A DNA stretch of 64,000 nt from an uncultured beta proteobacterium (GTDB lineage: Bacteria > Pseudomonadota > Gammaproteobacteria > Burkholderiales > Burkholderiaceae_C), in NCBI GenBank assembly GCA_903905735.1, contig CAIVHU010000057.1, positions 14,002 through 78,001 of the forward strand, given 5' to 3'. Below the pieces are notes generated by a model. That model was not told where the DNA came from and did no database searches. It worked only from the letters and a program-made list of their open reading frames with translations. Within the stretch, counting starts at the first letter, position 1. Each line of letters opens with the position of its first letter. Positions 1-64,000 of this stretch are shown here, in pieces. A program made the position numbers and the translations under genes.

Positions 1-1113
1 GCCACCCACGAGGTGCGGCTCGAGACTTATATTTTCAATGTGCACGGATCGGGTGAGCGGGTGGCCCAGGCGCTGCTCGACGCGGCCCGACGCGGGGTTC
101 ATGTCTATCTGGTGATGGACGGTGCGGGCACCCCAGACTTGCCGGAACCGTGGCCACAGCAGTTTGATGAGGCCGGCGTGCGCTGGCTCATCTTTTCCCC
201 GATGGGCAAATTCGGCTTGCTGGTCCCCAGTCGCTGGCGGCGTTTGCACCGCAAGCTCTGCGTGGTCGATGGCAAGCTGGCGTACTGCGGCGGCATCAAT
301 GTGCTGGATGACTGGTGGGACCCGGTCTATGGGCCATTGGAGGCACCGCGTTTTGACTTCACGGTACGCATCATTGGCCCGTTGGTGCGTGAAGTGCATG
401 CGGCCATGGCCCAATTCTGGTGGCGCTTGCGAGTGGTGCGCAGCGCACAGCAGGTGGATTGGGCAGGTGCCTGGCAGGCGCTGCAGCAGGCGGTGCAGGA
501 ACAATCTACTCCCGTTCAGGCAGCGCAGCATGGCCAGGCGGCTCTGGCGCAACTGGTGCTGCGCGACAACGTGCGCTACCGTTCTCGCATCGAGCGCGCC
601 TACAGCCAGGCGCTGGGTGAGGCGCGCAGGGATGTCATTGTGGCCAACGCCTATTTTTTGCCGAGCGGAAAAATACGCCGCGCGCTGGTGAATGCAGCCC
701 AGCGTGGTGTGCGCGTGCGCCTGTTGTTGCAGGGCCGCTACGACTACTTCATGTCGTATCACGGTACCCGCGCCTTGTATGGCGATCTGCTGGCGAGTGG
801 CGTGGAAATTTATGAATACCAAAGCAGTTTCCTGCACGCCAAGGTGGCGGTGGTTGATGACCACTGGGCCACGGTAGGCTCATCCAATATCGACCCCTTG
901 AGCCTGCTGCTGGCCCGCGAAGCCAATGTGGTGGTGTCTGATGTCGCTTTTACCACAGCCTTGCGTGCGCAGCTTGAGCAGGCTTTGGGGCAGGATGCCA
1001 CCCAACTGGACGTGCTCCAGCATGCAAACCGCTCCGTCAGCCAGAAATTGCTGGACCGCATGGCGTTGCTGCTGATGCGCGCCTTGCTGATACTGACTGG
1101 AAAGCGATATTAA
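1..1113 (+). CDS. clsB: Phospholipase D-family cardiolipin synthase (ClsB-like), 5' end cut by window edge
   Basis: Two HKD motifs (HRKLCVVDGKLAYCGGIN and HAKVAVVDDHWATVGSSNID). Collinear with E. coli ClsB from about residue 35. The frame is open back to nt 1. Confidence 0.8.
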   Translation, partial: ATHEVRLETYIFNVHGSGERVAQALLDAARRGVHVYLVMDGAGTPDLPEPWPQQFDEAGVRWLIFSPMGKFGLLVPSRWRRLHRKLCVVDGKLAYCGGINVLDDWWDPVYGPLEAPRFDFTVRIIGPLVREVHAAMAQFWWRLRVVRSAQQVDWAGAWQALQQAVQEQSTPVQAAQHGQAALAQLVLRDNVRYRSRIERAYSQALGEARRDVIVANAYFLPSGKIRRALVNAAQRGVRVRLLLQGRYDYFMSYHGTRALYGDLLASGVEIYEYQSSFLHAKVAVVDDHWATVGSSNIDPLSLLLAREANVVVSDVAFTTALRAQLEQALGQDATQLDVLQHANRSVSQKLLDRMALLLMRALLILTGKRY

Positions 1114-1117
1114 AAAT

Positions 1118-1154
1118 ATAGCAATATACCCTTTAAGGATAAGGGCTAGAGGTC
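1118..1154 (+). repeat. Copy of short AT-rich dispersed repeat (core AGC..-spacer-ATAAGGGCTAGAGG)
   Basis: atagcaatataccctttaaggataagggctagaggtc matches the reference copy at 32396-32432. Intergenic, downstream of clsB. Confidence 0.7.
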
Positions 1155-1208
1155 AATAACCTTTATAACAAAACACTGCTACTATCAGGCTTCAACCAAT
1201 CTACTTCG

Positions 1209-1919
1209 ATGCAACCCATGAACCCTGTTGACCCAGACGAAGGCACGCCGGTATCTGTCAAGATCCGTGAGCGCATTCAGGCCGCGCGCAAACGATTCCA
1301 CGCCAATGACAACATTGCAGACTTCATTCAGCCTGGCGAGTTGGATATGTTGCTTGACGAGGTCGAGGGAAAGATGAAGGGTGTGCTCAGCAGCCTGGTG
1401 ATCGACACCGAGCACGATCACAACACCGACAAAACCGCCCGGCGTGTCGCCAAGATGTACCTCAAGGAAGTCTTTCAGGGGCGTTATGTGCCCCAGCCGG
1501 CCATCACCGAATTCCCCAATGCCGAGCATTTGAACGAGCTGATGATCGTCGGTCCCATCACTGTGCGCAGTGCCTGCAGCCACCACCTGGTGCCGATTGT
1601 GGGCAAGCTCTGGATTGGCGTGCTGCCCAACGAGCACACCAACGTCATTGGCTTGTCCAAATATGCGCGGCTGGCTGAATGGATCATGGGCCGCCCTCAG
1701 ATCCAGGAAGAAGCGGTGGTGCAACTGGCCGACCTGATCCAGCGAAAAACCCAGCCCGATGGCCTGGCCATCGTCATGGAAGCCACACACTTTTGCGTGG
1801 GCTGGCGCGGTGTGAAAGATTTGGACAGCAAGATGATCAACTCGGTCATGCGCGGCAGTTTCCTCAAGGATGCCAACTTGCGCCGTGAGTTCCTGTCTTT
1901 GATTCCCCAGAAAGGTTGA
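1209..1919 (+). CDS. folE: GTP cyclohydrolase I (type IA)
   Basis: Collinear with E. coli FolE: RRVAKMYLKEVFQG, SACSHHLVPIVG (Zn/catalytic CxHH), VIGLSKYARL..RPQIQE, HFCVGWRG. Confidence 0.85.
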   Translation: MQPMNPVDPDEGTPVSVKIRERIQAARKRFHANDNIADFIQPGELDMLLDEVEGKMKGVLSSLVIDTEHDHNTDKTARRVAKMYLKEVFQGRYVPQPAITEFPNAEHLNELMIVGPITVRSACSHHLVPIVGKLWIGVLPNEHTNVIGLSKYARLAEWIMGRPQIQEEAVVQLADLIQRKTQPDGLAIVMEATHFCVGWRGVKDLDSKMINSVMRGSFLKDANLRREFLSLIPQKG

Positions 1920-1921
1920 TC

Positions 1922-2344
1922 ATGTTGGTACGTTTGCTTTACGCCAGCCGGGCGGTGGATATCAGCCCTGAAACCATTGAAGCCATCCTGCACGAATGCC
2001 GCAGCCGCAACCCCGAGAGCGGCATCACCGGTGTGTTGTGTTATGGCGGTGGCATCTTCTTGCAGGTGATCGAAGGTGGCCGCATGGCCATCAGCCAGCT
2101 CTACAACCAGATCCAGCGCGATGCCCGCCACAAAGATGTTGTGCTGCTGAATTACGAGGAAATCACCGAGCGGCGCTTTGCGGGCTGGACCATGGGTGAG
2201 GTCAACATGACCCGCATCAATGCCTCCATCTTGCTTAAATATGCTGAAAAACCCGAGCTGGACCCGTATTCGGCATCGGGCAAGGTCTCCATGGCGCTGC
2301 TCGAAGAGTTGATGGCCACCGCCTCGGTGATTGGTCGAGCCTGA
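1922..2344 (+). CDS. Short BLUF-domain blue-light FAD photoreceptor
   Basis: RLLYASRA (photoactive Tyr), ITGVLCYGGGIFLQVIEG (Gln), RRFAGWTMG (Trp/Met). ATG at 1922 lies 2 nt after the folE stop (1917-1919), with aaagg as RBS. Confidence 0.85.
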   Translation: MLVRLLYASRAVDISPETIEAILHECRSRNPESGITGVLCYGGGIFLQVIEGGRMAISQLYNQIQRDARHKDVVLLNYEEITERRFAGWTMGEVNMTRINASILLKYAEKPELDPYSASGKVSMALLEELMATASVIGRA

Positions 2345-2363
2345 TCCTGCCGGATAGGTCACG

Positions 2364-3248
2364 GTGTCATGCCGCACGGCGATGGCTGGTGACCGTGTGA
2401 GTCAGCCGCTGTTGGGGTGCGACTTTTCCAGCGCGCCTAGTCGTCAGAAACCCATCGTTGTAGCCCTTGGCACCCAGTCTGATGGGCGGGTCGTGCTATC
2501 AAAATTAGTGCAACTTGCTTCCCTGGAGGCATTTGCCGACTGGCTACAACGGCCCGGGCCATGGCTCGGAGCGTTTGACTTGCCGTTTGGCTTGCCCCGT
2601 GAGTTGGTCGAAACGCTCGGCTGGCCAACCGAATGGCAGGCCTGCATCGCGCATTACAGCCAGCTGAGCCGCGAGCAGATTCGAACTACCTTTGCGGCAT
2701 TTTGTGACGCGCGTCCCGTCGGTGGCAAGTTCGCCCACCGAGCCACCGACTACCCAGCAGGCGCCAGCCCCAGCATGAAATGGGTCAACCCGCCGGTGGC
2801 TTTCATGCTGCATGCGGGTGTGCCTTTGCTGCTGAAAGCCGGTGTCATTTTGCCGGGGCTGCATCCCGGTTCGGGTAGCGGTGATGCTCAGGATGGTCAG
2901 GCGCAGCGCGTGGCGCTGGAGGCTTACCCAGGCCTGCTGGCGCGCGAGGTGCTGGGCCAGCGCAGCTACAAAAGCGACGACAAGGTGCGCCAGACCGCAG
3001 AACGGCTGATCGCCCGCAAAGACCTGATTAACGCGCTGGAGCAGGGTCAGACCCGCCTGGGTGTGCGACTGAAACTCACCCATGCTCAACGCGACGCGTT
3101 GGCCGACGATGCGCGCGGAGATTCACTGGATGCGGTGTTGTGCCTGTTGCAGGCTGCCTGGGCTCAAGCACAGTTTGCGGCAGGCGATACCCGCTACGGC
3201 TTGCCTGCGGCGATGGATCCCCTCGAAGGCTGGATCGTTACGGTCTGA
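2364..3248 (+). CDS. DUF429-like hypothetical protein
   Basis: N-terminal LLGCDFSSAP....IVVA and LEAYPG motifs resemble the DUF429 family from memory. Coding-like GC3 bias. Start uncertain (alternative ATG at 2382). Confidence 0.5.
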   Translation: MSCRTAMAGDRVSQPLLGCDFSSAPSRQKPIVVALGTQSDGRVVLSKLVQLASLEAFADWLQRPGPWLGAFDLPFGLPRELVETLGWPTEWQACIAHYSQLSREQIRTTFAAFCDARPVGGKFAHRATDYPAGASPSMKWVNPPVAFMLHAGVPLLLKAGVILPGLHPGSGSGDAQDGQAQRVALEAYPGLLAREVLGQRSYKSDDKVRQTAERLIARKDLINALEQGQTRLGVRLKLTHAQRDALADDARGDSLDAVLCLLQAAWAQAQFAAGDTRYGLPAAMDPLEGWIVTV

Positions 3249-3286
3249 TTTGGAAACGCAATGCGCCGAGTCGCGCGCCATCCAGC

Positions 3287-4123
3287 TTACAGCGGCTTGT
3301 TGATCAGCGTGTCTTCTATCTTGCCGGCCAGTTGCGAGACGGCCAGCGCTGCCGGGCAACCCGGTGTGGATTGGATCAGTAATTGACGGCGCATCACCGC
3401 CTGGCGCACCGCCGGGTCGGCCGGGATGTCGCCCATGTGGATCAGGCGCACTTTTTCACCGGGCTTGGCGACCACAAAGCGGTCCAACACTTGCTGCAAC
3501 TGAGTGGTGATGGCGCGGCCATCACCCATGCGGGCGGTCTGGTTGATCACCATGCGGATGATGCGGCGCTGTTGCTCACCCACCAGCACCTTGATGGTAG
3601 CGTAGGCATCCGTCAAAGAGGTGGGCTCCGGCGTGGCCACCACCAGCACCTCAGAGGCCAACGACACCGCGAACAACACCACGTCTGAAATGCCCGCACC
3701 GGTGTCGAGCAACACAATGTCGTAGTGCGGCAGCAACCCGGACATGATGTGCAAAAAGTCTTCGCGCACGTTGGGGGTCAGGCGAGAGTACTCCACCATG
3801 CCCGAGCCCGCCAGCAGCACCGAGAAACCGCCAGGTGCTCTCACGATGGCTTCTTCGAGCTTGGCTTTGCCAGTGAACACATCGTGCAGGGTGATCTTGG
3901 GGTACAGGTTCAGCACCACGTCCAGGTTGGCAAGACCCAGGTCGGCATCAAGCACCAGCACCTTCTGGCCCCGTTTGGCCAGGGCTGCTGCCAGGTTGGC
4001 AGAGACAAAGGTTTTGCCCACACCGCCTTTGCCACTGGTCACCGCCAGCACTTTCCCGAGCGGCTTCAGGGGCACGGGTTTGACCACTTGAGTGGCATCA
4101 GTGGGTCGAATATCGTCGTTCAT
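3287..4123 (-). CDS. MinD/ParA-family P-loop ATPase (FlhG/FleN-like)
   Basis: Deviant Walker [41 protein letters not shown]. Start codon lies 1 nt from the upstream GGDEF stop. Confidence 0.8.
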   Translation of the reverse strand: MNDDIRPTDATQVVKPVPLKPLGKVLAVTSGKGGVGKTFVSANLAAALAKRGQKVLVLDADLGLANLDVVLNLYPKITLHDVFTGKAKLEEAIVRAPGGFSVLLAGSGMVEYSRLTPNVREDFLHIMSGLLPHYDIVLLDTGAGISDVVLFAVSLASEVLVVATPEPTSLTDAYATIKVLVGEQQRRIIRMVINQTARMGDGRAITTQLQQVLDRFVVAKPGEKVRLIHMGDIPADPAVRQAVMRRQLLIQSTPGCPAALAVSQLAGKIEDTLINKPL

Positions 4124-4124
4124 G

Positions 4125-4925
4125 TCAGTTCAATCTGTTCAAAACACTACCTGATGAACCGGTAGAACCATCGTTGGCAATGCTCTCAATCCAGGCCGGG
4201 TCACCCAGCGACAGCGGACCAAACAGCAAGTTTTTTTCCTCGGCGCTGACCGCCAGCATGGGCTGTGCCTCAATACACACGCGGTTGCGTCCTTCGGACT
4301 TGGCGCGATACAACTCGATGTCGGCGCGGTCGATCCACAGTTCGGAGGTGGATCGCACCCAGCGTGGTGCAAACGCCCCGCCAATGCTGATGGTCACCCG
4401 CAACGTGACGCCGGACGGCAGCAAAACCTTCAGGGCGCCCACGGCTTCACGAATCCGCTCGGCCACCTGATGGCCATATTGGCCCTGGCAACTCGGCAAA
4501 ATGATGACAAACTCTTCGCCACCAAACCGCGCCACGGTGTCCATCGGCCGCACACAGGCCGCCAGCGTTTTGGCCACCGCCTGCAGCACCGCGTCGCCTG
4601 CGGGATGCCCGTGCTGGTCGTTGACACTCTTGAAGTGGTCAATGTCGAGCATCAACAACAGAGCCGTTTCGCCCGAGCGCGCCACCATCTCGATTTCGCG
4701 CAGCAGCACGTTCTGGAAATAACGCCGGTTGGACAGCCCGGTCAGCGGGTCTTTGAGCGACAGCTCGCTGAGTTTGTCGATCAGCGCCTGCAGGTACTGG
4801 GTGGAATCGGCGTCGATGTCGGGCAGGCTTTGCCCGCTATGCTCCAAGAGCGCGCGTGCGTCGTCGAGGCGCAATTGGCGTAAATCGACCAGAGATGATG
4901 CAGGCAATAAACTCAAGGCAGCCAC
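4125..4925 (-). CDS. GGDEF diguanylate cyclase with short uncharacterised N-terminal region
   Basis: DPLTGLSNRRYF, DIDHFKSVNDQHGHPAGD, GGEEF active site, and an RxxD I-site (RPMD) 5 residues upstream of GGEEF. Confidence 0.85.
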   Translation of the reverse strand: MAALSLLPASSLVDLRQLRLDDARALLEHSGQSLPDIDADSTQYLQALIDKLSELSLKDPLTGLSNRRYFQNVLLREIEMVARSGETALLLMLDIDHFKSVNDQHGHPAGDAVLQAVAKTLAACVRPMDTVARFGGEEFVIILPSCQGQYGHQVAERIREAVGALKVLLPSGVTLRVTISIGGAFAPRWVRSTSELWIDRADIELYRAKSEGRNRVCIEAQPMLAVSAEEKNLLFGPLSLGDPAWIESIANDGSTGSSGSVLNRLN

Positions 4926-5062
4926 TCTTGTTTGTGTGATTTTGAGTCTAACAGGTCGGGCATTTGGGTCAGCCTTACAACTGGGGGGGAATTTGTGACT
5001 TTCCTAGGTCTTTTGTGTCATGCGTGGTGACCACGTGTCCATCGGTGCGGGGGCCTTGGCGC

Positions 5063-5605
5063 ATGGCTGATCTGCGCGCTAGCCACCTGCGCTGCTGTCT
5101 GCTGGTGGTCTGCCTGGGTGGTTTGTTTGCTCCTGTTATTGGAGCTGCAGAGGCTTATTTTGCAAGGGCTAAAAGTATTCCTGATGGTGATACCTTGTGG
5201 GTGCAGTCGACATCGGGCGGGCCGCCCCGCAAGCTGCGCCTGCAAGGCATTGATGCCCCGGAGATCTGCCAGCGTGGCGGTGTGGCCGCACGTGATGCCC
5301 TTCGCGCTCTTGTGGGGCAGCGCGAGCTGAGCATTCAGGTCAAGTACCAGGATGACTACGGACGTGGCCTGGCCCGAATCCATGTGGGTGGTCAGGACGT
5401 GGCAGCGGTGTTGGTGCAGCGTGGGCAGGCCTGGTCGAACCGCTGGCGGCGCAGTCTTGGGCCTTATGCCGCTGAGGAAGCTGCAGCGCGCCAAGCCAAA
5501 CGGGGCCTGTTTGCCGAGCCTGATCCGGAATGGCCTGGTGATTTTCGGCGGCGCAACGGCAGTTGTTACATCGCCGATGAGCGTGGCGCGTTCAAACTGA
5601 AGTAG
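5063..5605 (+). CDS. Secreted thermonuclease (staphylococcal nuclease-like)
   Basis: Signal-peptide-like N-terminus (LLVVCLGGLFAPVIGAAEA). SNase motifs DGDTLWV, LRLQGIDAPE, DDYGRGLA, KRGLF. ATG at 5063 preferred over the ORF-track start at 4964. Confidence 0.75.
   Translation: MADLRASHLRCCLLVVCLGGLFAPVIGAAEAYFARAKSIPDGDTLWVQSTSGGPPRKLRLQGIDAPEICQRGGVAARDALRALVGQRELSIQVKYQDDYGRGLARIHVGGQDVAAVLVQRGQAWSNRWRRSLGPYAAEEAAARQAKRGLFAEPDPEWPGDFRRRNGSCYIADERGAFKLK
5142..5176 (+). repeat. Intragenic copy of the short AT-rich dispersed repeat (inside the nuclease signal-peptide region)
   Basis: gagctgcagaggcttattttgcaagggctaaaagt versus reference agctgtcagcgcttaatttataagggctagaagc. Translated as GAAEAYFARAKS. 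Confidence 0.55.
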
Positions 5606-6350
5606 CTTGCCCGCACACCGGGCAAGCCGGGTTGCGTTGGATGCGCACTTCCGTGAAAGCCATGGCGCGGCCATCGAGCATCAGCAAGCGCCCAGTGAGC
5701 GGCTGGCCAATGCCGCAGATCAGTTTGAGCGCTTCGGCGGCTTGCAGCGTGCCGATGATGCCCACCAGCGGCGCAAACACGCCCATGGTGGCGCAGCGGG
5801 TTTCTTCCAGCGTTTCGTCGGGCGGGAACAGACAGGCATAGCAGGGTGAGGCAGCATCCCGCTGGTCATACACACACACCTGGCCGTCCATGCGGATGGC
5901 TGCCCCGGACACCAACGGTTTGTGATGGGCCACGCAGGCGGCATTGATGGCGTGGCGGGTGGCAAAGTTGTCGCAGCAGTCCAGCACCACGTCGGCTTGC
6001 GCCACCAGCGTGTCTAGCAAGGCCGCATCGGCGCGGGTCTGGAGGGCGGTGACGGCCACCTGGCTGTTGATTTCAGCCATCGCGGTTTTTAATGAATCGA
6101 CCTTGGGCTGGCCCACGCGCGCCTCGGTGTGGGCAATCTGCCGCTGCAGGTTCGTGACATCGACGGTGTCGTCATCCACCACCGTGATGTGCCCGAACCC
6201 GGCAGAACTCAAGTACAGCGCTACCGGTGAGCACAGCCCACCGGCACCAATGATCAGCGCGTGCGCCTGAAGGATGCGCTCTTGCCCCTCAATACCAATC
6301 TCATTGAGCAGGATGTGGCGCGAGTACCGCAGCAGGTCGTCGTCAAGCAT
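5592..6350 (-). CDS. moeB: Molybdopterin-synthase adenylyltransferase (MoeB/ThiF family)
   Basis: RYSRHILL, nucleotide-binding IIGAGGLCSPVALYL, DxxNLQRQ, and Zn cysteine pairs CYACLFP / CPVCG. Confidence 0.75.
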   Translation of the reverse strand: MLDDDLLRYSRHILLNEIGIEGQERILQAHALIIGAGGLCSPVALYLSSAGFGHITVVDDDTVDVTNLQRQIAHTEARVGQPKVDSLKTAMAEINSQVAVTALQTRADAALLDTLVAQADVVLDCCDNFATRHAINAACVAHHKPLVSGAAIRMDGQVCVYDQRDAASPCYACLFPPDETLEETRCATMGVFAPLVGIIGTLQAAEALKLICGIGQPLTGRLLMLDGRAMAFTEVRIQRNPACPVCGQATSV

Positions 6351-6365
6351 CTGCTGGCGCGTCGA

Positions 6366-7835
6366 TCAGTTGTCTTTTTTCTCTTCGGCGCGTTCCACCT
6401 GGGTCTTGCTGACCAGCACCGGCAGGCCTTTGAGCTGCAGAATGGCTTGCTGTAACTGGAAGTCCTTGTCAGAGCCGTATTCGGGCAACTTGCGTTCAGA
6501 GGCCGGCTTTTTCATCTCTTCTTCGAGCCGTTTGCGTGCTTCGTCGCGCTCTTTTTCTTGGGTCACATCCTTGACCTCGGCGCCTTGTCCGCTGCTCAGG
6601 TGCTTTTCCAGATCGGCCTCGCGCGTGCGCAGGGCGGCATACAGGTTGCCTTGTTCGGTTTCATCCACCATCACATCAGGCACGATGCCTTTGGCCTGGA
6701 TCGACTTGCCGCTGGGGGTGTAGTAGCGGCTGGTGGTGAGCTTGAGCGCTGCGGTCGGGCAGTTGTCCATGCGGAAGGCCGAATCCAGACACACGGCGGT
6801 CTGCACCGAGCCCTTGCCAAAGGTCTGGCTGCCCAGTAATTTGGCACGGTGGTGGTCTTGCAAGGCACCGGCCACAATCTCGCTGGCCGAGGCCGAGCCT
6901 TCGTTCACCAGCAAGACCAAAGGCACGGTTCTGAGCGCCTGCCGGGTCGCAGGGTCGAGTTGATCCAGCGGATCGTCACCATGGCGGGCATAGAACTGCG
7001 GAGAGGCCTTGTAAGTGAATTTGCTTTCCGGCAACTGCCCATTGGCCGACACGACAGTGACGTTTTCTGGCAGGAACGCTGCCGAAATTGCCACTGCTGC
7101 ATCCAGGTAGCCACCCGGGTCATTGCGCAGATCCAGCACCAGACCCTTCAGATTGGGTTCCTGCTTGTACATGTCTTCCACCTTGTGCGCAAAGTCAGCC
7201 ACCGTGCGCTCCTGGAACTGGCTCAGCCGCACCCAGCCGTAGCCCGGCTCGACAATTCGCGCCTTGACGCTCTGTGTCTTGATCACTTCACGCGTGATGC
7301 TCACGTCAAAAGTGCGGTTCTCATCTTTTCGGTAAATGCTGAGCAGCACCGAGGTGTCGGGCTCGCCACGCATGCGCTTGACACCTTCGTTGAGGGTCAG
7401 CCCCTTGACGGGTGTGTTGTCAATTTTGACGATCAGGTCGCCCGGCTTGAGTCCGGCCTTGAAAGCGGGCGAGTCTTCAATGGGCGAGACGATCTTGATG
7501 TAGCCGTCTTCCTGCGAAATCTCGATGCCAACCCCGACAAACTTGCCGGTGGTGCCCTCATTGAAATCTTTCAGGGCTTTCTGATCCAGATACACGGAAT
7601 GCGGGTCCAGGCCCGCCACCATGCCTGCAATGGCATCGGTGATGAGCTTTTTCTCGTCCACCGGCTCCACATAGTTGCTTTTGATCATGCTGAAAACGGC
7701 CGCGAGTTGCTGCAGCTCCTCCAGGGGCAGCGGTGCCAGTGAGCCCCGCGCCGCTGTTTGAAACGAGATGCTGGCCAGCGCGCCAGCCAGCGCACCAGCA
7801 GACAGCAGACCGACAATTTTCATTTTTTGACCCAT
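6366..7835 (-). CDS. ctpA: Carboxy-terminal processing protease (S41) with PDZ domain
   Basis: PDZ segment (SPAFKAGLKPGDLIVKID), S41 catalytic region LVNEGSASASEIVAGALQD, and a signal-like MKIVGLLSAGALAGALA. The ORF-track N-terminal extension to 7979 would overlap gpmA, so ATG at 7835 is used. Confidence 0.85.
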   Translation of the reverse strand: MGQKMKIVGLLSAGALAGALASISFQTAARGSLAPLPLEELQQLAAVFSMIKSNYVEPVDEKKLITDAIAGMVAGLDPHSVYLDQKALKDFNEGTTGKFVGVGIEISQEDGYIKIVSPIEDSPAFKAGLKPGDLIVKIDNTPVKGLTLNEGVKRMRGEPDTSVLLSIYRKDENRTFDVSITREVIKTQSVKARIVEPGYGWVRLSQFQERTVADFAHKVEDMYKQEPNLKGLVLDLRNDPGGYLDAAVAISAAFLPENVTVVSANGQLPESKFTYKASPQFYARHGDDPLDQLDPATRQALRTVPLVLLVNEGSASASEIVAGALQDHHRAKLLGSQTFGKGSVQTAVCLDSAFRMDNCPTAALKLTTSRYYTPSGKSIQAKGIVPDVMVDETEQGNLYAALRTREADLEKHLSSGQGAEVKDVTQEKERDEARKRLEEEMKKPASERKLPEYGSDKDFQLQQAILQLKGLPVLVSKTQVERAEEKKDN

Positions 7836-7923
7836 TTTTGTTCCAGAGCGTGAGGATGCGACGTGAATTGAGCCGGTTGGATCATGAACCAAGGCAAGGG
7901 TTCCTGCGCGTACCCACCAAATT

Positions 7924-8667
7924 TCAGGTTTTACCTTGCGCCGCCACGGCGGCGGCGGCTTTCGCGGCGGCCTCAGCATCCCCTAGATAGTAGTGGCGAA
8001 TCGGTTTCAGGTCGTCGTCAAGCTCATAAACCAGTGGAATGCCATTGGGGATGTTGAGGCCAACGATGTCGTCGTCGGAAATGTTGTCCAGGTATTTCAC
8101 CAGCGCACGAATGGAATTGCCGTGCGCCGCCACCACCACGCGTTTGCCCAGTTTGATGGCCGGGGCCAGCGCCTCGTTCCAGAACGGCATGACGCGCGCC
8201 ACCGTGTCTTTGAGGCATTCTGTCAGCGGAACCTGGTCAGGCTGCAGCTTGGCGTAACGGATGTCGCTGCGCTCACAGCGTGGGTCGGTGGCCTCCAGTG
8301 CAGGTGGTGGCGTGTCGTAGCTGCGCCGCCACAGCAACACCTGGGCATCGCCGTATTTTTTGGCTGTATCGGCCTTGTTCAGGCCTTGCAGCGCACCGTA
8401 ATGACGCTCGTTGAGTCGCCAGCTGTTGACCACCGGCAACCAGGTGCGGTCCATTTCGTCAAGCACATGCCACAGGGTGCGGGTGGCACGTTTGAGAACG
8501 CTGGTGTAACACACGTCAAACTCATAACCTTCGGCTTTGAGCAGGCGACCAGAGTTCTTGGCCTGCTCCAGCCCCAGGGGGGTGAGGTCGACATCGGTCC
8601 AGCCGGTGAAGCGGTTTTCAAGGTTCCATGTGGATTCGCCGTGGCGGATAAGTACGAGTTTGTGCAT
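7924..8667 (-). CDS. gpmA: 2,3-bisphosphoglycerate-dependent phosphoglycerate mutase
   Basis: [25 protein letters not shown] and the C-terminal [10 protein letters not shown] motif. Confidence 0.95.
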
Positions 8668-8750
8668 GGTTTCCCAAAGGTGATCTGAGTTGTCGTTGCT
8701 GTCATTCTAAAATGCTCGGCTAAGGTCACATTGATACATAAGGATTGCAA

Positions 8751-9158
8751 GTGAAATTTATTCTCGACAACTGGATGATGATTGCCGTGGCGCTGTCCGC
8801 CGGGGGCATGCTGCTTTGGCCCGTGATCAGTGGTGGCGGGCCCGGCGCGCTGACGGCTGAGGGCGCGGTGCAACTCATCAACCGTGAAAAAGCGGTGGTG
8901 ATTGACGTGTGCGAGTCCAGCGAATTTGCTGCAGGCCATGTGGTGGGTGCCAAAAATATTCCCCTGAGCCAGTTGGAAAACAAACTGGCTGGCACGGTCA
9001 AAAACAAGGCCTTGCCGGTGATTTTGGTGTGCCAGTCCGGCGCGCGCAGCAGCCGGGCGGTGCACATTGCCAAAAAGCTGGGGTTCGAGAACGCCCATTC
9101 CCTGTCTGGTGGCATGGGTGCCTGGCGCTCGGCGAACCTGCCAGTCGAAAAAGCCTAA
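8751..9158 (+). CDS. Membrane-anchored rhodanese-domain sulfurtransferase
   Basis: N-terminal TM helix. Rhodanese active-site loop VCQSGARSSRA. GTG at 8751 follows aagga; TTG at 8745 is an alternative start. Confidence 0.8.
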   Translation: MKFILDNWMMIAVALSAGGMLLWPVISGGGPGALTAEGAVQLINREKAVVIDVCESSEFAAGHVVGAKNIPLSQLENKLAGTVKNKALPVILVCQSGARSSRAVHIAKKLGFENAHSLSGGMGAWRSANLPVEKA

Positions 9159-9181
9159 CTTTCTGCGATTGGGAAACTTTC

Positions 9182-9442
9182 ATGCAAGCTGTCAAGATGT
9201 ACACCACTGCGGTCTGTCCTTATTGCATCCGCGCCAAACAACTCCTCAAGGCCCGGGGGGTTGAGCAGATTGAAGAAATCCGCATCGACCTGCACCCCCA
9301 GGAGCGAGACCTCATGATGAGCACCACCGGCCGTCGTACCGTGCCGCAGATTTTCATTGGCAGCACCCATGTGGGCGGCTGCGACGATCTGGTGGCGCTC
9401 GATGGGCGCGGCGGGCTGATGCCTTTGCTGCAGCAGGCCTGA
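9182..9442 (+). CDS. grxC: Glutaredoxin 3
   Basis: VKMYTTAVCPYCIRAKQLL (CPYC), TVPQIFIG..HVGGCDDL. Only the last 87 codons of ORF 8909..9442 are taken as real. Confidence 0.9.
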   Translation: MQAVKMYTTAVCPYCIRAKQLLKARGVEQIEEIRIDLHPQERDLMMSTTGRRTVPQIFIGSTHVGGCDDLVALDGRGGLMPLLQQA

Positions 9443-9511
9443 GACAATTCACCCTTTGTGCCTGAGCGCCGTTGGTGCCAGGCGTCGATTTTTATCAACC
9501 AAGAGAACCCC

Positions 9512-9964
9512 ATGGCCGACACTCCCAACCCCGTTTTCCAGATTCAGCGCGTCTATCTCAAAGAAGTGTCTCTGGAGCAACCCAATTCGCCGGCGATTTT
9601 GCTGGAGCCCGAGCAGCCCACGGTGGATATCCAGCTGGGCGTGAACGCCTCGCCAGTGGCCGATGGCATGTTTGAAGTGGTCGTCACGGCCACGGTGCAT
9701 ACCAAGGTCAAGGACAAAACCGTGTTTTTGGTGGAAGCCTCGCAAGCGGGCATTTTCGAGATCCGCAACCTGCCACAAGAGCAGATGGGTCCGATCATGG
9801 GCATTGCCTGCCCTCAAATCGTTTACCCGTATCTGCGCGGCAACGTGGCCGACCTGATTCAGCGTGGCGGCTTTCCGCCGGTGCATCTGTCAGAAATCAA
9901 CTTCCAGGCCATGTACGAGCAGCAGCAGGCCGGACAGTCTGAAGCCGCTCCCGCTGTTCAATAA
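9512..9964 (+). CDS. secB: Protein-export chaperone SecB
   Basis: [19 protein letters not shown] and [33 protein letters not shown] at 9512. Confidence 0.9.
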
Positions 9965-9980
9965 GTTACAAGCTTTTTAG

Positions 9981-10024
9981 GCCTCCAGACCGCGTATATC
10001 CTGCCTCAGAAGCTATGAAAATAA
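9981..10024 (-). repeat. Copy of short AT-rich dispersed repeat, reverse orientation, overlapping the gpsA start codon
   Basis: gcctccagaccgcgtatatcctgcctcagaagctatgaaaataa versus the reverse complement of the reference, gcttctagcccttataaattaagcgctgacagctattt. Confidence 0.5.
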
Positions 10025-11037
10025 TAGTTCTTGGTGCGGGAGCGTGGGGCACGGCTCTGGCCGCCAGTGCGGCGGCGCAGGGCCCGCAGCATCGCGTCAC
10101 CCTGTGGGCACGCGACATGCCCCAGATGCAGGTCATGCGCGAACGTCGCATCAACCAGCGCTACCTGCCCGGCGTTGAGCTGCCCGCCGCGCTGGACTTC
10201 AGTGCCGCGCCTGCGCGGGACATGTCGGGTCTGGTGGCCGGTGCTGAACTAGTGGTGGTGGCTACGCCCATGGCGGCGTTACGCCAGATGTTGACTGCGC
10301 TGCACGGCTGCCGGGTGCCGGTGGCCTGGTTATGCAAAGGCTTTGAAACGCCGATTTCAGAGCCTTTTGGCCTTCTAGCCCATGAAATACAAGGGCAAGT
10401 AGCTCCTGAAATGCTAGCGGGTGCGCTGAGCGGACCGAGTTTCGCGCTGGAGGTGGCACGTGGTCAGCCCACGGCGCTGGTGGCGGCCAGTGCACACGAG
10501 CCGGTGCGTCAGGCGCTGGTGGCGGCGTTTCACAGTTCGGCCTTGCGTGTCTATGCCAACGACGACATCGTCGGCGTGGAGGTCGGTGGCGCGGTGAAAA
10601 ACGTGTTGGCCATCGCCACCGGCCTGTGTGATGGCCTGAACCTGGGCCTGAACGCCCGCGCTGCCCTGATCACCCGTGGCCTGGCCGAGATGACCCGTCT
10701 GGGTGTGGCGCTGGGCGCACGCTCCGAGACCTTCATGGGCTTGAGCGGCCTGGGTGACCTGGTGCTGACCGCCACCGGCGATTTGTCGCGCAACCGGCAG
10801 GTGGGCCTGGCGCTGGCGCAGGGGCAATCGCTTCAGCAGGCCACCCGTGCGCTGGGTCACGTGGCCGAAGGCGTTTACAGCGCGCGCACGGTGGTGCAGC
10901 GTGCAGTCCATCTCGGGGTGGACATGCCGATTGCCCAGGCAGTGCTGGATTTGCTGGATGGTCACATGACGCCGCAGCAGGCTGTGGGCCGCCTGATGGG
11001 CCGCGAGCCCACCGCCGAGCTGGCCGCTGCGGCCTGA
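10015..11037 (+). CDS. gpsA: NAD(P)H-dependent glycerol-3-phosphate dehydrogenase
   Basis: [34 protein letters not shown], and [17 protein letters not shown], collinear with E. coli GpsA. Confidence 0.95.
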
Positions 11038-11059
11038 ATCAAAAAAAAGGGAGAAACAC

Positions 11060-11938
11060 ATGAGCACTTACTTTGACTTTTCCCACAAGGCCGTTGCCGC
11101 GCTGGCACAAGCCGATGTCACCCGCGCCTTGCTTGAAGACGTGGGCGAGGCCGATCTGACCGCTGGTCTGGTGGACCCGGCGGTTCGTGCCTGCGCCACC
11201 GTGGTGGCGCGAGAGGCTGCCGTGATTTGTGGCGCCCCCTGGGCCGAGCTGGCTTTCAAACAGATTGATCCCACCGCCGAGCTCACCTGGCACATCCCCG
11301 AGGGGCATCGCAGCGAGGCCGACCAGGTGGTGCTGGAGGTGCACGGTCAGGCCCGTGCGCTGCTCACAGCCGAGCGCACGGCGCTCAATTTTTTGCAACT
11401 CATGAGCGCCGTGGCCACCAAAACCGCCACCTTTGTACAGGCCGTGCGCGAGGTACCGGGCGCGCGCACCCGCATCGTCGATACCCGCAAAACCCTGCCG
11501 GGCCTGCGTCTGGCGCAGAAATACGCGGTGCATGTCGGCGGCGGGCTGAATCACCGACTGGGCTTGTATGACGCGGTGCTGATCAAGGAAAACCACATCG
11601 CTGCGGCCGGTGGCGTCAAGGCTGTGCTGGCGCGTGCTGCCGAGGTGGCCCCACACGCCAAGTTCATCGAGATTGAGGTGGAAACGCTGGAGCAGCTCCA
11701 GGAGTCGCTCGAAGCCGGCGCCACCATGATTTTGCTCGACAACATGGGCCTGATGCATCTGCACGAAGCAGTGCGCATCACCGCCGGGCGCGCGGTGCTG
11801 GAAGTGTCGGGCGGGGTGAACCTGTCAAGCGTCTGCGCGATTGCCTCCACCGGTGTGGATCGCATCTCGATCGGGGCGCTGACGAAAAACGTCAAAGCGG
11901 TCGATTTTTCGATGCGATTCGCCAATGACCCGCTCTGA
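11060..11938 (+). CDS. nadC: Nicotinate-nucleotide pyrophosphorylase (quinolinate phosphoribosyltransferase)
   Basis: [48 protein letters not shown]. Confidence 0.9.
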
Positions 11939-11979
11939 TTTCGTGTAGTTTGCTATTGAATTTGATGGATGGAGGCCGC

Positions 11980-13113
11980 ATGACCGATACCCCACTCGCT
12001 CTGAAAGAGGTGGATTACGAGCAGCCGAAAAGTGAGCTGGAAGGTGGCTCCGTCTGTGCCACCAAGCACGCCTGGGCGCGGGTGCCGGTCGAACCCAGTG
12101 CGTCTGAGCGCGCTGCTCTGAAGGACAAAATCCGCCGCCTACTCAAAGAAAAAAACGCGGTGATGGTGTCGCACTATTACGTGCACCCGGACCTGCAGGA
12201 CCTGGCCGAGGAAACCGGCGGGCTGGTCAGCGACTCGCTGGAGATGGCGCGTTTTGGCCGCGACCACGCTGCCACCACGCTGGTGGTGTCGGGCGTGCGC
12301 TTCATGGGAGAAACCTCCAAAATCCTCTCGCCCGAAAAGCGTGTCCTGATGCCCGACCTGGACGCCACCTGTTCGCTCGATCTGGGCTGCCCGGTGGACG
12401 AGTTTTCAGCCTTTTGTGACGCGCACCCGGACCGCACGGTGGTCGTCTATGCCAATACCAGCGCGGCGGTCAAGGCACGCTCGGACTGGCTGGTGACTTC
12501 CAGCTGCGCGCTGGACATCGTCAAAGCGCTCAAAGACCAGGGCAAAAAGATTTTGTGGGCACCGGATCGGCATCTGGGCGGTTACATCCAGCGTGAGACC
12601 GGTGCCGATATGGTGATGTGGGGCGGCTCGTGCATCGTGCATGACGAGTTCAAGGCGTTTGAACTGCAGGACCTGTTGCATGAGCACCCCGGTGCCAAAG
12701 TGCTGGTGCACCCTGAGTCACCCGCTGCCGTGGTGGCACTGGCCGATGCGGTGGGCTCTACCTCCGGAATCCTGAAGGCAGCCCACGAGATGCATGCCAG
12801 GGAATTCATCGTCGCCACCGACAACGGCATGATGCACAAGTTGCGCACGCTGAACCCCGGCAAAACCTTCATCGAAGCGCCGACCGCCGGTAACAGCGCC
12901 ACCTGCAAGAGCTGCGCGCACTGCCCTTGGATGGCCATGAACGGCTTGGCCGACGTGGCCCGCGTGCTCGAAACCGGTGCCAACGAGGTCCACGTGGACC
13001 CGGCGCTGGGACTGCGCGCCCGGCTGCCCATTGACCGCATGCTGGCCTTCACCGCGGCGCTAAAGCAGGGGCCAGTGCCTGGAAGCCTGGTAGCCCATAT
13101 CGGTGCTGCCTGA
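11980..13113 (+). CDS. nadA: Quinolinate synthase
   Basis: [25 protein letters not shown], the three Fe-S cysteine regions ([24 protein letters not shown]). ATG at 11980 is preceded by ggagg. Confidence 0.9.
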
Positions 13114-13154
13114 GCTGCTATTAAATTTATACTGATTGCCGCCATTGATCGGCC

Positions 13155-13409
13155 ATGAACATGAACGACGCCACCTCTCGCCCCGAATTGCCCGACCACT
13201 TGTCCATCGACGCGCGCAGCCCGTTTTACAACGCGGCTGTATTTGCGCATGACATCGGCATCCGCCTCAATGACCGGGAGCGCACCGATGTCGAGGAGTA
13301 TTGCATCAGCGCAGGCTGGGTCAAAGTGCCCGCAGGCAAAACCCGCGACCGACACGGCAAGCCGCTGCTGATCAAGGTCAAGGGCAAGGTTGAGGCCTTT
13401 TACCTTTAA
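13155..13409 (+). CDS. DUF3297-like small protein
   Basis: 84 aa with PDHLSIDARSPFYN....DVEEYCISAGWVKV, which I recognise as the DUF3297 family pattern. Confidence 0.6.
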   Translation: MNMNDATSRPELPDHLSIDARSPFYNAAVFAHDIGIRLNDRERTDVEEYCISAGWVKVPAGKTRDRHGKPLLIKVKGKVEAFYL

Positions 13410-13426
13410 GGGGCAGCCCACCTGCC

Positions 13427-14182
13427 TCAGTAAAGCGTTTCAACCGACGCTTTGAAGATGTAGCCAGCCCCGCGTTCTGTCACGATCAACTGGGGGTGCG
13501 CCGGGTCAGGTTCAATTTTTCGGCGCAGACGCAGGATTTGAACGTCGATGGTGCGGTCATACACCTCGGCGTTGTGCAGACGTGAGAGGTTCATCAACTG
13601 ATCGCGGGTAAGCACACGTTGCGGTGCGCTGCAAAAAGCGCTCAGCAGACTGAACTCGCCATTGCTCAGGTCCATTTTGCGGGCATCTGGCGTGACCAGC
13701 TTGCGCGTACGCAGGTTGAACTCCCAGCCTGCAAAACGAAACGCACGACGTTTGTTGTCCGGGGCGGCAAGCACCATCTGGGACTGGTAGCGTCGAAGCA
13801 CGGCACGGATGCGAGCCAGCAATTCACGCGGACTGAAGGGCTTGGTGACATAGTCATCGGCACCAAATTCCAGCCCCATGACACGGTCGGCTTCCTCGGA
13901 TTTTCCCGTCAGCAGAACGATCGGTACGCTCGCCCGCGCACGCAATTCCCGGGCCAATTGCATGCCGTCCTCGCCAGGCAGGCGCAGGTCCAGCAGCACC
14001 AGGTCAATCGCTTCACGGTCAAACACCTCCTGCATCAGGCTGCCGCTGGCCACCGCAGTCACCCGCATGTCGGCTTGTTCAAGGTACTCCTGCAATAGCT
14101 GGCGCAGCGCCGGGTCGTCATCCACGACCAGAATGTGGGCGCAATTTGGGGAGTCTTCAAGGGTCATGGGGTGGGATGTCAT
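13427..14182 (-). CDS. OmpR/PhoB-family response regulator
   Basis: REC domain (ILVVDDDPALR, DLVLLDLRLPGEDG, LLTGK) followed by a winged-helix (LSNGEFSLL, RTIDVQILRLRRKIE, TERGAGY). The ORF-track 5' extension to 14551 is Pro/Arg-rich GC artefact. ATG at 14182 follows agagg; 14167 is an alternative. Confidence 0.85.
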   Translation of the reverse strand: MTSHPMTLEDSPNCAHILVVDDDPALRQLLQEYLEQADMRVTAVASGSLMQEVFDREAIDLVLLDLRLPGEDGMQLARELRARASVPIVLLTGKSEEADRVMGLEFGADDYVTKPFSPRELLARIRAVLRRYQSQMVLAAPDNKRRAFRFAGWEFNLRTRKLVTPDARKMDLSNGEFSLLSAFCSAPQRVLTRDQLMNLSRLHNAEVYDRTIDVQILRLRRKIEPDPAHPQLIVTERGAGYIFKASVETLY

Positions 14183-14223
14183 TCTGGTGTAGCCTCTTGG
14201 AAAAGACTGTAGTGCATTTTCAG

Positions 14224-16839
14224 ATGATTGAACCCGATAACCGTCCAGATACCCCACCGGGCCATCGCGATTTGACGCGCTGGTACGACCTGCTACGCCA
14301 GCGTGAGGTGTTGACGGTGGTGCTGGTGGAACTCCTGATGGCCGCGCTGGTGACCTATGGGTTGTGGGATTTGCGGCGTCAGACGCTGCAGAGTGAGTTG
14401 CACACGCTGGGTTCGCTGTCTGCCGCGATGGCTGCCCAGGCCGATAGCACGCTGGAGGTCGCCGATGCGGTGTTGCGCGCGACCCGTGCGGAGTTGGGTA
14501 CCGGCCTGTTATCCGTGGATGAAAGCGACGCTCACGCCCTGCTGGTGGCACGGGCGGCCGCGTTGCCGCAGTTTCGTTCGCTGACTATTCTGGATGATCA
14601 GGGTCTGAGGGTTGCCAGTTCCCGCAATGAGCAGGGCGCAGCGCGCTCTCTGGCGCAACGTGATTTTTTTGTGAAAGCTCGCGCACTCGATGGCACAGCC
14701 ATTTTTGTTGGCAGTCCGTTCGTGCGCAAGTCTGACGGTCAGGCCTCAATCGGTGTGGCGATCGACTGGCGCAACCCGATGGGTGAATTTGGCGGGGTGG
14801 TCACACTGGTGGCTGACCCGGAATTTCTGGACGGTGATTTTTTGCGCATTGCGCCCACGCCCGACGCCCACATGGCGATTTACCGCAGGGACCGGCAGCT
14901 GGTGTCGGACGGACCTGGCCAAAACGCCAACCAACTGCTGCCAGCCGAGGTTCTGGCCAGCCTGTGGACGCCCACCGCCGTGGCCAGTCCCAGGCAAGTG
15001 GCGCTGCCCGATGGGCGCCAGCGGCTGGTGGCTCTGCAGCCGCTCCAGCACTTTGATCTGGTGGTTTTGATCATGCGTGATGTCACCGCTGTTCTGACCG
15101 AATGGACACGGCAGGCCTGGCTGGTGGGATCCTTCTCTGTGTCGGCCTTGCTGATCACTTTTTTGCTGACCTTGCGACACGCCAGGGAAAAAACCCTGCG
15201 CCACGCGTCGCAGGCTGAGTTGGCGGCTGAAAAGGAACGGGCGGTGCGTGCGTTTCAGGCAGCGCAAGAAGGTTATTGGGAGTGGAATCCGGCGCAGCGG
15301 GAAAGCCACATGTCGCCACGCATGCGTGAATTGCTGGGGCTGGAGCGCGGTGCCGAACAGTTGGATCAGCCCGGACTGCTGGCCCAGGGGCACGTTCATC
15401 CGGATGATCTGGCACCGCTGGGGGCCGCATTTCTGGCGCATGAGGAAGGTCGGGCGGCCTATTTTGATGTCACGTTTCGTGTGCGCCAGGCCGACGGCCA
15501 ATGGCACCACGTGCGCACCCGTGGCCAGGCCCGGCGCGACGATCAGGGAAGGGTGCTACTTTTTACCGGCACGGGCGCCGATGTCACGGCCGAGGTCCAG
15601 GCGCAAAGCCAGACCCGGTCGCTGGAAGACCAGTTGCACAACGCCCGCAAACTTGAAGCCGTGGGAACCCTGGCGGGTGCCATCGCGCACGATTTCAACA
15701 ACATCCTGGCAGCGGTTCAGGGCTATGGCGAACTGGCTGCGGATGTGGCAGAACCGGGTTCACAGCAGGCGCACTGGATTGCCCAGATGGTGCGCGGCGG
15801 AGAGCGCGGCAAGGCGCTCGTCAAACGCATTCTGGCCTTCAGCCAGCCTGTCAGCCGTCCGCATGCGGTTTTCAGGCTGGCGCCGGTGATCCATGAAATG
15901 CTGGACCTGCTGATGGCGTCGGTGCCCGCCCATGTCCAACTTCTGCGCTCAATGGACGGGGTGGAGGCGCTGGTTCGAGGTGACAGCACCCAGGTGTACG
16001 AGGCGGTCATGAACCTGTGCACCAATGCCATCCTCGCCATGCCCCAAGGCGGCACGCTGGGGGTTGCCTTGACCGAGCGCCATCTGGCCGAACCGCTGCT
16101 GCTGTCTGACACGACCCTGAATCCAGGCCACTATGTCTGTTTGACCGTCACCGATACCGGGCATGGCATGACGCCGCAGGTGAAGTCGCGTCTGTTTGAG
16201 CCCTTTTTTACCACCCGTGGCCCGCAGCTCGGCACGGGTTTGGGGCTGACGGTGGTGCGCAGCGTGATGGTGGACATGGAGGGCGCTGTCGATGTCCAGA
16301 GCACACCCGGTGAGGGATCATGTTTCACCCTGTATTTTCCTTGGGTGGATGCCACACTGTCCGAGACTGGGCTGCAGCGGACCGAGCCCATTCTTGACGG
16401 TAGCGGACAGACCATTTTGGTTGTGGACGATGAGCAAGCGCTGGTGGAACTGGCCGAAGACCTGCTGGCCGGGTTGGGTTATGAAGCGGTCGGGATTGGA
16501 TCTGCCACGTTGGCGCTGCAGGAGTTCAGTGCCAATCCGCAGCGCTTTGATGCCTTGATCACGGACGAACGGATGCCGGATATGAGTGGCTGCGAACTGG
16601 CACTGGCGGTTCGCGCGCTTCAACCGGGTTTGCCGGTGGTGCTGGCAAGCGGTTATGGCGGTGCCCAGTTGCAGGAGCGTGCCATTGCGGCGGGTATTGG
16701 CGTGATTGTGAACAAACCCATGACACGTGCCGAATTGGCCGCGGCCCTGTTCAGTGCGCTGGCGCAGGTGACCGAGCAGGTGGCAGCGCCTCAGGTTACA
16801 TCTGAAATGCCGCATCCCGCAAACATCCCCAAGGTGTAA
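14224..16839 (+). CDS. Hybrid sensor histidine kinase (2 TM + periplasmic sensor, PAS, HisKA, HATPase, C-terminal REC)
   Basis: TM helices flank a ~270 aa periplasmic region. PAS-like EGYWEWNP. H-box IAHDFNNIL, N/G boxes (NLCTNAI, DTGHGM, GTGLGL), and REC (ILVVDDE..ITDERMPDMSG). Confidence 0.85.
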   Translation: MIEPDNRPDTPPGHRDLTRWYDLLRQREVLTVVLVELLMAALVTYGLWDLRRQTLQSELHTLGSLSAAMAAQADSTLEVADAVLRATRAELGTGLLSVDESDAHALLVARAAALPQFRSLTILDDQGLRVASSRNEQGAARSLAQRDFFVKARALDGTAIFVGSPFVRKSDGQASIGVAIDWRNPMGEFGGVVTLVADPEFLDGDFLRIAPTPDAHMAIYRRDRQLVSDGPGQNANQLLPAEVLASLWTPTAVASPRQVALPDGRQRLVALQPLQHFDLVVLIMRDVTAVLTEWTRQAWLVGSFSVSALLITFLLTLRHAREKTLRHASQAELAAEKERAVRAFQAAQEGYWEWNPAQRESHMSPRMRELLGLERGAEQLDQPGLLAQGHVHPDDLAPLGAAFLAHEEGRAAYFDVTFRVRQADGQWHHVRTRGQARRDDQGRVLLFTGTGADVTAEVQAQSQTRSLEDQLHNARKLEAVGTLAGAIAHDFNNILAAVQGYGELAADVAEPGSQQAHWIAQMVRGGERGKALVKRILAFSQPVSRPHAVFRLAPVIHEMLDLLMASVPAHVQLLRSMDGVEALVRGDSTQVYEAVMNLCTNAILAMPQGGTLGVALTERHLAEPLLLSDTTLNPGHYVCLTVTDTGHGMTPQVKSRLFEPFFTTRGPQLGTGLGLTVVRSVMVDMEGAVDVQSTPGEGSCFTLYFPWVDATLSETGLQRTEPILDGSGQTILVVDDEQALVELAEDLLAGLGYEAVGIGSATLALQEFSANPQRFDALITDERMPDMSGCELALAVRALQPGLPVVLASGYGGAQLQERAIAAGIGVIVNKPMTRAELAAALFSALAQVTEQVAAPQVTSEMPHPANIPKV

Positions 16840-16885
16840 CAAAGGTATGTAACAGTGCGCCATGGACAGGTTGTTACAGCAAAAG

Positions 16886-16935
16886 ATAGCTACATTAGTT
16901 GTAGCTATTAGCGCAATGCCAACAAGGGCTGAGGG
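16886..16935 (+). repeat. Long copy of short AT-rich dispersed repeat with upstream hairpin arm
   Basis: atagctacattagttgtagctattagcgcaatgccaacaagggctgagggg. AGCTAC (16888-16893) and GTAGCT (16901-16906) form an inverted repeat. Confidence 0.7.
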
Positions 16936-17014
16936 GTGATTTTAAGGTCAATGATGCGTGAATGCCAGTGTGACCGCTTTGACCAGCCAACTGCAGATAC
17001 AAAGTACTCGTTCC

Positions 17015-18409
17015 ATGACACAACAAGCTGATACCACTGGTTCCGTGCCCAGCCACCGATCACCCACAACCGGCAAGCGCCGAAAATGGCTGTGGCTGTT
17101 GTTGCTGGTTGGAGTCGCCGCCGGTGCGGCCTATGGGTGGCGGCATCATCAAGCGGCCTCGACTGCCGGCGAGGGTGCGACACGCTCAGGCCGATTCATG
17201 GGTGCGGCGGCGCAACCCGTTTCTGTTCAAGCGGTGCAACAGCGCGACGTGCGCGTGCTGGTCAACGCCATCGGCAGCATTGCGGCAGCCAACACGGCCG
17301 TGGTGCATACCCAGGTGGATGGTGTCTTGCAGGCACTGCATTTCAAGGAAGGCCAGCCAGTGCGAGCCGGGCAAGGCTTGGCACAAATCGACCCGCAGCC
17401 TTTTCAGATTGCATTGGTGCAGGCGCAGGGTGCGCTAACCCGCGACCAGGCGCTGCTGCGCAATGCCCAGCTTGACCTCAAGCGCTATCGCGATTTGTTG
17501 GCCAAGGACGCCGCGCCAGCGCAGCAGGTGGATACGCAAGAGGCCTTGGTGCAGCAACTTCAGGGCACGGTGCTGGCCGACCAGGCCGGCGTGGACAACG
17601 CCAAACTGCAACTGTCCTATACCCACGTGGTGGCGCCGATCTCTGGATTGGCCGGGCTCAAACAAGCCGATCTGGGTAACAACGTGCATGCATCGGATAC
17701 CAACGGTTTGGTGAGTATCACGCAGACACAACCGGTGAACGTGGTTTTTGCCGTGCCGGAAAGTCGTTTGCCGCGCATCCGTCAGCAGCTCCAGGCACAG
17801 GCCAAGCTGCGGGTCGAGGCGTGGGATCAGGACCAGAAGACGCTGTTGGCGGTGGGTCAGGTGGCCAGTACCGACAACGCCATTGACCCGACCACCGGCA
17901 CGATCCGCATCAAGGCCATGTTCCCCAACAAGGACAACAGCCTGTTCCCCAACCAATTTGTCAATGTGAAATTGCAGCTGGACACCTTGTCCGCAGCATT
18001 GGCGGTGTCGAGCGCGGCGGTGCAGCGCGGGGCACCAGGCACCTTCGTGTATGTGGTGGACAATGACTCTGTGGTCAGCCTGCGCAAAGTCACTGTGGGG
18101 TCAACTGACGGTGACTGGACGGCTGTGCAAGGTGACCTGAAGGCTGGCGAGCGCGTGGTGGTGGATGGTGCTGACCGACTTCGCGACGGTGCCAAGGTGC
18201 AGGTCATTGAGGCGACCAAGCAGACGCCTGGGGACGCCAAGGCTATCGCGCACAAGCACGGTGCCAGTGCGGCGCAAGGTGCTGCGTCTGCTGGTGAGCG
18301 TCCACGCTGGATGGACCACGTTCCACCCGAAATGCAGGACAAACTCAAGGCCATGAGCCCGGAGGATCGCAAAGCCTGGTTCCAGAAGCAGCGCAGTCAA
18401 GCCAATTGA
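17015..18409 (+). CDS. mdtA: RND efflux periplasmic adaptor (MdtA-like, HlyD family)
   Basis: N-terminal TM anchor, coiled-coil and lipoyl regions ([20 protein letters not shown]), and position directly upstream of two RND pumps. Start uncertain (GTG at 16958 is an alternative). Confidence 0.8.
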
Positions 18410-18422
18410 CCGGCCCACGCTG

Positions 18423-21400
18423 ATGAACCCGTCACGTCTTTTCATTGAGCGTCCGGTGGCGACCTCGCTGCTGATGCTGGCCATCTTTCTGGCTGGTTTG
18501 CTGGCCTATCGCCTGCTGCCCATTGCCGCATTGCCGGAGGTGGACTACCCGACGATTCAGGTCACCACCCTGTACCCCGGAGCCAGTCCTGATGTCATGA
18601 CCTCGTCGGTGACCGCACCGCTGGAGCGCCAGTTTGGCCAGATGCCGGGCTTGGCGCAGATGTCGTCCAGCAGTTCGGGTGGTGCGTCGGTGATCACTTT
18701 GCGTTTTGAGTTGAGCCTGTCGCTGGATGTGGCTGAACAGGAGGTGCAGGCCGCCATCAACGCTGGCAGCAACCTGTTACCCAGTGACTTGCCCATGCCA
18801 CCGGTGTACAGCAAGGTCAACCCGGCCGATGCGCCGATCATGACCATTGCCGTGACCTCGCCGACGCTGCCGGTGATCCGCGTGCATGACCTGGTGGAAA
18901 GCCGCCTGGCGCAGAAGATTTCACAAGTGCCTGGTGTCGGGCTGGTCAGCATCGCCGGTGGGCGCCGACCTGCGGTGCGCATCCAGGCCAACCCCACAGC
19001 GCTGGCGGCACTGGGCATGTCGCTCGATGATGTGCGCAGTGCCATCGGTGCGGCCAATGTGAACCAGGCCAAGGGCAGTTTTGACGGGCCGCAACGGGCC
19101 TCCACCATCGACGCCAACGACCAACTCAAGAGTGCCAGCGAATACGCCGGCCTGGTGATTGCCTACAAGAATGGCAACCCGGTGCGCCTGCAGGACGTGG
19201 CGCAGTTGGTGGATGACGCCGAAAACCTTCGGCTGGCAGCCTGGGCCGACACCACGCCGGCTGTGATCCTGAATGTCCAGCGCCAGCCCGGTGCCAACGT
19301 GATTGACACCGTGGACAAGGTCAAGGCGGTGTTGCCAGCGCTGCAGGCGTCGCTGCCTTCATCCATCGACGTGCGGGTCCTCAATGACCGCACCACCACC
19401 ATCCGCGCGTCGGTGGATGACGTCGAGGTTGAGCTATTGCTGGCCATCGCCCTGGTGGTGGCGGTGATCTTTGTTTTCCTGCGCAGCGTACCCGCCACGG
19501 TGATTCCGGCTGTGGCGGTACCGTTGTCGCTGGTGGGCACGTTCGGTGTCATGTACCTAGCCGGCTTCTCCATCAACAACCTGACCCTGATGGCGCTGGT
19601 GATCTCCACCGGTTTTGTGGTGGACGATGCTATCGTCATGATCGAAAACATCTCGCGTTTTGTGGAGCAGGGCGACACCCCCATGGAGGCTGCGCTCAAA
19701 GGCTCCAAGCAGATTGGTTTCACCATCATTTCGCTCACCGTCTCGCTGATCGCGGTGCTGATACCGCTGCTCTTCATGGGTGACGTGGTGGGCAGGTTGT
19801 TTCACGAATTCGCCATCACGCTGGCGGTGTCGATCCTGATCTCGGCGCTGGTTTCGCTCACGCTCACGCCGATGATGTGCGCGCGCGTGCTGCGCCATGA
19901 AACCGAGGACAGCCATGGCCGCCTGTGGCGCGCCGTGGGCCACGCGTTCGAGCGCACCATTGCCGCCTATGGCCGCGCGCTGGACTGGGTGCTCGACCGC
20001 AAAACCGCCACCTTGATGGTCTTCGTCTTGACGCTGGCGCTGACTGCCGGGTTGTACACGATCGTGCCCAAAGGCTTCTTCCCGGTGCAGGACACCGGAG
20101 CGATCCAGGCCATCACAGAGGCTTCTCAGTCCACCTCGTTTGCCGCCATGGCGCAGCATCAGCAGGAGATGGCAGCGTTGATTCTGAAAGACCCGGCGGT
20201 GGACAGTGTGTCGTCCTTCATCGGTGTCGATGGTGCCAACGCCACCCTGAACGCCGGGCGTATGCTGATCTCGCTCAAGCCTTTGCGTGAACGTGGCCTG
20301 TCTGCCACCGAAGTGGCGCGCCGCATCGACCCGAGCACCCGCAACGTGCCCGGCATGGCGCTTTACATGCAGCCCGTGCAGGACCTGAGCATCGAAGACC
20401 GCATTTCCAAAACGCAGTACCAGTTCACGCTGAGCTCACCCGATATCGCCGAACTGTCACGCTCGACCACCGCGCTGCTGGACAAGTTGCGTCAACTGCC
20501 ACAACTCAGTGATGTGACGAGCGACCAGCAGGAGCAGGGCCTGCAGGCCTACATCAATATTGATCGGAATGAAACTGGACGCCTGGGCGTTTCGGTGGCG
20601 GCCATTGACAGCGCCTTGTACGACGCATTTGGTCAGCGTCTGATTTCCACCATCTTTACCCAGAGCAACCAGTACCGGGTGGTGCTGGAAGTGACGCCGT
20701 CGCTGAAGATCGGACCGGCTGCGCTGGCCAGCATCTATGTGCCAGGCACCAACAATGTGCAGGTGCCTCTGACATCTGTGGCGCATGTACAGGTACGTAC
20801 CGCACCTTTGGCCGTGAACCATGTGGCGCAGTTCCCTGCGGCCACCATCTCCTTCAATCTGGCACCCGCTGCCTCCTTGGGCGCAGCGGTGGATGCCATC
20901 AAGGCGGAAGAAGCGGCCCTGAAGCTGCCGCTGAGCGTGGAGACAAGCTTCCAGGGCGCGGCGCTGGCGTTCCAGGCCTCTTTGAGCAGTACGCTGCTGC
21001 TCATCGTGGCGGCCATCATCACCATGTACATCGTGCTGGGCGTGCTGTATGAAAGCTATATCCATCCGCTGACGATCCTGTCCACCTTGCCATCGGCGGG
21101 TGTCGGTGCGTTGCTGGCGCTGCTGGCGTTCCGGCTGGATCTGGGCATCATTGCCATCATCGGCATCGTGCTGCTGATCGGCATCGTTAAGAAAAACGCC
21201 ATCATGATGATCGACTTTGCGCTGGATGCCCAGCGCGACGAAGGCTTGTCTCCCCGCGCAGCTATCCACCAGGCGTGTCTGTTGCGTTTCCGGCCCATCC
21301 TGATGACCACCATGGCGGCCTTGCTGGGTGCGCTGCCGCTGATGCTGGGCACGGGCGTGGGCAGTGAACTGCGCCACCCGCTGGGTGTGGTGATGGTCGG

Positions 21401-21518
21401 CGGTCTGATCGTCAGCCAGTTGCTCACGCTGTTCACCACGCCGGTGATCTATCTGGGCTTTGCATCGCTGGCAGAACGGCTGCGCGGCAAGCCATTGGCA
21501 CAAGCCGGGGCGGTATGA
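18423..21518 (+). CDS. mdtB: RND multidrug efflux permease (MdtB-like)
   Basis: 1031 aa. [16 protein letters not shown]-terminus, 12-TM AcrB architecture, [14 protein letters not shown] motif. Confidence 0.9.
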
Positions 21519-24500
21519 ATATCTCGCGGCCTTTCATTGCGCGCCCGGTGGGCACCGCACTGATCACGCTGGGCGTGGCGCTGGCGGGGGTCATCGCCTA
21601 TTTTCTGTTGCCAATTGCCTCGCTGCCGCAGGTCGAGTTTCCGACCATCTCGGTCTCGGCCTCGTTGCCCGGTGCCAGCCCGGAAACCATGGCTGCGACC
21701 GTGGCGACACCGCTGGAGCGGGCGCTGGGCAGCATTGCCGGAGTCAGTGAAATCACCTCGTCCTCGTCGCTGGGCAACACCCGGGTGACCTTGCAGTTTG
21801 ACCTCCATCGCGACATTGACGGTGCCGCGCGGGACGTACAGGCGGCCATCAACGCCGCGCGTGCCCTGCTGCCCACCGGCATGCCGAGTAACCCGACCTA
21901 CCGCAAGGTCAACCCGGCCGACGCGCCGATCATGATCATCGCGTTGACCTCGGACACTATGACACGCGGGCAGATGTATGACGCGGCCTCCACGGTGCTG
22001 GCCCAGCGCCTGTCGCAGGTGGACGGTATTGGCCAGGTGACGGTGGGTGGTAGCGCCTTGCCGGCGGTGCGCATCGAGTTGGACCCGAATCGCCTCGCCG
22101 CCAATGGCATCGCGCTGGAAAGCGTGCGCATGGCGGTGGTGGCCAGCAATGCCAACCGCCCCAAGGGCGCGGTGGAGGATGCGCAGAATTATTGGCAGTT
22201 GGGCACCAACGATCAGGCCGTGACAGCCGCAGACTACGCGCCGCTGATTTTGAGCTACCACAATGGCGCTGCGGTGCATCTGCGCGACGTGGCTGACGTG
22301 GCCGACTCGGTGCAAGACGTGCGCAATGCGGGCCTGTCCAACGGTGCCCCAGCGGTTTTGCTGATTCTCAACAAGGCCCCGGGTGCCAATGTCATCAAGG
22401 CGGTGGACGATGTGCGGGCGCTGTTGCCGCGGTTGCAGGCCTCGATTTCTCCGGCCATCAATGTCAGGGTGGTGATGGACCGCACGCCCACCATCCGCGC
22501 CTCGATCCGCGAGGTGGAGCGCACGCTGGCGATCGCCTTCGGCCTGGTGATCGTGGTGGTGTTTGCGTTTTTGCGCAATTTCCGCGCGGCGCTGTTGCCG
22601 GCGGTGGCGGTGCCCGTGTCGCTGGCGGGCACGTTTGGCGTGATGTATCTGCTGGGCTACAGCATTGACAACCTGTCGCTGATGGCCATGACCGTGGCCA
22701 CCGGGTTTGTGGTGGACGATGCGATTGTGGTGCTGGAGAACATTTCGCGGCACATCGAGCGCGGCATGGCACCCAAGGCCGCGGCGCTGCAGGGGGCGAA
22801 GGAAATTGGCTTCACGGTGGTGTCGATCAGCCTCTCGTTGATTGCGGCGTTCATCCCGATTCTTGCCATGGGCGGCATCATCGGGCGGCTGTTCCGGGAA
22901 TTTGCGGTGGTGCTGTCGGTGTCGATCATGGTGTCGATGCTGGTGTCGCTGACCACCACGCCGATGATGGCCGCCACACTGCTGCGCCCCATCGGCCGGG
23001 ACAAAAGACCGGGTCGGCTGGCCAGGCTGATGACCTCGGCCGAGCGTTTTCTGGTGGGCGGCTATCGGCGCAGCCTGCGCTGGGTCTTGCGGCACCAGGC
23101 GCTGACCTTGCTGGTACTGGGCGGGGTGATTGCGCTCAATGTCACGCTGTATGTCACCATCGCCAAAGGGTTTTTTCCGCAGCAGGACACGGGTCTGCTG
23201 ATTGGCAGCGTGCGGGCGGATCAAAGCAGCTCTTTTCAGGCGATGCAGGAGAAGCTGGTGGCGTTCAATGACATTGTGCGCAGCGACCCGGCGGTGGCCA
23301 GCGCCACCGGTTTCACGGGTGGCGGGCAGCGTAACACGGCGTTCATGTTCATTGCGCTCAAACCACTCGCCGAGCGCAAGATGGACATCAACAAGGTGAT
23401 GAACCGCCTGCGTGGTCGCCTGTCGCACCTGCCGGGTGCCAGCCTTTTTCTGGTGCCGGCGCAGGACATTCGGGTGGGTGGTCGGCAGTCCAACGCGACG
23501 TGGCAATACACCCTCAAAGCCGATGATCTGGAAACCTTACGTGCCTGGGAGCCGCGCATTCGTCAGGCCCTGTCCCAGTTGCCCGAGCTGGTCGATGTCA
23601 ACAGCGACCAGCAGGACAAAGGGCTGCAAACCTCGCTGGTGATTGACCGTGATGCCGTGGCGCGCCTGGGTTTGAGTGTGAATGCGCTCGACAGCACCCT
23701 CAACGATGCCTTTGGCCAGCGCCAGGTCGGTGTGATCTATAACCCGCTCAATCAGTATCGGGTGGTGATGGAAGTTGCACCCAAGTACCTGCAGAGCCCC
23801 GAGTCCCTGAAGAGCATGAACTTCACCGCACCTGGCGGTGCGCAGGTGCCGCTGTCTGCCGTGGCCAAAGTGACCACCACCAACACACCGCTGGCGGTTA
23901 ACCACCAAAGTGGCTCGCCAGCGACCACCGTCAGTTTCAACCTGGCACCGGGCGTGTCGCTGTCACAGGCGGTGGACGCCGTTGACAAGGCCATGGCCGG
24001 GCTGGGTGTGCCGGTCGCCGTGCACGGCAGCTTTCAGGGCACGGCGCAGGCGTTTCAATCCTCGCTGTCCACGCAGCCGCTGTTGATTCTGGCGGCCATC
24101 GTGACCATTTACATCGTGCTCGGCATGCTGTACGAGAGCCTGATCCACCCGGTGACGATCCTGTCGACACTACCGTCTGCCGGGGTTGGGGCACTGCTGG
24201 CGCTGATGTTGTTCAAGACCGAGTTCACCATCATTGCGTTGATCGGTGTGGTGTTGCTCATCGGCATCGTGAAGAAGAACGCCATCATGATGATCGACTT
24301 TGCGATCTCGGCACAACACGCCAGTGAACACAGGGGTGGCCGTCTGGGGGCAGGCGCGGCCATCTACCGGGCGGCGTCTTTGCGTCTGCGCCCGATCCTG
24401 ATGACCACCCTGGCAGCCATCTTTGGCGCGGTGCCATTGGCGCTGGGCAGTGGCGATGGTGCCGAGCTGCGCCAACCCCTGGGGATAGCGATTGTGGGCG

Positions 24501-24631
24501 GGCTGCTGCTGAGCCAGTTGCTGACGCTCTACACCACGCCGGTGGTCTTTGTCTGTATGGACCGGCTGCGCCGCAAACCCAAGCCAGTTTTTCCTGTGCG
24601 CCCTGTGTCCCTTGCCGGAGCCTTGACATGA
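21515..24631 (+). CDS. mdtC: RND multidrug efflux permease (MdtC-like)
   Basis: 1038 aa paralog of the preceding gene ([29 protein letters not shown]). There is a 4-nt start/stop overlap with mdtB. Confidence 0.9.
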
Positions 24632-26100
24632 ACATGCGATTTTTCAATCACCACGAGTTGGCCCTGAGCTGGCCTGAAACATCAGCCCGACTGAGGCCGG
24701 TAGCACGTGCACTGACCCTGCTGCTGCCCATCATGCTCGCGGCCTGTGCGACACAGTCGCCCAAGCCACCCGCCGCTGTGGCGGCACCGATGCAGTTCAA
24801 GGAGAACGGCATCTGGAAGCGCGCAGGTTCATTGCCCGGCACGGCCGAGGTGTCGGCGTCGTGGTGGCAGTTGTTTCATGATCCGGTGCTTGACGATTTG
24901 CAGGCCCAACTGCTCCAGGGGAATCAAAGCCTGAAAAGCGCCGCAGCCCAATTGCAGTCGGCCCAGGCCACTGTGCGGGCCAGTCAGCAAGCCCTGTGGC
25001 CAACGCTGTCGGTAGGGCTGAGTGGCACACGTTCTGGCGGGCCTGGATCGGCCAGTGGCGCCACCGGCAATTCGGTGTCGCTGGCTGGCAATGCGGCCTG
25101 GGAGCTCGACCTGTGGGGCCGCCTGGCACAGGCCGGCACGGTGGCTGGCGAGCGGGCACAGGCGAGCGCCGACGATCTGGCGGCAGCCCGGTTGTCAGCG
25201 CAGGCCACCTTGGCGCAGACATATTTTTCCATGCGTGCCACAGAAGCCCAGCAGGCTCTGCTGCAGCGCACTCAGGAAGCCGATCAAAAAATCCTCGAGA
25301 TGACGCAGGCGCGATACGCGTCCGGCGTGGCGGCCGAAAGCGATGTCCTGCAGGCCCAAACGCAGCTCAAGAGTGTGCAAGCGCAAGGTGATGAAGCTGC
25401 CTTGCAGCGCGCTTTGCTGGAACATGCCATCGCGGTGCTGTTGGGGCGCGTGCCCTCCGGGTTTTCAATCGCGCCCACCGGGCAATTGCCCGAGCCGCCG
25501 CCGGTGCCGACATTTTTGCCATCCACCTTGTTGGCGCGCCGCCCGGACATTGCCTCTGCCGAGCGCAACGTGGCAGCGGCCTATGCGCAGATCGGTGTCG
25601 CTGACGCGGCCTTTTTCCCCGATATTTCGCTCTCAGCCAGTGGAGCTTACCGAAATTCGGCACTGGGCGGCTTGCTGGCAGCACCCAATGCGCTTTGGTC
25701 CCTGGGGCCGTCCCTGGTGGCGACGGTGCTCGACGGTGGTGCGCGGCGGCTGGCCAGTGACCAGGCCCGTGCCAGCGCAGACCAGAGCGTGGCGACCTAC
25801 CGTCAGACCGTGTTGACGGCGGTGCAGGAGGTGGAAGACAACCTGATGACGGTGGATCAACTCGATCGCGAACTGCTGTCGCAGCGGGACGCGTTGCAGG
25901 CCGCCCGACGTAACCTGCAGATTACCCAGAGTCAGTACCAGGCGGGCACGGTGAGCTTCCTCAACGTCGCCAGTGTCCAGACAGCGGTGTTGGGGAGCGA
26001 GGCCAGTGTGCTGTCGCTGCGCAACAGACAGTTGGCCGCCATCAATCTGTTGCTGAAAAACGCGGGTGGACGCTGGGCTGTGCTTGCTCAAAAGAATTAG
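24628..26100 (+). CDS. Outer-membrane efflux lipoprotein (NodT/OprM family)
   Basis: Lipobox LAAC, WW..F.DP.L..L, two repeated OEP halves, and a 4-nt overlap with mdtC. Confidence 0.85.
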
Positions 26101-26111
26101 GTATCAAATTG

Positions 26112-26152
26112 GCATTCAGCCCTTATTGATAAAGGGTAAGCAGCTACTATAA
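26112..26152 (-). repeat. Copy of short AT-rich dispersed repeat, reverse orientation
   Basis: gcattcagcccttattgataaagggtaagcagctactataa versus the reverse complement of the reference copy. Confidence 0.65.
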
Positions 26153-26341
26153 ATATAGTGAAAAGCGGTGACGCCCTGACGCCATCCGCCAGGGCCCCTT
26201 GGCAGGTTGCAGGCCTGAATCGTGGACATGTCGGCGCATTTCAGATGTAACGCATACCGAACTTCATTGCAATCGGTGTGCAACCTTGATACGGCAAACT
26301 TGGTTTCAAGTTATTTGATTCTCATGATCCAAATCATCCGT

Positions 26342-26884
26342 ATGCATACATTTTCGAGGCTGATGTTGGTGTCGATAGGCGTCTCTGCCTCGTTGTTGAT
26401 GGCGCCTGCACAGGCGCAATATGGTGGGGGCATGGGTGGCGGTCATGCCAGACGCGCTGCACCGGCAAGCACTTGCGACACACCCGCACCACCTGCTTTG
26501 CAAGGCCTGACCGCAGAACAATTGGATGACCGCCTGGAGGTATTGCAGCAAGACCTGAAGCTGACGGCCGCTCAGCAGCATGACTGGCAGGCGTTTGCGG
26601 TCGCGGTGCGCGCTTTGGGGGCCGATCCAGACCGTGCGGTCAGCCAGCAACATGACCTCCCGCCAGGCGGCTTTCCGCTTCAGGGCATGACGCATATTCG
26701 GCAAGCTGTCCAGGCAGCGAGAAGCCGTTTGGCCGGGTTGTTGCAAATCGAGGAGGCCACGCAGAGCCTGTTCAACACCCTGAATGACAACCAGAGGGTG
26801 GTGCTGGAGATGGGTGTGCCCAACGTGGTGGCACCACGGCCGGTCCAGCCGGGTACCAGTTTGCAGTCGTCGCGGGCCGGGTAG
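26342..26884 (+). CDS. Periplasmic LTXXQ-motif protein (Spy/CpxP family-like)
   Basis: Signal peptide MHTFSRLMLVSIGVSASLLMAPAQA and two LTxxQ motifs (LTAEQ, LTAAQQ). ATG at 26342 chosen within ORF 26222..26884. Confidence 0.65.
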   Translation: MHTFSRLMLVSIGVSASLLMAPAQAQYGGGMGGGHARRAAPASTCDTPAPPALQGLTAEQLDDRLEVLQQDLKLTAAQQHDWQAFAVAVRALGADPDRAVSQQHDLPPGGFPLQGMTHIRQAVQAARSRLAGLLQIEEATQSLFNTLNDNQRVVLEMGVPNVVAPRPVQPGTSLQSSRAG

Positions 26885-26962
26885 GCAGCGCACGAAGAGA
26901 ACTTTTTTGCGCATCATTCATCAAACACAAGGATGAAAATCATGGTTATCGCTGTCAAGAAC

Positions 26963-27403
26963 ATGATGAAAGCCAACACGGGTCTGTTGTTGTCCCTGCT
27001 GGTGGTGCTCAGCGCGGCGCCGCTGGCGGCGCAGGCTGACCGCGATTGGCATGGCGACATTTTGCGGTTTGATGCGCATGACATGCATCGCTGGCGTGGC
27101 GGGCACTGGATGCACGGTAACCACGGTGACCGGTTGGGCTGGTGGTGGGTGGTGGGTGGTCTGTGGTATTTCTACCCGGGACCGATTTACCCTTATCCGG
27201 ACCCCTATCGGCCACCGGTGATTGAAGAATCGCCGGCTCCGGTCGTGGTCGCCCCTCAGCCGACGGCGCCACCTGCGGCACAGCCCCAGGCACCGCAATA
27301 CTGGTATTACTGTGAACCGGCCAAAGCTTATTACCCGTATGCGCAGACCTGCCAGACACCCTGGAAAGCAGTGCCTGCCACACCCACCGGAGTTGTACGA
27401 TGA
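26963..27403 (+). CDS. Secreted Trp/Pro-rich hypothetical protein
   Basis: Signal peptide (LLLSLLVVLSAAPLAAQA), RWRGGHWMHGNHGDRLGWWWVVGGLWYFYP, and C-terminal YWYYCEPAKAYYPYAQTCQTPW motif. Alternative start at 26933. Confidence 0.6.
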   Translation: MMKANTGLLLSLLVVLSAAPLAAQADRDWHGDILRFDAHDMHRWRGGHWMHGNHGDRLGWWWVVGGLWYFYPGPIYPYPDPYRPPVIEESPAPVVVAPQPTAPPAAQPQAPQYWYYCEPAKAYYPYAQTCQTPWKAVPATPTGVVR

Positions 27404-27948
27404 ACGTCTTGAATTTCCCCCCACGGCCCTTGCTGCTTGCCTTGTCTGTGTCGCTCCTGGCGGGCTGTGCGGCCGTGCCAACAGGCCCCCGGGTTGCCGT
27501 CATGCCGCCTCCCGGAAAATCTTTTGAGCAGTTCCGGGCCGAAGACGGGATGTGTCGCAACTACGCCCAGCAGTCCACGGGCATGTCGCCGTCACAGGCC
27601 AGCGGTCAGGACATTGTTGGCTCGGCGGTGGTTGGTGGCCTGATTGGCGCGGCGGCTGGCGCGGCGATGGGCGGACGGCATAACCCGGTTGGGCAGACCG
27701 CCGGTTTTGGCGTGCTGGCCGGCACTGCCGTGGGTGTCTCGCAGGGCGGGCGAGATGCCAATGACCTGCAACGGCGTTACGACATTGCCTACGAGCAATG
27801 CATGTATGCCAAGGGCAACCAGTTGCCACAGGCTTATGGGGGGCAGCGCCGCACCATGATGGTCCCGGCGCCGCAGTACGCGCCAGCTTATACGGTGCCT
27901 CAACGCTATGCGCCGTCACCGTATTACCCGCCACCGCCACCCCAGTGA
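27400..27948 (+). CDS. Glycine-zipper lipoprotein
   Basis: Lipobox LLAGC, glycine zipper GSAVVGGLIGAAAGAAMGG, conserved YDIAYEQCMYAKGN. 4-nt overlap with the upstream gene. Confidence 0.7.
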   Translation: MNVLNFPPRPLLLALSVSLLAGCAAVPTGPRVAVMPPPGKSFEQFRAEDGMCRNYAQQSTGMSPSQASGQDIVGSAVVGGLIGAAAGAAMGGRHNPVGQTAGFGVLAGTAVGVSQGGRDANDLQRRYDIAYEQCMYAKGNQLPQAYGGQRRTMMVPAPQYAPAYTVPQRYAPSPYYPPPPPQ

Positions 27949-27981
27949 GGGTCGGATGGCCGCTGGCGTCAGGCGTTCGGC

Positions 27982-28836
<855 letters not shown>

Positions 28837-28837
28837 T

Positions 28838-28866
28838 TACGCAGGCAGCGCAAGGGCTAGAGGCCT
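28838..28866 (+). repeat. Partial copy of short AT-rich dispersed repeat
   Basis: tacgcaggcagcgcaagggctagaggcct retains the AGCGC ... AAGGGCTAGAGGC part. Lies between panB and panC. Confidence 0.5.
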
Positions 28867-28941
28867 ATTTTCTTAAAATGACGGGTGAAAGACTGATGCC
28901 TGGCGCAGGCCGGTAACCGGCTTTTCGACTGGTCTGAGCGG

Positions 28942-29841
28942 CTACCAGGCGTGCTGTGTGTTGTCCGGGAAACTGCCGCTTTTGACGGCCGCTACATACG
29001 CGGCCATGGCTTCCTTGATGCCGTGCTGGCCGGGGATGCCGGGCAGCGCCGCCATGAAGTTGCGCACAAATTTGGGCATCTTGCCCAGGTTCAGGCCCAA
29101 CATGTCGTGTAACACCAGCACCTGTCCAGCGGTGCCGTTGCCCGCGCCAATGCCGATGGTGGGGCAGTGCGGCAGTTCGGCGGTGAGCTCGGTGGATAGC
29201 GCCGCAGGCACCATCTCCAGTACCAGCAGGGCGGCCCCGGCATCTTGAAGTTCGTGGGCATGGCGTTTCATGATGGCAGCAGATTCGATGGTTTTGCCCT
29301 GCACCCGGTAGCCGCCCAGCGCATGCACGGTTTGCGGGGTCAGACCCAAGTGCCCACACACCGGGATGCCTCGGTCGACCAGAAAACGCACCGTGTCAGC
29401 GGTCCAGCCACCGCCTTCGAGCTTGACCATGTGGGCCCCGGCCTGCATCAGCACGGCAGCGCTGCGCAAGGCTTGTTCTTTGGACTCGTGGTAGGTGCCG
29501 TAGGGCAGGTCGCCAATGATCCAGGCGGTGCCTTGCACCCGGCGCACGCCGCGGGTGACGCTTTCCACGTGGTAACGCATGGTTTCCAGCGACACCCCTA
29601 CGGTGCTGGAGAGGCCCTGGCAGACCATGCCCAGCGAGTCGCCTACCAGGATGCACTCCACCCCGGCGGCATCAGCCACGGCGGCAAAGGTGGCATCGTA
29701 GGCGGTGAGCATGACGATTTTTTCACCGCGCGCGTGCATGTCCAGCAGGCGCGGCAGGCTCACCGGCTTGCGCGTGGCCGGGCTGCTGGCGGTGGGCAGG
29801 GTGCCGTAGGGGGTGGCGTTCTGGGCGGCAGGCTGGGTCAT
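28942..29841 (-). CDS. panB: 3-methyl-2-oxobutanoate hydroxymethyltransferase
   Basis: [34 protein letters not shown]. Confidence 0.95.
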
Positions 29842-29899
29842 GAGGGTTTCTCCCCAAAAAAAGTGGCGCGAGTCTAACCCACACGCAGGGCATGGAAGC

Positions 29900-31504
29900 T
29901 TACGTTTGAGGGCTCAGAATGGTGGGTAGCGCCTCGGGCAACAGGTCAGGGTAATCGCGGCTGAAATGCAGGCCGCGGCTCTCATGGCGTGCCTGGGCGC
30001 TGCGCACAATCAGGTCGGCCACCATCACTAGGTTGCGCAGCTCCAGCAGGTCGCGCGTGACGTGAAAGTGCGCGTAAAACTCCTGGATTTCGTCTTGCAA
30101 CAAGGCAATGCGGTGCGCCGCGCGCTCCAGCCGTTTGTTGGTGCGCACGATGCCCACGTAGTCCCACATGAAGCGGCGCAGTTCGTCCCAGTTGTGCGAG
30201 ATCACCACCGTCTCGTCCGCGTCAATCACCCGGCTCTCGTCCCAGGCGGGTAGCGCGACGGCGTGCACCTGCGCGGCCTGGGCAATGTCGGTGGTGGTGG
30301 CTTGGGCAAACACCATGCATTCCACCAGCGAGTTGCTGGCCAGCCGGTTGGCCCCGTGCAGGCCGCTGCAGGCGGTTTCACCAATGGCGTACAGACCCGT
30401 GATGTCGGTGCGGCCATGCAGGTCAGCCAGCACGCCGCCACAGGTGTAATGCGCGGCGGGCACCACCGGGATGGGCTGCTTGCTGATGTCGATGCCGAGC
30501 TCCAGGCAGCGTGCGTAAATGTTGGGGAAGTGTTCCAACAAAAAGGTCTTGGGCTGGTGCGAGATGTCGAGATAGACGCAGTCAAAGCCGCCCTTTTTCA
30601 TCTCGAAGTCAATGGCACGCGCCACCACGTCGCGTGGTGCCAGTTCCAGCCTCGGGTCGTGGTTGGGCATGAAACGCGTGCCGTCAGGCAGCAGCAGGCG
30701 GCCGCCTTCACCACGCACCGCCTCGCTGATCAAGAACGACTTGGCATGCGGGTGGTACAGGCAGGTGGGGTGAAACTGGATGAACTCCATGTTTTGCACC
30801 CGGCAACCGGCGCGCCAGGCGGCGGCAATGCCGTCACCGGTGGCGGTGTCGGGGTTGGTGGTGTACAGATACACCTTGCCCGCGCCGCCGGTGGCCAGAA
30901 TGGTTTGCGGGGCCTCGAAGGTGATGACCTCGTCGGTGTCGCTGTCCAGCGCGTACAGGCCCAGGCAGCGTTTGTCGGCCAGCCCCAGCTTCTCGGAGGT
31001 GATCAGGTCGACCAGCGTGTGCTGCTCAAACAGGGTGATGTTGGGGGCTTTTTTGACCGCCTGGATCAGCGTGCTTTGCACCGCTGCGCCGGTGGCATCG
31101 GTGACGTGCACGATGCGCCGCGCGCTGTGGCCACCTTCGCGCGTGAGGTGCAGGTGGCCGTGTTCTTCAGAAAACGGCACACCCATGGTTTGTAGCCAGG
31201 CAATCGCCTTGGGGGCGTTTTCCACCACAAAACGCGTCGCGTCCAGGTCACACAGTCCGGCACCGGCAATCTGCGTGTCGTGGATGTGGGCCTCAAATGA
31301 ATCGTCTTTGTTCCAGACGGCGGCGATACCGCCTTGCGCCCAGCCGCTGGAGCCTTCCATGACGGCGCGTTTGGTGATGACGGCCACTTTTTTATCGGGG
31401 GCCAGCAGCAGCGCTGCGCTCAAACCGGCGAGGCCACTGCCGACGATCAGCACATCAAAAACCAGCGGTGGGCGAGGGGCAGCGGGGGAGGGGCGTGGGT
31501 TCAT
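29900..31504 (-). CDS. nadB: L-aspartate oxidase
   Basis: FAD fold [54 protein letters not shown]. Confidence 0.95.
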
Positions 31505-31521
31505 AGTGGGGCAGTCCAGGT

Positions 31522-32367
31522 TCAGGATGGGGTGTAGGCCAGGCGCACATAAATCGGTGCAAAAGCTTCGGCCTGGGTGATGTCAATGAGCGTTTCTTTG
31601 GCGAGTTCGAGCAGGGCGATGAAGGTCACCACCAGCACGGGTGCACCTTTTTCAGGGTTGAACAGGGCTTCGAACTCGACAAACCGGTGGCCTTGCAGGC
31701 GCTTGAGCACCAGGCTCATGTGTTCGCGCACGGAGAGTTCTTCGCGGGTGATCTTGTGGTGCTGCACCAGTTTGGCCCGCTGCAGGATGGCAGCCCAGGC
31801 TTCCTGCAGCTCGCTGATGCTGACATCGGCAAAACGTGTCTGCACCGATTGTTCGATGTACGCCTGCGCCACCAGAAAATCGCGGCCCAATTGGGGCACG
31901 GCGTTGAGGCGGGCTGCAGCCAGCTTGATCTGTTCGTATTCCAGCAGGCGACGCACCAACTCGGCACGGGGGTCTTCAGCCTCTTGACCCTGTGCCACGT
32001 GTTTGGGTGGCAGCAGCATGCGCGATTTGATCTCGATCAGCATGGCCGCCATCAGCAGGTATTCGGCGGCCAGCTCCAGATTGCGCTGGCGGATTTCTTC
32101 GACATAACTCATGTACTGGCGCGTCAGGCCCGCCATGGGAATGTCGAGGATGTTGAAGTTTTGCCGGCGGATCAGGTACAGCAGCAGGTCCAGCGGGCCT
32201 TCAAAAGCCTCCAGAAAGACCTCTAGCGCGTCGGGCGGGATGTACAAGTCGGTGGGCAAGGCAAACAGCGGTTCACCATACAGCCGCGCCACCGCCACTT
32301 GATCGACCACCGTCGGCATCCCGGACGTGATCGTCAACCCTGAATTGTCCGGCGCTGCCGATGCCAC
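31522..32367 (-). CDS. scpA: Segregation and condensation protein A
   Basis: [31 protein letters not shown]. Start uncertain (GTG at 32367 or ATG at 32319). Confidence 0.85.
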
Positions 32368-32395
32368 GATTGCTCGGTCTAAATGCGATTGATTA

Positions 32396-32432
32396 AATAG
32401 CTGTCAGCGCTTAATTTATAAGGGCTAGAAGC
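32396..32432 (+). repeat. Reference copy of short AT-rich dispersed repeat
   Basis: aatagctgtcagcgcttaatttataagggctagaagc. Intergenic, between scpA and the DUF3460 gene. Confidence 0.75.
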
Positions 32433-32443
32433 ACAAAAGCCTC

Positions 32444-32650
32444 TTATTCGCCAGCGCTCTGATAGACGTAAGGCTGCTGTGCTACCTCGGCGGCGCGGAA
32501 CTCGCTCCAGGCGGCGCGGTCCACCGTTTTGTCCCACAACAGGCTGCGGCCCTGGCGCTGGCGCTCCTCCATGCCCGGGTTCTTGGCCTTGAGTTCCTTG
32601 ATGAACTGGGTGATCTCGGATTCGTATTTGGGACGGTAAAAAATATTCAT
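32444..32650 (-). CDS. DUF3460-like small protein
   Basis: 68 aa with YESEITQFIKELKAKNPGMEERQRQGRSLLWDK, recognised as the DUF3460 pattern. Confidence 0.6.
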   Translation of the reverse strand: MNIFYRPKYESEITQFIKELKAKNPGMEERQRQGRSLLWDKTVDRAAWSEFRAAEVAQQPYVYQSAGE

Positions 32651-32778
32651 GGTGTGGGGCCTTGTTGGCGCATTTTAGCCGTGCTGTGGCGTCGTGCCGC
32701 GCTGGTCTGTCATCGCGCCTTTGCTACAGAGGCCGGGTGTAATATTCGTTCCTTCCAGTCCGACTTTGACACCCATCC

Positions 32779-34803
32779 ATGAATTTTTTTGACCCTGCAT
32801 CCACATGGATCCATATGGATTGGGTGCTGGCGGTTGTGGTGGCGTGGCTACTGATTGGTCTGGCGGGCATTGTGGCGCTGCGCCGCTTCCGCTTCGTGGC
32901 CACGATTCTGTTTCCGCTGGGTGCGGTGTTTTCGATCCTGCTGATGGCGGTGGCCTTGAGTGCCGCATTTTCCAGCTCGGAGGTCGTGGTGCTGCCATTG
33001 GGCCTGCCGCAACTGCCTTTCCATCTGCGGCTTGACAGTCTATCGGCCTTTTTCCTTTTGCTGATTGGTGGCGCGTCTGCCGGGGTATCGACCTTTGCCG
33101 CAGGCTACTTCCGTCAGGGCGAGGGCACTCCACCTGGTTTGTTATGCCTCGAATACCACGTGTTTCTGGCCAGCATGGCGATGGTGGTGCTGGCCGACGA
33201 TGCCTATGTGTTCATGGTGATGTGGGAGACCATGGCGTTTTCGTCGTTCTTTCTGGTCTTGTCGAACCACCGCATCCCGGAGATTCGCAACGCCGGTTAC
33301 CTGTACATGCTGGTCGCGCACGTGGGGGCCTTGGGCATCCTGCTGAGTTTTGGCGTGCTGCAGGCTAATACCGGTGACTACACCTTTGCCAACATGCGCG
33401 CGCAACATCTGGATCCGTTCTGGGCCTCGGTGGCCTTTGTGCTGGCGGTGTTCGGGTTTGGGGCCAAGGCGGGCCTGTTGCCGCTGCACGCCTGGCTGCC
33501 GGAGGCGCATCCGGCAGCGCCTTCACCGGTATCGGCGCTGATGAGCGGCGTCATGCTCAAGATTGCGCTGTACGGCATCTTGCGGGTGGGGTTCGATTTG
33601 CTGCAAACGCGCATCTGGTGGTGGGGTGTGCTGCTCTTGGGCCTGGGCTTGACCACCGCCTTGTTTGGTGTGGTTTTTTCCACGGTGCAGGTGGAGATGA
33701 AGCGCCTGTTGGCGTATTCCAGCATTGAAAACATAGGTCTGATGTGCGCCGGGGTGGGCTTGTCGCTGCTGTTTTCGAGCTATGGCATGCAGGCGCTGTC
33801 GGCCCTGGCGCTCACTGCGGCGCTGTACCACATGCTCAGCCACTCTTTTTTCAAGAGCCTGCTGTTTTGCAGCACCGGCGCGGTGTTGCACGCCACGGGT
33901 GAGCGCAGTCTGGGCAAGCTTGGCGGCTTAATCCGCTACATGCCCTGGGTCGCGTGGCCGACCTTGGTGGGCGTGCTGGCCTGCGCTGGCTTGCCGCCAT
34001 TTGGCGGCTTTGTGGCGGAATGGTTGCTGTTGCAAAGTTTTCTGTTCACCACCGGGCTGCCCAGCTCGTTTCTGGACATGCTGGTGCCGGTGATGGCGGC
34101 CCTGATTGCCCTGATCGCGGCGCTGTCAGGCTTCACCATGGTCAAGTACTTTGGCGTGGTGTTTTTGGGTCAGCCGCGTGAAGAAAAATTGGCCAAAGCC
34201 CATGATGCCGGACGTTGGGAGCGTCTGGGCATGCTGTGGCTGGTGGTGGGCTGCATCTTGCTGGGTCTGTTCCCCAACCAGGTGATTGCGCTGATGGACC
34301 CGGTGACACGGCGGCTGGTGGGTGCCGGTCTGGCGCAGATGGTAGCCAACAACAGCTGGCTGCTGGTGCCGGTGAACGTGGAGCGCGCCAGCTACGCGCC
34401 CACCATCTTCCTGCTGGGTGTGGTGCTGAGTTTTGGCCTGGCGTTTGTGCTGGTGCGCAGGCTCTACCACGGCCGCCTGCGCCGGGTGCCGCCCTGGGAC
34501 TGCGGCCATCCCTGGCAAACCGCGCGCATGCAGGACACGGCCGAGGGCTTTGGCCAGCCGATCCGGCAGATTTTTGACCCGTTTTTCCGGGTCAGCAGAC
34601 AGTTGCCGAGCGCGTTTGACGAGCATCCAACTTACAAGGTCAAGCTGGAAGACCCGCTGTGGCACTGGCTGTATTTGCCCGTGGCGCGGCTGGTGGAGCA
34701 AGTGTCCAGAATCGTCGGACTGTTGCAGCAGGGCCGCATTGCGGTGTACCTGATGTACAGTTTTGTCACCCTGATCGTGGTGTTGCTGGTGGTGAAGCGA
34801 TGA
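32779..34803 (+). CDS. Hydrogenase-4 subunit B-like / NuoL-type antiporter-like membrane subunit (Ehr-type complex)
   Basis: 674 aa polytopic protein with NuoL/HyfB signatures (WLPEAHPAAPSPVSALMSG, KRLLAYSSIENIG). First gene of a six-gene cluster. Alternative start at 32815. Confidence 0.85.
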   Translation: MNFFDPASTWIHMDWVLAVVVAWLLIGLAGIVALRRFRFVATILFPLGAVFSILLMAVALSAAFSSSEVVVLPLGLPQLPFHLRLDSLSAFFLLLIGGASAGVSTFAAGYFRQGEGTPPGLLCLEYHVFLASMAMVVLADDAYVFMVMWETMAFSSFFLVLSNHRIPEIRNAGYLYMLVAHVGALGILLSFGVLQANTGDYTFANMRAQHLDPFWASVAFVLAVFGFGAKAGLLPLHAWLPEAHPAAPSPVSALMSGVMLKIALYGILRVGFDLLQTRIWWWGVLLLGLGLTTALFGVVFSTVQVEMKRLLAYSSIENIGLMCAGVGLSLLFSSYGMQALSALALTAALYHMLSHSFFKSLLFCSTGAVLHATGERSLGKLGGLIRYMPWVAWPTLVGVLACAGLPPFGGFVAEWLLLQSFLFTTGLPSSFLDMLVPVMAALIALIAALSGFTMVKYFGVVFLGQPREEKLAKAHDAGRWERLGMLWLVVGCILLGLFPNQVIALMDPVTRRLVGAGLAQMVANNSWLLVPVNVERASYAPTIFLLGVVLSFGLAFVLVRRLYHGRLRRVPPWDCGHPWQTARMQDTAEGFGQPIRQIFDPFFRVSRQLPSAFDEHPTYKVKLEDPLWHWLYLPVARLVEQVSRIVGLLQQGRIAVYLMYSFVTLIVVLLVVKR

Positions 34804-35750
34804 GTGTGCTGGGTGCTTTCTCGCAACTGCTGGCTTTGCTGACAGCGCTGGTGCTGGCGCCGTTGCTGACCGGCTGGGTCAGCATGTGGCGGCACTGGCT
34901 GCAAAACAAGTCGGCACCAAGCCTGCTGCAGCCCTACATGACGCTGCACAAGCTGTTCAACAAAGAGTTGCTGATGGCCGAGCATGCCTCGTCGCTGTAC
35001 CGCTTTTCGCCGTATGTGGTGTTTGGCTGCATGCTGCTGGCCAGCGCCATCATCCCGACGCTGTCCACCGATTTGCCATTGTCACCGGCGGCCGACGCGA
35101 TTGCGCTGGTGGGGCTGTTTGCGCTGGCGCGGGTTTTCCTATCGCTGGCCGCCATGGATGTGGGCACCGCTTTTGGTTCCATGGGCGCGCGGCGCGAAAT
35201 GCTGGTGGGCTTTCTGGCCGAGCCGGCCTTGCTGATGGTGCTGTTTTGCGCCTCGATGATCACCGGCTCCACGTCGCTCACCACCATTGTGGAAACCCTC
35301 GCGCACCGCGACCTGGCCATTTACCCGAGCATGCTGCTGGCTGGTGTGGCCTTCACCATGGTGTCTCTGGCGGAAAACGCCCGCGTGCCGGTCGATAACC
35401 CCGATACGCACCTGGAACTCACCATGATTCACGAGGCGATGATCCTGGAATACTCAGCGCGCCACCTGGCCCTGATGGAGTGGGCGGCCAGCCTGAAACT
35501 CTTTGCCTATTCGTGCGTCGGGCTGGCACTGTTTTTCCCCTGGGGTGTGGCTGAGGCCGATGCGCCGCTGGCCTTGCTGTTCGCGCTGCCAGTGCTGGTG
35601 TTCAAGCTGGCGGTGGGGGGCATCATGCTGGCCATGATCGAAACCGTCAGCGCCAAGATGCGGATTTTCCGAGTGCCAGAATTCTTGGGAACGGCTTTCC
35701 TGCTGGGGGTGATCGGCTTGCTGGTCAATGTGTTGCTGGGAGGCAAATGA
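34800..35750 (+). CDS. HyfC/HycD-like (NuoH-type) membrane subunit
   Basis: ATG at 34800 overlaps the upstream TGA (ATGA). Polytopic, with FDIAEAE-type region PVDNPDTHLELTMIHEAMILEYS. Confidence 0.85.
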   Translation: MSVLGAFSQLLALLTALVLAPLLTGWVSMWRHWLQNKSAPSLLQPYMTLHKLFNKELLMAEHASSLYRFSPYVVFGCMLLASAIIPTLSTDLPLSPAADAIALVGLFALARVFLSLAAMDVGTAFGSMGARREMLVGFLAEPALLMVLFCASMITGSTSLTTIVETLAHRDLAIYPSMLLAGVAFTMVSLAENARVPVDNPDTHLELTMIHEAMILEYSARHLALMEWAASLKLFAYSCVGLALFFPWGVAEADAPLALLFALPVLVFKLAVGGIMLAMIETVSAKMRIFRVPEFLGTAFLLGVIGLLVNVLLGGK

Positions 35751-36406
35751 TCAAGTTTGTGCCCCAGTTGATCAACCTGTTTGCCACGCTGATTCTGCTG
35801 CTGTCGTTTGCCATGATTTCGCAGCGGCGCATTGTGTCGCTGATCAACCTGTTCATGATCCAGGGCGCGGCGCTGGTGGCGGCTTCGTTTTTGCTGGCTT
35901 ACGTGACGAATCAGCCTGATTTGTACATCTCGGGCGTTTTGACCCTGGTGCTCAAGGTCATCTTCATCCCCTGGATGTTGCACCGTGTCATCCGCAAGCT
36001 CAACGTGCGCTGGGACGTGGAGACGCTCATCAACATCCCCACCACCATGCTGGTGGGCATTGGGCTGGTGATTTTTGCCTTCAGCCTGGCGCTGCCGATC
36101 TCTCGACTGTCGGACTCGATCGCCGGTGGCGCGCTGGGCATTGCGCTGGCCTGCGTGATGCTGTCGTTCATGATGATGATCACCCGCTCCAAGGCCATCC
36201 CCCAGGTGATTGGCTTTTTGTCGATGGAAAACGGCCTGCTGTTTGCTGCCACCACCGTGACCAGTGGCATGCCAATGATTGTGGAGTTTGGCATTGCGCT
36301 GGACGTGCTGGTGGGCGTGCTGATTCTGGGTGTGTTCATGTTCCAGATTCGCGAGAAGTTTGACAGCCTGGACATTCGACACCTTGAATCGCTCAAGGAA
36401 GAATGA
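35747..36406 (+). CDS. HyfE-like small membrane subunit
   Basis: 219 aa, about 7 TM helices, same size and position as E. coli HyfE. 4-nt overlaps on both sides. Confidence 0.75.
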   Translation: MIKFVPQLINLFATLILLLSFAMISQRRIVSLINLFMIQGAALVAASFLLAYVTNQPDLYISGVLTLVLKVIFIPWMLHRVIRKLNVRWDVETLINIPTTMLVGIGLVIFAFSLALPISRLSDSIAGGALGIALACVMLSFMMMITRSKAIPQVIGFLSMENGLLFAATTVTSGMPMIVEFGIALDVLVGVLILGVFMFQIREKFDSLDIRHLESLKEE

Positions 36407-37863
36407 GCATGAGCGCGCTGTATTTTGTTCTCGGTATTCCGCTTCTGGGTGGGCTGACGCTGGCAGCGGTGGGGCACCGGGCCTATGCGCGCAATGTCAA
36501 CGTGGTGTTCAGCCTGATGACTTTTCTGGCTGCTTGTGTCATGACCATTCGGGTCATTCAGGACGGGCCGCAGTTTGTCTGGGACAAGCAGTTTTTCATT
36601 GACCCGCTCAACGTGTTTCTGGTCACGCTCACCGCCTTTGTCAGCCTGACCACCGCCATTTTTTCGCGCCCCTACATGCGCGTGGAGCAGGACCACGGGA
36701 AGATGACGCCGCCGCGCATGCGCCTGTACCACAGCATGTACCAGTTGTTCAGCTTCACCATGCTGCTGGGTTTCACCACCAACAACTTAGGCATCATCTG
36801 GGTGGCGATGGAAGCGGCCACGCTGACCACCGTGCTGCTGGTCAGCGTCTATCGCACCCCGGCCAGCCTGGAGGCGGCGTGGAAGTACTTCATCCTGTGC
36901 GGCGTGGGCATTGCGCAGGCGCTGTTTGGCACGATTCTGGTCTATATGGCGGCCGACAAGGTGCTGGGTTCTGAACACGCTACGCTGCTGTGGAGCAGCC
37001 TCTCAGACATCAAGGGCCAGCTGGACCCGACCATCATGTCGTTGGCGTTTGTGTTCCTGCTGATTGGCTACGGCACCAAGATTGGCCTGGTGCCGCTGCA
37101 CAGCTGGTTGCCTGATGCGCACGCCGAAGGCCCGACACCGGTGTCTGCCGTGCTCTCGGGGCTGCTTTTGAATGTGGCGATGTACGCGGTGCTGCGCTGC
37201 AAGGTGCTTACCGATGGCGCGCTGGGCACGCAGATGGCCGGGCAACTGATGATGGGGTTTGGCTTGCTGTCGGTGACCGTGGCGGCGTTTTTCATCTCGC
37301 GGCAAAAAGATGTCAAACGCATGTTTTCGTACTCCAGTATCGAGCACATGGGGCTGATCACTTTTGCCTTTGGCATGGGCGGGCCGATTGCCAACTTTGC
37401 CGCGCTGCTGCACATGACGGTGCATTCGTTGGTGAAATCCGCCATCTTCTTCACCGTGGGCCACGCCACGCAAAAGGCTGGCACGCAGGTCATGAGCGAG
37501 ATTCGCGGCCTGATCAAAGTCAACCCCACCGTCGGTTGGGGTCTGATGCTGGGCACCATGGCGATTCTGGGCATGCCGCCGTTTGGTGTGTTTGCCAGCG
37601 AGTTTCTGATTCTGACCACCGCCATGCGCGATCAGGCCTGGGCCACGCCGTTCCTGTTTCTGGCGCTGGGCGTGGCCTTTGCCTCGATGCTGGTGCGCGT
37701 GTTGCCGATGGTGTTTGGTGACTCCACGCTCAAACCCCTGGCGCACCCGCCCGCTTTGGTGCCGGTGTTTGTGCACCTGTCGCTCGGTCTGGTGCTGGGC
37801 CTGTACATCCCGCCGTATCTGAACGGCTGGTACGTGGCGGCGGCCCGCATGTTGGGAGGCTGA
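36403..37863 (+). CDS. HyfF-like (NuoN/NuoM-type) antiporter-like subunit
   Basis: 486 aa with WLPDAHAEGPTPVSAVLSG and KRMFSYSSIEHMG motifs. Confidence 0.85.
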   Translation: MSMSALYFVLGIPLLGGLTLAAVGHRAYARNVNVVFSLMTFLAACVMTIRVIQDGPQFVWDKQFFIDPLNVFLVTLTAFVSLTTAIFSRPYMRVEQDHGKMTPPRMRLYHSMYQLFSFTMLLGFTTNNLGIIWVAMEAATLTTVLLVSVYRTPASLEAAWKYFILCGVGIAQALFGTILVYMAADKVLGSEHATLLWSSLSDIKGQLDPTIMSLAFVFLLIGYGTKIGLVPLHSWLPDAHAEGPTPVSAVLSGLLLNVAMYAVLRCKVLTDGALGTQMAGQLMMGFGLLSVTVAAFFISRQKDVKRMFSYSSIEHMGLITFAFGMGGPIANFAALLHMTVHSLVKSAIFFTVGHATQKAGTQVMSEIRGLIKVNPTVGWGLMLGTMAILGMPPFGVFASEFLILTTAMRDQAWATPFLFLALGVAFASMLVRVLPMVFGDSTLKPLAHPPALVPVFVHLSLGLVLGLYIPPYLNGWYVAAARMLGG

Positions 37864-37868
37864 CGCTG

Positions 37869-39455
37869 ATGAAGATTCCCGGTCTGGACATTGAATTCAC
37901 CACCTTGCCCGCACCCGTGCCGGTGGGGTACGGGCAGGTGAACGCCGAACAGTGGCAAACCGCTGCCACCGCCGTGCGTGATGCCGGTGGGCGGCTGGTG
38001 GCGCTGTGGGCCGGAAAAGCTATTGAAGATGTAGCTGTCAGCGCAGGTGGCATAAGGGCTGAGGCCATATTTGTTGCTTATGTCACCTTGGAAGGTCTGT
38101 TCTGGCTGGCGTTGCCACTGGGCAGCGGCCATGGGCGTGCGGGCTATCCCGATGTGTCTGTCGTATTTCCCTGCGCCAACCGCATGCAGCGCGCTGCCGC
38201 CGATCTGTCTGGCGTGCACGCCGAGGGTGCACACGACACCCGTCCCTGGTACAACCACGGTGCCTGGGCGGCGAATCATCACCCGCTGCTGCAAGACCCG
38301 CAAGCCCTACCCAAGCCGGAGCCCGGCGCGCTGCAAGACTACCCGTTTGTGCGGGTGGAAGGTGACGGCGTGCATGAGATTGCTGTCGGCCCGGTGCATG
38401 CCGGCATCATCGAACCAGGGCACTTCCGCTTCTCCATCGTGGGCGAAAAAATCCTGCGGCTGGAACAGCGCCTGGGCTACACCCACAAAGGCGTCGAGCA
38501 ACGCATGACGCAGATGCCGGCGCTGGAAGCGCATTGTCTGGCCGGGCGCGTGTCGGGTGACTCCACTGTGGCCTACACCTGGGCTTACTGCATGGCGCTG
38601 GAGTCGGCTTGCACCACCCGCATTCCGTCGCGTGCGGCGTGGCTGCGCGCGCTGATGCTCGAATGCGAGCGGGTTGCCAACCATTTGAACGATCTGGGTG
38701 CGCTGGGCAATGACGTGGCGTTTGCCTTTGCGCTGGCGCAGTTTTCACGCCTGCGCGAAGACTGGTTGCGCGCCTGCAAAGCGGCGTTTGGTCACCGGCT
38801 GATGATGGACGGTATCGTGCCTGGCGGTGTCAATGCCGACATTCCTGCGGCCGGGCGAGACCAACTTCAGGCACTTTGCCATGAGTTGGTGCCCACTGTG
38901 CACAAGCTGTTTGACGTGTTTGAGTCCCACGCTGGGTTGCAGGACCGCTTCATGGTCACCGGCCGGGTGCGGCCCGCACTGGCGGCGCAACTGGGCATGA
39001 CGGGCCTGGCCGGGCGCGCCAGTGCCCAGAGCTGGGACCTGCGCTGCGACCACCCGTTCGAGCCCTACGACAAATTGCGCGTGGTCATGGCCAGCCATGC
39101 GCGTGGCGATGTGGGCGCGCGAGCCTCGGTGCGTTTTCAGGAGGTGTTTGAGTCGATTCGCCTGATTGAGCGCCTGCTGCGCGAGATGCCGGAGGGCGAG
39201 ATTCGCACCGACGTGACTTTGCCAGCCCAGTCCAGCCGGGGTGCAGGCTGGGTGGAAGGCTGGCGTGGTGAGATTCTGGTGGCGCTGGAACTGGCCGGGC
39301 CGGATCAGGGCCACCGCATCGAGCGCTGCCACCTGCATGACCCGTCGTGGCAAAACTGGCCGGTGCTTGAGCATTCGGTCATGAAAGACATCGTGGCCGA
39401 TTTCCCGCTCATCAACAAGTCGTTCAACCTGAGTTATTCGGGGCAAGACCTATGA
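37869..39455 (+). CDS. Fused NuoC-NuoD / HyfG-HycE-like 'large subunit' lacking the Ni-Fe cysteine ligands
   Basis: GPVHAGIIEPGHFRFSIVGEKILRLEQRLGYTHKGVE is typical of group-4 large subunits. However, the N-terminal CxxC position reads RVSGDS (38541-38576) and the C-terminal DPCxxCxxR position reads FNLSYSGQDL (39411-39452). Confidence 0.85.
   Translation: MKIPGLDIEFTTLPAPVPVGYGQVNAEQWQTAATAVRDAGGRLVALWAGKAIEDVAVSAGGIRAEAIFVAYVTLEGLFWLALPLGSGHGRAGYPDVSVVFPCANRMQRAAADLSGVHAEGAHDTRPWYNHGAWAANHHPLLQDPQALPKPEPGALQDYPFVRVEGDGVHEIAVGPVHAGIIEPGHFRFSIVGEKILRLEQRLGYTHKGVEQRMTQMPALEAHCLAGRVSGDSTVAYTWAYCMALESACTTRIPSRAAWLRALMLECERVANHLNDLGALGNDVAFAFALAQFSRLREDWLRACKAAFGHRLMMDGIVPGGVNADIPAAGRDQLQALCHELVPTVHKLFDVFESHAGLQDRFMVTGRVRPALAAQLGMTGLAGRASAQSWDLRCDHPFEPYDKLRVVMASHARGDVGARASVRFQEVFESIRLIERLLREMPEGEIRTDVTLPAQSSRGAGWVEGWRGEILVALELAGPDQGHRIERCHLHDPSWQNWPVLEHSVMKDIVADFPLINKSFNLSYSGQDL
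38018..38066 (+). repeat. Intragenic in-frame copy of the short AT-rich dispersed repeat (inside the HyfG-like gene)
   Basis: agctattgaagatgtagctgtcagcgcaggtggcataagggctgaggcc. 13/13 (tagctgtcagcgc) and 9/9 (ataagggct) identities to the reference copy. Translated as AIEDVAVSAGGIRAEA. Confidence 0.75.
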
Positions 39456-39465
39456 GGACTGCGCC

Positions 39466-39993
39466 ATGATCTGGAAAGTGGTCCGACAAATCGCCAAGGT
39501 GGGCATCCCCACCGAACCTGCGCCAGATATTGGTGAAGAAAAGCAGGCTGAGGCCTCACACATTCAGGCTGAGCTGCTCTCTATTTTGGGGCAATCCCTG
39601 TGCATCCGCGAGGTGGATGCGGGCTCGTGCAACGGCTGCGAGATGGAGATCAACGCTCTGGGCAACCCCTACTACAACATCGAGGGTTTGGGCATCAAGT
39701 TTGTCGCCAGCCCGCGCCATGCAGACATGCTGCTGGTCACCGGCCCGGTCTCGCGCAACATGGAAATGGCCTTGAAGCGCACCTATGACGCCACGCCTGA
39801 ACCCAAACTGGTGGTGGCGGTGGGTGATTGCGCCTGTGACGGCGGCATCTTTGGCGAAAGCTACGCCACCTGTGGCCGGGTGGACAAAGTCATCCCGGTC
39901 GATGTGACGGTGCCAGGCTGCCCGCCCGAGCCGGTGGAGATATTGCGGGGGATTTTGCAGGCGGTGCGCAGGCGGGTTCAGGCGCGCGGTTGA
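39466..39993 (+). CDS. NuoB / HyfI-HycG-like small subunit retaining the [4Fe-4S] cysteines
   Basis: GSCNGCEMEI, ASPRHADMLLVTGP, GDCACDGGIF, and GCPPEP together supply the four canonical cluster cysteines. Confidence 0.85.
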   Translation: MIWKVVRQIAKVGIPTEPAPDIGEEKQAEASHIQAELLSILGQSLCIREVDAGSCNGCEMEINALGNPYYNIEGLGIKFVASPRHADMLLVTGPVSRNMEMALKRTYDATPEPKLVVAVGDCACDGGIFGESYATCGRVDKVIPVDVTVPGCPPEPVEILRGILQAVRRRVQARG

Positions 39994-40017
39994 CCTGCCG
40001 GTTGCGGGTGTCAACTT

Positions 40018-40118
40018 ATTCCATTTCCAAATCATTTGTGTCTAGGCGCGAAGCCGCAGACATTACAGACGTAAGGCAAGGCGAAGCAACAACGACACGG
40101 ATGATTTGGGAATGGAAT
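40018..40118 (+). other. Long imperfect hairpin (25-bp stem, 51-nt loop) downstream of the Ehr-like operon; possible terminator or structured RNA
   Basis: Left arm attccatttccaaatcatttgtgtc (40018-40042) pairs with right arm gacacggatgatttgggaatggaat (40094-40118). The three non-Watson-Crick positions are U-G on the + strand. The loop holds two GCGAAGC motifs, and a U-rich tract follows. Confidence 0.55.
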
Positions 40119-40148
40119 TACATTCTTTTAACGTGAGGGAGACCTGAT

Positions 40149-40493
40149 GTGCTGAAAAACAGTTTGCGCGACGAGCTTCTTGAATTCCGCCGGGTGCGGG
40201 ACTGGGAGCAATTCCACAACCCGCGCAATCTGGCAACGGCGCTATCGGTGGAAGCGGCTGAATTGCTGGAGCCGTTTCGTTGGGCCTCGGAAGATCAGGC
40301 GCGTGACATCGTCCGGGAACGGCGCGCCGAGATCGCTGACGAGATGGCCGACATCGCCATCCTGCTGACCTATCTGGCCCATGATCTTGCTATAGATATG
40401 GATGCAGCCGTTGCTTTAAAAATAAGGGCCAACGCCGAAAAATACCCTGTTGACAAAGCGCGTGGATCGAACAAGAAGTATTCAGAGTTTTAG
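40149..40493 (+). CDS. MazG-like nucleotide pyrophosphohydrolase (small all-alpha NTP-PPase)
   Basis: FRRVRDWEQFHNPRNLA.ALSVEAAELLE.FRW and EMADIAILL motifs. GTG start preceded by gaggga. Confidence 0.75.
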   Translation: MLKNSLRDELLEFRRVRDWEQFHNPRNLATALSVEAAELLEPFRWASEDQARDIVRERRAEIADEMADIAILLTYLAHDLAIDMDAAVALKIRANAEKYPVDKARGSNKKYSEF

Positions 40494-40517
40494 CTCTGCG
40501 TACCCCGCTCCGGGCTT

Positions 40518-40543
40518 GGGCAGCGCTGATATCAGCGCTGCCC
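40518..40543. terminator. 26-bp perfect palindrome between convergent mazG-like and metG genes (likely bidirectional terminator hairpin)
   Basis: gggcagcgctgat|atcagcgctgccc, read directly from the sequence. Lies between the two stop codons (40493 and 40582). Confidence 0.5.
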
Positions 40544-40581
40544 CGGCTCAGGCAATGCATCTGATGCTGCGACGGGGGTGC

Positions 40582-42696
40582 TCAATGTATCCGCAATCCC
40601 GGCTGGGCACCCGGGAAAGGCTCCAGCACATAAATCCCGGGTTGCGCTTTGTCGTCGGCGTGGCTGGCGGCCAGCACCATGCCTTCGGATACGCCAAACT
40701 TCATCTTGCGCGGGGCTAGGTTGGCCACCAGCACGGTGAGTTTGCCGCTCAGGTCTTCGGGCTTGTACATGCTGGCGATGCCTGAAAACACATTGCGGGT
40801 CGTTGGCTGACCCGCTTCATCGACCTCGCCCACGTCCAGGGTGAGTTGCAACAGCTTGGTGGAGCCTGCCACCGCCTGGCATTGCACAATTTTGGCGATG
40901 CGCAAATCGATTTTGGCAAAGTCGTCGATGCTGATGGTGGGCGCAATGGCCTCTCCGCCGGGTAGTGCAGATGCTGCACTTTCTGTAGCTGTCAGCACTT
41001 GTTCTGCCTGGACTGGAGGCTCAAAAAGCGCTTCAAGTTGTTTGATGTCGACACGCTGCATCAGGTGCTGGTAAGTGCCGATGATGTGGCCGGTTTCCAG
41101 CGGCTCGCCCACATTGCCAAAGCTCAACGGCGGGACGTTCAGGAAGGTTTCGACTCTGGCGGCCAGCTCAGGCAGCACCGGCTTGAGGTAGCAGGTGAGG
41201 ATCCTGAAGGCCTTGATGCACACCGTGCACACGCCTTGCAGGCGTGCCTCTTGTCCGGCCTGTTTAGCCAGGTCCCACGGCTTGTTGGCATCCACGTAGG
41301 CGTTGACACGGTCGGCCAGCAACATGGTTTCGCGCAGCGCTTTGGCGTATTCACGCTCTTCGTACAGGCGCTCGATGCTGCCGCGTTCAATGCGCAACTG
41401 GTGCAACAGCGCGGCACCGTCTTCGGGCACATCGCCCAACTGGCCCTCAAAACGCTTGGCGATAAAGCCCGCAGCGCGGCTGGCAATGTTGACAAACTTG
41501 CCGATCAAATCGCTGTTGACCCGCGCCATGAAGTCGTCGGCGTTGAAGTCGATGTCTTCGTTGCGGGCGCTGAGTTTGGCGGCCAGGTAGTAGCGCAGCC
41601 ACTCGGGGTTCATGCCCAGGCTCAGGTATTTGAGCGGGTCCAGCCCGGTGCCACGGCTTTTGCTCATCTTTTCGCCGTTGTTGACCGTCAGAAAGCCGTG
41701 CACAAAGATGTTGTCGGGCGTTTTGCGGCCGCTGAAATGCAGGCAGGCGGGGAAAAACAGCGTGTGGAACGTGACGATGTCCTTGCCGATGAAGTGGTAC
41801 TGCTCCAGCTCCGGGTTGGCCATGTAGGCTTCGTAATCGATGCCACGACCGTCCAGCAGGTTTTTCAGCGAGGCCAGGTAGCCAATCGGCGCGTCCAGCC
41901 AGACGTAAAAGTACTTACCCGGCGCATCGGGGATTTCGATGCCGAAATAAGGCGCGTCGCGGCTGATGTCCCAGTCGCCCAGGCCTTCACTTTGGCTGCC
42001 ATCCGGGTTGGTGCGCACGGTGAACCATTCCTTGATCTTGTTGGCCACCTCGGGCTGCAGCTTGCCGTCTTGTGTCCACTGCTCCAGAAACGCCACGCAG
42101 CGCGGGTCAGACAGCTTGAAGAAAAAGTGCTCCGAGCTGCGCAGCTCGGGCTTGACACCCGATAGCGCCGAGTAAGGGTTGATCAGGTCGGTGGGCGCAT
42201 ACACCGCACCGCAGTTCTCACAGTTGTCGCCGTACTGGTCCTTGGCATGGCACTTGGGGCACTCGCCCTTGATGAAGCGGTCCGGCAGGAACATGTTTTT
42301 CTGCGGGTCGAAAAACTGCTCGATGGTGCGGGACTCAATCAGCGAGCCGTCCGAGTTGTCGCGCAGGTCACGGTAGATGGCTTGCGCCAACTCGTGGTTT
42401 TCGGGCGCATCGGTGCTGTGCCAGTTGTCAAAGCTGATGTGAAAACCGTCCAGGTAGGGCTTGCGCCCGGCGGCGATGTTGGCCACAAACTGCTGCGGCG
42501 TGATGCCAGCCTTTTCAGCCGCGATCATGATCGGCGCGCCATGGGTGTCGTCAGCACACACAAAATCGACCGCGTTGCCCATCATCCGCTGGTAACGCAC
42601 CCAGATATCGGCCTGGATGTATTCCATGATGTGGCCAATGTGAAAGTTGCCATTGGCGTAGGGCAGGGCGGTGGTAACGAACAGTTGACGGGTCAT
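40582..42696 (-). CDS. metG: Methionyl-tRNA synthetase with C-terminal tRNA-binding domain
   Basis: [15 protein letters not shown] (HIGH), CPKC..C..CG zinc knuckle, KMSKSRG (KMSKS), and a C-terminal Trbp111-like domain (DLRIAKIV...). Confidence 0.95.
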
Positions 42697-42768
42697 GGCG
42701 CGAGGGTCTTTCTGAAACAGCCCACGATTTTAGTCGGGCAAGATCGCCAGGCGCGCCAGCCGGGGCGA

Positions 42769-44085
42769 TCACCGCAGGCGCAGCGGGTCGCGGCGGCGCT
42801 CCGGGTGATGCGTGGCAGGCAAAGTGGCGCTCGGGCCGACTTTCGGCGCTGCCTCGGGGTCGGTCCAGTCAAAAAAGGCACAGATTTCAGCCCGCTGGCG
42901 CATGGCATCCTTGTAGCCCAGCGCCATCAGTTCACCGGTGTAACCGGTCTCAAAGAGAAGATAACTGGCCAAGGGTGCGCCGCGCTCGTCGGATGCCTGG
43001 GACGATACGCCCAGGCTGCGCAGTACGCTGCGCACAGCCGAGGGCAGTTCGTGCACGTGTCTGGCAGCGATCACATCCAGTTGTTCCGAGGGCGAAATCA
43101 GCAGCAGCTCCACCGGGCGCAGATTGCTGGCGGCGCGCATCTCGGGTGGCACCAGGCTCAGGGTCTGGTTGATGCGTCGGATGCGTTCGATATCGACCGA
43201 CAGCGCGTCCAGAAAAATGTTGGCCAGCGCGTGCCCGGCAATCTGCGCCAGGCTGGGGTAGCTGCCTGCCTCCCCCGCGCTGCCAGGCTTTTTGGCCTGG
43301 TGCTCACGCCCAGCCCCGATCACACAAATGCGCTGCGCACCCAGGTGGATGGCGGGCGCTACCGGTGCCGACTGGCGCATGGAGCCGTCACCGTAGTAGG
43401 CGGTTTCGCCATCAACATGCAGCGGCATGGCCGGGAACACAAATGGGATGGCGCTCGATGCCAGCAGGTGCTCGTGGGTGATCTTGTCGCGCAGGCCTCG
43501 GCGCAGCGATCGCGTCCACGGCAACAGCCGCTTGTCGCCTTCAAAAAACGTGAAATGTTCGCCCGAGGTATAGCTCGATGCCGTGACGGCCAGCGCCTGC
43601 AGATGGCCGTCACGTATCAGCATCGGAATGCGGTCAAGCGGTACCATCTTGTGCAGCAGTTCCGCCAGCGGGCTGTTGTCCAGCAGCGATTTGGGCTTGA
43701 CGCGCCGCCATTTGGCAATCAGCCAGCCCATGGAGAGCAGCGTCATCCAGGTGGCCCCGGAGCGCAGCATGCTCACCGAATCCGCCCGGTACACCTGCTC
43801 GGCGTGAAAGTTGCGCCACACGTTGGCAATGCGCCGCACCGCCGCGTCAAACTGGTCCGCCCCGCAGGCCAGCGAGGCGGCGTTGATGGCACCGGCCGAG
43901 GTGCCGCTGATGATCGGGAACGGATTGGGGCCGTTTTGCTCGCCGCAGATCTGGCGCAGCTCCGAGATGGCTTCCAGCACCCCGACCTGGTAGGCGGCGC
44001 GGGCACCACCGCCTGAGAGCATCAGAGCGGCCGATGTTTCAGCCGCTGGCGGTGCGGGATTGGGGGAGGCGGGGTACAGAGGCAT
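42769..44085 (-). CDS. Patatin-like phospholipase (RssA-like)
   Basis: [17 protein letters not shown] (oxyanion GGxR), [10 protein letters not shown] (GxSxG), and a DGS catalytic Asp region. ATG at 44085 chosen. Confidence 0.8.
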
Positions 44086-44225
44086 GGCCTGATTATCCGC
44101 AGCAGTGCAGGCGTACCCAAGCCCAAATAGGGCCTGCTGGACCGACTCGCGGGTAAACCCCGATTCGCAGCACGCCAATAGAGGCCATTGCGTCTTGGCT
44201 AGACTCGACCTTTTCGGAGAAAAAC

Positions 44226-45317
44226 ATGACCGTGTCAGAGCAAACCGTACTGGAAGCCCTCAGAAGAGTGATCGACCCCAACACCGGGCGCGATTTTGTA
44301 TCCACCAAAGCCATCAAAAACCTGAATGTGAGCGACGGCGACATCGCGTTCGACGTGGCGCTGGGCTACCCCGCCAAGAGCCAGATCGCCAGCTTTCGCA
44401 AGGAGCTGATCGCCGCCGTCAAAGCGGTGGCACCTGCCGCCAACGTGTCGGTCAACATCACCACGGTGATCACGGCGCACGCGGTGCAACGCGGTGTGCA
44501 ACTGCTTCCCGGCGTGAAAAACATTGTGGCGGTGGCTTCTGGCAAGGGTGGTGTGGGCAAGAGCACCACGGCGGTCAATCTGGCGCTGGCGCTGGCCGCC
44601 GAAGGTGCGCGCGTCGGCCTGCTGGACGCCGATATTTATGGCCCCAGCATCCCGATGATGATGGGCATCAACGGCAAGCCCGAGAGCACCGACGGCCAGA
44701 CCATGGACCCGCTGGAAAACTACGGTGTGCAGGTGATGTCGATCGGCCTCTTGGTGCCGCAGGACGAAGCCATGATCTGGCGCGGCCCGATGGCCACCCA
44801 GGCGCTGGAACAGTTGCTGCGCCAGACCAACTGGAAAGACCTGGACTACCTGATCGTCGATATGCCGCCCGGCACCGGTGACATCCAGCTCACGTTGTCG
44901 CAAAAAGTGCCGCTGACCGGCGCAGTGATCGTCACCACGCCGCAGGACATCGCGCTTCTGGATGCCCGCAAAGGCATCAAGATGTTTGAAAAAGTCGGCG
45001 TGCCGATTCTGGGCATCGTGGAGAACATGGCGGCGCACGTGTGCAGCAACTGCGGCCATGTCGAGCCGATTTTTGGTGCCGATGGCGGCAAGAAAATGGC
45101 GGCTGAATTCCAGATGGACTATCTGGGTGCCTTGCCGTTGTCGATGACTATCCGCCTTCAGTCCGACAGCGGCAAGCCGCCGGTGGTGTCCGACCCCGAC
45201 AGCGAGGTCTCCGGCCTGTACAAGGCCGTGGCGCGCAAGGTGGCGCTGGCCATTGCCGCCAAGAACAAGGACTTTTCCAGCAAGTTCCCGTCGATCAAGA
45301 TCTCCCAAGGCACCTGA
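44226..45317 (+). CDS. apbC: Fe-S cluster carrier ATPase (Mrp/ApbC)
   Basis: N-terminal DUF59-like region, [24 protein letters not shown], and the CSNCGH CxxC motif. Confidence 0.9.
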
Positions 45318-45402
45318 TGGGCCGGGCATGGGCCCTGGCTGTGTAGGGAGTGAAGTACCCGGGCGATCGGCCTGAACGGGCTGACTGGGGTATCTTCCAC
45401 GC

Positions 45403-47925
45403 ATGACCATTTCCTTTTTGACCCTGGGCTGGCGGTCGCTCTCGCGTGACCTGCGCGCAGGCGAGCTGCGTTTGCTGATCGTCGCGGTGGCTCTGGCTGT
45501 GGCTGCGCTCACCGCCGTGGGCTTTTTTGCCGACCGGCTCAAAGGCGGGCTGCAGCGCGATGCCCGCCAGTTGCTCGGCGGTGATGCGGTGGTGGTCAGC
45601 GACAACCCTTTGCCGGCTGCCTTTTTGGCGCAGGTCCAGCAGCTGGGCCTGCAGCGCGCCCAGACGCTGAGTTTTCCGACCATGGCGCGCACGCCAGACG
45701 GGCAGGGCGCGCCGCAGACCAAGCTGGTGTCTTTAAAAGCCGTGCAGGCCGGTTACCCGCTGCGTGGCAGTGTGCGCACCAGCATGGAACCGGGCGCGCC
45801 GGATGCGCTGACGCGTGATGTGCCTGCGCCAGGAGAGGCCTGGGTGGATGTGGCCGTGCTCGACAGCTTGGGTCTGCAGACGGGCCAGAAGCTCATGTTG
45901 GGCGACAGCGCGCTGCGCGTGACGCGCGTGATCGTCAACGAGCCCGACCGGGGTGCCGGTTTCATGAGTTTTTCACCGCGCGTCATGGTCAATCTGGCCG
46001 ACTTGCCCGCCACCGGCCTGGTGCAGCCAGCGAGTCGGGTGAACTACCGGCTGGCGGTGGCCGGGTCCGACCATGCGGTGCAGGCCTTTGTGGACTGGAC
46101 GCAGGCGCAAATCCTCTCGCAAAGCGTGCGTGGCGTGCGGGTGGATGCGCTACAGGGCGGCCGCCCGGAACTCAGTAGCACGTTGGACCGTGCAGAAAAA
46201 TTCCTCAACCTGGTGGCGCTGTTAGCCGCGCTGCTGAGCGCTGTAGCCGTGGCGCTGGCGGCGCGTGGTTTTGCGGCGAGTCATCTGGACGACTGCGCCA
46301 TGCTGCGCGTGCTGGGCCTGCCCCAGCGCACCATTGCCGCTGCTTACAGCATGGAGTTTTTGCTGGTGGGCCTGCTCGCCAGTGGCTTGGGCGTGTTGCT
46401 GGGCTTTACCGTGCATTACGGGTTTGTCGCCTTGCTCGCAGGCCTGGTCACCACCAGCCTGCCTGCGCCGAGTTTCTGGCCGGTGCTGTTTGGCATGGGC
46501 ATGGGGCTGACGCTGCTGCTGGCCTTTGGCCTGCCGCCGGTGCTGCAACTGGCGCAGGTGCCGCCACTGCGCGTCATCAGGCGCGATGTGGGTGGGCTCA
46601 GGCCTGCCTCGGCCTCGGTGCTGTGTCTGGGCCTGATCGGGTTTGCCGCGCTGCTGATGGCGGCCAGCAGCGATGTCAAGCTGGGCCTGATCGCCGTGGG
46701 CGGTTTTGCCGGGGCCACGGTGCTGTTTGCATCCTTGAGCTGGCTGGCGGTGAAGCTGCTGCGCTACAGCGTCAACGACGCCACCGCCCCGACCGCGCTG
46801 GTGCTGGCTACGCGGCAGATCTCGGCGCGGCCCGCCTTTGCGGTGGTGCAGGTCAGTTCGCTGGCGGTGGGCTTGCTGGCGCTGGTGTTGCTGGTGCTGT
46901 TGCGCACTGATCTGATTGCCAGCTGGCGACAAGCCTCACCGCAAGACGCGCCGAACCGCTTTGTCATCAACATCACGCCCGATCAGGGCCCGGCCTTCAC
47001 CCAGGCGCTGCAAAAAGCGGGCGTGACGCACTACGACTGGTTTCCGATGATTCGCGGGCGGCTCGTGGCCATCAACGATCAGGATGTCAGCCCCAATGAC
47101 TACAGCGACGAGCGTGCGCGCCGCCTGGTGGACCGCGAGTTCAACCTGTCGCACAGCGCGCAACTACCCGAGCAGAACCAGGTCGTGGGCGGACGCTGGC
47201 AGCCCGATGAGGCGGGTGCCATCAGCATCGAGGAAGGCATTGCCAAAACGCTGAATCTGACCCTGGGCGACCGCCTGACCTTCGACATTGGCGGCATGAA
47301 GCTGACCTCCAAAATCACCTCACTGCGCAAGGTGGATTGGGGATCGATGCGCGCCAACTTCTTCGCCATGTACCCGGTGGCCAAGCTCGATGGTGTGCCC
47401 ACCACCTACCTGAGCGCTTTCAAGGCCCCGGCGCAGCGTGGTTTCGACAATGCGCTGGTGCGCCAGTTTCCCAACATCACCAGCATCAACATGACCGTCA
47501 CCATCGCCCAGATCCAGGGCATGCTCGACCAGGTGATTGGCGCGGTGGAATTTCTGTTTGCCTTCACGCTGGCGGCCGGGCTGGTGGTGCTGTTTGCGGC
47601 GGTGACCGCCACGCGTGAGGAGCGCGCGCGAGAGTTCGCCATCATGCGCGCCGTGGGCGCGGGCCAGAAGCTGCTGCGCCAGGTGCAGCGCATCGAGCTG
47701 GCCGGCGTCGGTGCGCTGGCGGGTTTTCTGGCCTCCGTGGTGGCCAGCGGTGTCGGTTGGGCGCTAGCCAAGTACGTGTTTGGCTTTGCCTGGTCGGTGT
47801 CGCTGTGGGTGCCGCTGCTGGGCGCGCTGGCCGGTGCCGTGCTGGCGCTGGCGGCAGGCTGGTGGGGCCTGCGTGACGTGTTGCGCCGCCCGGTGGTGCA
47901 GACGTTGCGCCAGGCGGCACAGTGA
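45403..47925 (+). CDS. FtsX-family ABC transporter permease with duplicated FtsX domains (YbbP-like)
   Basis: 840 aa with two large extracytoplasmic loops, each followed by a 3-4 TM FtsX-like bundle. No ATPase gene is adjacent. Confidence 0.75.
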   Translation: MTISFLTLGWRSLSRDLRAGELRLLIVAVALAVAALTAVGFFADRLKGGLQRDARQLLGGDAVVVSDNPLPAAFLAQVQQLGLQRAQTLSFPTMARTPDGQGAPQTKLVSLKAVQAGYPLRGSVRTSMEPGAPDALTRDVPAPGEAWVDVAVLDSLGLQTGQKLMLGDSALRVTRVIVNEPDRGAGFMSFSPRVMVNLADLPATGLVQPASRVNYRLAVAGSDHAVQAFVDWTQAQILSQSVRGVRVDALQGGRPELSSTLDRAEKFLNLVALLAALLSAVAVALAARGFAASHLDDCAMLRVLGLPQRTIAAAYSMEFLLVGLLASGLGVLLGFTVHYGFVALLAGLVTTSLPAPSFWPVLFGMGMGLTLLLAFGLPPVLQLAQVPPLRVIRRDVGGLRPASASVLCLGLIGFAALLMAASSDVKLGLIAVGGFAGATVLFASLSWLAVKLLRYSVNDATAPTALVLATRQISARPAFAVVQVSSLAVGLLALVLLVLLRTDLIASWRQASPQDAPNRFVINITPDQGPAFTQALQKAGVTHYDWFPMIRGRLVAINDQDVSPNDYSDERARRLVDREFNLSHSAQLPEQNQVVGGRWQPDEAGAISIEEGIAKTLNLTLGDRLTFDIGGMKLTSKITSLRKVDWGSMRANFFAMYPVAKLDGVPTTYLSAFKAPAQRGFDNALVRQFPNITSINMTVTIAQIQGMLDQVIGAVEFLFAFTLAAGLVVLFAAVTATREERAREFAIMRAVGAGQKLLRQVQRIELAGVGALAGFLASVVASGVGWALAKYVFGFAWSVSLWVPLLGALAGAVLALAAGWWGLRDVLRRPVVQTLRQAAQ

Positions 47926-48105
47926 AATTACTATCTTAATGGTAGCTGCTTAGGCAATCTAGAAAAGCACTAAAGGCTGTTTTTGCTTAAAGAATTCAGA
48001 CCAATTGTCAACGCAAAACGTTGTACGCTCTGCCGCTGGCCGATTTGGTAGCATGACCCGGCTCTGGGGATGGCTCCGGTGGCCAAGCATGTATCTGGGG
48101 ACACG

Positions 48106-49788
48106 ATGGAATCTGTGATCGGTTGGGAAGCACGCTCGCGCCATGTGCGCGCGGCCAGCACCATCGGTCTGGTGTTTGGACTGCTGTTTGCGGTGTTCAA
48201 CCTGCTCACCCCGGGCATGATGGCGCTGGGCTTGATCGAAGGGTTCGCCGTGATGCTGCTGGTGGTGCCAGCGCTGATCCTGAGCCGCAGGCCGCGTCAG
48301 GTCGGGCTGACAGAGTCGCTGCTGCTCGTGTCGACGAGTGTTGTTTTTGGTGCTCTGATTGTGTTTGGTGGCGTGGAGGGCACCGGGCTTTACTGGGTCT
48401 ATACCGTGCCATTTCTGGCCTTTTTTCTGAAGGGTGAACGCCAGGGCTGGCTGTTCAGTGTGGCGTTTCTGGTGGCGTCAGCGGCCTATTTCCTGCTCGG
48501 CGGCCCGACGCTGGCCTGGGCCTATCACTACACCCCGGTGGCTGGCACGCACTTTGTGCTGTCTTTGGCGTTTTACACCCTGGTGGCGGCGGCTTTCAAC
48601 CACGTGCGCAGCCGCTACGAGACACAACTGGCGCTAGACAAGGCTCAAGCCGAGGAGGCTTCGCTTGCCAAATCGCGGTTTCTGGCCGCAGCCAGCCACG
48701 ACCTGCGCCAGCCCGCGCACGCACTCGGCATGTTTGTGGCCCGCTTGTCCCAACTGCCCAACGATGCCCCCACGCGCGAGCTTGTGGCTGGGGTGGACGC
48801 GTCGGTACGCGCCTTGCAGGAGATGCTGGACGCGTTTTTTGACTATTCACGGCTGGATACGCCCGCCATGGAGGTGCGCCTCACCACCTTTCCGGTGAAT
48901 CAATTGCTGGAACTGCTACGCATCAGCTTTGAGGCCACGGCTGCTGCCAAAGGGTTGCGGCTGCGGATTCGGCCGTCACCGCTGTGGCTGCGCAGTGACC
49001 CGGTGTTGCTGCACCGGGTGCTGCTCAACCTGGTCAGCAACGCGGTGCAGCATACCCGGCAGGGCACGGTGTTGGTCACTTGCCGGGCTGCGAGCGGGCA
49101 CACGCAGGCGCTTCTGGAGGTGTGGGACAGCGGCATCGGCATCGCGCCCGAGCACCATGAGAAAGTGTTTCAGGAGTTTTACCAGGTCAGCAACCCGCAG
49201 CGCGACCGCAGCAAGGGCTTGGGTTTGGGTTTGAGCCTGGTGCAACGGGCCTGCAGTCGCTTGAATCACCCGGTGAACCTGCGCTCCGGCCTGGGCTGCG
49301 GCACCCGGCTGAGTGTGCAGGTGCCCATCGCGCCTGTGCCACTTGCCACGCTGGTCCCGGCGATACCCGCGCAGCCGCCCGTCAAGGTCAACCTGTCAGG
49401 CCTGCGGGTGCTGCTGGTGGAAGATGATGCGCTGGGTAACGTGGCGCTGGCAGGACTGCTGCAAAGCTGGGGCTGTCAGGTCGCTAGCGTGGGTGATGCA
49501 GCCAGTGCAAGCGATGTGTTGGAAAAAGGTCCGCCACCCGACTTTGTGCTCAGCGATTACCGTTTGCCCGGCAGCGCTAACGGCATCGATGTGATCCGTC
49601 AGGTGCGCGAGGTCTTGGGCCACGATGTGCCCGCTTGTGTTATCAGCGGCGATACCGACGCGACGGTTCGCCAGCAAGTGCAGGCCGCAGGCTTGGTGTT
49701 GCTACAAAAACCAGTGCGCCCGGCCAAGCTGCGAAGTGTGTTGCGCAACGTTTTGCATGCTCAAGCGACGGAATCTTTGGTGGCATAA
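48106..49788 (+). CDS. Hybrid sensor histidine kinase (multi-TM N-terminus, HisKA, HATPase, REC)
   Basis: About 6 TM helices, H-box ASHDLRQPAHAL, NLVSNAVQHT, DSGIGI, GLGLGLS, and REC (VLLVEDD..LSDYRLPG). Start uncertain (48070 or 48106). Confidence 0.8.
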   Translation: MESVIGWEARSRHVRAASTIGLVFGLLFAVFNLLTPGMMALGLIEGFAVMLLVVPALILSRRPRQVGLTESLLLVSTSVVFGALIVFGGVEGTGLYWVYTVPFLAFFLKGERQGWLFSVAFLVASAAYFLLGGPTLAWAYHYTPVAGTHFVLSLAFYTLVAAAFNHVRSRYETQLALDKAQAEEASLAKSRFLAAASHDLRQPAHALGMFVARLSQLPNDAPTRELVAGVDASVRALQEMLDAFFDYSRLDTPAMEVRLTTFPVNQLLELLRISFEATAAAKGLRLRIRPSPLWLRSDPVLLHRVLLNLVSNAVQHTRQGTVLVTCRAASGHTQALLEVWDSGIGIAPEHHEKVFQEFYQVSNPQRDRSKGLGLGLSLVQRACSRLNHPVNLRSGLGCGTRLSVQVPIAPVPLATLVPAIPAQPPVKVNLSGLRVLLVEDDALGNVALAGLLQSWGCQVASVGDAASASDVLEKGPPPDFVLSDYRLPGSANGIDVIRQVREVLGHDVPACVISGDTDATVRQQVQAAGLVLLQKPVRPAKLRSVLRNVLHAQATESLVA

Positions 49789-49796
49789 GCGCCGCG

Positions 49797-50447
49797 TCAA
49801 CCCTTGGACGCCATCAGCAGCACCACCAGCGCGCCCGCGCCGCCGTCCGCCGGCTTGGCCTGCACAAAGGCCAGCACCTCGTTTTTTTGCACCAGCCAGC
49901 TGTGCACGCGGCTTTTCAGGATGGGGGCCTTGCCGGGCGAGCCCAGACCCTTGCCATGCACCACCCGCACGCAGCGGATGCCGTGGCGGTGCGCCTCGCG
50001 GATGAAGATGCTCAAGGATTCGCGCGCGTCGTCACGGCGCAGGCCATGCAGATCCAGCTGGCGCTGGATGCTCCAGTCGCCCCGGCGAAGCTTGCGCGTC
50101 ACATCCACGCCGATGCCGGGGCGGCGAAAGCTCAGGTGTTCGTCGGTGTCAAGCAGGGTGCTCACATCAAACTCGTCGCTGATGGCTTCCTTGAGGACCG
50201 CTTTTTCGTCTTTCTGGTACTGCATCGCCAGTGGCATGACCTGCTCTTTTTTATGCAGCACGTGGCGCTTGTCTGGTAAGGGCTGGACGGCTCCAGCCGC
50301 CCGAATGAACAGGTCGCGGTCCGAGGCCGCCTGTTTCACCGCTTTGACCTGCGCGCTAGCCTGCAAGGCGCGATGTTGGGTTTGCTCGGCAATAGCGCGC
50401 TTGACGATTTTCAGGTCGGTCAGCGTCTTGACTTTGAGCGGCTTCAC
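49797..50447 (-). CDS. Smr-domain protein (SmrA-like endonuclease)
   Basis: C-terminal Smr domain [40 protein letters not shown]. Confidence 0.75.
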
Positions 50448-51145
50448 ATCAGCCCCCGCTCGGCCATGGAAAGCGCTTCGCCCGGCGCGACGATCACGTG
50501 GTCGAGCACCCGCACATCAATGAGTGCCAGCGTGGTTTTCAGGGTTTGGGTGAGCAACTCGTCGGCGCGGCTGGGTTGCACCGTGCCGCTGGGGTGGTTG
50601 TGCGACAGCACCACGGCACTGGCCTGGTGGTGCAGGGCGCGCAACACCACCTCGCGCGGGTAGACGCTGGTCTGTGTCAGCGTGCCCTGAAACATCTCTT
50701 CCATGGCCAGCAGACGGTTCTGCACATCGAGAAACAGCACTGCAAACACTTCCTGTCTGCGCGCGGACAGGTGCAGTTGCAGGTAGTGCTTGACGGCATC
50801 GGGCGAGTCGAACACGGTGCGCTCCTGCAGGCGTTGCGCCATGGCCCGGCGGGCCAGCTCCAGCCCGGCGACGATTTCAGCGCGTTTGGCCGGGCCCAGA
50901 CCTTTGATACGTTTCAGGTCGTCTGCGGTGGCACCCAGCAGCCCGGCAATGCCGTCAAACCCTGCGTCTGCACCGTCTTTGGGTTTGATTTGCAGCAGCT
51001 CATGCGCCATCTGCAGCACGCCCTTGCCAGCGATGCCGGCGCGCAGCAGGATGGCCAGCAGCTCCACATCGCTTAACGCGCCAGGGCCACGGGCCAGCAG
51101 TTTTTCGCGCGGGCGGGCATCAGGGGGCAGGTCTTTGAGCGGCAT
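50444..51145 (-). CDS. radC: RadC-family JAB/MPN-domain protein (UPF0758)
   Basis: RPREKLL..G...[12 protein letters not shown], a helix-hairpin-helix region, and the JAB motif LSHNHPSG. Confidence 0.85.
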
Positions 51146-51336
51146 GGTTTCAGTCGGGCGGGCGTGGCGCGGGGCAGGGGGCTTTTACAATGCGGGCAGT
51201 TTATGCGCTCAGGTGGCTGGCGGATGATTCTGGGGATTTGCAGCCAGACCATGAGGGTCTGCCCGAGCATCTTCCCGCGTCTGGCGCACTGAAGTCGTTT
51301 TTCCCCCTTTTGGTTTTTTATCTGTACAGGATCAGC

Positions 51337-51801
51337 ATGACAAGCACCGTCGCCAGCGTTTTACCCGGCTCTTTTTTGACCCTGCATTACCGCTTGAGCG
51401 GCCCGGCCGGGGTGGTGGTCAACACCTTTGAAGGCTCGCCGGCCACCCTGACGCTGGGCACCGGTCAGCTCTCACCCGCGCTGGAAGCCACCCTGATCGG
51501 CCTGCCCGAGGGCACCCACACCACCCTTGAGCTGCCCGCCGGGGCCGCCTTTGGCGAGCGCAGCACCGATATGCAGCAGTGGCTGGCGCGCCAGGAGCTC
51601 ATCGACATGGGGGTGGAGGACGAGCAGTACGCGGTGGGCGATGTGCTGCACTTTCCCACGCCCGACGGCCAGGGACAGTTTGGTGGGGTGATTCTGGATT
51701 TTCGCACCGGGGCCAAAGGCGACGCCGTCAAGCTCGACTTCAACCACCCGCTGGCTGGCCAGCCGGTGAGTTTCGAAGTGCAAGTCATCGGGGTGCTGTA
51801 A
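51337..51801 (+). CDS. fkpB: FKBP-type peptidyl-prolyl cis-trans isomerase (FkpB/SlpA-like)
   Basis: LTLHYRLS...., the typical [19 protein letters not shown] ending, and position immediately upstream of ispH as in E. coli. Confidence 0.75.
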
Positions 51802-51803
51802 CC

Positions 51804-52772
51804 ATGACCAATGCCGCTGTTCAAAACATTTTGCTGGCCGAGCCTCGCGGCTTTTGCGCTGGCGTGGACCGGGCCATCGAGATCGTCGAAAAGGCCCTGG
51901 CCAAGTTTGGCGCGCCCATCTACGTGCGCCACGAGATTGTGCACAACACCTACGTGGTGGACGACCTGAAAGCCAAAGGTGCTATCTTTATTGAAGAACT
52001 GGACGACGTGCCGCCTGGGGCGACGCTGGTTTTTTCGGCCCATGGCGTGAGCCGTGCGGTGCAGCAGGAGGCCCAGGCGCGTGGCTTCCAGATTTTTGAT
52101 GCCACCTGCCCGCTGGTCACCAAGGTGCATGTGGAAGTGGCCAAACTCGCCAAAGAGGGGTTCGAGTTCATCATGATCGGCCACAAAGGCCACCCCGAGG
52201 TCGAAGGCACCATGGGCCAGCTCGACGGGGGTATCCATTTGGTCGAAGAGGTCGAAGACGTGGCCCGCATCGCCCCGCGTCAGACCGCCAAACTGGCGGT
52301 GGTGACCCAAACCACCCTGAGCGTGGATGATGCCGCCCACATTGCCACGGCCATCAAGGCGCGTTTCCCCAGCGTGCGCGAGCCCAAACACCAAGACATC
52401 TGTTACGCCACGCAAAACCGCCAGGACGCGGTCAAGCTGATGAGCGCGCAGGTCGATATCGTCATCGTCGTGGGCAGCCCCACCAGTTCCAACAGCAATC
52501 GACTGGCCGAAGTGGCGCGCAAGCTGGGCACGCCGGGTTACATGGTCGATCGCGCTGAAGACCTGCAACCACAGTGGTTTGAAGGCTGCTCGCGCGTCGG
52601 GCTGACCGCCGGTGCTTCGGCCCCCGAGATTCTGGTGCGCCAGGTGGTGGAGCGCATCAAGGCGCTGGGTGCGGTGTCGGTGCAAACCATGCCGGGCCAG
52701 CCCGAGACGGTGAAATTCCCGTTGCCCAAGGGCTTGCGGCTGGAATCTGACGACGACGAAGCCATCGCCTGA
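51804..52772 (+). CDS. ispH: 4-hydroxy-3-methylbut-2-enyl diphosphate reductase
   Basis: [33 protein letters not shown], and [11 protein letters not shown], covering the three Fe-S cysteines. Confidence 0.95.
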
Positions 52773-52785
52773 TGGTATTAATTCA

Positions 52786-54223
<1,438 letters not shown>

Positions 54224-54356
54224 TTTTCTCTTGTCGGTATCGTGGTTTTGCTGCTGAGTAAGTTTCGCTGGATGCCGAAAAATGCTGTGTTGTCAAACCG
54301 TGAGTACTATGACCAAGTTCTGTCATTTGAACCAGGTTCTATCTTTCCGGAAATTT

Positions 54357-55556
54357 ATGTCAAAACGTTTTCTTCTCGCTGTATGGATTTTGGTGACAGT
54401 TTTTTCGATGGGCACATTTTCAGGGTGCGCCTATGGCCCTAAAGCACGAGGTGATGTGTCGCCTATTGTGTTTGTTCATGGTGACAACGAATCCGCAGGT
54501 GTCTGGCAAGACCTCATTTGGCGCTTTGAGTCCAATGGTTGGCCTCGTCAGCAACTGTTTGCTCTGCAACAGCCGTATCCGCGGGCTCGTGATGACGATG
54601 CCAGGGCGCAAGCAGGTCGCAGTTCAGATGCAGATGAACTGGAATTTCTAAAAGTGGAAATTGCCAAAATAATTGAGAAGACCGGGGCTCAGCAGGTTGT
54701 GTTGGTCGGTCGTGGCAGGGGAGCTTTCGCGGCACGTAATTACATCCTAAGCGGTGGTGAGGAGAATGTGAGCAAGGCCATTTTTGCAGGGCCAGATCAA
54801 CCATGGATAGGCATGAAAAATCCATTGCCTTTGAGTGATTACGAAAGTGCTGTGTTCAAAACTGCAAAGAGTCTGGTGATTGCACGGGCCGACCAACACG
54901 ATGGGACGTTTACGGCAGACCAGTTTGCCGACAGTTTTCTGTTCATAACCGGCCAGCGGCCAGCCTCACTGACAATTTGGCCTCAGCTGGAAATAGTGCT
55001 CAACGGGTTGGTCACTGGCATGGGTTTGCAGTCTGCCGATCCTGCTGGTGCCAAAGAAGATTATTTCAACAATATGCCGGTGCCAAAGGCTAGGGTAGAG
55101 GTTTTCGAGGTGCAACGTGACACCGGCTTGCGGCTGGGTCCAGCGGTTTATCAGAAAGTGGTAGATGCAAATGGTCACTGGGGCCCGTTTCGAGCGCAGC
55201 AAGGATCGCTCTATGAGTTTGTCGTTCATGCCCCTGGCTACGCGGTGACACACATCTACCGCAGTCCTTTTCCACGCGGTAGTAACAACCTGAACCTGAA
55301 GGCTAGTCGGATTTCTGACGAAGATTTGCCAGCTTTTTCGATCATTGCCTTGGAGCGTTTGCGTGGAAGTTTGGATCCTTCATTCCATCAGGTGGAGTTT
55401 GACGGTCAGTCACCGCCGCCACGAAAAATCACCTTGACCCGGCTCCAGAATCGAGCAATTTCGGCAGAAATTCACGTCGATTCTGTGGAACGCGTCACGG
55501 GTCGAACTTGGCCTGCCAAGGAAAGCCATGTCGTGCGTCTGGAGTTGACTCAATAG
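54357..55556 (+). CDS. Lipase-class-2-fold lipoprotein with degenerate nucleophile elbow, plus C-terminal beta-sandwich-like region
   Basis: Lipobox FSGC. SPIVFVHGDNESAGVW...NGW aligns with B. subtilis LipA NPVVMVHG...QGW, but the AHSMGG position reads GRGRGA. G+C is visibly lower than in the flanks. Confidence 0.6.
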   Translation: MSKRFLLAVWILVTVFSMGTFSGCAYGPKARGDVSPIVFVHGDNESAGVWQDLIWRFESNGWPRQQLFALQQPYPRARDDDARAQAGRSSDADELEFLKVEIAKIIEKTGAQQVVLVGRGRGAFAARNYILSGGEENVSKAIFAGPDQPWIGMKNPLPLSDYESAVFKTAKSLVIARADQHDGTFTADQFADSFLFITGQRPASLTIWPQLEIVLNGLVTGMGLQSADPAGAKEDYFNNMPVPKARVEVFEVQRDTGLRLGPAVYQKVVDANGHWGPFRAQQGSLYEFVVHAPGYAVTHIYRSPFPRGSNNLNLKASRISDEDLPAFSIIALERLRGSLDPSFHQVEFDGQSPPPRKITLTRLQNRAISAEIHVDSVERVTGRTWPAKESHVVRLELTQ

Positions 55557-55617
55557 CGTTTCAGTAAATGTTGCCTCGGGATATCCATGCGTCGGATACC
55601 TGACCTTTGCGACCTTC

Positions 55618-56184
55618 ATGAAATATGCCAAACGTGCCGGAACTAATGACGCGCCCCGGCTGATCTGCCTGATCGGTGCCGAATGCACCGGCAAGACCGT
55701 TTTGGCGCAGCAACTTGCCGCAGTTTTTGGCGGTGTGGTGGTGCCCGAGGTGCTGCGCGACTGGTGCATCACCCACGCCCGCACGCCGCAGGCCCATGAG
55801 CAGGCGGCGCTGCTGCAAGCGCAAATTCATCAAGAAAATCAGGCTAAGGCCCTTATAAATAAAGAGCAGGGCGCTATGGTTTTCTGTGATACCGCCCCGT
55901 TGTTGACCGCCGTGTACAGCCTGCACTACTTTGCCGACGACAGTCTGCTGGCCGTTGCCCACGCGCATCACCATCGCTATGTCCTGACGCTGTGGCTGCA
56001 GCCTGATCTGCCTTGGGTGGCCGATGGTCTGCAACGCGACGGGCTGGACACCCAGGCGGCGGTGCACGCCCTGCTGTCGCAGCAGCTGGCAGGCCATGCC
56101 CCAGTGGTGCGCATCACTGGCAACGGGCCGGCGCGCCTGCAGGCGGCGCGCTCGGCGCTGACGACGGCAATTGCAAGACTTTGA
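55618..56184 (+). CDS. P-loop ATPase, NadR C-terminal (ribosylnicotinamide kinase-like, AAA_28) family
   Basis: Walker A IGAECTGKTVLAQQLA and a Walker B-like MVFCDT. Size and pattern match stand-alone NadR-kinase-like ATPases. Confidence 0.6.
   Translation: MKYAKRAGTNDAPRLICLIGAECTGKTVLAQQLAAVFGGVVVPEVLRDWCITHARTPQAHEQAALLQAQIHQENQAKALINKEQGAMVFCDTAPLLTAVYSLHYFADDSLLAVAHAHHHRYVLTLWLQPDLPWVADGLQRDGLDTQAAVHALLSQQLAGHAPVVRITGNGPARLQAARSALTTAIARL
55841..55878 (-). repeat. Intragenic in-frame copy of the short AT-rich dispersed repeat, reverse orientation (inside the P-loop ATPase gene)
   Basis: aggctaaggcccttataaataaagagcagggcgctatg. 12/12 identity (gcccttataaat) to the reverse complement of the reference. 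Translated as QAKALINKEQGAM. Confidence 0.6.
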
Positions 56185-56252
56185 AGTTTTTTCCTGATGG
56201 GGGTTAACCCTTGGATAATGCATGCTGCATTGCACCATCCAGAGAGTTTTCC

Positions 56253-58304
56253 ATGCGTACCTATTTTTTGACGGCAACCGAACCCAATGTTGGCTTGACA
56301 TCGGTGGCTTTGGGCCTGCTGCGCGCCTTGCAGCGCCGTGGGTTGAAAGTTGCGTTTGTCAAACCGCTGACCAGACACTCTTCGGATGCCGAACCCTCGG
56401 TGCTGTTTGCGCGCAGCATTTGCCAGGCCGAATCGACCCCCGACCCCTTGCCCATGAATCTGGTGACCCAGCGGGTGACCAGTGGCAAGACTGACGAGGT
56501 GCTGGAAGACATCGTCAGCCTGGCCATGTCATGTGCCAAGGGGGCGGACGTGCTGGTGGTGGAAGGTATCCACGCCGACCCAACGCGCGCCTTTTTGCCG
56601 CAACTCTCAGCCGATATTTCGCGCAGTCTGCAAGCCGAGGTGATTCTGGTCGCCAGTGGTGCCGATGCCGAGGGCATTGCCCAGACCCAGTACCTGATTG
56701 CCCGCGTGCGCAACTCCGGTCGCCATGTGGAAGGCATCATCTTCAACCGCGTGGGTGTGGACTTTGACGAAGCCGCTGTGGTCAATCAGTTGGGCGGGGT
56801 GCCGATTTTTGGCGTGGTGCGCGAAAACCCGATGCTCGCCGCCCCGCGCACGCTGGACATCGCCCGCCATCTGGGTGCCGAGCTGATGATCGAAGGCGAG
56901 GTGGCCACCCGGCGGGTGCGTGAAACCGTGCTCTGCGGGCGGTCAGTGGCTGAAGTGATTCCGCGCCTGAAACCCGGTGCGCTGGTGGTCAGTGCTGGCG
57001 ACCGGGACGATGTCATGCTGGCCACCGCGCTGGCGGCCAGCAACGGCATTGAGCTGGCGGGCCTGGTGCTCACGCACCACAGCTTCATCAGCCCGCGCAT
57101 CCAGAAATTTGGTGCCAAAGCCTTCCAGAGTGGTTTGCCGGTGCTGCGCACTGAGGGCGACAGTTACGAGACCGCCTCGCTCATCAGTCGCCTGCCGTTG
57201 GCGGTGCCGCAGGATGACCACACGCGTATGAACCAGGTGATCGACAGCGTGGTGGAACAGCTGGATGCCAGCGCCATCTGCGCCGATCTGGAGCACGCCA
57301 CCTCCAAACACATGTCGCCGCCAGCGTTTCGCTACCAGCTCATGCAAAAGGCGCGTGCTGCGAACAAGCGCATCGTGCTGCCCGAAGGCGACGAGCCGCG
57401 CACCATTCGCGCCGCAGTCACCTGCACCGAAAAAGGCCTGGCGCGCTGCGTGCTGTTGGGCAAGCGCCGGGTGATCCAGTCGGTGGCCGAGGCGATGGGG
57501 GTCGAGTTGCCCGAAGGCCTGGAGATCCTGGACCCCGCCGAGATTGCCGAGCGTTTTGTCGGCCCCATGGTGGAGTTGCGCAAAAACAAGGGGCTGACCC
57601 CCGTGCAGGCGCTGGCCGCGCTGGAAGATACGGTGGTGCTGGGCACCATGATGCTGGCAGTGGATGAGGTCGATGGCCTGGTCAGCGGCGCGGTGCACAC
57701 CACGGCCAACACGGTGCGCCCGGCGCTGCAGCTGATCAAGACGGCACCGGGGTCGAGCATCGTGTCGTCATGCTTTTTCATGCTGATGCCCGAGCAGGTG
57801 CTGGTGTATGCCGACTGTGCAGTCAACCCCGACCCCAACGCCGAGGAACTCGCCGAGATCGCCCGCCAGAGCGCCGACAGCGCGCGCGCCTTCGGCATTG
57901 AGCCCAAGGTAGCCATGATCAGCTACAGCACCGGGTCTTCTGGCTCTGGTGACGATGTGGAAAAAGTCCGTGCCGCCACCCTGCTTGCCAAATCCCGCTG
58001 GCCTGAGCTGGTCATTGACGGCCCGATGCAATACGACGCGGCCACCGTGCAGGACGTGGCGGCGCAAAAGGCCCCGGGCAGTCTGGTGGCTGGACAAGCC
58101 ACGGTGTTCGTCTTTCCCGACCTCAACACCGGCAACACCACCTACAAGGCGGTGCAGCGCTCGGCCAATGTGGTGTCGGTGGGCCCGATGCTGCAGGGTC
58201 TGCGCAAGCCGGTCAACGACCTGTCGCGCGGTGCCCTGGTGGATGACATTGTGTTCACCATCGCGCTCACAGCTATCCAAGCCGAGGCGATGGGCAATGC
58301 TTGA
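56253..58304 (+). CDS. pta: Phosphate acetyltransferase, long form (P-loop-like + DRTGG + PTA domains)
   Basis: 684 aa. N-terminal MRTYFLTATEPNVGLTSVALGL, and C-terminal PTA domain (IVLPEGDEPR, GLVSGAVHTTA, ADCAVNP, FPDLNTGNTTYK). Confidence 0.9.
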   Translation: MRTYFLTATEPNVGLTSVALGLLRALQRRGLKVAFVKPLTRHSSDAEPSVLFARSICQAESTPDPLPMNLVTQRVTSGKTDEVLEDIVSLAMSCAKGADVLVVEGIHADPTRAFLPQLSADISRSLQAEVILVASGADAEGIAQTQYLIARVRNSGRHVEGIIFNRVGVDFDEAAVVNQLGGVPIFGVVRENPMLAAPRTLDIARHLGAELMIEGEVATRRVRETVLCGRSVAEVIPRLKPGALVVSAGDRDDVMLATALAASNGIELAGLVLTHHSFISPRIQKFGAKAFQSGLPVLRTEGDSYETASLISRLPLAVPQDDHTRMNQVIDSVVEQLDASAICADLEHATSKHMSPPAFRYQLMQKARAANKRIVLPEGDEPRTIRAAVTCTEKGLARCVLLGKRRVIQSVAEAMGVELPEGLEILDPAEIAERFVGPMVELRKNKGLTPVQALAALEDTVVLGTMMLAVDEVDGLVSGAVHTTANTVRPALQLIKTAPGSSIVSSCFFMLMPEQVLVYADCAVNPDPNAEELAEIARQSADSARAFGIEPKVAMISYSTGSSGSGDDVEKVRAATLLAKSRWPELVIDGPMQYDAATVQDVAAQKAPGSLVAGQATVFVFPDLNTGNTTYKAVQRSANVVSVGPMLQGLRKPVNDLSRGALVDDIVFTIALTAIQAEAMGNA

Positions 58305-58360
58305 GTGCTTTGTGTGATGCCAAGTCTTGGGCCGGTTTTCGTGGCTTTCGACGAACGGCA

Positions 58361-58498
58361 CAGGGCGACTGGGTGATGCGCGTGCGGTTTTGGGACGAAA
58401 TCACGCGCGGGGGTGGGGTTTGAGAACGCCAAGGCCTGTTGACGCGCGCCTTTCATCCCAAAGCCCGGTCGCATCACCCAATCACCCCGCCTCACCGC
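58361..58498 (+). repeat. MITE-like ~140 bp element with ~44 bp terminal inverted repeats, copy A
   Basis: The left end (cagggcgactgggtgatgcgcgtgcggttttggga...) matches the reverse complement of the right end (...tcccaaagcccggtcgcatcacccaatcac) at roughly 75% identity. Confidence 0.65.
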
Positions 58499-58671
58499 TG
58501 TTTGGGAAGGTATAAGACAAGAATTCAGGAGCCCACGCTTTCCAATGTCTTCAATGTTGCCTGAAACCAGCGCTGGTTATGCGTCAGGGCCATCCTTCCA
58601 GACCTCCTTGATTGCTGCATTCATGCCCCCCCTGTTTCCAGTTTGCGTTCTGAAGCTTCTGTCAACACACG

Positions 58672-58812
58672 CGGCGGTGAGGCAGGGTGATTGGGTGATG
58701 CGACCGGGCTTTGGGGCGGAAGGCGCGCGGCAGATAGCGCTCGCACATTGACCCATTTACCTCGCGCGTGATTTCGCCCCAAAACCGCATGCGCATCACC
58801 CGGTCGCCCTGC
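58672..58812 (-). repeat. MITE-like ~140 bp element, copy B (inverted relative to copy A)
   Basis: The reverse complement of 58672-58812 aligns with copy A over both ~50 bp ends (cagggcgac[ct]gggtgatgcgc[ag]tgcggttttggg ... cccaaagcccggtcgcatcacccaatcaccc). The central ~45 bp is diverged. Confidence 0.65.
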
Positions 58813-58887
58813 CGTTAGTTGTAGCTCCCCGTGAAAGCTCAAAGCTCCAGCAGGCCAACCAAGCGCCACCTGCCGCCCTTTACAATC

Positions 58888-58975
58888 CAACGCTTCACCG
58901 GGGGTGTCTGGCGCAAGCCGGGCTGAGAGAGTCCCCACACCTGATCTGGATCATGCCAGCGTAGGGAGCGTGATG
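58888..58975 (+). promoter_or_regulatory. TPP (THI-box) riboswitch in the thiB leader
   Basis: ccgggggtgtctggcgcaagccgggCTGAGAgagtccccacaCCTGATCTGGATcATGCCAGCGTAGGGAgcg contains the invariant CUGAGA and ACCUGAUCUGGAUAAUGCCAGCGUAGGGA-type core. It lies 77 nt upstream of the thiamine ABC operon. Confidence 0.9.
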
Positions 58976-59051
58976 GGTTGGACCAAACCGCTTGCCGGTG
59001 GACCCCTTGGAACCCGCGCTTCACGGCGTTGGCGCTTTTTAAGGGAGTGTC

Positions 59052-60074
59052 ATGAACCGTCGTCTTTTCGCCCTGGCCGCCACCGCGCTGGCCGGCTCCA
59101 GTTTTTCCACCCTGAGCCACGCCGCCGATGAGCTGCGCGTGATGGTGCACAGCTCGTTTGCCCTGCCCAAGCATTTGCTGGCGCAGTTTGAAGCGAAAAA
59201 TGGCGTGAAACTGGCGATCATCAAGGGTGGCGACGCGGGTGAGATGCTCAACAAACTCATCCTGACCCGCGCCCGGCCTATCGCCGATGTGGTGTATGGC
59301 ATTGACAACACCCTGGCCAGCAAAGCGCTGGCCGCAGGTGTGCTGGAACCCGCGCTGCCCCCGGTTGCGGGCGCAGTGGATGCGCAGTTGGGCGAGGCGC
59401 TGGCCGCTGTCGACTACGGTTTTGTCAACTTGAACTACGACAAAGCGGCGGTGGCCAAAAGCGGCACGCCGCTGCCCAAAACCCTGCAAGATCTGACGTT
59501 GCCCGCCTACAAGGGCTGGCTGGTGGTGCCCAATGCGGCCACGTCCAGCCCCGGATATGCCTTTTTGCTGGCCACGATTGCCGGCATGGGTGAGGAGCAA
59601 GCCTTCGCCTGGTGGGCTCAGATGCGTGCCAACGGCCTCAAAGTGGTCAAGGGCTGGAGCGAGGCCTACTACACCGAATTCAGCCTGAACAAAGGCAGCT
59701 ACCCGCTGGTGGTGAGCTACGCCACCAGCCCGGCGGCCGAAGTGTTTTACGCCAAGAACAAACCCGCCGAGTCGCCCACCGCCAGCCTGAATTTGCCCGG
59801 CGGCGTGTTCCGCCAAGTGGAAGGCGTGGGGCTGATCAAGGGCACCGCGCAAAAGGCTGCGGCCCTGAAGTTTGTTGATTTCATGCGCTCAAGCCCGGTG
59901 CAGGCAGCGTTGCAGACCGAGATGTGGATGTACCCCGCCGTGCCCAAAACGGCGCTGGCCCCGGCAATGCGCCATGCCATCCAGCCCATTGCGTTTGAGA
60001 ACCTGCCCCCGCAAGTGATTGCCGGCAAGGGCGCGGCCTGGGCGGCGCGCTGGACGCAGGTGGTATTGAAGTAA
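59052..60074 (+). CDS. thiB: Thiamine/TPP ABC transporter periplasmic binding protein
   Basis: Signal peptide ending SHA. Family-1 solute-binding protein directly downstream of the TPP riboswitch and upstream of thiP/thiQ-like genes. Confidence 0.8.
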   Translation: MNRRLFALAATALAGSSFSTLSHAADELRVMVHSSFALPKHLLAQFEAKNGVKLAIIKGGDAGEMLNKLILTRARPIADVVYGIDNTLASKALAAGVLEPALPPVAGAVDAQLGEALAAVDYGFVNLNYDKAAVAKSGTPLPKTLQDLTLPAYKGWLVVPNAATSSPGYAFLLATIAGMGEEQAFAWWAQMRANGLKVVKGWSEAYYTEFSLNKGSYPLVVSYATSPAAEVFYAKNKPAESPTASLNLPGGVFRQVEGVGLIKGTAQKAAALKFVDFMRSSPVQAALQTEMWMYPAVPKTALAPAMRHAIQPIAFENLPPQVIAGKGAAWAARWTQVVLK

Positions 60075-60101
60075 GGCGCTGGCAGCGCCGCAGGCCGCAG
60101 C

Positions 60102-61781
60102 ATGACACGGTGGGGTTCAAGCAGGCAGCGCGGCTCGGCAAGTCGCGGCTTCTGGCTGGCGCTGTTACCCGCGGCAGCCTTGGTGCTGATGCTGCTGGCA
60201 CCGCTGGCCCGCCTGGCCTTCGAAGGCTTTTCCGGAAACCTGAACCCCAGCGCCGACCTGTCGATTTGGAAACCCTGGCAAGACGACTACCTGCGTGCCC
60301 GCGTGATCTGGTCACTGGCGCAGGCGGCGATCACCTGCGTGCTGGCGCTGGGTTTGGGTCTGCCGCTGGCCTGGGTGCTGGCGCGTTTTCAGTTCAGGGG
60401 CCGCACGCTGGTGCTGCGCCTGCTGATGCTGCCATTCGTGGTGCCTACGCTGGTGGCCGCTTTGGGCGTTCTGGCCTTGTGGGGGCCGCACGGCTTGATC
60501 AGCGGGGAATTGGGCATCAACCTGCAGGACACGCCCTGGCTGCTGCTCTACGGCAACCTGTTTTTCAACCTGTGCCTGGTGGTGCGCGCGGGTGTGGATG
60601 CGCTGGGGCAGGTGAACGCCCGTCAGGTGGCTGCGGCGCGCTCGCTGGGGGCCACGCCCTGGCGCGCTTTCTGGCGGGTGGAGTGGCCCGCGATTGCACC
60701 GTGGCTGGTGTCGAGCCTTTGCCTGGTTTTTTTGTACTGTTTTGCCGGTTTTGGGCTGGCGCTGGTGCTGGGCGGCCAGCGCTATGCCACGGTAGAGGTC
60801 GAGATTTACACCCTGGTGGCGTATGAACTGCATCTCGGTCAGGCCAGCGTACTGGCGCTGTGGATGCTGGTACTCACCGGGGCGGTGGCAGTGGCCTATG
60901 CCGCGCTGGAAAAGTGGCTGGCTGCACCGTTGCGTTCGGCACCGATGGCGCGCCAGAGGCCGCAAGGGATCGGCCAATGGTTGAGTCTGCTGGGCGCCCT
61001 GGCGGTGTTGTTTGCGGTGTGTGCACTGCCGATCATTGCTATCTTTATCAAAGCTGCTAGCGCTTTATGGACGGGGGCTAGCGGCATATTTGATGCTGAA
61101 GCGCTGGCAGCCATGTGGAACACGGGGCGATTCTCTTTTGTGGCGCTGTTGATGGCAACGGTGTTGGGCGTGTTACACGCGCTGGCAGCGCAGGCTTCGG
61201 TAGCCTGGCGGGCGGCGGCGTTTTTGCCTTTTGTGGTGTCGCCAGTCACCGTGGCGTTTGGCTTGCTGCTGCTGTACCCGTCGTGGACGGCAAGTTTGCC
61301 CTTGCTGCTTGCCGCCTACGCGGTGCTGGCTTACCCGTTTGTCGCCAAGTCGCTCTCAGCCGGGCTGGATGGTTTACCTGTGCATCTGGGGCAAGCGGCG
61401 CGCACGCTGGGGGCCAGCCCGTGGCGTTGTTTCTGGCGCGTGACCCTGCCCTTGCTGGCACCGGCGCTGCGCCGGGGCATGGCGTTTGCGGCGGCCACCG
61501 CCCTGGGCGAATTTGCCGTGACGCTGTTTTTGTCGCGCCCCGAGTGGGCCACGCTCACCACCCTCATTTACCAGCGGCTGGGCCGACCGGGTCAGGCCAA
61601 TCTGGACGCCGCGATGGTGCTGGCCTGTGTGCTGATGGCGCTGGCGCTGGCTACGTTCTTGCTGATCGAGTGGCCGGGCGCTGACAAGTCTCCCTTCAGA
61701 TCGCAGCCCGCCCGGCCTGGCCGCAACAATCTGGGTCGCCACGCTGCGCTGGCCATGACAGAATCTTCTGGCAACCCATAG
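60102..61781 (+). CDS. thiP: Thiamine ABC transporter permease (duplicated BPD-type permease)
   Basis: 559 aa with two tandem permease halves, each carrying an EAA-like loop (AARSLGATPWRAFWRVEWP and AARTLGASPWRCFWRVTLP). Confidence 0.8.
   Translation: MTRWGSSRQRGSASRGFWLALLPAAALVLMLLAPLARLAFEGFSGNLNPSADLSIWKPWQDDYLRARVIWSLAQAAITCVLALGLGLPLAWVLARFQFRGRTLVLRLLMLPFVVPTLVAALGVLALWGPHGLISGELGINLQDTPWLLLYGNLFFNLCLVVRAGVDALGQVNARQVAAARSLGATPWRAFWRVEWPAIAPWLVSSLCLVFLYCFAGFGLALVLGGQRYATVEVEIYTLVAYELHLGQASVLALWMLVLTGAVAVAYAALEKWLAAPLRSAPMARQRPQGIGQWLSLLGALAVLFAVCALPIIAIFIKAASALWTGASGIFDAEALAAMWNTGRFSFVALLMATVLGVLHALAAQASVAWRAAAFLPFVVSPVTVAFGLLLLYPSWTASLPLLLAAYAVLAYPFVAKSLSAGLDGLPVHLGQAARTLGASPWRCFWRVTLPLLAPALRRGMAFAAATALGEFAVTLFLSRPEWATLTTLIYQRLGRPGQANLDAAMVLACVLMALALATFLLIEWPGADKSPFRSQPARPGRNNLGRHAALAMTESSGNP
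61037..61086 (+). repeat. Intragenic in-frame copy of the short AT-rich dispersed repeat (inside thiP)
   Basis: attgctatctttatcaaagctgctagcgctttatggacgggggctagcggc. Translated as IAIFIKAASALWTGASG, in the same element frame as the HyfG-like and nuclease copies. Confidence 0.6.
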
Positions 61782-61784
61782 ACC

Positions 61785-62429
61785 ATGCTTAATCTTCGCG
61801 GTATCCACCAACGCTACGCCGACCAGCCGCTGCTGCAAGACGTGAGGCTGCATGTGGCGGCGGGCGAGATTGTGGCTCTGCTGGGCCCATCGGGCAGCGG
61901 CAAAAGCACGCTGCTCAACATCGTGGCAGGTCTGCAGGTGCCTGACGCGGGCAGTGTCTGGTTTGACGGCCAGGACATCACCCAGTTGCCGCCCGAACAG
62001 CGCCGCTTTGCGCTGATGTTCCAGGACTTTGCGCTGTTTCCGCACCTGAACGTGGCGGACAACGTCGCATTCGGTCTGGTCGAGCAAGGTGTGCCCCGGT
62101 CTGAAGCCCGCACCCGTGCGGTGCAAATGCTGGGCGTTTTCGGGCTGACGGAGCTGGCCCGGCGACGTGTCTGGAACCTCTCCGGCGGTGAACAGCAGCG
62201 TGTGGCGCTGGCCCGCGCCCTGATCACCCAGCCGCGTGCGCTGCTGCTGGATGAACCGTTCTCTGCGCTGGATGCTGACTTGCGCGTGGCGCTGCGCCAG
62301 GAGTTTCGCGCACGTATTCAAGCCGCAGGCATGGCCACCTTGCTGGTCACCCATGACGAGGCAGAGGCGCGCGACATGGCGGATCGATCGGTGCGGCTGG
62401 TGCAGGGCTGTCTGATCGATGCAGGGTGA
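61785..62429 (+). CDS. thiQ: Thiamine ABC transporter ATP-binding protein
   Basis: Walker A GPSGSGKSTLLN, signature LSGGEQQRVALARAL, Walker B LLLDEPFSALD. Confidence 0.85.
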   Translation: MLNLRGIHQRYADQPLLQDVRLHVAAGEIVALLGPSGSGKSTLLNIVAGLQVPDAGSVWFDGQDITQLPPEQRRFALMFQDFALFPHLNVADNVAFGLVEQGVPRSEARTRAVQMLGVFGLTELARRRVWNLSGGEQQRVALARALITQPRALLLDEPFSALDADLRVALRQEFRARIQAAGMATLLVTHDEAEARDMADRSVRLVQGCLIDAG

Positions 62430-62540
62430 TGCCGTTATCCTAGACATCCGCAGCCTTGTTGCGGTTCCTCGCCATGCAAGGGGGTTGACACCATTTGACA
62501 AACTACCTGCAAGCCTGTCACGCTACCTGCATACACGCTT

Positions 62541-63692
62541 ATGAAAGTCATCCGATTACTGCGATCCAAAGTTGAACTGGGTCAACCTCTGCCCTGGAGC
62601 GTTCGGGATGAGCAGGGGCACTTGCTGCTGTCCAGAGGCTTTGTGGTGCAGACCGAGCAACAACTCAACCAACTGCTGGCGCGTGGTGCCTTTGCTGACG
62701 TGGAGGAAATTCGCGCCGTGGCGCGCGAGGAGGCCGCTCGGAACGAACCCGCCAAGGTACATGTGCCACCTAATCTGTTCGGCCTGTGGGACCAGTTGAC
62801 CGAAGACTTGCGCAAGCTCCTGCTTCATCCCGAGGAGAGTGCTCACTTTGTCAAACAGCTTGATGACTTTGCCGCGCGTTTGCTGGGCCTGCTGGACAGT
62901 CAGGTCGATATTGGCATCTACCGCGCCGTGCGCCAGGACAACCAATCGCACTTTTATTACGGCTACACGCACGCCATCCACACCGCGATGTTGTGCGTGC
63001 TGCTGTCGCGGCGTATGCAGTGGCCAGAGCCTCGTTTGATGAGCCTGATGAAGGCGGCGCTCACGATGAACCTCACGATCATGGAGCTTCAGGGCCAGAT
63101 GGCGGCGCAGGACGTGCCGCCAAAAGACGCGCAGCGGGCAGAAATCCGGGCCCACTCCGAAAAAGCCGTGGCGCAATTGACCGCACTGGGTATCACCGAT
63201 ACCGATTGGCTCACCGCCATCACCCAGCACCACGAGCATCTGGAGGGCACCGGTTACCCCAGCGGCACCCGTGATGTCAGTGAACTGGCCGTGGCGCTGC
63301 GCGTGGCTGATGTGCTGATGGCCAAGATCAGCCCGCGCGCCCTGCGCGAATCGCTGTCGCCACAGGAGGCTGTGCGCCAGTTGTACCGCGAAGACAAGGG
63401 CGGGCCGATTTCCACCGCCATCATCAAGGAGCTGGGGATTTACCCGCCGGGGGACTACGTCAAACTCGTCTCGGGCGAGCAAGGCGTGGTGGTGCAACGC
63501 ACCGCCAATGCCAAGGCAGCCATCGTTGCCGTGATTACTGACGCCCAAGGCCGCCCGATCGTCAAAACCGTGCGCCGTGATACCGGCGAACCGGCGTCGG
63601 CCATTGTGGCCACGGTCAGCGACAAGGCCATGCTCAAGCGACTGCCGCCGGAGCGCTTGTTCGGGTTTTCAATGGCTGCGCCGGCAGCCTGA
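62541..63692 (+). CDS. HD-GYP domain c-di-GMP phosphodiesterase with DUF3391-like N-terminus
   Basis: N-terminal LGQPLPWSVRDEQGHLLLSRG pattern. HD region YTHAIHTAML and HHEHLEGTGYP (HD-GYP signature). Confidence 0.8.
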   Translation: MKVIRLLRSKVELGQPLPWSVRDEQGHLLLSRGFVVQTEQQLNQLLARGAFADVEEIRAVAREEAARNEPAKVHVPPNLFGLWDQLTEDLRKLLLHPEESAHFVKQLDDFAARLLGLLDSQVDIGIYRAVRQDNQSHFYYGYTHAIHTAMLCVLLSRRMQWPEPRLMSLMKAALTMNLTIMELQGQMAAQDVPPKDAQRAEIRAHSEKAVAQLTALGITDTDWLTAITQHHEHLEGTGYPSGTRDVSELAVALRVADVLMAKISPRALRESLSPQEAVRQLYREDKGGPISTAIIKELGIYPPGDYVKLVSGEQGVVVQRTANAKAAIVAVITDAQGRPIVKTVRRDTGEPASAIVATVSDKAMLKRLPPERLFGFSMAAPAA

Positions 63693-63735
63693 TACAGGGG
63701 GCAGCCTTGCTGGACCGTCGAATTGGAGTTGCAAA

Positions 63736-63981
63736 GTGAACAATTTGGATAGCCTCGGCGCTCTTGGGCTTGAGTTGCCAAGCCCGGCGTACTTGATAGG
63801 ATCGCTGGTGTTTGGCATCTTTGGCTACGTCGCTTTCAGAAGAGGCCGAAAAACCGCCAGCCCGGAACTCACCTGGAGCGGTGTGGCGCTGATGGTTTAT
63901 CCCTACCTCGTCTCCCAGACCTGGCTGCTGTGGCTTCTGGGTGCTGCCCTGTGCGGCTGGGTTTACACGCGTTGGGAATGA
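63736..63981 (+). CDS. Small hypothetical membrane protein
   Basis: GTG at 63736 is preceded by ggag. The 81 aa product has two or three hydrophobic helices (YLIGSLVFGIFGYVAF, WLLWLLGAALCGWVY). No family recognised. Confidence 0.4.
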   Translation: MNNLDSLGALGLELPSPAYLIGSLVFGIFGYVAFRRGRKTASPELTWSGVALMVYPYLVSQTWLLWLLGAALCGWVYTRWE

Positions 63982-64000
63982 TGCTGGCTTCGCTGGACGG

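Follow-up and report, generated by a model that had tools for sequence, protein, structure and literature searches.

A 70-bp dispersed element at shared chromosomal sites in the Comamonadaceae, a putative protein recognition sequence

The 64,000-nucleotide stretch of beta proteobacterial DNA analysed here (the window) carries a dispersed family of 70-bp repeats. Taken together, the observations below suggest, with a probability of roughly 0.45, that the element is ancestral to the Comamonadaceae and vertically inherited within them, and that its copies are fixed landmarks under nucleotide-level constraint, each a putative recognition site for a protein. As the copies occupy shared chromosomal sites and are written over some genes by codon choice, the element has the appearance of a recognition sequence that is being maintained, not of one that jumps.

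A preliminary description of this DNA had proposed the repeat family, and profile searches combined with shuffles show that it is real and above chance. The two half-motifs given there have 5 and 11 matches in the window, against 0.19 and 3.08 expected, and 12 of the copies listed there align without gaps. A hidden Markov model (HMM) built from seven intergenic copies recovers the held-out intragenic copies at 38018 (E 2e-7), 61037 (E 2e-6) and 10370 (E 8e-5). A second HMM, trained solely on 162 copies from other genomes and then run on the window, finds 11 strong copies (19.8-53.2 bits) and five weak ones (10-14 bits), whereas 40 dinucleotide-preserving shuffles of the window yield no copies and a top score of at most 9.4 bits. 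The window copies are spaced more evenly than random (CV 0.52, p 0.006). The original list needs some revision. Two of its weaker candidates, 10370-10418 and 47935-47975, are good copies. Those at 5142, 13115 and 55841 score weakly in the window, the first two being stronger in orthologues, and 11945-11977 falls short of significance there, although the orthologous nadC-nadA spacer holds copies of 22.6-22.7 bits in two related lineages, L204 and L207. Two copies, at 40969-41032 and 50258-50289, were absent from the list.

The consensus of the element is AATTGCTAT-N-AAATT-N-ATAGCTGCTTGCGCTTATTCCATAAGGGCTAGAGGCC-N-ATTTGAC-TTATAAATT. Its boundaries are sharp, the information content falling to zero beyond model positions 3-72, and the information profile thus replaces the earlier length estimate of 35-50 bp with a unit of 70 bp. 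There are two dyads, of which the first is CTAT-N7-ATAG; the arm AGCTAY-N7-GTAGCT, formerly regarded as an upstream extra, belongs to all full-length copies. The layout is that of an RTAG "head" followed by an imperfect palindrome of about 33 nt bearing conserved mismatches, and a perfect-palindrome subfamily is also present. Sequence "dialects" can be distinguished, AAGGGCTAGAGGC versus AAGCGnTAGCAGC (our data; PMC5217627). The per-position profile amounts to several tens of bits, and such a length, 70 bp, would be unusual in a binding site; a search with the half-motifs found no core-only copies. Neither target-site duplications nor terminal inverted repeats are seen at the copies.

Several copies occupy the junctions between genes. 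The best copy (52771-52840, plus strand; 53.2 bits, E 8e-16) fills the ispH-serS spacer, with the serS ATG adjoining it, and has derived changes in common with orthologous copies in L101, L104 and L111. The PLD-folE copy (1104-1169, plus; 29.1 bits, E 2.8e-8) also fills its spacer, overlaps the PLD stop codon and has orthologous copies in L201, L204, L207 and L210. On the minus strand, one copy separates an outer-membrane efflux gene from an LTXXQ gene (26095-26161; 46.8 bits, E 9e-14), and another (9963-10029; 19.8 bits, but 59.7 bits in L201) covers the 50-nt secB-gpsA spacer together with the first five gpsA codons, ATG AAA ATA ATA GTT. Between a DUF3460-family gene and scpA lies a near-consensus copy (32382-32454, plus, antisense to both; 46.1 bits); L122, L127-129, L135-137, L156, L167 and L201 carry its orthologues upstream of scpA. 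Further plus-strand copies lie in the spacer between a histidine kinase gene and an HlyD-family gene (16886-16943; 28.2 bits), directly after the stop codon of an FtsX-family permease gene (47926-47996; 24.7 bits, with an orthologue of 51 bits in L085) and in the panC-panB spacer (28837-28882; 25.3 bits), where only the right-hand part, model positions 27-72, is present; other relatives have a different, GC-rich insert in this spacer. A weak copy spans the 3' end of nadA and the adjoining spacer (13086-13136, minus; 11.3 bits) and is outscored by its orthologues in L122 (28.7 bits) and L201 (17 bits).

Other copies lie inside genes. Those in frame are found in a HycE-like hydrogenase large-subunit gene (38015-38083, plus; 37.6 bits), in a ThiP-like ABC permease gene (61035-61102, plus; 35.1 bits, E 3.8e-10), weakly in an SNase gene (5126-5175, plus; 10.7 bits, with an orthologue of 25.6 bits in L201) and weakly in an AAA_28 ATPase gene (55823-55883, minus; 14.1 bits, E 1.4e-3), the L101 orthologue of which has no detectable copy. 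The copy within gpsA (10351-10412, minus, antisense to the gene; 23.6 bits, E 1.5e-6) overprints a conserved GpsA segment of 16 residues. The variable linker of metG holds a weak copy (40969-41032, plus, antisense to the gene; 14.4 bits), which recurs at the same codon position in L144 (34.7 bits) and L137 (22.2 bits). A marginal partial match in the smr gene (50258-50289, plus; 10.1 bits, E 0.024) exceeds all shuffles and has no other support.

The preliminary description likened the in-frame copies to the Rickettsia palindromic elements (RPEs), which are insertions of 100-150 bp that add a peptide segment. The element is likewise short, intergenic as well as genic, and the in-frame copies are indeed there, using solely stop-free frames. 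For three of the genic copies tested, however (SNase, gpsA and the ThiP-like gene), the protein is no longer than in element-free orthologues, and the sequence encoded is native and conserved. The SNase alignment is gapless at the copy site against the element-free L202 and L203, the length of GpsA at the element segment is constant across 120 homologues, and the ThiP-like protein aligns without gaps to L101 and L124; its gene matches 39 of 58 consensus positions against 19 of 58 in the L101 orthologue. In gpsA the copy lies at the same codons in the seven bearing lineages and is missing in three others that have the same protein; the differences are mainly at synonymous sites. Rare AT-ending codons spell the element in the bearing lineages only. 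GC3 under the element is 0.12-0.35 in these and 0.62-0.88 in the lacking lineages, compared with 0.56-0.79 for the whole gene or its remaining codons. Among bearing lineages, synonymous third positions are 76% identical under the element and 52% elsewhere (Fisher p 2.5e-7), a test of one gene in which the lineage pairs are non-independent. At the gpsA start, Ile is encoded by ATA where the copy is present and by ATC or ATT in the lacking lineages. The secB-gpsA spacer is 50 nt in bearing lineages, likewise 50 nt in the element-free L202 and 44 nt in L203. As no residues are added and the gpsA element is encoded by codon choice, reading these copies as RPE- or MITE-type insertions is unsupported. 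It is possible that a 60-nt match within a conserved coding segment arose by point substitutions under selection or drive, or by gene conversion.

Copies are found at shared syntenic sites in seven lineages (the window, L122, L201, L204, L207, L209 and L210) that are about 80% identical in protein, and L201 shares seven of the window's sites. A sister clade, L202, L203 and L208, has no match of at least 10 bits in 18-21 kb each, and L124 and L142 have no copies in about 21 kb each. Since such close relatives live without the family, any function of the element is dispensable; the syntenic lineages that lack it resemble one clade, so that the "all-or-none" pattern may reflect a single evolutionary event.

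The element is spread across the Comamonadaceae, including Rhodoferax, Polaromonas, Acidovorax and Comamonas, and a scan with its two-block pattern gives matches almost exclusively in genomes of this family. Of 205 copies, about 79% lie between genes, compared with some 17% of the DNA. The 148 classified intergenic contexts comprise 51 same/same, 41 opposite/opposite, 35 convergent and 21 divergent cases, with enrichment between convergent genes and no orientation rule relative to the genes; nor is there an orientation bias with GC skew (82 vs 95). Except in divergent spacers, the copies fill the space available, the median distance to flanking genes being 2-22 nt. A clinical integron cassette, gcuF (DUF1010), carries a bona fide copy.

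Combining these results, it is possible to outline how the family might be maintained. The copies would now be essentially fixed landmarks on the chromosome, held near consensus by nucleotide-level constraint on double-stranded DNA, most likely through recognition by a lineage-specific DNA-binding or DNA-processing protein. The motif would be written over coding DNA wherever spacers are lacking, using rare synonymous codons that end in A or T together with conservative replacements. Once the constraint is lost, as may have happened in the L202/L203/L208 clade, all copies would decay together. We infer the protein recognition, the action on DNA rather than RNA and the original mode of spread from these patterns.

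A molecular drive might produce a similar picture if a machinery for DNA uptake or recombination preferred the motif as its substrate, so that biased transmission led to its accumulation in place, as happens with USS in Pasteurellaceae and DUS in Neisseriaceae. Like USS and DUS, the element is a family-specific motif used in both orientations, evenly spaced, split into dialects and accommodated in genes without indels by tolerated codons and conservative replacements, and the decay of the whole family in one clade would fit as well. However, its 70 bp compare with cores of 9-12 bp in known uptake sequences, core-only copies were not found, its density of 0.17-0.25 per kb (window and L122) is about five-fold below the roughly 1 per kb of USS/DUS, most copies are intergenic, and sharp ends are more easily explained by the copying of a unit than by a graded motif. 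With no competence or uptake bias in evidence, and no link between uptake sequences and the element found in the literature, such a drive appears unlikely.

Some REP, ERIC and BOX repeats are reported to act in transcripts, and in principle the two hairpins could do the same, whether by stabilising RNA between cistrons, by serving as processing sites or by weakly terminating transcription in both directions. Copies filling short intercistronic spacers must be transcribed, the perfect-palindrome subfamily and a layout also readable as A-rich tract, palindrome and ATTT point the same way, and so does the enrichment between convergent genes (34/101 in P. naphthalenivorans; PMC5217627). Yet pairing in both dyads is at the level expected from column composition alone, neither stem has compensatory changes, and folding is no better than in shuffles (z-scores -1.0 to +0.7). 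There is no Rfam match, the two terminator-like matches within copies are incidental, the totals equalling the shuffled background, and conservation of the asymmetric half AAGGGCTAGAGGCC does not depend on its orientation relative to transcription. It is the sequence, not the structure, that is conserved, and an RNA-level role is improbable. ERIC (IRU) of Enterobacteriaceae, thought to act in transcripts, is likewise an imperfect palindrome common to several genera that varies greatly in copy number and spread by unknown means; it is 127 bp long, and to our knowledge has not been reported to overprint coding sequence as the present element does.

The preliminary description also raised REP- or MITE-like selfishness. 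The REP part holds as to genomic ecology, the element resembling REP/BIME rather than an actively transposing MITE. As with REP/BIME and REPIN-RAYT systems of Gammaproteobacteria (Nunvar 2010, PMC2817692; Bertels & Rainey), the copies are short, numerous, mainly extragenic, close to gene ends and enriched between convergent genes, combine a tetranucleotide (RTAG here, GT(A/G)G in REPs) with an imperfect palindrome, lack target-site duplications, and are vertically inherited and long-lived, the whole population decaying in a lineage. The Comamonadaceae element differs in its AT-richness, in a length roughly double that of REPs, in a second dyad that is AT-rich, in occurring as singletons and not inverted pairs, in stems free of compensatory changes, in having one consensus across genera and in overprinting some coding sequence. 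No associated RAYT is known; only one betaproteobacterial RAYT (Thauera) has been reported, without counterpart in other Betaproteobacteria (Nunvar 2010, PMC2817692). Active insertion of a MITE, REPIN or RPE-like element into spacers and, in frame, into genes would account for the discrete unit, its high density where present and patchiness among relatives, and the 125 exact occurrences that one motif pair has in a single genome (PMC5217627). It would also suit the panC-panB spacer (6 nt in L122, 111 nt in the window), the HycE-like gene (57 nt against 27 nt in the L122 and L127 orthologues, a net gain of 10 residues in a variable loop) and the MetRS linker, variable in length among orthologues with gains up to about 20 residues; the missing target-site duplication is compatible with HUH/Y1-type transposition. 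On the other hand, 70 is not a multiple of 3 and yet SNase, GpsA and ThiP keep frame and length, identical sites persist across about 20% protein divergence, target-site duplications, terminal inverted repeats and inverted pairs of copies are all absent, and gpsA is constrained at synonymous sites. A tblastn search of 1.9 Mb of loci with an approximate E. coli YafM query, a weak test, gave no RAYT-like ORF. Ongoing mobility is quite doubtful. The idea of a promoter or binding site of a single transcription-factor regulon draws on copies adjoining start codons (serS, scpA, gpsA) and on the T-N11-A layout of the first dyad, typical of LysR-type boxes, but with 35 of 148 classified intergenic copies between convergent genes, no orientation rule, no copy flagged by a sigma-70 scan and neighbouring genes unrelated in function, it is largely refuted by the positional data and highly improbable.

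The preliminary description was aware of no described equivalent in this lineage, which is only partly right. No named description exists there, but statistical work of 2017 had picked out parts of the motif, which were never characterised. BRE, reported in Bordetella and Comamonadaceae (Hot et al. 2011, PMC3110155), are similarly dispersed, mostly intergenic and sometimes within ORFs, but they form a different sequence family of about 90 bp and 69% G+C with tandem arrays. The "potential novel motifs" of Tong et al. (2017, PMC5217627) include the pairs TAGCT(N)33TTTGA and ATAGCT(N)22CAAAAG (the latter with 125 copies) in Polaromonas naphthalenivorans and GCTTAT(N)5AAGCG in Acidovorax ebreus. 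That study dealt with pentamer pairs genome by genome, without the unit, its family-wide distribution, orthology or coding overprint. Its pairs are the same family as the 70-bp element: TAGCT(N)33TTTGA exactly matches model positions 20-24 and 58-62, pairs of the GCTAT(N)6 type correspond to the first dyad, and the intergenic, genic and convergent proportions are similar.

The dispersed AT-rich repeats lie in chromosomal DNA of 61.6% G+C, which comes from a metagenome scaffold, carries housekeeping genes and encodes proteins that share 81-85% identity with their counterparts in Rhodoferax species. The following observations establish that they form a genuine family. The half-motifs occur 5 times against 0.19 expected from dinucleotide shuffles, and 11 times against 3.08, and the copies of the preliminary description align without gaps. 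A profile built from seven intergenic copies only recognizes the held-out intragenic copies at E-values of 2e-7 to 8e-5. A profile built from 162 copies of other genomes finds 11 copies in the window at 19.8-53.2 bits and five more at 10-14 bits; none of 40 window shuffles scores above 9.4 bits. Two of the weaker candidates, at 10370 and 47935, are good copies. A third, at 11945, is below significance in the window, and two related loci (L204 and L207) hold copies of 22.6-22.7 bits at the corresponding place. Two copies had been overlooked: that of the metG linker, and one in smr, which is marginal.

When 195 copies are aligned together with their flanks, the information content, zero outside, begins to rise at model position 3 and is zero again past position 72. 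The element is thus a discrete unit of 70 bp, and not of 35-50 bp as first described. Its consensus is AATTGCTAT-N-AAATT-N-ATAGCTGCTTGCGCTTATTCCATAAGGGCTAGAGGCC-N-ATTTGAC-TTATAAATT. The first dyad, GCTAT-N7-ATAGC, is the inverted-repeat arm that had been taken for an extra of the longer copies, but it belongs to every full copy. The second is an imperfect palindrome, GCTGCTTGCGCTTAT-N3-ATAAGGGCTAGAGGC, in which 11 of 15 positions pair, one more is a G-T, and the three mismatches are conserved. The head 5' of the palindrome is RTAG, with a near-invariant TAG and a first base that is mostly A and in a minority G (as in four GTAGCT copies of the window). In 122 copies not chosen by the search pattern, the paired fraction equals the column-composition expectation for nearly all pairs of both dyads, with no compensatory stem changes; thus the sequence is conserved and the structure is not. 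At no pair of offsets do duplications of 3-6 nt, as left by a target site, exceed expectation, and the two termini of the element are not inverted repeats of each other. Both features would be expected of MITEs derived from DDE transposases, and the proposed likeness to MITEs is not supported.

In a minority subfamily the palindrome is perfect, AAGCGnTAGCAGC. A 13-14-bp palindrome (GCTGCTAACGCTTG…CAAGCGTTAGCAGC) here replaces the conserved imperfect one, in copies from other genomes at L053 near 5203 (-), L167 near 9075 (-), L032 near 6367 (-), L005 near 1763 (+) and L031 near 581 (+). The subfamily corresponds to the pair GCTTAT(N)5AAGCG, listed for Acidovorax ebreus by Tong et al. 2017 (PMC5217627), and may be an ancestral or terminator-like form.

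The same study lists TAGCT(N)33TTTGA, ATAGCT(N)22CAAAAG and a GCTAT(N)6-type pair for Polaromonas naphthalenivorans as 'potential novel motifs', and reports most motif pairs of all genomes for Rhodoferax ferrireducens (PMC5217627). ATAGCT(N)22CAAAAG has 125 copies in P. naphthalenivorans, 101 of them intergenic and 34 of these between convergent genes (PMC5217627). The spacing of TAGCT(N)33TTTGA is exactly that of consensus positions 20-24 and 58-62, and the first dyad also matches GCTAT(N)6(N)ATAG. These exact matches mean that the family had already been glimpsed, though not defined; the statement that this lineage has no described equivalent holds for the family itself and not for its motif pairs. 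A literature search with element sequence strings returned irrelevant primer matches only.

In a scan with the exact two-block pattern, one genome per species, nearly all of the matches listed are from Comamonadaceae (Rhodoferax, Polaromonas, Giesbergeria, Simplicispira, Hylemonella, Acidovorax, Comamonas, Diaphorobacter and Extensimonas). As a sharp taxonomic marker the element may be used in metagenome binning. About 79% of 205 copies of at least 20 bits are intergenic, compared with about 17% of the DNA, a figure that rests on crude gene calls. The median gap from a copy to the neighbouring gene is 2-22 nt, divergent spacers excepted, so that a copy makes up nearly the whole spacer. Both neighbours are on the copy's strand for 51 intergenic copies and on the opposite strand for 41, while 35 copies lie between convergent and 21 between divergent genes; relative to GC skew the copies show no replication-strand bias (82 against 95). 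Some copies supply a start-codon context, at L076 near 7084-7160, L009 near 5150-5213, L106 near 5140-5204, and upstream of scpA in L122-L137. In hisG-, response-regulator- and threonine-aldolase-like genes the ATG follows the AGAGG/GGAGG of the conserved block by 6-8 nt. At scpA the copy is in the opposite orientation, and the start codon lies 5-8 nt past the first dyad with no Shine-Dalgarno sequence.

The window and the related locus L122 have 0.17-0.25 copies per kb, a density which on extrapolation to a whole genome would give several hundred sites. Across 80 nadB-anchored metagenome loci, an unbiased sample of 964 kb, the overall density is 0.033 per kb, compared with 0.17 per kb for the window, and relatives are uneven, some matching the window and others having no copy in 21 kb. 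Spacing in the window is more even than random (CV of gaps 0.52; p 0.006 for 16 copies, p 0.02 for the 11 strong ones), which is suggestive of a site under selection. The longest copy-free gap, 9.2 kb, spans the RND efflux operon, whose abutting or overlapping genes leave almost no intergenic space.

Copies are old and persist at orthologous positions: upstream of serS in L101, L104 and L111, after an FtsX-family gene in L085, upstream of scpA in at least 10 lineages, and in the metG linker in L144 and L137. Eight further loci matching window 1-21 kb fall into two groups. Five of them (L201, L204, L207, L209 and L210) share with L122 and the window copies in the PLD-folE spacer, inside the SNase gene, in the secB-gpsA spacer, inside gpsA, in the nadC-nadA spacer and at the nadA 3' end. 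The other three (L202, L203 and L208) have no match of 10 bits or more in this syntenic region and, as judged by their common downstream gene order, probably represent one clade. L203 retains a degenerate relic of the element in its PLD-folE spacer, which suggests that the element-free clade lost the copies rather than that the other lineages gained them. From the element to folE there are 35-40 nt (…ATAACC-N-TTATAACAAAACACTGCTAC…; window 1170-1208, also L201, L203 and L204) that are conserved even in element-free L203. This stretch, which has no Rfam match, suggests a separate folE leader or operator.

The copies inside genes had been likened to the in-frame insertions of Rickettsia palindromic elements. 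This comparison fails for SNase, GpsA and the ThiP-like permease, which are unchanged in length. The permease copy shows no gap against two orthologues, and agreement with the consensus is 39 of 58 positions in the window versus 19 of 58 in L101. The SNase copy also has no gap at its site, and the residue differences are conservative. In gpsA, the copy covers a segment of fixed length and nearly invariant sequence in 120 homologues, which aligns with native sequence of solved GpsA structures. The secB-gpsA copy extends into the codons of the gpsA start, MKIIV, which is universal; the spacer measures 50 nt in bearing lineages and also in L202, which lacks the element, whereas L203 has 44 nt. 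The exceptions are the MetRS linker, which varies in length, and the HycE-like gene, in which 57 nt stand where orthologues have 27 nt, adding 10 residues to a variable loop (orthologues were used here, the PDB alignment having missed the element region). The frames in which genic copies are read are only the two that lack stop codons (13 of 15 co-oriented copies, 21 of 28 antisense copies).

The gpsA gene represents a clean natural experiment, in which the protein is the same and the codons are opposite with and without the element family. All seven bearing lineages spell the segment GGC CTT CTA GCC CAT GAA ATA CAA ... GTA GCT CCT, and for the same residues the three element-free lineages have GGC CTG CTG/C GSC CAY GAA RTY CAG ... 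GTS GCN CCY. GC3 of the codons under the element is 0.12-0.35 in bearing and 0.62-0.88 in element-free lineages, and for the whole gene or the remaining codons 0.56-0.79 and 0.70-0.78, respectively. The Ile codons of the gpsA start are ATA and ATT in the former, ATC and ATT in the latter. Identity of synonymous third positions among the bearing lineages is 76% under the element versus 52% in the rest of gpsA (Fisher p 2.5e-7, with lineage pairs non-independent). Such a pattern would not result from a selfish insertion left to decay, and it bears on how DNA-level signals limit synonymous sites.

By combining this information, it is possible to propose a role for the element. The data fit a vertically inherited, putative recognition sequence, held near consensus in place. 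The element would act on double-stranded DNA, since both orientations serve and conservation of the asymmetric half does not depend on the direction of transcription. The family would disappear as a whole once its maintaining factor had been lost. In its full form the proposal is tentative, with a probability of about 30%: a Comamonadaceae-specific putative recognition sequence of 70 bp would be actively maintained at fixed, roughly evenly spaced sites, by selection for the site of an architectural or processing protein or by an uptake- or conversion-type drive, either of them strong enough to override codon usage and to place the motif over conserved coding sequence. It would be a long-motif counterpart of USS/DUS or BIME and not a transposable element. 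Should the copies be maintained recognition sites, the Comamonadaceae would possess an uncharacterised system that extends over the genome.

A drive of the uptake or conversion type may itself be the cause of this maintenance. The uptake sequences USS and DUS have a short core of 9-12 bp and occur about once per kb. Like them, the element is found in both orientations and is embedded in genes without indels; unlike them, it is a 70-bp unit at 0.17-0.25 per kb, too long and too sparse to be classed there. The conserved block does not occur outside full elements, and the literature search found nothing linking the family to uptake sequences.

By architecture and ecology, the closest known kind is the REP/BIME elements, which the element resembles in its imperfect palindrome, absence of target-site duplication, extragenic position and many copies, and perhaps in its RTAG head. 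The REP head is a conserved GT(A/G)G 5' of the palindrome (PMC2817692). The element also fits the recent view of REPIN-RAYT systems as long-lived, vertically inherited populations (PMC2817692). The REP-like character first proposed is sound as regards the short imperfect palindrome and the 79% intergenic share, but the inverted pairs and compensatory stem changes of REP are absent, and the element has no known RAYT. Most adjacent copies point the same way and are separated by more than 100 nt; there are no closely spaced inverted pairs of the REPIN/BIME type, the only close 'pairs' being self-matches of the palindromic subfamily. In REP systems the RAYT is a single-copy Y1 transposase gene between two inverted REPs. 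A tblastn search of 1.9 Mb of loci for a RAYT with an E. coli YafM query, of little power, gave only a spurious match to a helicase-like ORF of L102. Some residual mobility is also possible. No clean pairs of filled and empty spacers were found, and the panB-panC spacers differ by other insertions as well. In L135, L137, L142 and L165 this spacer contains a different, GC-rich conserved block (…CCCCCTGAGCCGCCTGCGGC…GGCGCCAGCGGCCCGGCGAAGCCGGTTCCGCGG…), of which a remnant, GAAAAGCCGGTTACCGGCC, lies beside the AT-rich element at window 28883-28941. This block may represent another repeat family or an RNA motif.

A role of the element at the RNA level is possible too, but Rfam at gathering and permissive thresholds returned only an unrelated TPP riboswitch, and the folding check called for in the preliminary description, run on single copies, gave unremarkable energies (z-scores -1.0 to +0.7). 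A tRNA scan found none. An intrinsic terminator, of which a stable G+C-rich stem before a U run and a dependence on orientation would be expected, is rejected by the same z-scores, by only two incidental sites at background frequency and by the use of both orientations, and a promoter by consensus scans, which do not single out the copies. The BRE of Bordetella and Comamonadaceae, tandem arrays of about 90 bp and about 69% G+C (PMC3110155), are likewise rejected, the element being AT-rich, 70 bp long and present as one copy per site.

The element consensus also matches 1,749 enterobacterial resistance plasmids. The match sits in a cassette, gcuF/orfF ('DUF1010'), of the class 1 integron array dfrA12-gcuF-aadA2. 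Scored by the Comamonadaceae profile, the copy at L205 3990-4057 (+) has 47.4 bits (E 1e-14); that at L206 2496-2557 (+) has 45.1 bits. The annotated gcuF ORF reads the element antisense and, judged by the inverted core sequences, appears to continue through the cassette's own attC. The match to Pfam PF06231 sets in at the start of the element's antisense translation, to which its first approximately 20 positions correspond. As the ORF also apparently crosses attC, PF06231 seems to be, at least in part, a model of translated non-coding repeat DNA. The antisense peptides of unrelated copies match the DUF1010 Pfam weakly in one of six cases. The cassette, now globally spread, probably came from a Comamonadaceae chromosome, and the gcuF copy links the element to clinical resistance.

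Two further features of the window concern genes with in-frame copies. The TPP riboswitch, at window 58890-58985 (+), scores 55.4 bits, above the gathering score, and lies upstream of genes for a thiB-like binding protein, the ThiP-like permease, which has the in-frame copy, and an ABC ATPase. The HycE-like hydrogenase large subunit (window 37869-39455 (+)), whose gene also holds the length-changing copy, is 60-65% identical to its orthologues in L122, L127 and L128, versus 76-89% for the neighbouring subunits.

Follow-up and report, generated by a model that had tools for sequence, protein, structure and literature searches.

All four Ni-Fe cysteine positions are replaced in the large subunit of a six-gene membrane complex encoded in the window (the whole 64 kb stretch of DNA that was analysed). 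The locus is confirmed to be of the Ehr type (Ech/energy-converting hydrogenase-related; hyfBCEFGI), a kind already described and common. We give an even chance to the reading that this complex descends from group 4 membrane-bound hydrogenases, lost Ni-Fe cofactor binding and is a redox-coupled, one-cluster ion translocator, not a hydrogenase. An earlier note on this DNA had proposed a redox-driven or ion-translocating module; the evidence for such a module is now stronger but falls short of proof. To what was known of the family we add the signature that replaces the cysteines, the loss of the quinone ligands, the intact antiporter Glu/Lys residues, the contrast in the ferredoxin module and the lack of a conserved partner gene.

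The hyfBCEFGI set was pointed out in 2010 in Cupriavidus metallidurans CH34 (Rmet_4666-4671) and C. necator H16 (H16_A2196-2201), where the operon was called incomplete and unlikely to support lithotrophic growth (PMC2864759). The likeness to the window lies in the gene set, with the same six genes in the same order and in the same bacterial order, but here in another host genus and with other chromosomal neighbours. The six-subunit makeup, which the earlier note had matched to Ehr complexes, agrees as well with the Geobacter sulfurreducens cluster GSU0739-45 (Coppi 2005), whose listed subunits include NuoL-like and HyfE-like proteins and a large and a small subunit (PMC7894505). Ehr complexes got their name from work on Geobacter and from comparative studies, among them the one that set up the Ehr class (Marreiros et al. 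2013). The NuoB-like small subunit and the NuoL-, NuoH-, HyfE- and NuoN-like membrane subunits are shared, a likeness by description. No experimental work on, or demonstrated function for, any Ehr complex was found in the literature up to 2026, in agreement with the earlier statement that the physiological role is not established.

The six ORFs occupy positions 32779-39993 of the plus strand and are translationally coupled, as judged from gene calls and a check of the junctions (Table 1). The first three junctions are 4-nt ATGA overlaps, beginning with the ehrC start on the ehrB stop, and the other two are gaps of 5 and 10 nt, just as the earlier note had described (co-directional genes with 4-nt overlaps or gaps of at most 10 nt). 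Its predicted six-subunit composition was likewise upheld by NCBIfam, Pfam and PDB sequence matches. The operon is flanked by scpA/DUF3460 on one side and MazG-like/metG on the other. Pfam scans, covering the window gene calls apart from a few short ORFs and the two large ones at 18423-24631, found only housekeeping genes outside the operon; the neighbours include panC, panB, nadB, scpA, DUF3460, MazG-like, metG, patatin and apbC. As previously claimed, these scans of the 64 kb window revealed no HycF/NuoI, HycB or other Fer4 subunit and no formate dehydrogenase, hyp or HycI gene. Neither a match to the sigma-70 consensus nor an Rfam element lies in the region 5' of ehrB, which presumably regulates the operon.

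Table 1. Features of the Ehr-type locus (window coordinates).
Feature	Position	Strand	Description
DUF3460 gene	32444-32650	-	divergent from ehrB; Pfam E = 6e-28
Intergenic region, ehrB/divergent DUF3460 gene	32651-32778		128 bp; presumed operon promoter and 5' UTR
ehrB/hyfB-like gene	32779-34803	+	674 aa; NuoL-type antiporter-like membrane subunit with long C-terminal extension
ehrC/hyfC-like gene	34800-35750	+	316 aa from ATG at 34800; NuoH/HycD-type membrane subunit
hyfE-like gene	35747-36406	+	219 aa; small polytopic membrane subunit
ehrF/hyfF-like gene	36403-37863	+	486 aa; NuoN/M-type antiporter-like membrane subunit
Large subunit gene	37869-39455	+	528 aa; NuoC-NuoD fusion, HycE-like, without Ni-Fe ligands
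L1-equivalent motif, G226-Y236	38544-38576	+	GRVSGDSTVAY; stands where R-x-C-G-x-C-x-x-x-H would be
L2-equivalent motif, I515-L528	39411-39452	+	INKSFNLSYSGQDL; stands where D-P-C-x-x-C-x-x-R would be
Small subunit gene	39466-39993	+	175 aa; NuoB/HycG/MbhJ-like, one [4Fe-4S] site, hydrogenase CxxC type

The large subunit consists of Complex1_30kDa (PF00329) and Complex1_49kDa (PF00346) domains, and its score with NiFeSe_Hases (19.8) is below the gathering threshold of 25.8. A phmmer alignment with E. coli HycE (7z0s_E; E = 6e-52, residues 79-526) pairs RVCGICGFAH with RVSGDSTVAY and DPCYSCT with NLSYSGQ, so that the four cysteine positions read S229, S232, S522 and G525 in the numbering of the window protein. 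This alignment, which the earlier note had suggested as a check, thus bears out the replacement by Ser, Ser, Ser and Gly at both motifs, and there is no shifted CxxC motif. The earlier coordinates were exact for the C-terminal motif (39411-39452) but placed the start of GRVSGDSTVAY one codon early, at 38541. The L1-equivalent motif also aligns with MbhL RMCGICSFSH, and S229-G230-D231 are invariant in 47 family members across Bacteria and Archaea. The L2-equivalent motif aligns with HycE PLIIGSLDPCYSCT; alignment A2 shows no variation at its residues N516, K517, S518, L521, S522, Y523, G525 and D527. The protein stops three residues past this motif, with no C-terminal maturation extension. Both quinone ligands of complex I are missing as well, the equivalents of His38 and Tyr87 being I181 and G230. 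An AF2 monomer model (pTM 0.87) has HycE (7z0s_E) as its top Foldseek match (TM 0.86), with low confidence at the pocket region 158-194 and at the C-terminal motif, where the pocket geometry is not readable.

For the small subunit, which matches PF01058 (Oxidored_q6/NuoB) with E = 3e-34, the best PDB matches are MbhJ (6cfw_J, E = 3e-40) and HycG (7z0s_G, E = 9e-37). C55, C58, C122 and C152 fall on the cluster ligands of both proteins, confirming that the four [4Fe-4S] cysteines are kept, and 80-85 of the 85 small subunits found at 81 related loci share them. The motif is the hydrogenase-type CxxC and not the tandem-Cys of complex I. No Fe-S motif lies in the 55-aa N-terminus.

Among the membrane subunits, EhrB matches NF005086 (hydrogenase 4 subunit B; 916 bits, cut-off 667) and PF00361, and EhrF matches NF005045 (hydrogenase 4 subunit F; 886 bits, cut-off 543). 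The best PDB match of EhrB is HycC (7z0s_C, E = 1e-61); EhrF comes closest to the antiporter-like subunits in Mbs (6u8y_H) and in MBH (6cfw_H). In the alignments, the ion-channel Glu/Lys residues are intact in both EhrB and EhrF: EhrB keeps the TM5 Glu (E150), TM7 Lys (K230, where HycC has Leu), TM8 His and TM12 Lys, and EhrF keeps E137 in TM5, K226 in TM7 and the TM12 Lys (HSLVKSAIFF). EhrC (PF00146, NADHdh, E = 5e-32) is closest to HycD (7z0s_D, E = 3.6e-43) and has a conserved loop, PVDNPDTHLEL...EYSA, corresponding to HycD PFDLAEAEQEL...EYSG. The HyfE-like subunit has no Pfam match and reaches NF008556 (hydrogenase 4 membrane subunit) with E = 2e-26 and 93 bits, under the cut-off of 136; its orthologues at distant loci match PF00420 (NuoK) weakly.

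The family comprises thousands of homologues, with more than 600 matching stretches in GTDB genomes (one genome per species); since the operon is also intact and conserved, the locus is not a chance arrangement. The Ni-Fe cysteines are lost in all 89 large subunits found at the 85 related loci searched and in 119/119 top matches of the family profile. A signature, S-G-D-[S/N] plus N-L-S-Y-[S/A]-G, takes their place from Burkholderiales to Methanoperedens archaea. The replacement residues are invariant in Burkholderiales, Binatia, Verrucomicrobiota and Methanoperedens, so a new pocket is under purifying selection and is not decaying. The window complex falls in a Burkholderiales subfamily with Gly before the motif Arg (AGRVSGD); the archaeal, Binatia and Verrucomicrobia members share about 35% identity with this subfamily and have Glu there (AERISGD). 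A two-cluster ferredoxin module is missing from the Burkholderiales type and kept in distant members: in Methanoperedens as a separate 112-aa 2x[4Fe-4S] gene that lies between those for the large and small subunits, and at a Verrucomicrobia-type locus as a Fer4-like N-terminal fusion in a 280-aa small subunit. Across 80 genome loci around homologues, the flanks vary by genus and the operon has no constant neighbour that could be an electron donor, acceptor or partner.

Among known systems, E. coli FHL-1 (HycBCDEFG-FdhF, 7z0s) is the closest solved structure by sequence for three subunits and the second closest for the HycG-like one, and it shares the NuoC-NuoD fusion and the small-subunit motif. 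Unlike FHL-1, the window complex lacks Ni-Fe ligands, HycF/HycB ferredoxin subunits, FdhF, nearby HycI/hyp and a C-terminal processing extension, and it adds a second antiporter-like and a HyfE-like subunit, as in Hyf/FHL-2. With Pyrococcus furiosus MBH (6cfw) and Mbs/Mbx (6u8y) it has in common a cytoplasmic NuoB/D module atop an Mrp-like ion module. However, MBH is a 14-subunit enzyme that contains a NuoI-like protein, MbhN, and has its Ni-Fe site complete, while Mbs reduces polysulfide with a different subunit set; to our knowledge, neither lacks the four cysteines together with the ferredoxin subunit. Complex I/NDH-1 (NuoA-N) has NuoB, C, D, H, L and N homologues here, with the antiporter Glu/Lys chain conserved, but NuoE/F/G/I, NuoA and NuoJ genes are missing from the locus.

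By homology to FHL and MBH, EhrB, EhrC, the HyfE-like subunit and EhrF would form the membrane arm, and the large and small subunits, with one [4Fe-4S] cluster, the cytoplasmic cap. As the Burkholderiales form has no HycF/NuoI-type two-cluster subunit, a soluble one-electron carrier would dock straight onto the small/large subunit surface. The single cluster would then pass electrons to or from a substrate that is not H2, since there are no Ni-Fe ligands, and not a quinone bound as in complex I, since there are no His/Tyr ligands. The remodelled pocket (S229-G230-D231-S232 and N520-L521-S522-Y523-S524-G525), which borders on the NuoH-like subunit, would hold this substrate. Passed on by the NuoH-like loop and along the Glu/Lys chain of both antiporter-like subunits, the ensuing change in charge and protonation would move H+ or Na+, probably reversibly. 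The electron-wire modules of distant Ehr operons support a redox role, as does the NuoH-like coupling subunit, a type not otherwise known outside redox-driven superfamily members (complex I, FHL and MBH structures). So does the production of the Geobacter Ehr proteins, higher with formate than in hydrogen-containing conditions (PMC7894505). Against it count the entry of electrons through one cluster without a HycF/NuoI-like subunit, which has no precedent among characterised relatives, the apparent lack of a conserved partner gene, and the Ser, Asp, Asn, Tyr and Gly of the predicted pocket, which point to no obvious redox cofactor. The cluster could also serve structure alone.

A rival reading is a redox-independent secondary transporter, an Mrp-like cation/proton antiporter arm whose cap is a leftover with a structural or regulatory part, such as sensing redox state or O2 to gate transport. 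The fully equipped antiporter-like subunits, the absence of an electron-input subunit in the window and of conserved partners at the 80 loci around homologues, the housekeeping context, and the SulP/STAS transporters and PTS-EIIA(Ntr)-like regulators adjoining several distant members all fit this unlikely explanation. However, the four cluster cysteines and about 85 large-subunit residues, remodelled pocket included, are strictly conserved across two domains of life, and the 2x[4Fe-4S] module of other lineages is hard to explain without electron transfer. We know of no characterised Mrp antiporter with NuoH/B/D-like subunits. Distinctly unlikely is a ferredoxin (or other donor):quinone oxidoreductase, a minimal complex I/NDH-1-like pump with quinone entering via the NuoH-like subunit and the N2-like cluster reducing it. 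The complex I quinone chamber is indeed formed by NuoH-, NuoB- and NuoD-like subunits together, the Burkholderiales hosts are quinone-respiring aerobes, and the family was proposed to link complex I with hydrogenases as an intermediate (Marreiros 2013, as cited in PMC6349859). Yet the head-group ligands are gone, the small-subunit motif is not that of complex I, and every subunit is nearer to FHL and MBH, both quinone-independent, than to Nuo; moreover, Riflemargulisbacteria carry Ehr complexes, and a full quinone biosynthesis pathway was not identified there (PMC6349859).

A non-functional relic, decaying after loss of the catalytic centre, is very improbable. Although the Geobacter Ehr has been assumed to be already non-functional and drifting (PMC13194489), the six ORFs are intact and coupled, the family is widespread with its invariant residues and cluster cysteines kept in Bacteria and Archaea, some genomes have two divergent paralogous sets, and the proteins are made in Geobacter. 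We give almost no credence to a genuine hydrogenase-4 or formate hydrogenlyase with alternative ligands or partners encoded elsewhere. Automatic annotation would suggest one, as the equivalog models for subunits B and F exceed their cut-offs and many database entries are named "Ni,Fe-hydrogenase III large subunit", but the missing cysteines and processing extension, the absence of HycF/HycB, FDH and hyp genes from the window scans and the sub-threshold NiFeSe_Hases score speak against it, and true four-Cys hydrogenases turn up only at <=37% identity. Finally, the best matches are from Rhodoferax and Hydrogenophaga, which fits the earlier guess of Comamonadaceae.

The six ORFs of the hyfBCEFGI-type locus run in one direction. 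Genes 1 to 4 overlap by ATGA at each junction, and genes 5 and 6 follow after gaps of 5 and 10 nt, respectively; with such overlapping or near-abutting junctions, the genes form a translationally coupled operon. Profile searches and structure matches agreed on the six-subunit makeup of an energy-converting hydrogenase-related (Ehr) complex, as had been read from the DNA in the earlier note. By sequence, the top solved-structure matches were HycC for gene 1 (E = 1e-61), HycD for gene 2 (4e-43) and HycE for gene 5 (7z0s_E, from the E. coli FHL-1 structure; 6e-52, aligned over residues 79-526). The antiporter-like subunits of Pyrococcus Mbs and MBH were the top matches of EhrF (gene 4), and the small subunit best matched Pyrococcus MbhJ (3e-40), with HycG second (9e-37). 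This NuoB-like small subunit is encoded together with NuoH-like and Mrp/Nuo antiporter-like membrane subunits. An AlphaFold2 monomer model of the large subunit confirmed the fold (pTM 0.87, mean pLDDT 81.6), with low confidence at the pocket-forming segment 158-194 and at the C-terminus. Foldseek placed HycE (7z0s_E) nearest to this model at a TM score of 0.86, followed by E. coli NuoCD. No solved structure closer than HycE was found in the structure library; it therefore appears that no Ehr structure had been deposited by April 2026.

Coordinates of features in the window and in related loci (L-numbers are labels of the loci compared)
Feature	Sequence	Position	Strand	Remarks
BLUF blue-light sensor protein	window	1916-2344	+	stand-alone
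Pair of ~1030-aa ORFs	window	18423-24631		
DUF3460 gene	window	32444-32650	-	68 aa; Pfam E = 6e-28; inside apparent 411-bp scpA-operon gap
Gene 1, EhrB, hydrogenase-4 subunit B	window	32779-34803	+	674 aa; NF005086, 916 bits, above cut-off
Gene 2, EhrC, NuoH/NADHdh family	window	34800-35750	+	316 aa from ATG overlapping preceding stop
Gene 3, HyfE-like membrane protein	window	35747-36406	+	219 aa; 93 bits, below cut-off
Gene 4, EhrF, hydrogenase-4 subunit F	window	36403-37863	+	486 aa; NF005045, 886 bits
Gene 5, large subunit, Complex1_30kDa + Complex1_49kDa fusion	window	37869-39455	+	528 aa; PF00329 + PF00346
Gene 6, small subunit, NuoB family	window	39466-39993	+	175 aa; profile search
MazG-like nucleotide pyrophosphohydrolase	window	40149-40493	+	114 aa; between small-subunit gene and metG
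apbC/mrp (NUBPL-family Fe-S carrier)	window	44226-45317	+	4 kb downstream of operon
FKBP-type isomerase	window	51190-51801	+	
Spurious ORF	window	51465-52685	-	406 aa; high GC3
IspH/LytB	window	51804-52772	+	E = 7.5e-101
Low-GC stretch	window	54001-56000		GC 0.536
TPP riboswitch RF00059	window	58890-58985	+	55.4 bits
Three-gene ABC transporter	window	59052-62429		solute-binding protein, permease, ATPase
Second Ehr set	L015	17425-18999		
Second Ehr set	L017	756-2183		
Second Ehr set	L037	1561-3012		
DabB-like + DabA genes	L012	13565-18286		Ca. Accumulibacter sp. ACC003; PF00361; PF10070, E = 7e-239
2x[4Fe-4S] gene	L082	11575-11913		Ca. Methanoperedens; 112 aa
Universal stress protein gene	L082	12395-12829		Ca. 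Methanoperedens
PTS-EIIA/SulP context	L084	2944-4782		Verrucomicrobia-type
PTS-EIIA/SulP context	L086	2846-3346		Verrucomicrobia-type
PTS-EIIA/SulP context	JGI 3300041966 contig			Verrucomicrobia-type
Large + small subunit genes, TPP-dependent enzyme gene	L085	8095-12447		Verrucomicrobiota MAG

All four Ni-Fe cysteines had been said to be replaced in the large subunit, and the alignment with HycE proposed for checking the motif positions bears this out. In the HMMER alignment, RVCGICGFAH of HycE lies opposite RVSGDSTVAY at the N-terminal motif (L1) and DPCYSCT opposite NLSYSGQ at the C-terminal one (L2), where DPCYSC has become NLSYSG; the alignment with MbhL gave the same register. The cysteine positions of R-x-C-G-x-C-x3-H and D-P-C-x2-C-x2-H/R are thus occupied by S229, S232, S522 and G525, and both CxxC pairs are absent. 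The Pfam model NiFeSe_Hases (PF00374) scored the protein at 19.8 bits, short of its gathering score of 25.8. Since the large subunit ends 3 residues past the second motif, the C-terminal extension that an endopeptidase would process, as in HycE, is missing. The small subunit does keep its [4Fe-4S] cysteines, again as noted before: C55, C58, C122 and C152 align with the cluster ligands of MbhJ and HycG, in the hydrogenase-type C55-x-x-C58 arrangement, and the N-terminus of 55 residues has no Fe-S motifs. The complex is almost certainly of the Ehr type and not a hydrogenase, and the earlier note was correct in both its observation and its interpretation.

The same replacement is found throughout the family. 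An exhaustive search of 50%-identity cluster representatives returned 6294 relatives. Most full-length representatives at 35-58% identity lack the cysteines and carry two common motifs, x-S-G-D-[S/T/N/E]-x-x-x-[H/Y] and N-K-S-F-N-L-S-Y-[S/A]-G-x-D-L, while true four-Cys hydrogenases (RICGVC..., ELCYSCTDR) are confined to identities of 37% and below. A profile built from 14 distant Cys-less members recovered 119 further proteins, all 119 of them Cys-less, including those of Ca. Methanoperedens and ANME-2 archaea, Binatia and Verrucomicrobiota. S229, G230, D231, N516, K517, S518, L521, S522, Y523, G525 and D527 are invariant in a 47-sequence alignment across these groups, together with about 75 framework residues; the true hydrogenases used for comparison conserve many of these framework residues too. 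At the level of loci (80 genome loci plus some of those of distant members, 85 in all), none of the 89 large-subunit matches has the four-Cys set. The four cluster cysteines are present in 80-85 of 85 small subunits, which tblastn located in 81 loci. Invariance of the replacement residues across groups means that the pocket was remodelled and then placed under strong purifying selection, as opposed to plain decay.

Homologues of the large subunit number in the thousands, the nearest (67-86% identity) belonging to Rhodoferax, Hydrogenophaga and other Comamonadaceae; their database names are "hydrogenase", "Ni,Fe-hydrogenase III large subunit" and "NADH-quinone oxidoreductase subunit C". A scan of bacteria and archaea with one genome per species gave more than 600 matching stretches, and metagenomes gave thousands. 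The best 80 of these >600 come from Rhodoferax, Accumulibacter, Ramlibacter, Ralstonia pickettii, Paraburkholderia, Caballeronia, Azoarcus, Thiobacillus, Gallionella, Steroidobacteraceae and others. They keep the B-C-E-F-G-I order with flanks that vary by genus; the placement of the operon between scpA and metG is shared by Rhodoferax and Ramlibacter.

Partner genes were surveyed in 80 genome loci around large-subunit homologues using our own ORF calls, BLAST clustering and Pfam. No universal partner was found, nor any formate dehydrogenase (FDH), NuoEF, hyp or ferredoxin gene, and no NuoI/HycF-type gene was seen in the gene orders, where flanking ORFs were compared with the window proteins only. 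The ORF caller was crude and often picked antisense ORFs in GC-rich genes; apparent absences of hyfC, hyfE and the small subunit are therefore artefacts. Non-universal neighbours include a DUF1275 gene (14 loci) and a spermidine-synthase-like gene (13 loci, sometimes directly upstream), neither of which occurs in the window. Some Burkholderiales have a second, divergent Ehr set near the first, with a Cys-less large subunit 31-44% identical; in two of the three loci tabulated (L017 and L037) it lies upstream, with the spermidine-synthase-like gene between the sets. In Ca. Accumulibacter sp. ACC003, DabB-like and DabA genes are found 2 kb downstream of Ehr. Seen in this one genome, the proximity of a DabAB inorganic-carbon pump may be a coincidence.

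Distant members differ in their Fe-S content. In Methanoperedens a separate 2x[4Fe-4S] gene lies between those of the large and the small subunit; a universal stress protein gene closes the operon. Verrucomicrobia-type operons encode small subunits of 278-286 aa, with a weak N-terminal Fer4-type match in one or two of them. With such modules in distant Ehr, the family overall keeps an electron wire to the N2-like cluster, a point in favour of electron transfer. The Burkholderiales branch, including the window, has lost this wire. Three Verrucomicrobia-type contexts open with a PTS-EIIA(Ntr)-like and/or SulP/STAS gene, directly upstream on the same strand; this association is confined to one lineage, and no partner gene is common to the distant-member contexts. 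One Verrucomicrobia-type operon has three antiporter-like genes. In a Verrucomicrobiota MAG, Cys-less large and small subunit genes are on their own beside a gene for a TPP-dependent enzyme; the 10 kb upstream of them contain no gene for a membrane subunit.

We consider that the complex would assemble like the FHL/MBH core and translocate H+ or Na+ reversibly, coupled to a redox reaction. Its single cluster would pass electrons directly to or from both a soluble carrier and a substrate in the remodelled pocket. This general mechanism has, in our judgement, about an even chance of being right. The ion-translocating residues are retained: TM5 Glu and TM7 Lys in EhrB (E150, K230) and EhrF (E137, K226), the LPLHxWLPxAH histidine region and TM12 Lys in both, and a recognisable acidic TM5-6 loop with its EYS motif in the NuoH-like EhrC. 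The same channels would serve a redox-independent antiporter in which the soluble subunits form a structural or sensory cap. We find this unlikely in view of the 2x[4Fe-4S] module of distant members. An Mrp antiporter, moreover, is a MrpA-G set without NuoB-, NuoD- or NuoH-like subunits, whereas the window has only MrpA/D-like (PF00361) and possibly MrpC/NuoK-like proteins, plus NuoH-, NuoB- and NuoCD-like ones. A quinone reductase of the complex I type is rather improbable, being down-weighted because both ligands are missing. In the NDUFS2 alignment the quinone-ligand His (GPAHPAAHG vs GPVHAGIIE) falls on I181 and the Tyr (RLDY vs RVSG) on G230, so that Ile and Gly stand in place of Nqo4 His38 and Tyr87 of T. 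thermophilus. Complex I NuoB also has a tandem-Cys (CC) N2 motif, in contrast to the CxxC here (complex I alignments start only at C58), and none of the complex I genes NuoA/J/K/I/E/F/G occurs in the operon or the window.

That the locus encodes a genuine hydrogenase after all, as automatic annotation implies, is very improbable. Group 4 [NiFe]-hydrogenases have a NuoI/HycF/EchF 2x[4Fe-4S] subunit and depend on Hyp maturation machinery, and those of the Hyc/Hyf type also have a C-terminal extension that an endopeptidase cleaves; here there is no hyp or hycI gene in 64 kb and no such extension. Just as improbable is a relic, although a 2026 paper regarded Ehr as non-functional (PMC13194489); the invariant replacement residues point to selection. 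A further reading is possible but doubtful: the replacement pocket (S-G-D-[S/N]...H; N-K-S-x-x-L-S-Y-[S/A]-G-x-D) would be a new substrate, hard-cation or proton-gating site, and Ehr a distinct energy-converting class that carries out chemistry other than H2 cycling or quinone reduction, the Burkholderiales form working on a single [4Fe-4S] cluster without a ferredoxin-like wire. If true, no other redox-driven member of the complex I superfamily would be as small, and this one is widespread in aerobic bacteria.

Ehr complexes have been described as group 4 hydrogenase relatives without Ni-Fe ligands, suspected of coupling cytoplasmic redox reactions to charge translocation; a pairing of FDH with Ehr has been put forward for Margulisbacteria, for which a complete pathway of quinone biosynthesis was not identified (PMC6349859). 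The function of Ehr in Nitrospira and ammonia-oxidising archaea is stated to be unknown (PMC10284858, PMC10432482). The founding Geobacter sulfurreducens EhrL/EhrS (GSU0739-45), which match only by published subunit descriptions, have a role that "has never been investigated"; their abundance was higher with formate than under hydrogen-containing conditions (PMC7894505). The hyfBCEFGI genes of Cupriavidus metallidurans CH34 and C. necator H16 were noted as an incomplete hyf operon (PMC2864759). Our literature searches found no fitness, biochemical, structural or other experimental characterisation of any Ehr, and the accessible part of the supplementary text of a C. necator transposon-fitness paper does not mention H16_A2196-2201. 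The window operon is of a common kind, already noticed in the same lineage and unsurprising to a specialist; it leaves the picture unchanged because an equivalent operon exists in the genetically tractable C. necator. Ehr function is nevertheless a question about complex I superfamily diversification that is about 20 years old. The hosts include wastewater Accumulibacter, Rhodoferax, Ralstonia, Paraburkholderia, nitrifiers and methane-oxidising archaea, and routine mis-annotation as hydrogenase-4 or "NADH-quinone oxidoreductase subunit C" causes H2 metabolism to be over-predicted from genomes. The residue-level map makes the problem more testable, with targets for mutagenesis and structure in the invariant replacement pocket, the absence of the quinone ligands, the preserved ion channels and the lineage-specific loss of the two-cluster module.

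Gene calls across the 64 kb were scanned against Pfam. In agreement with the earlier note, no HycF/NuoI, HycB/HyfA, formate dehydrogenase, Hyp, HycI or Fer4 protein was found among the scanned calls, which cover all but some short ORFs and two ORFs of ~1030 aa; that pair has an HlyD-type membrane-fusion gene on one side and an outer-membrane efflux gene on the other, an RND efflux layout. Upstream of the operon, on the minus strand, are panC, panB, nadB, scpA and the DUF3460 gene, leaving 128 bp in which no sigma-70 consensus was found. No Rfam element was found near the operon, and terminator-like matches there were at the level of shuffled sequence. Downstream come the MazG-like gene (replaced by a DUF1275 membrane-protein gene in Rhodoferax loci L005 and L007), metG, a patatin-like lipase, apbC/mrp, an FtsX-type permease, a hybrid histidine kinase, smr and radC. 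NUBPL, the eukaryotic homologue of ApbC, is a complex I assembly factor; a specific apbC-Ehr link was rejected, as the metG-apbC adjacency is ordinary synteny that recurs regardless of Ehr.

Further downstream are an FKBP gene, ispH, serS, pta and, behind a TPP riboswitch, an ABC transporter presumably for thiamine uptake. The minus-strand ORF called over the FKBP and ispH genes is spurious. No tRNA gene was found in the window. One 2-kb stretch stands out by its low GC (~0.62 elsewhere), with short ORF calls (95 aa; a 188-aa AAA_28 protein). Finally, the gene for the BLUF protein adjoins that for GTP cyclohydrolase I.
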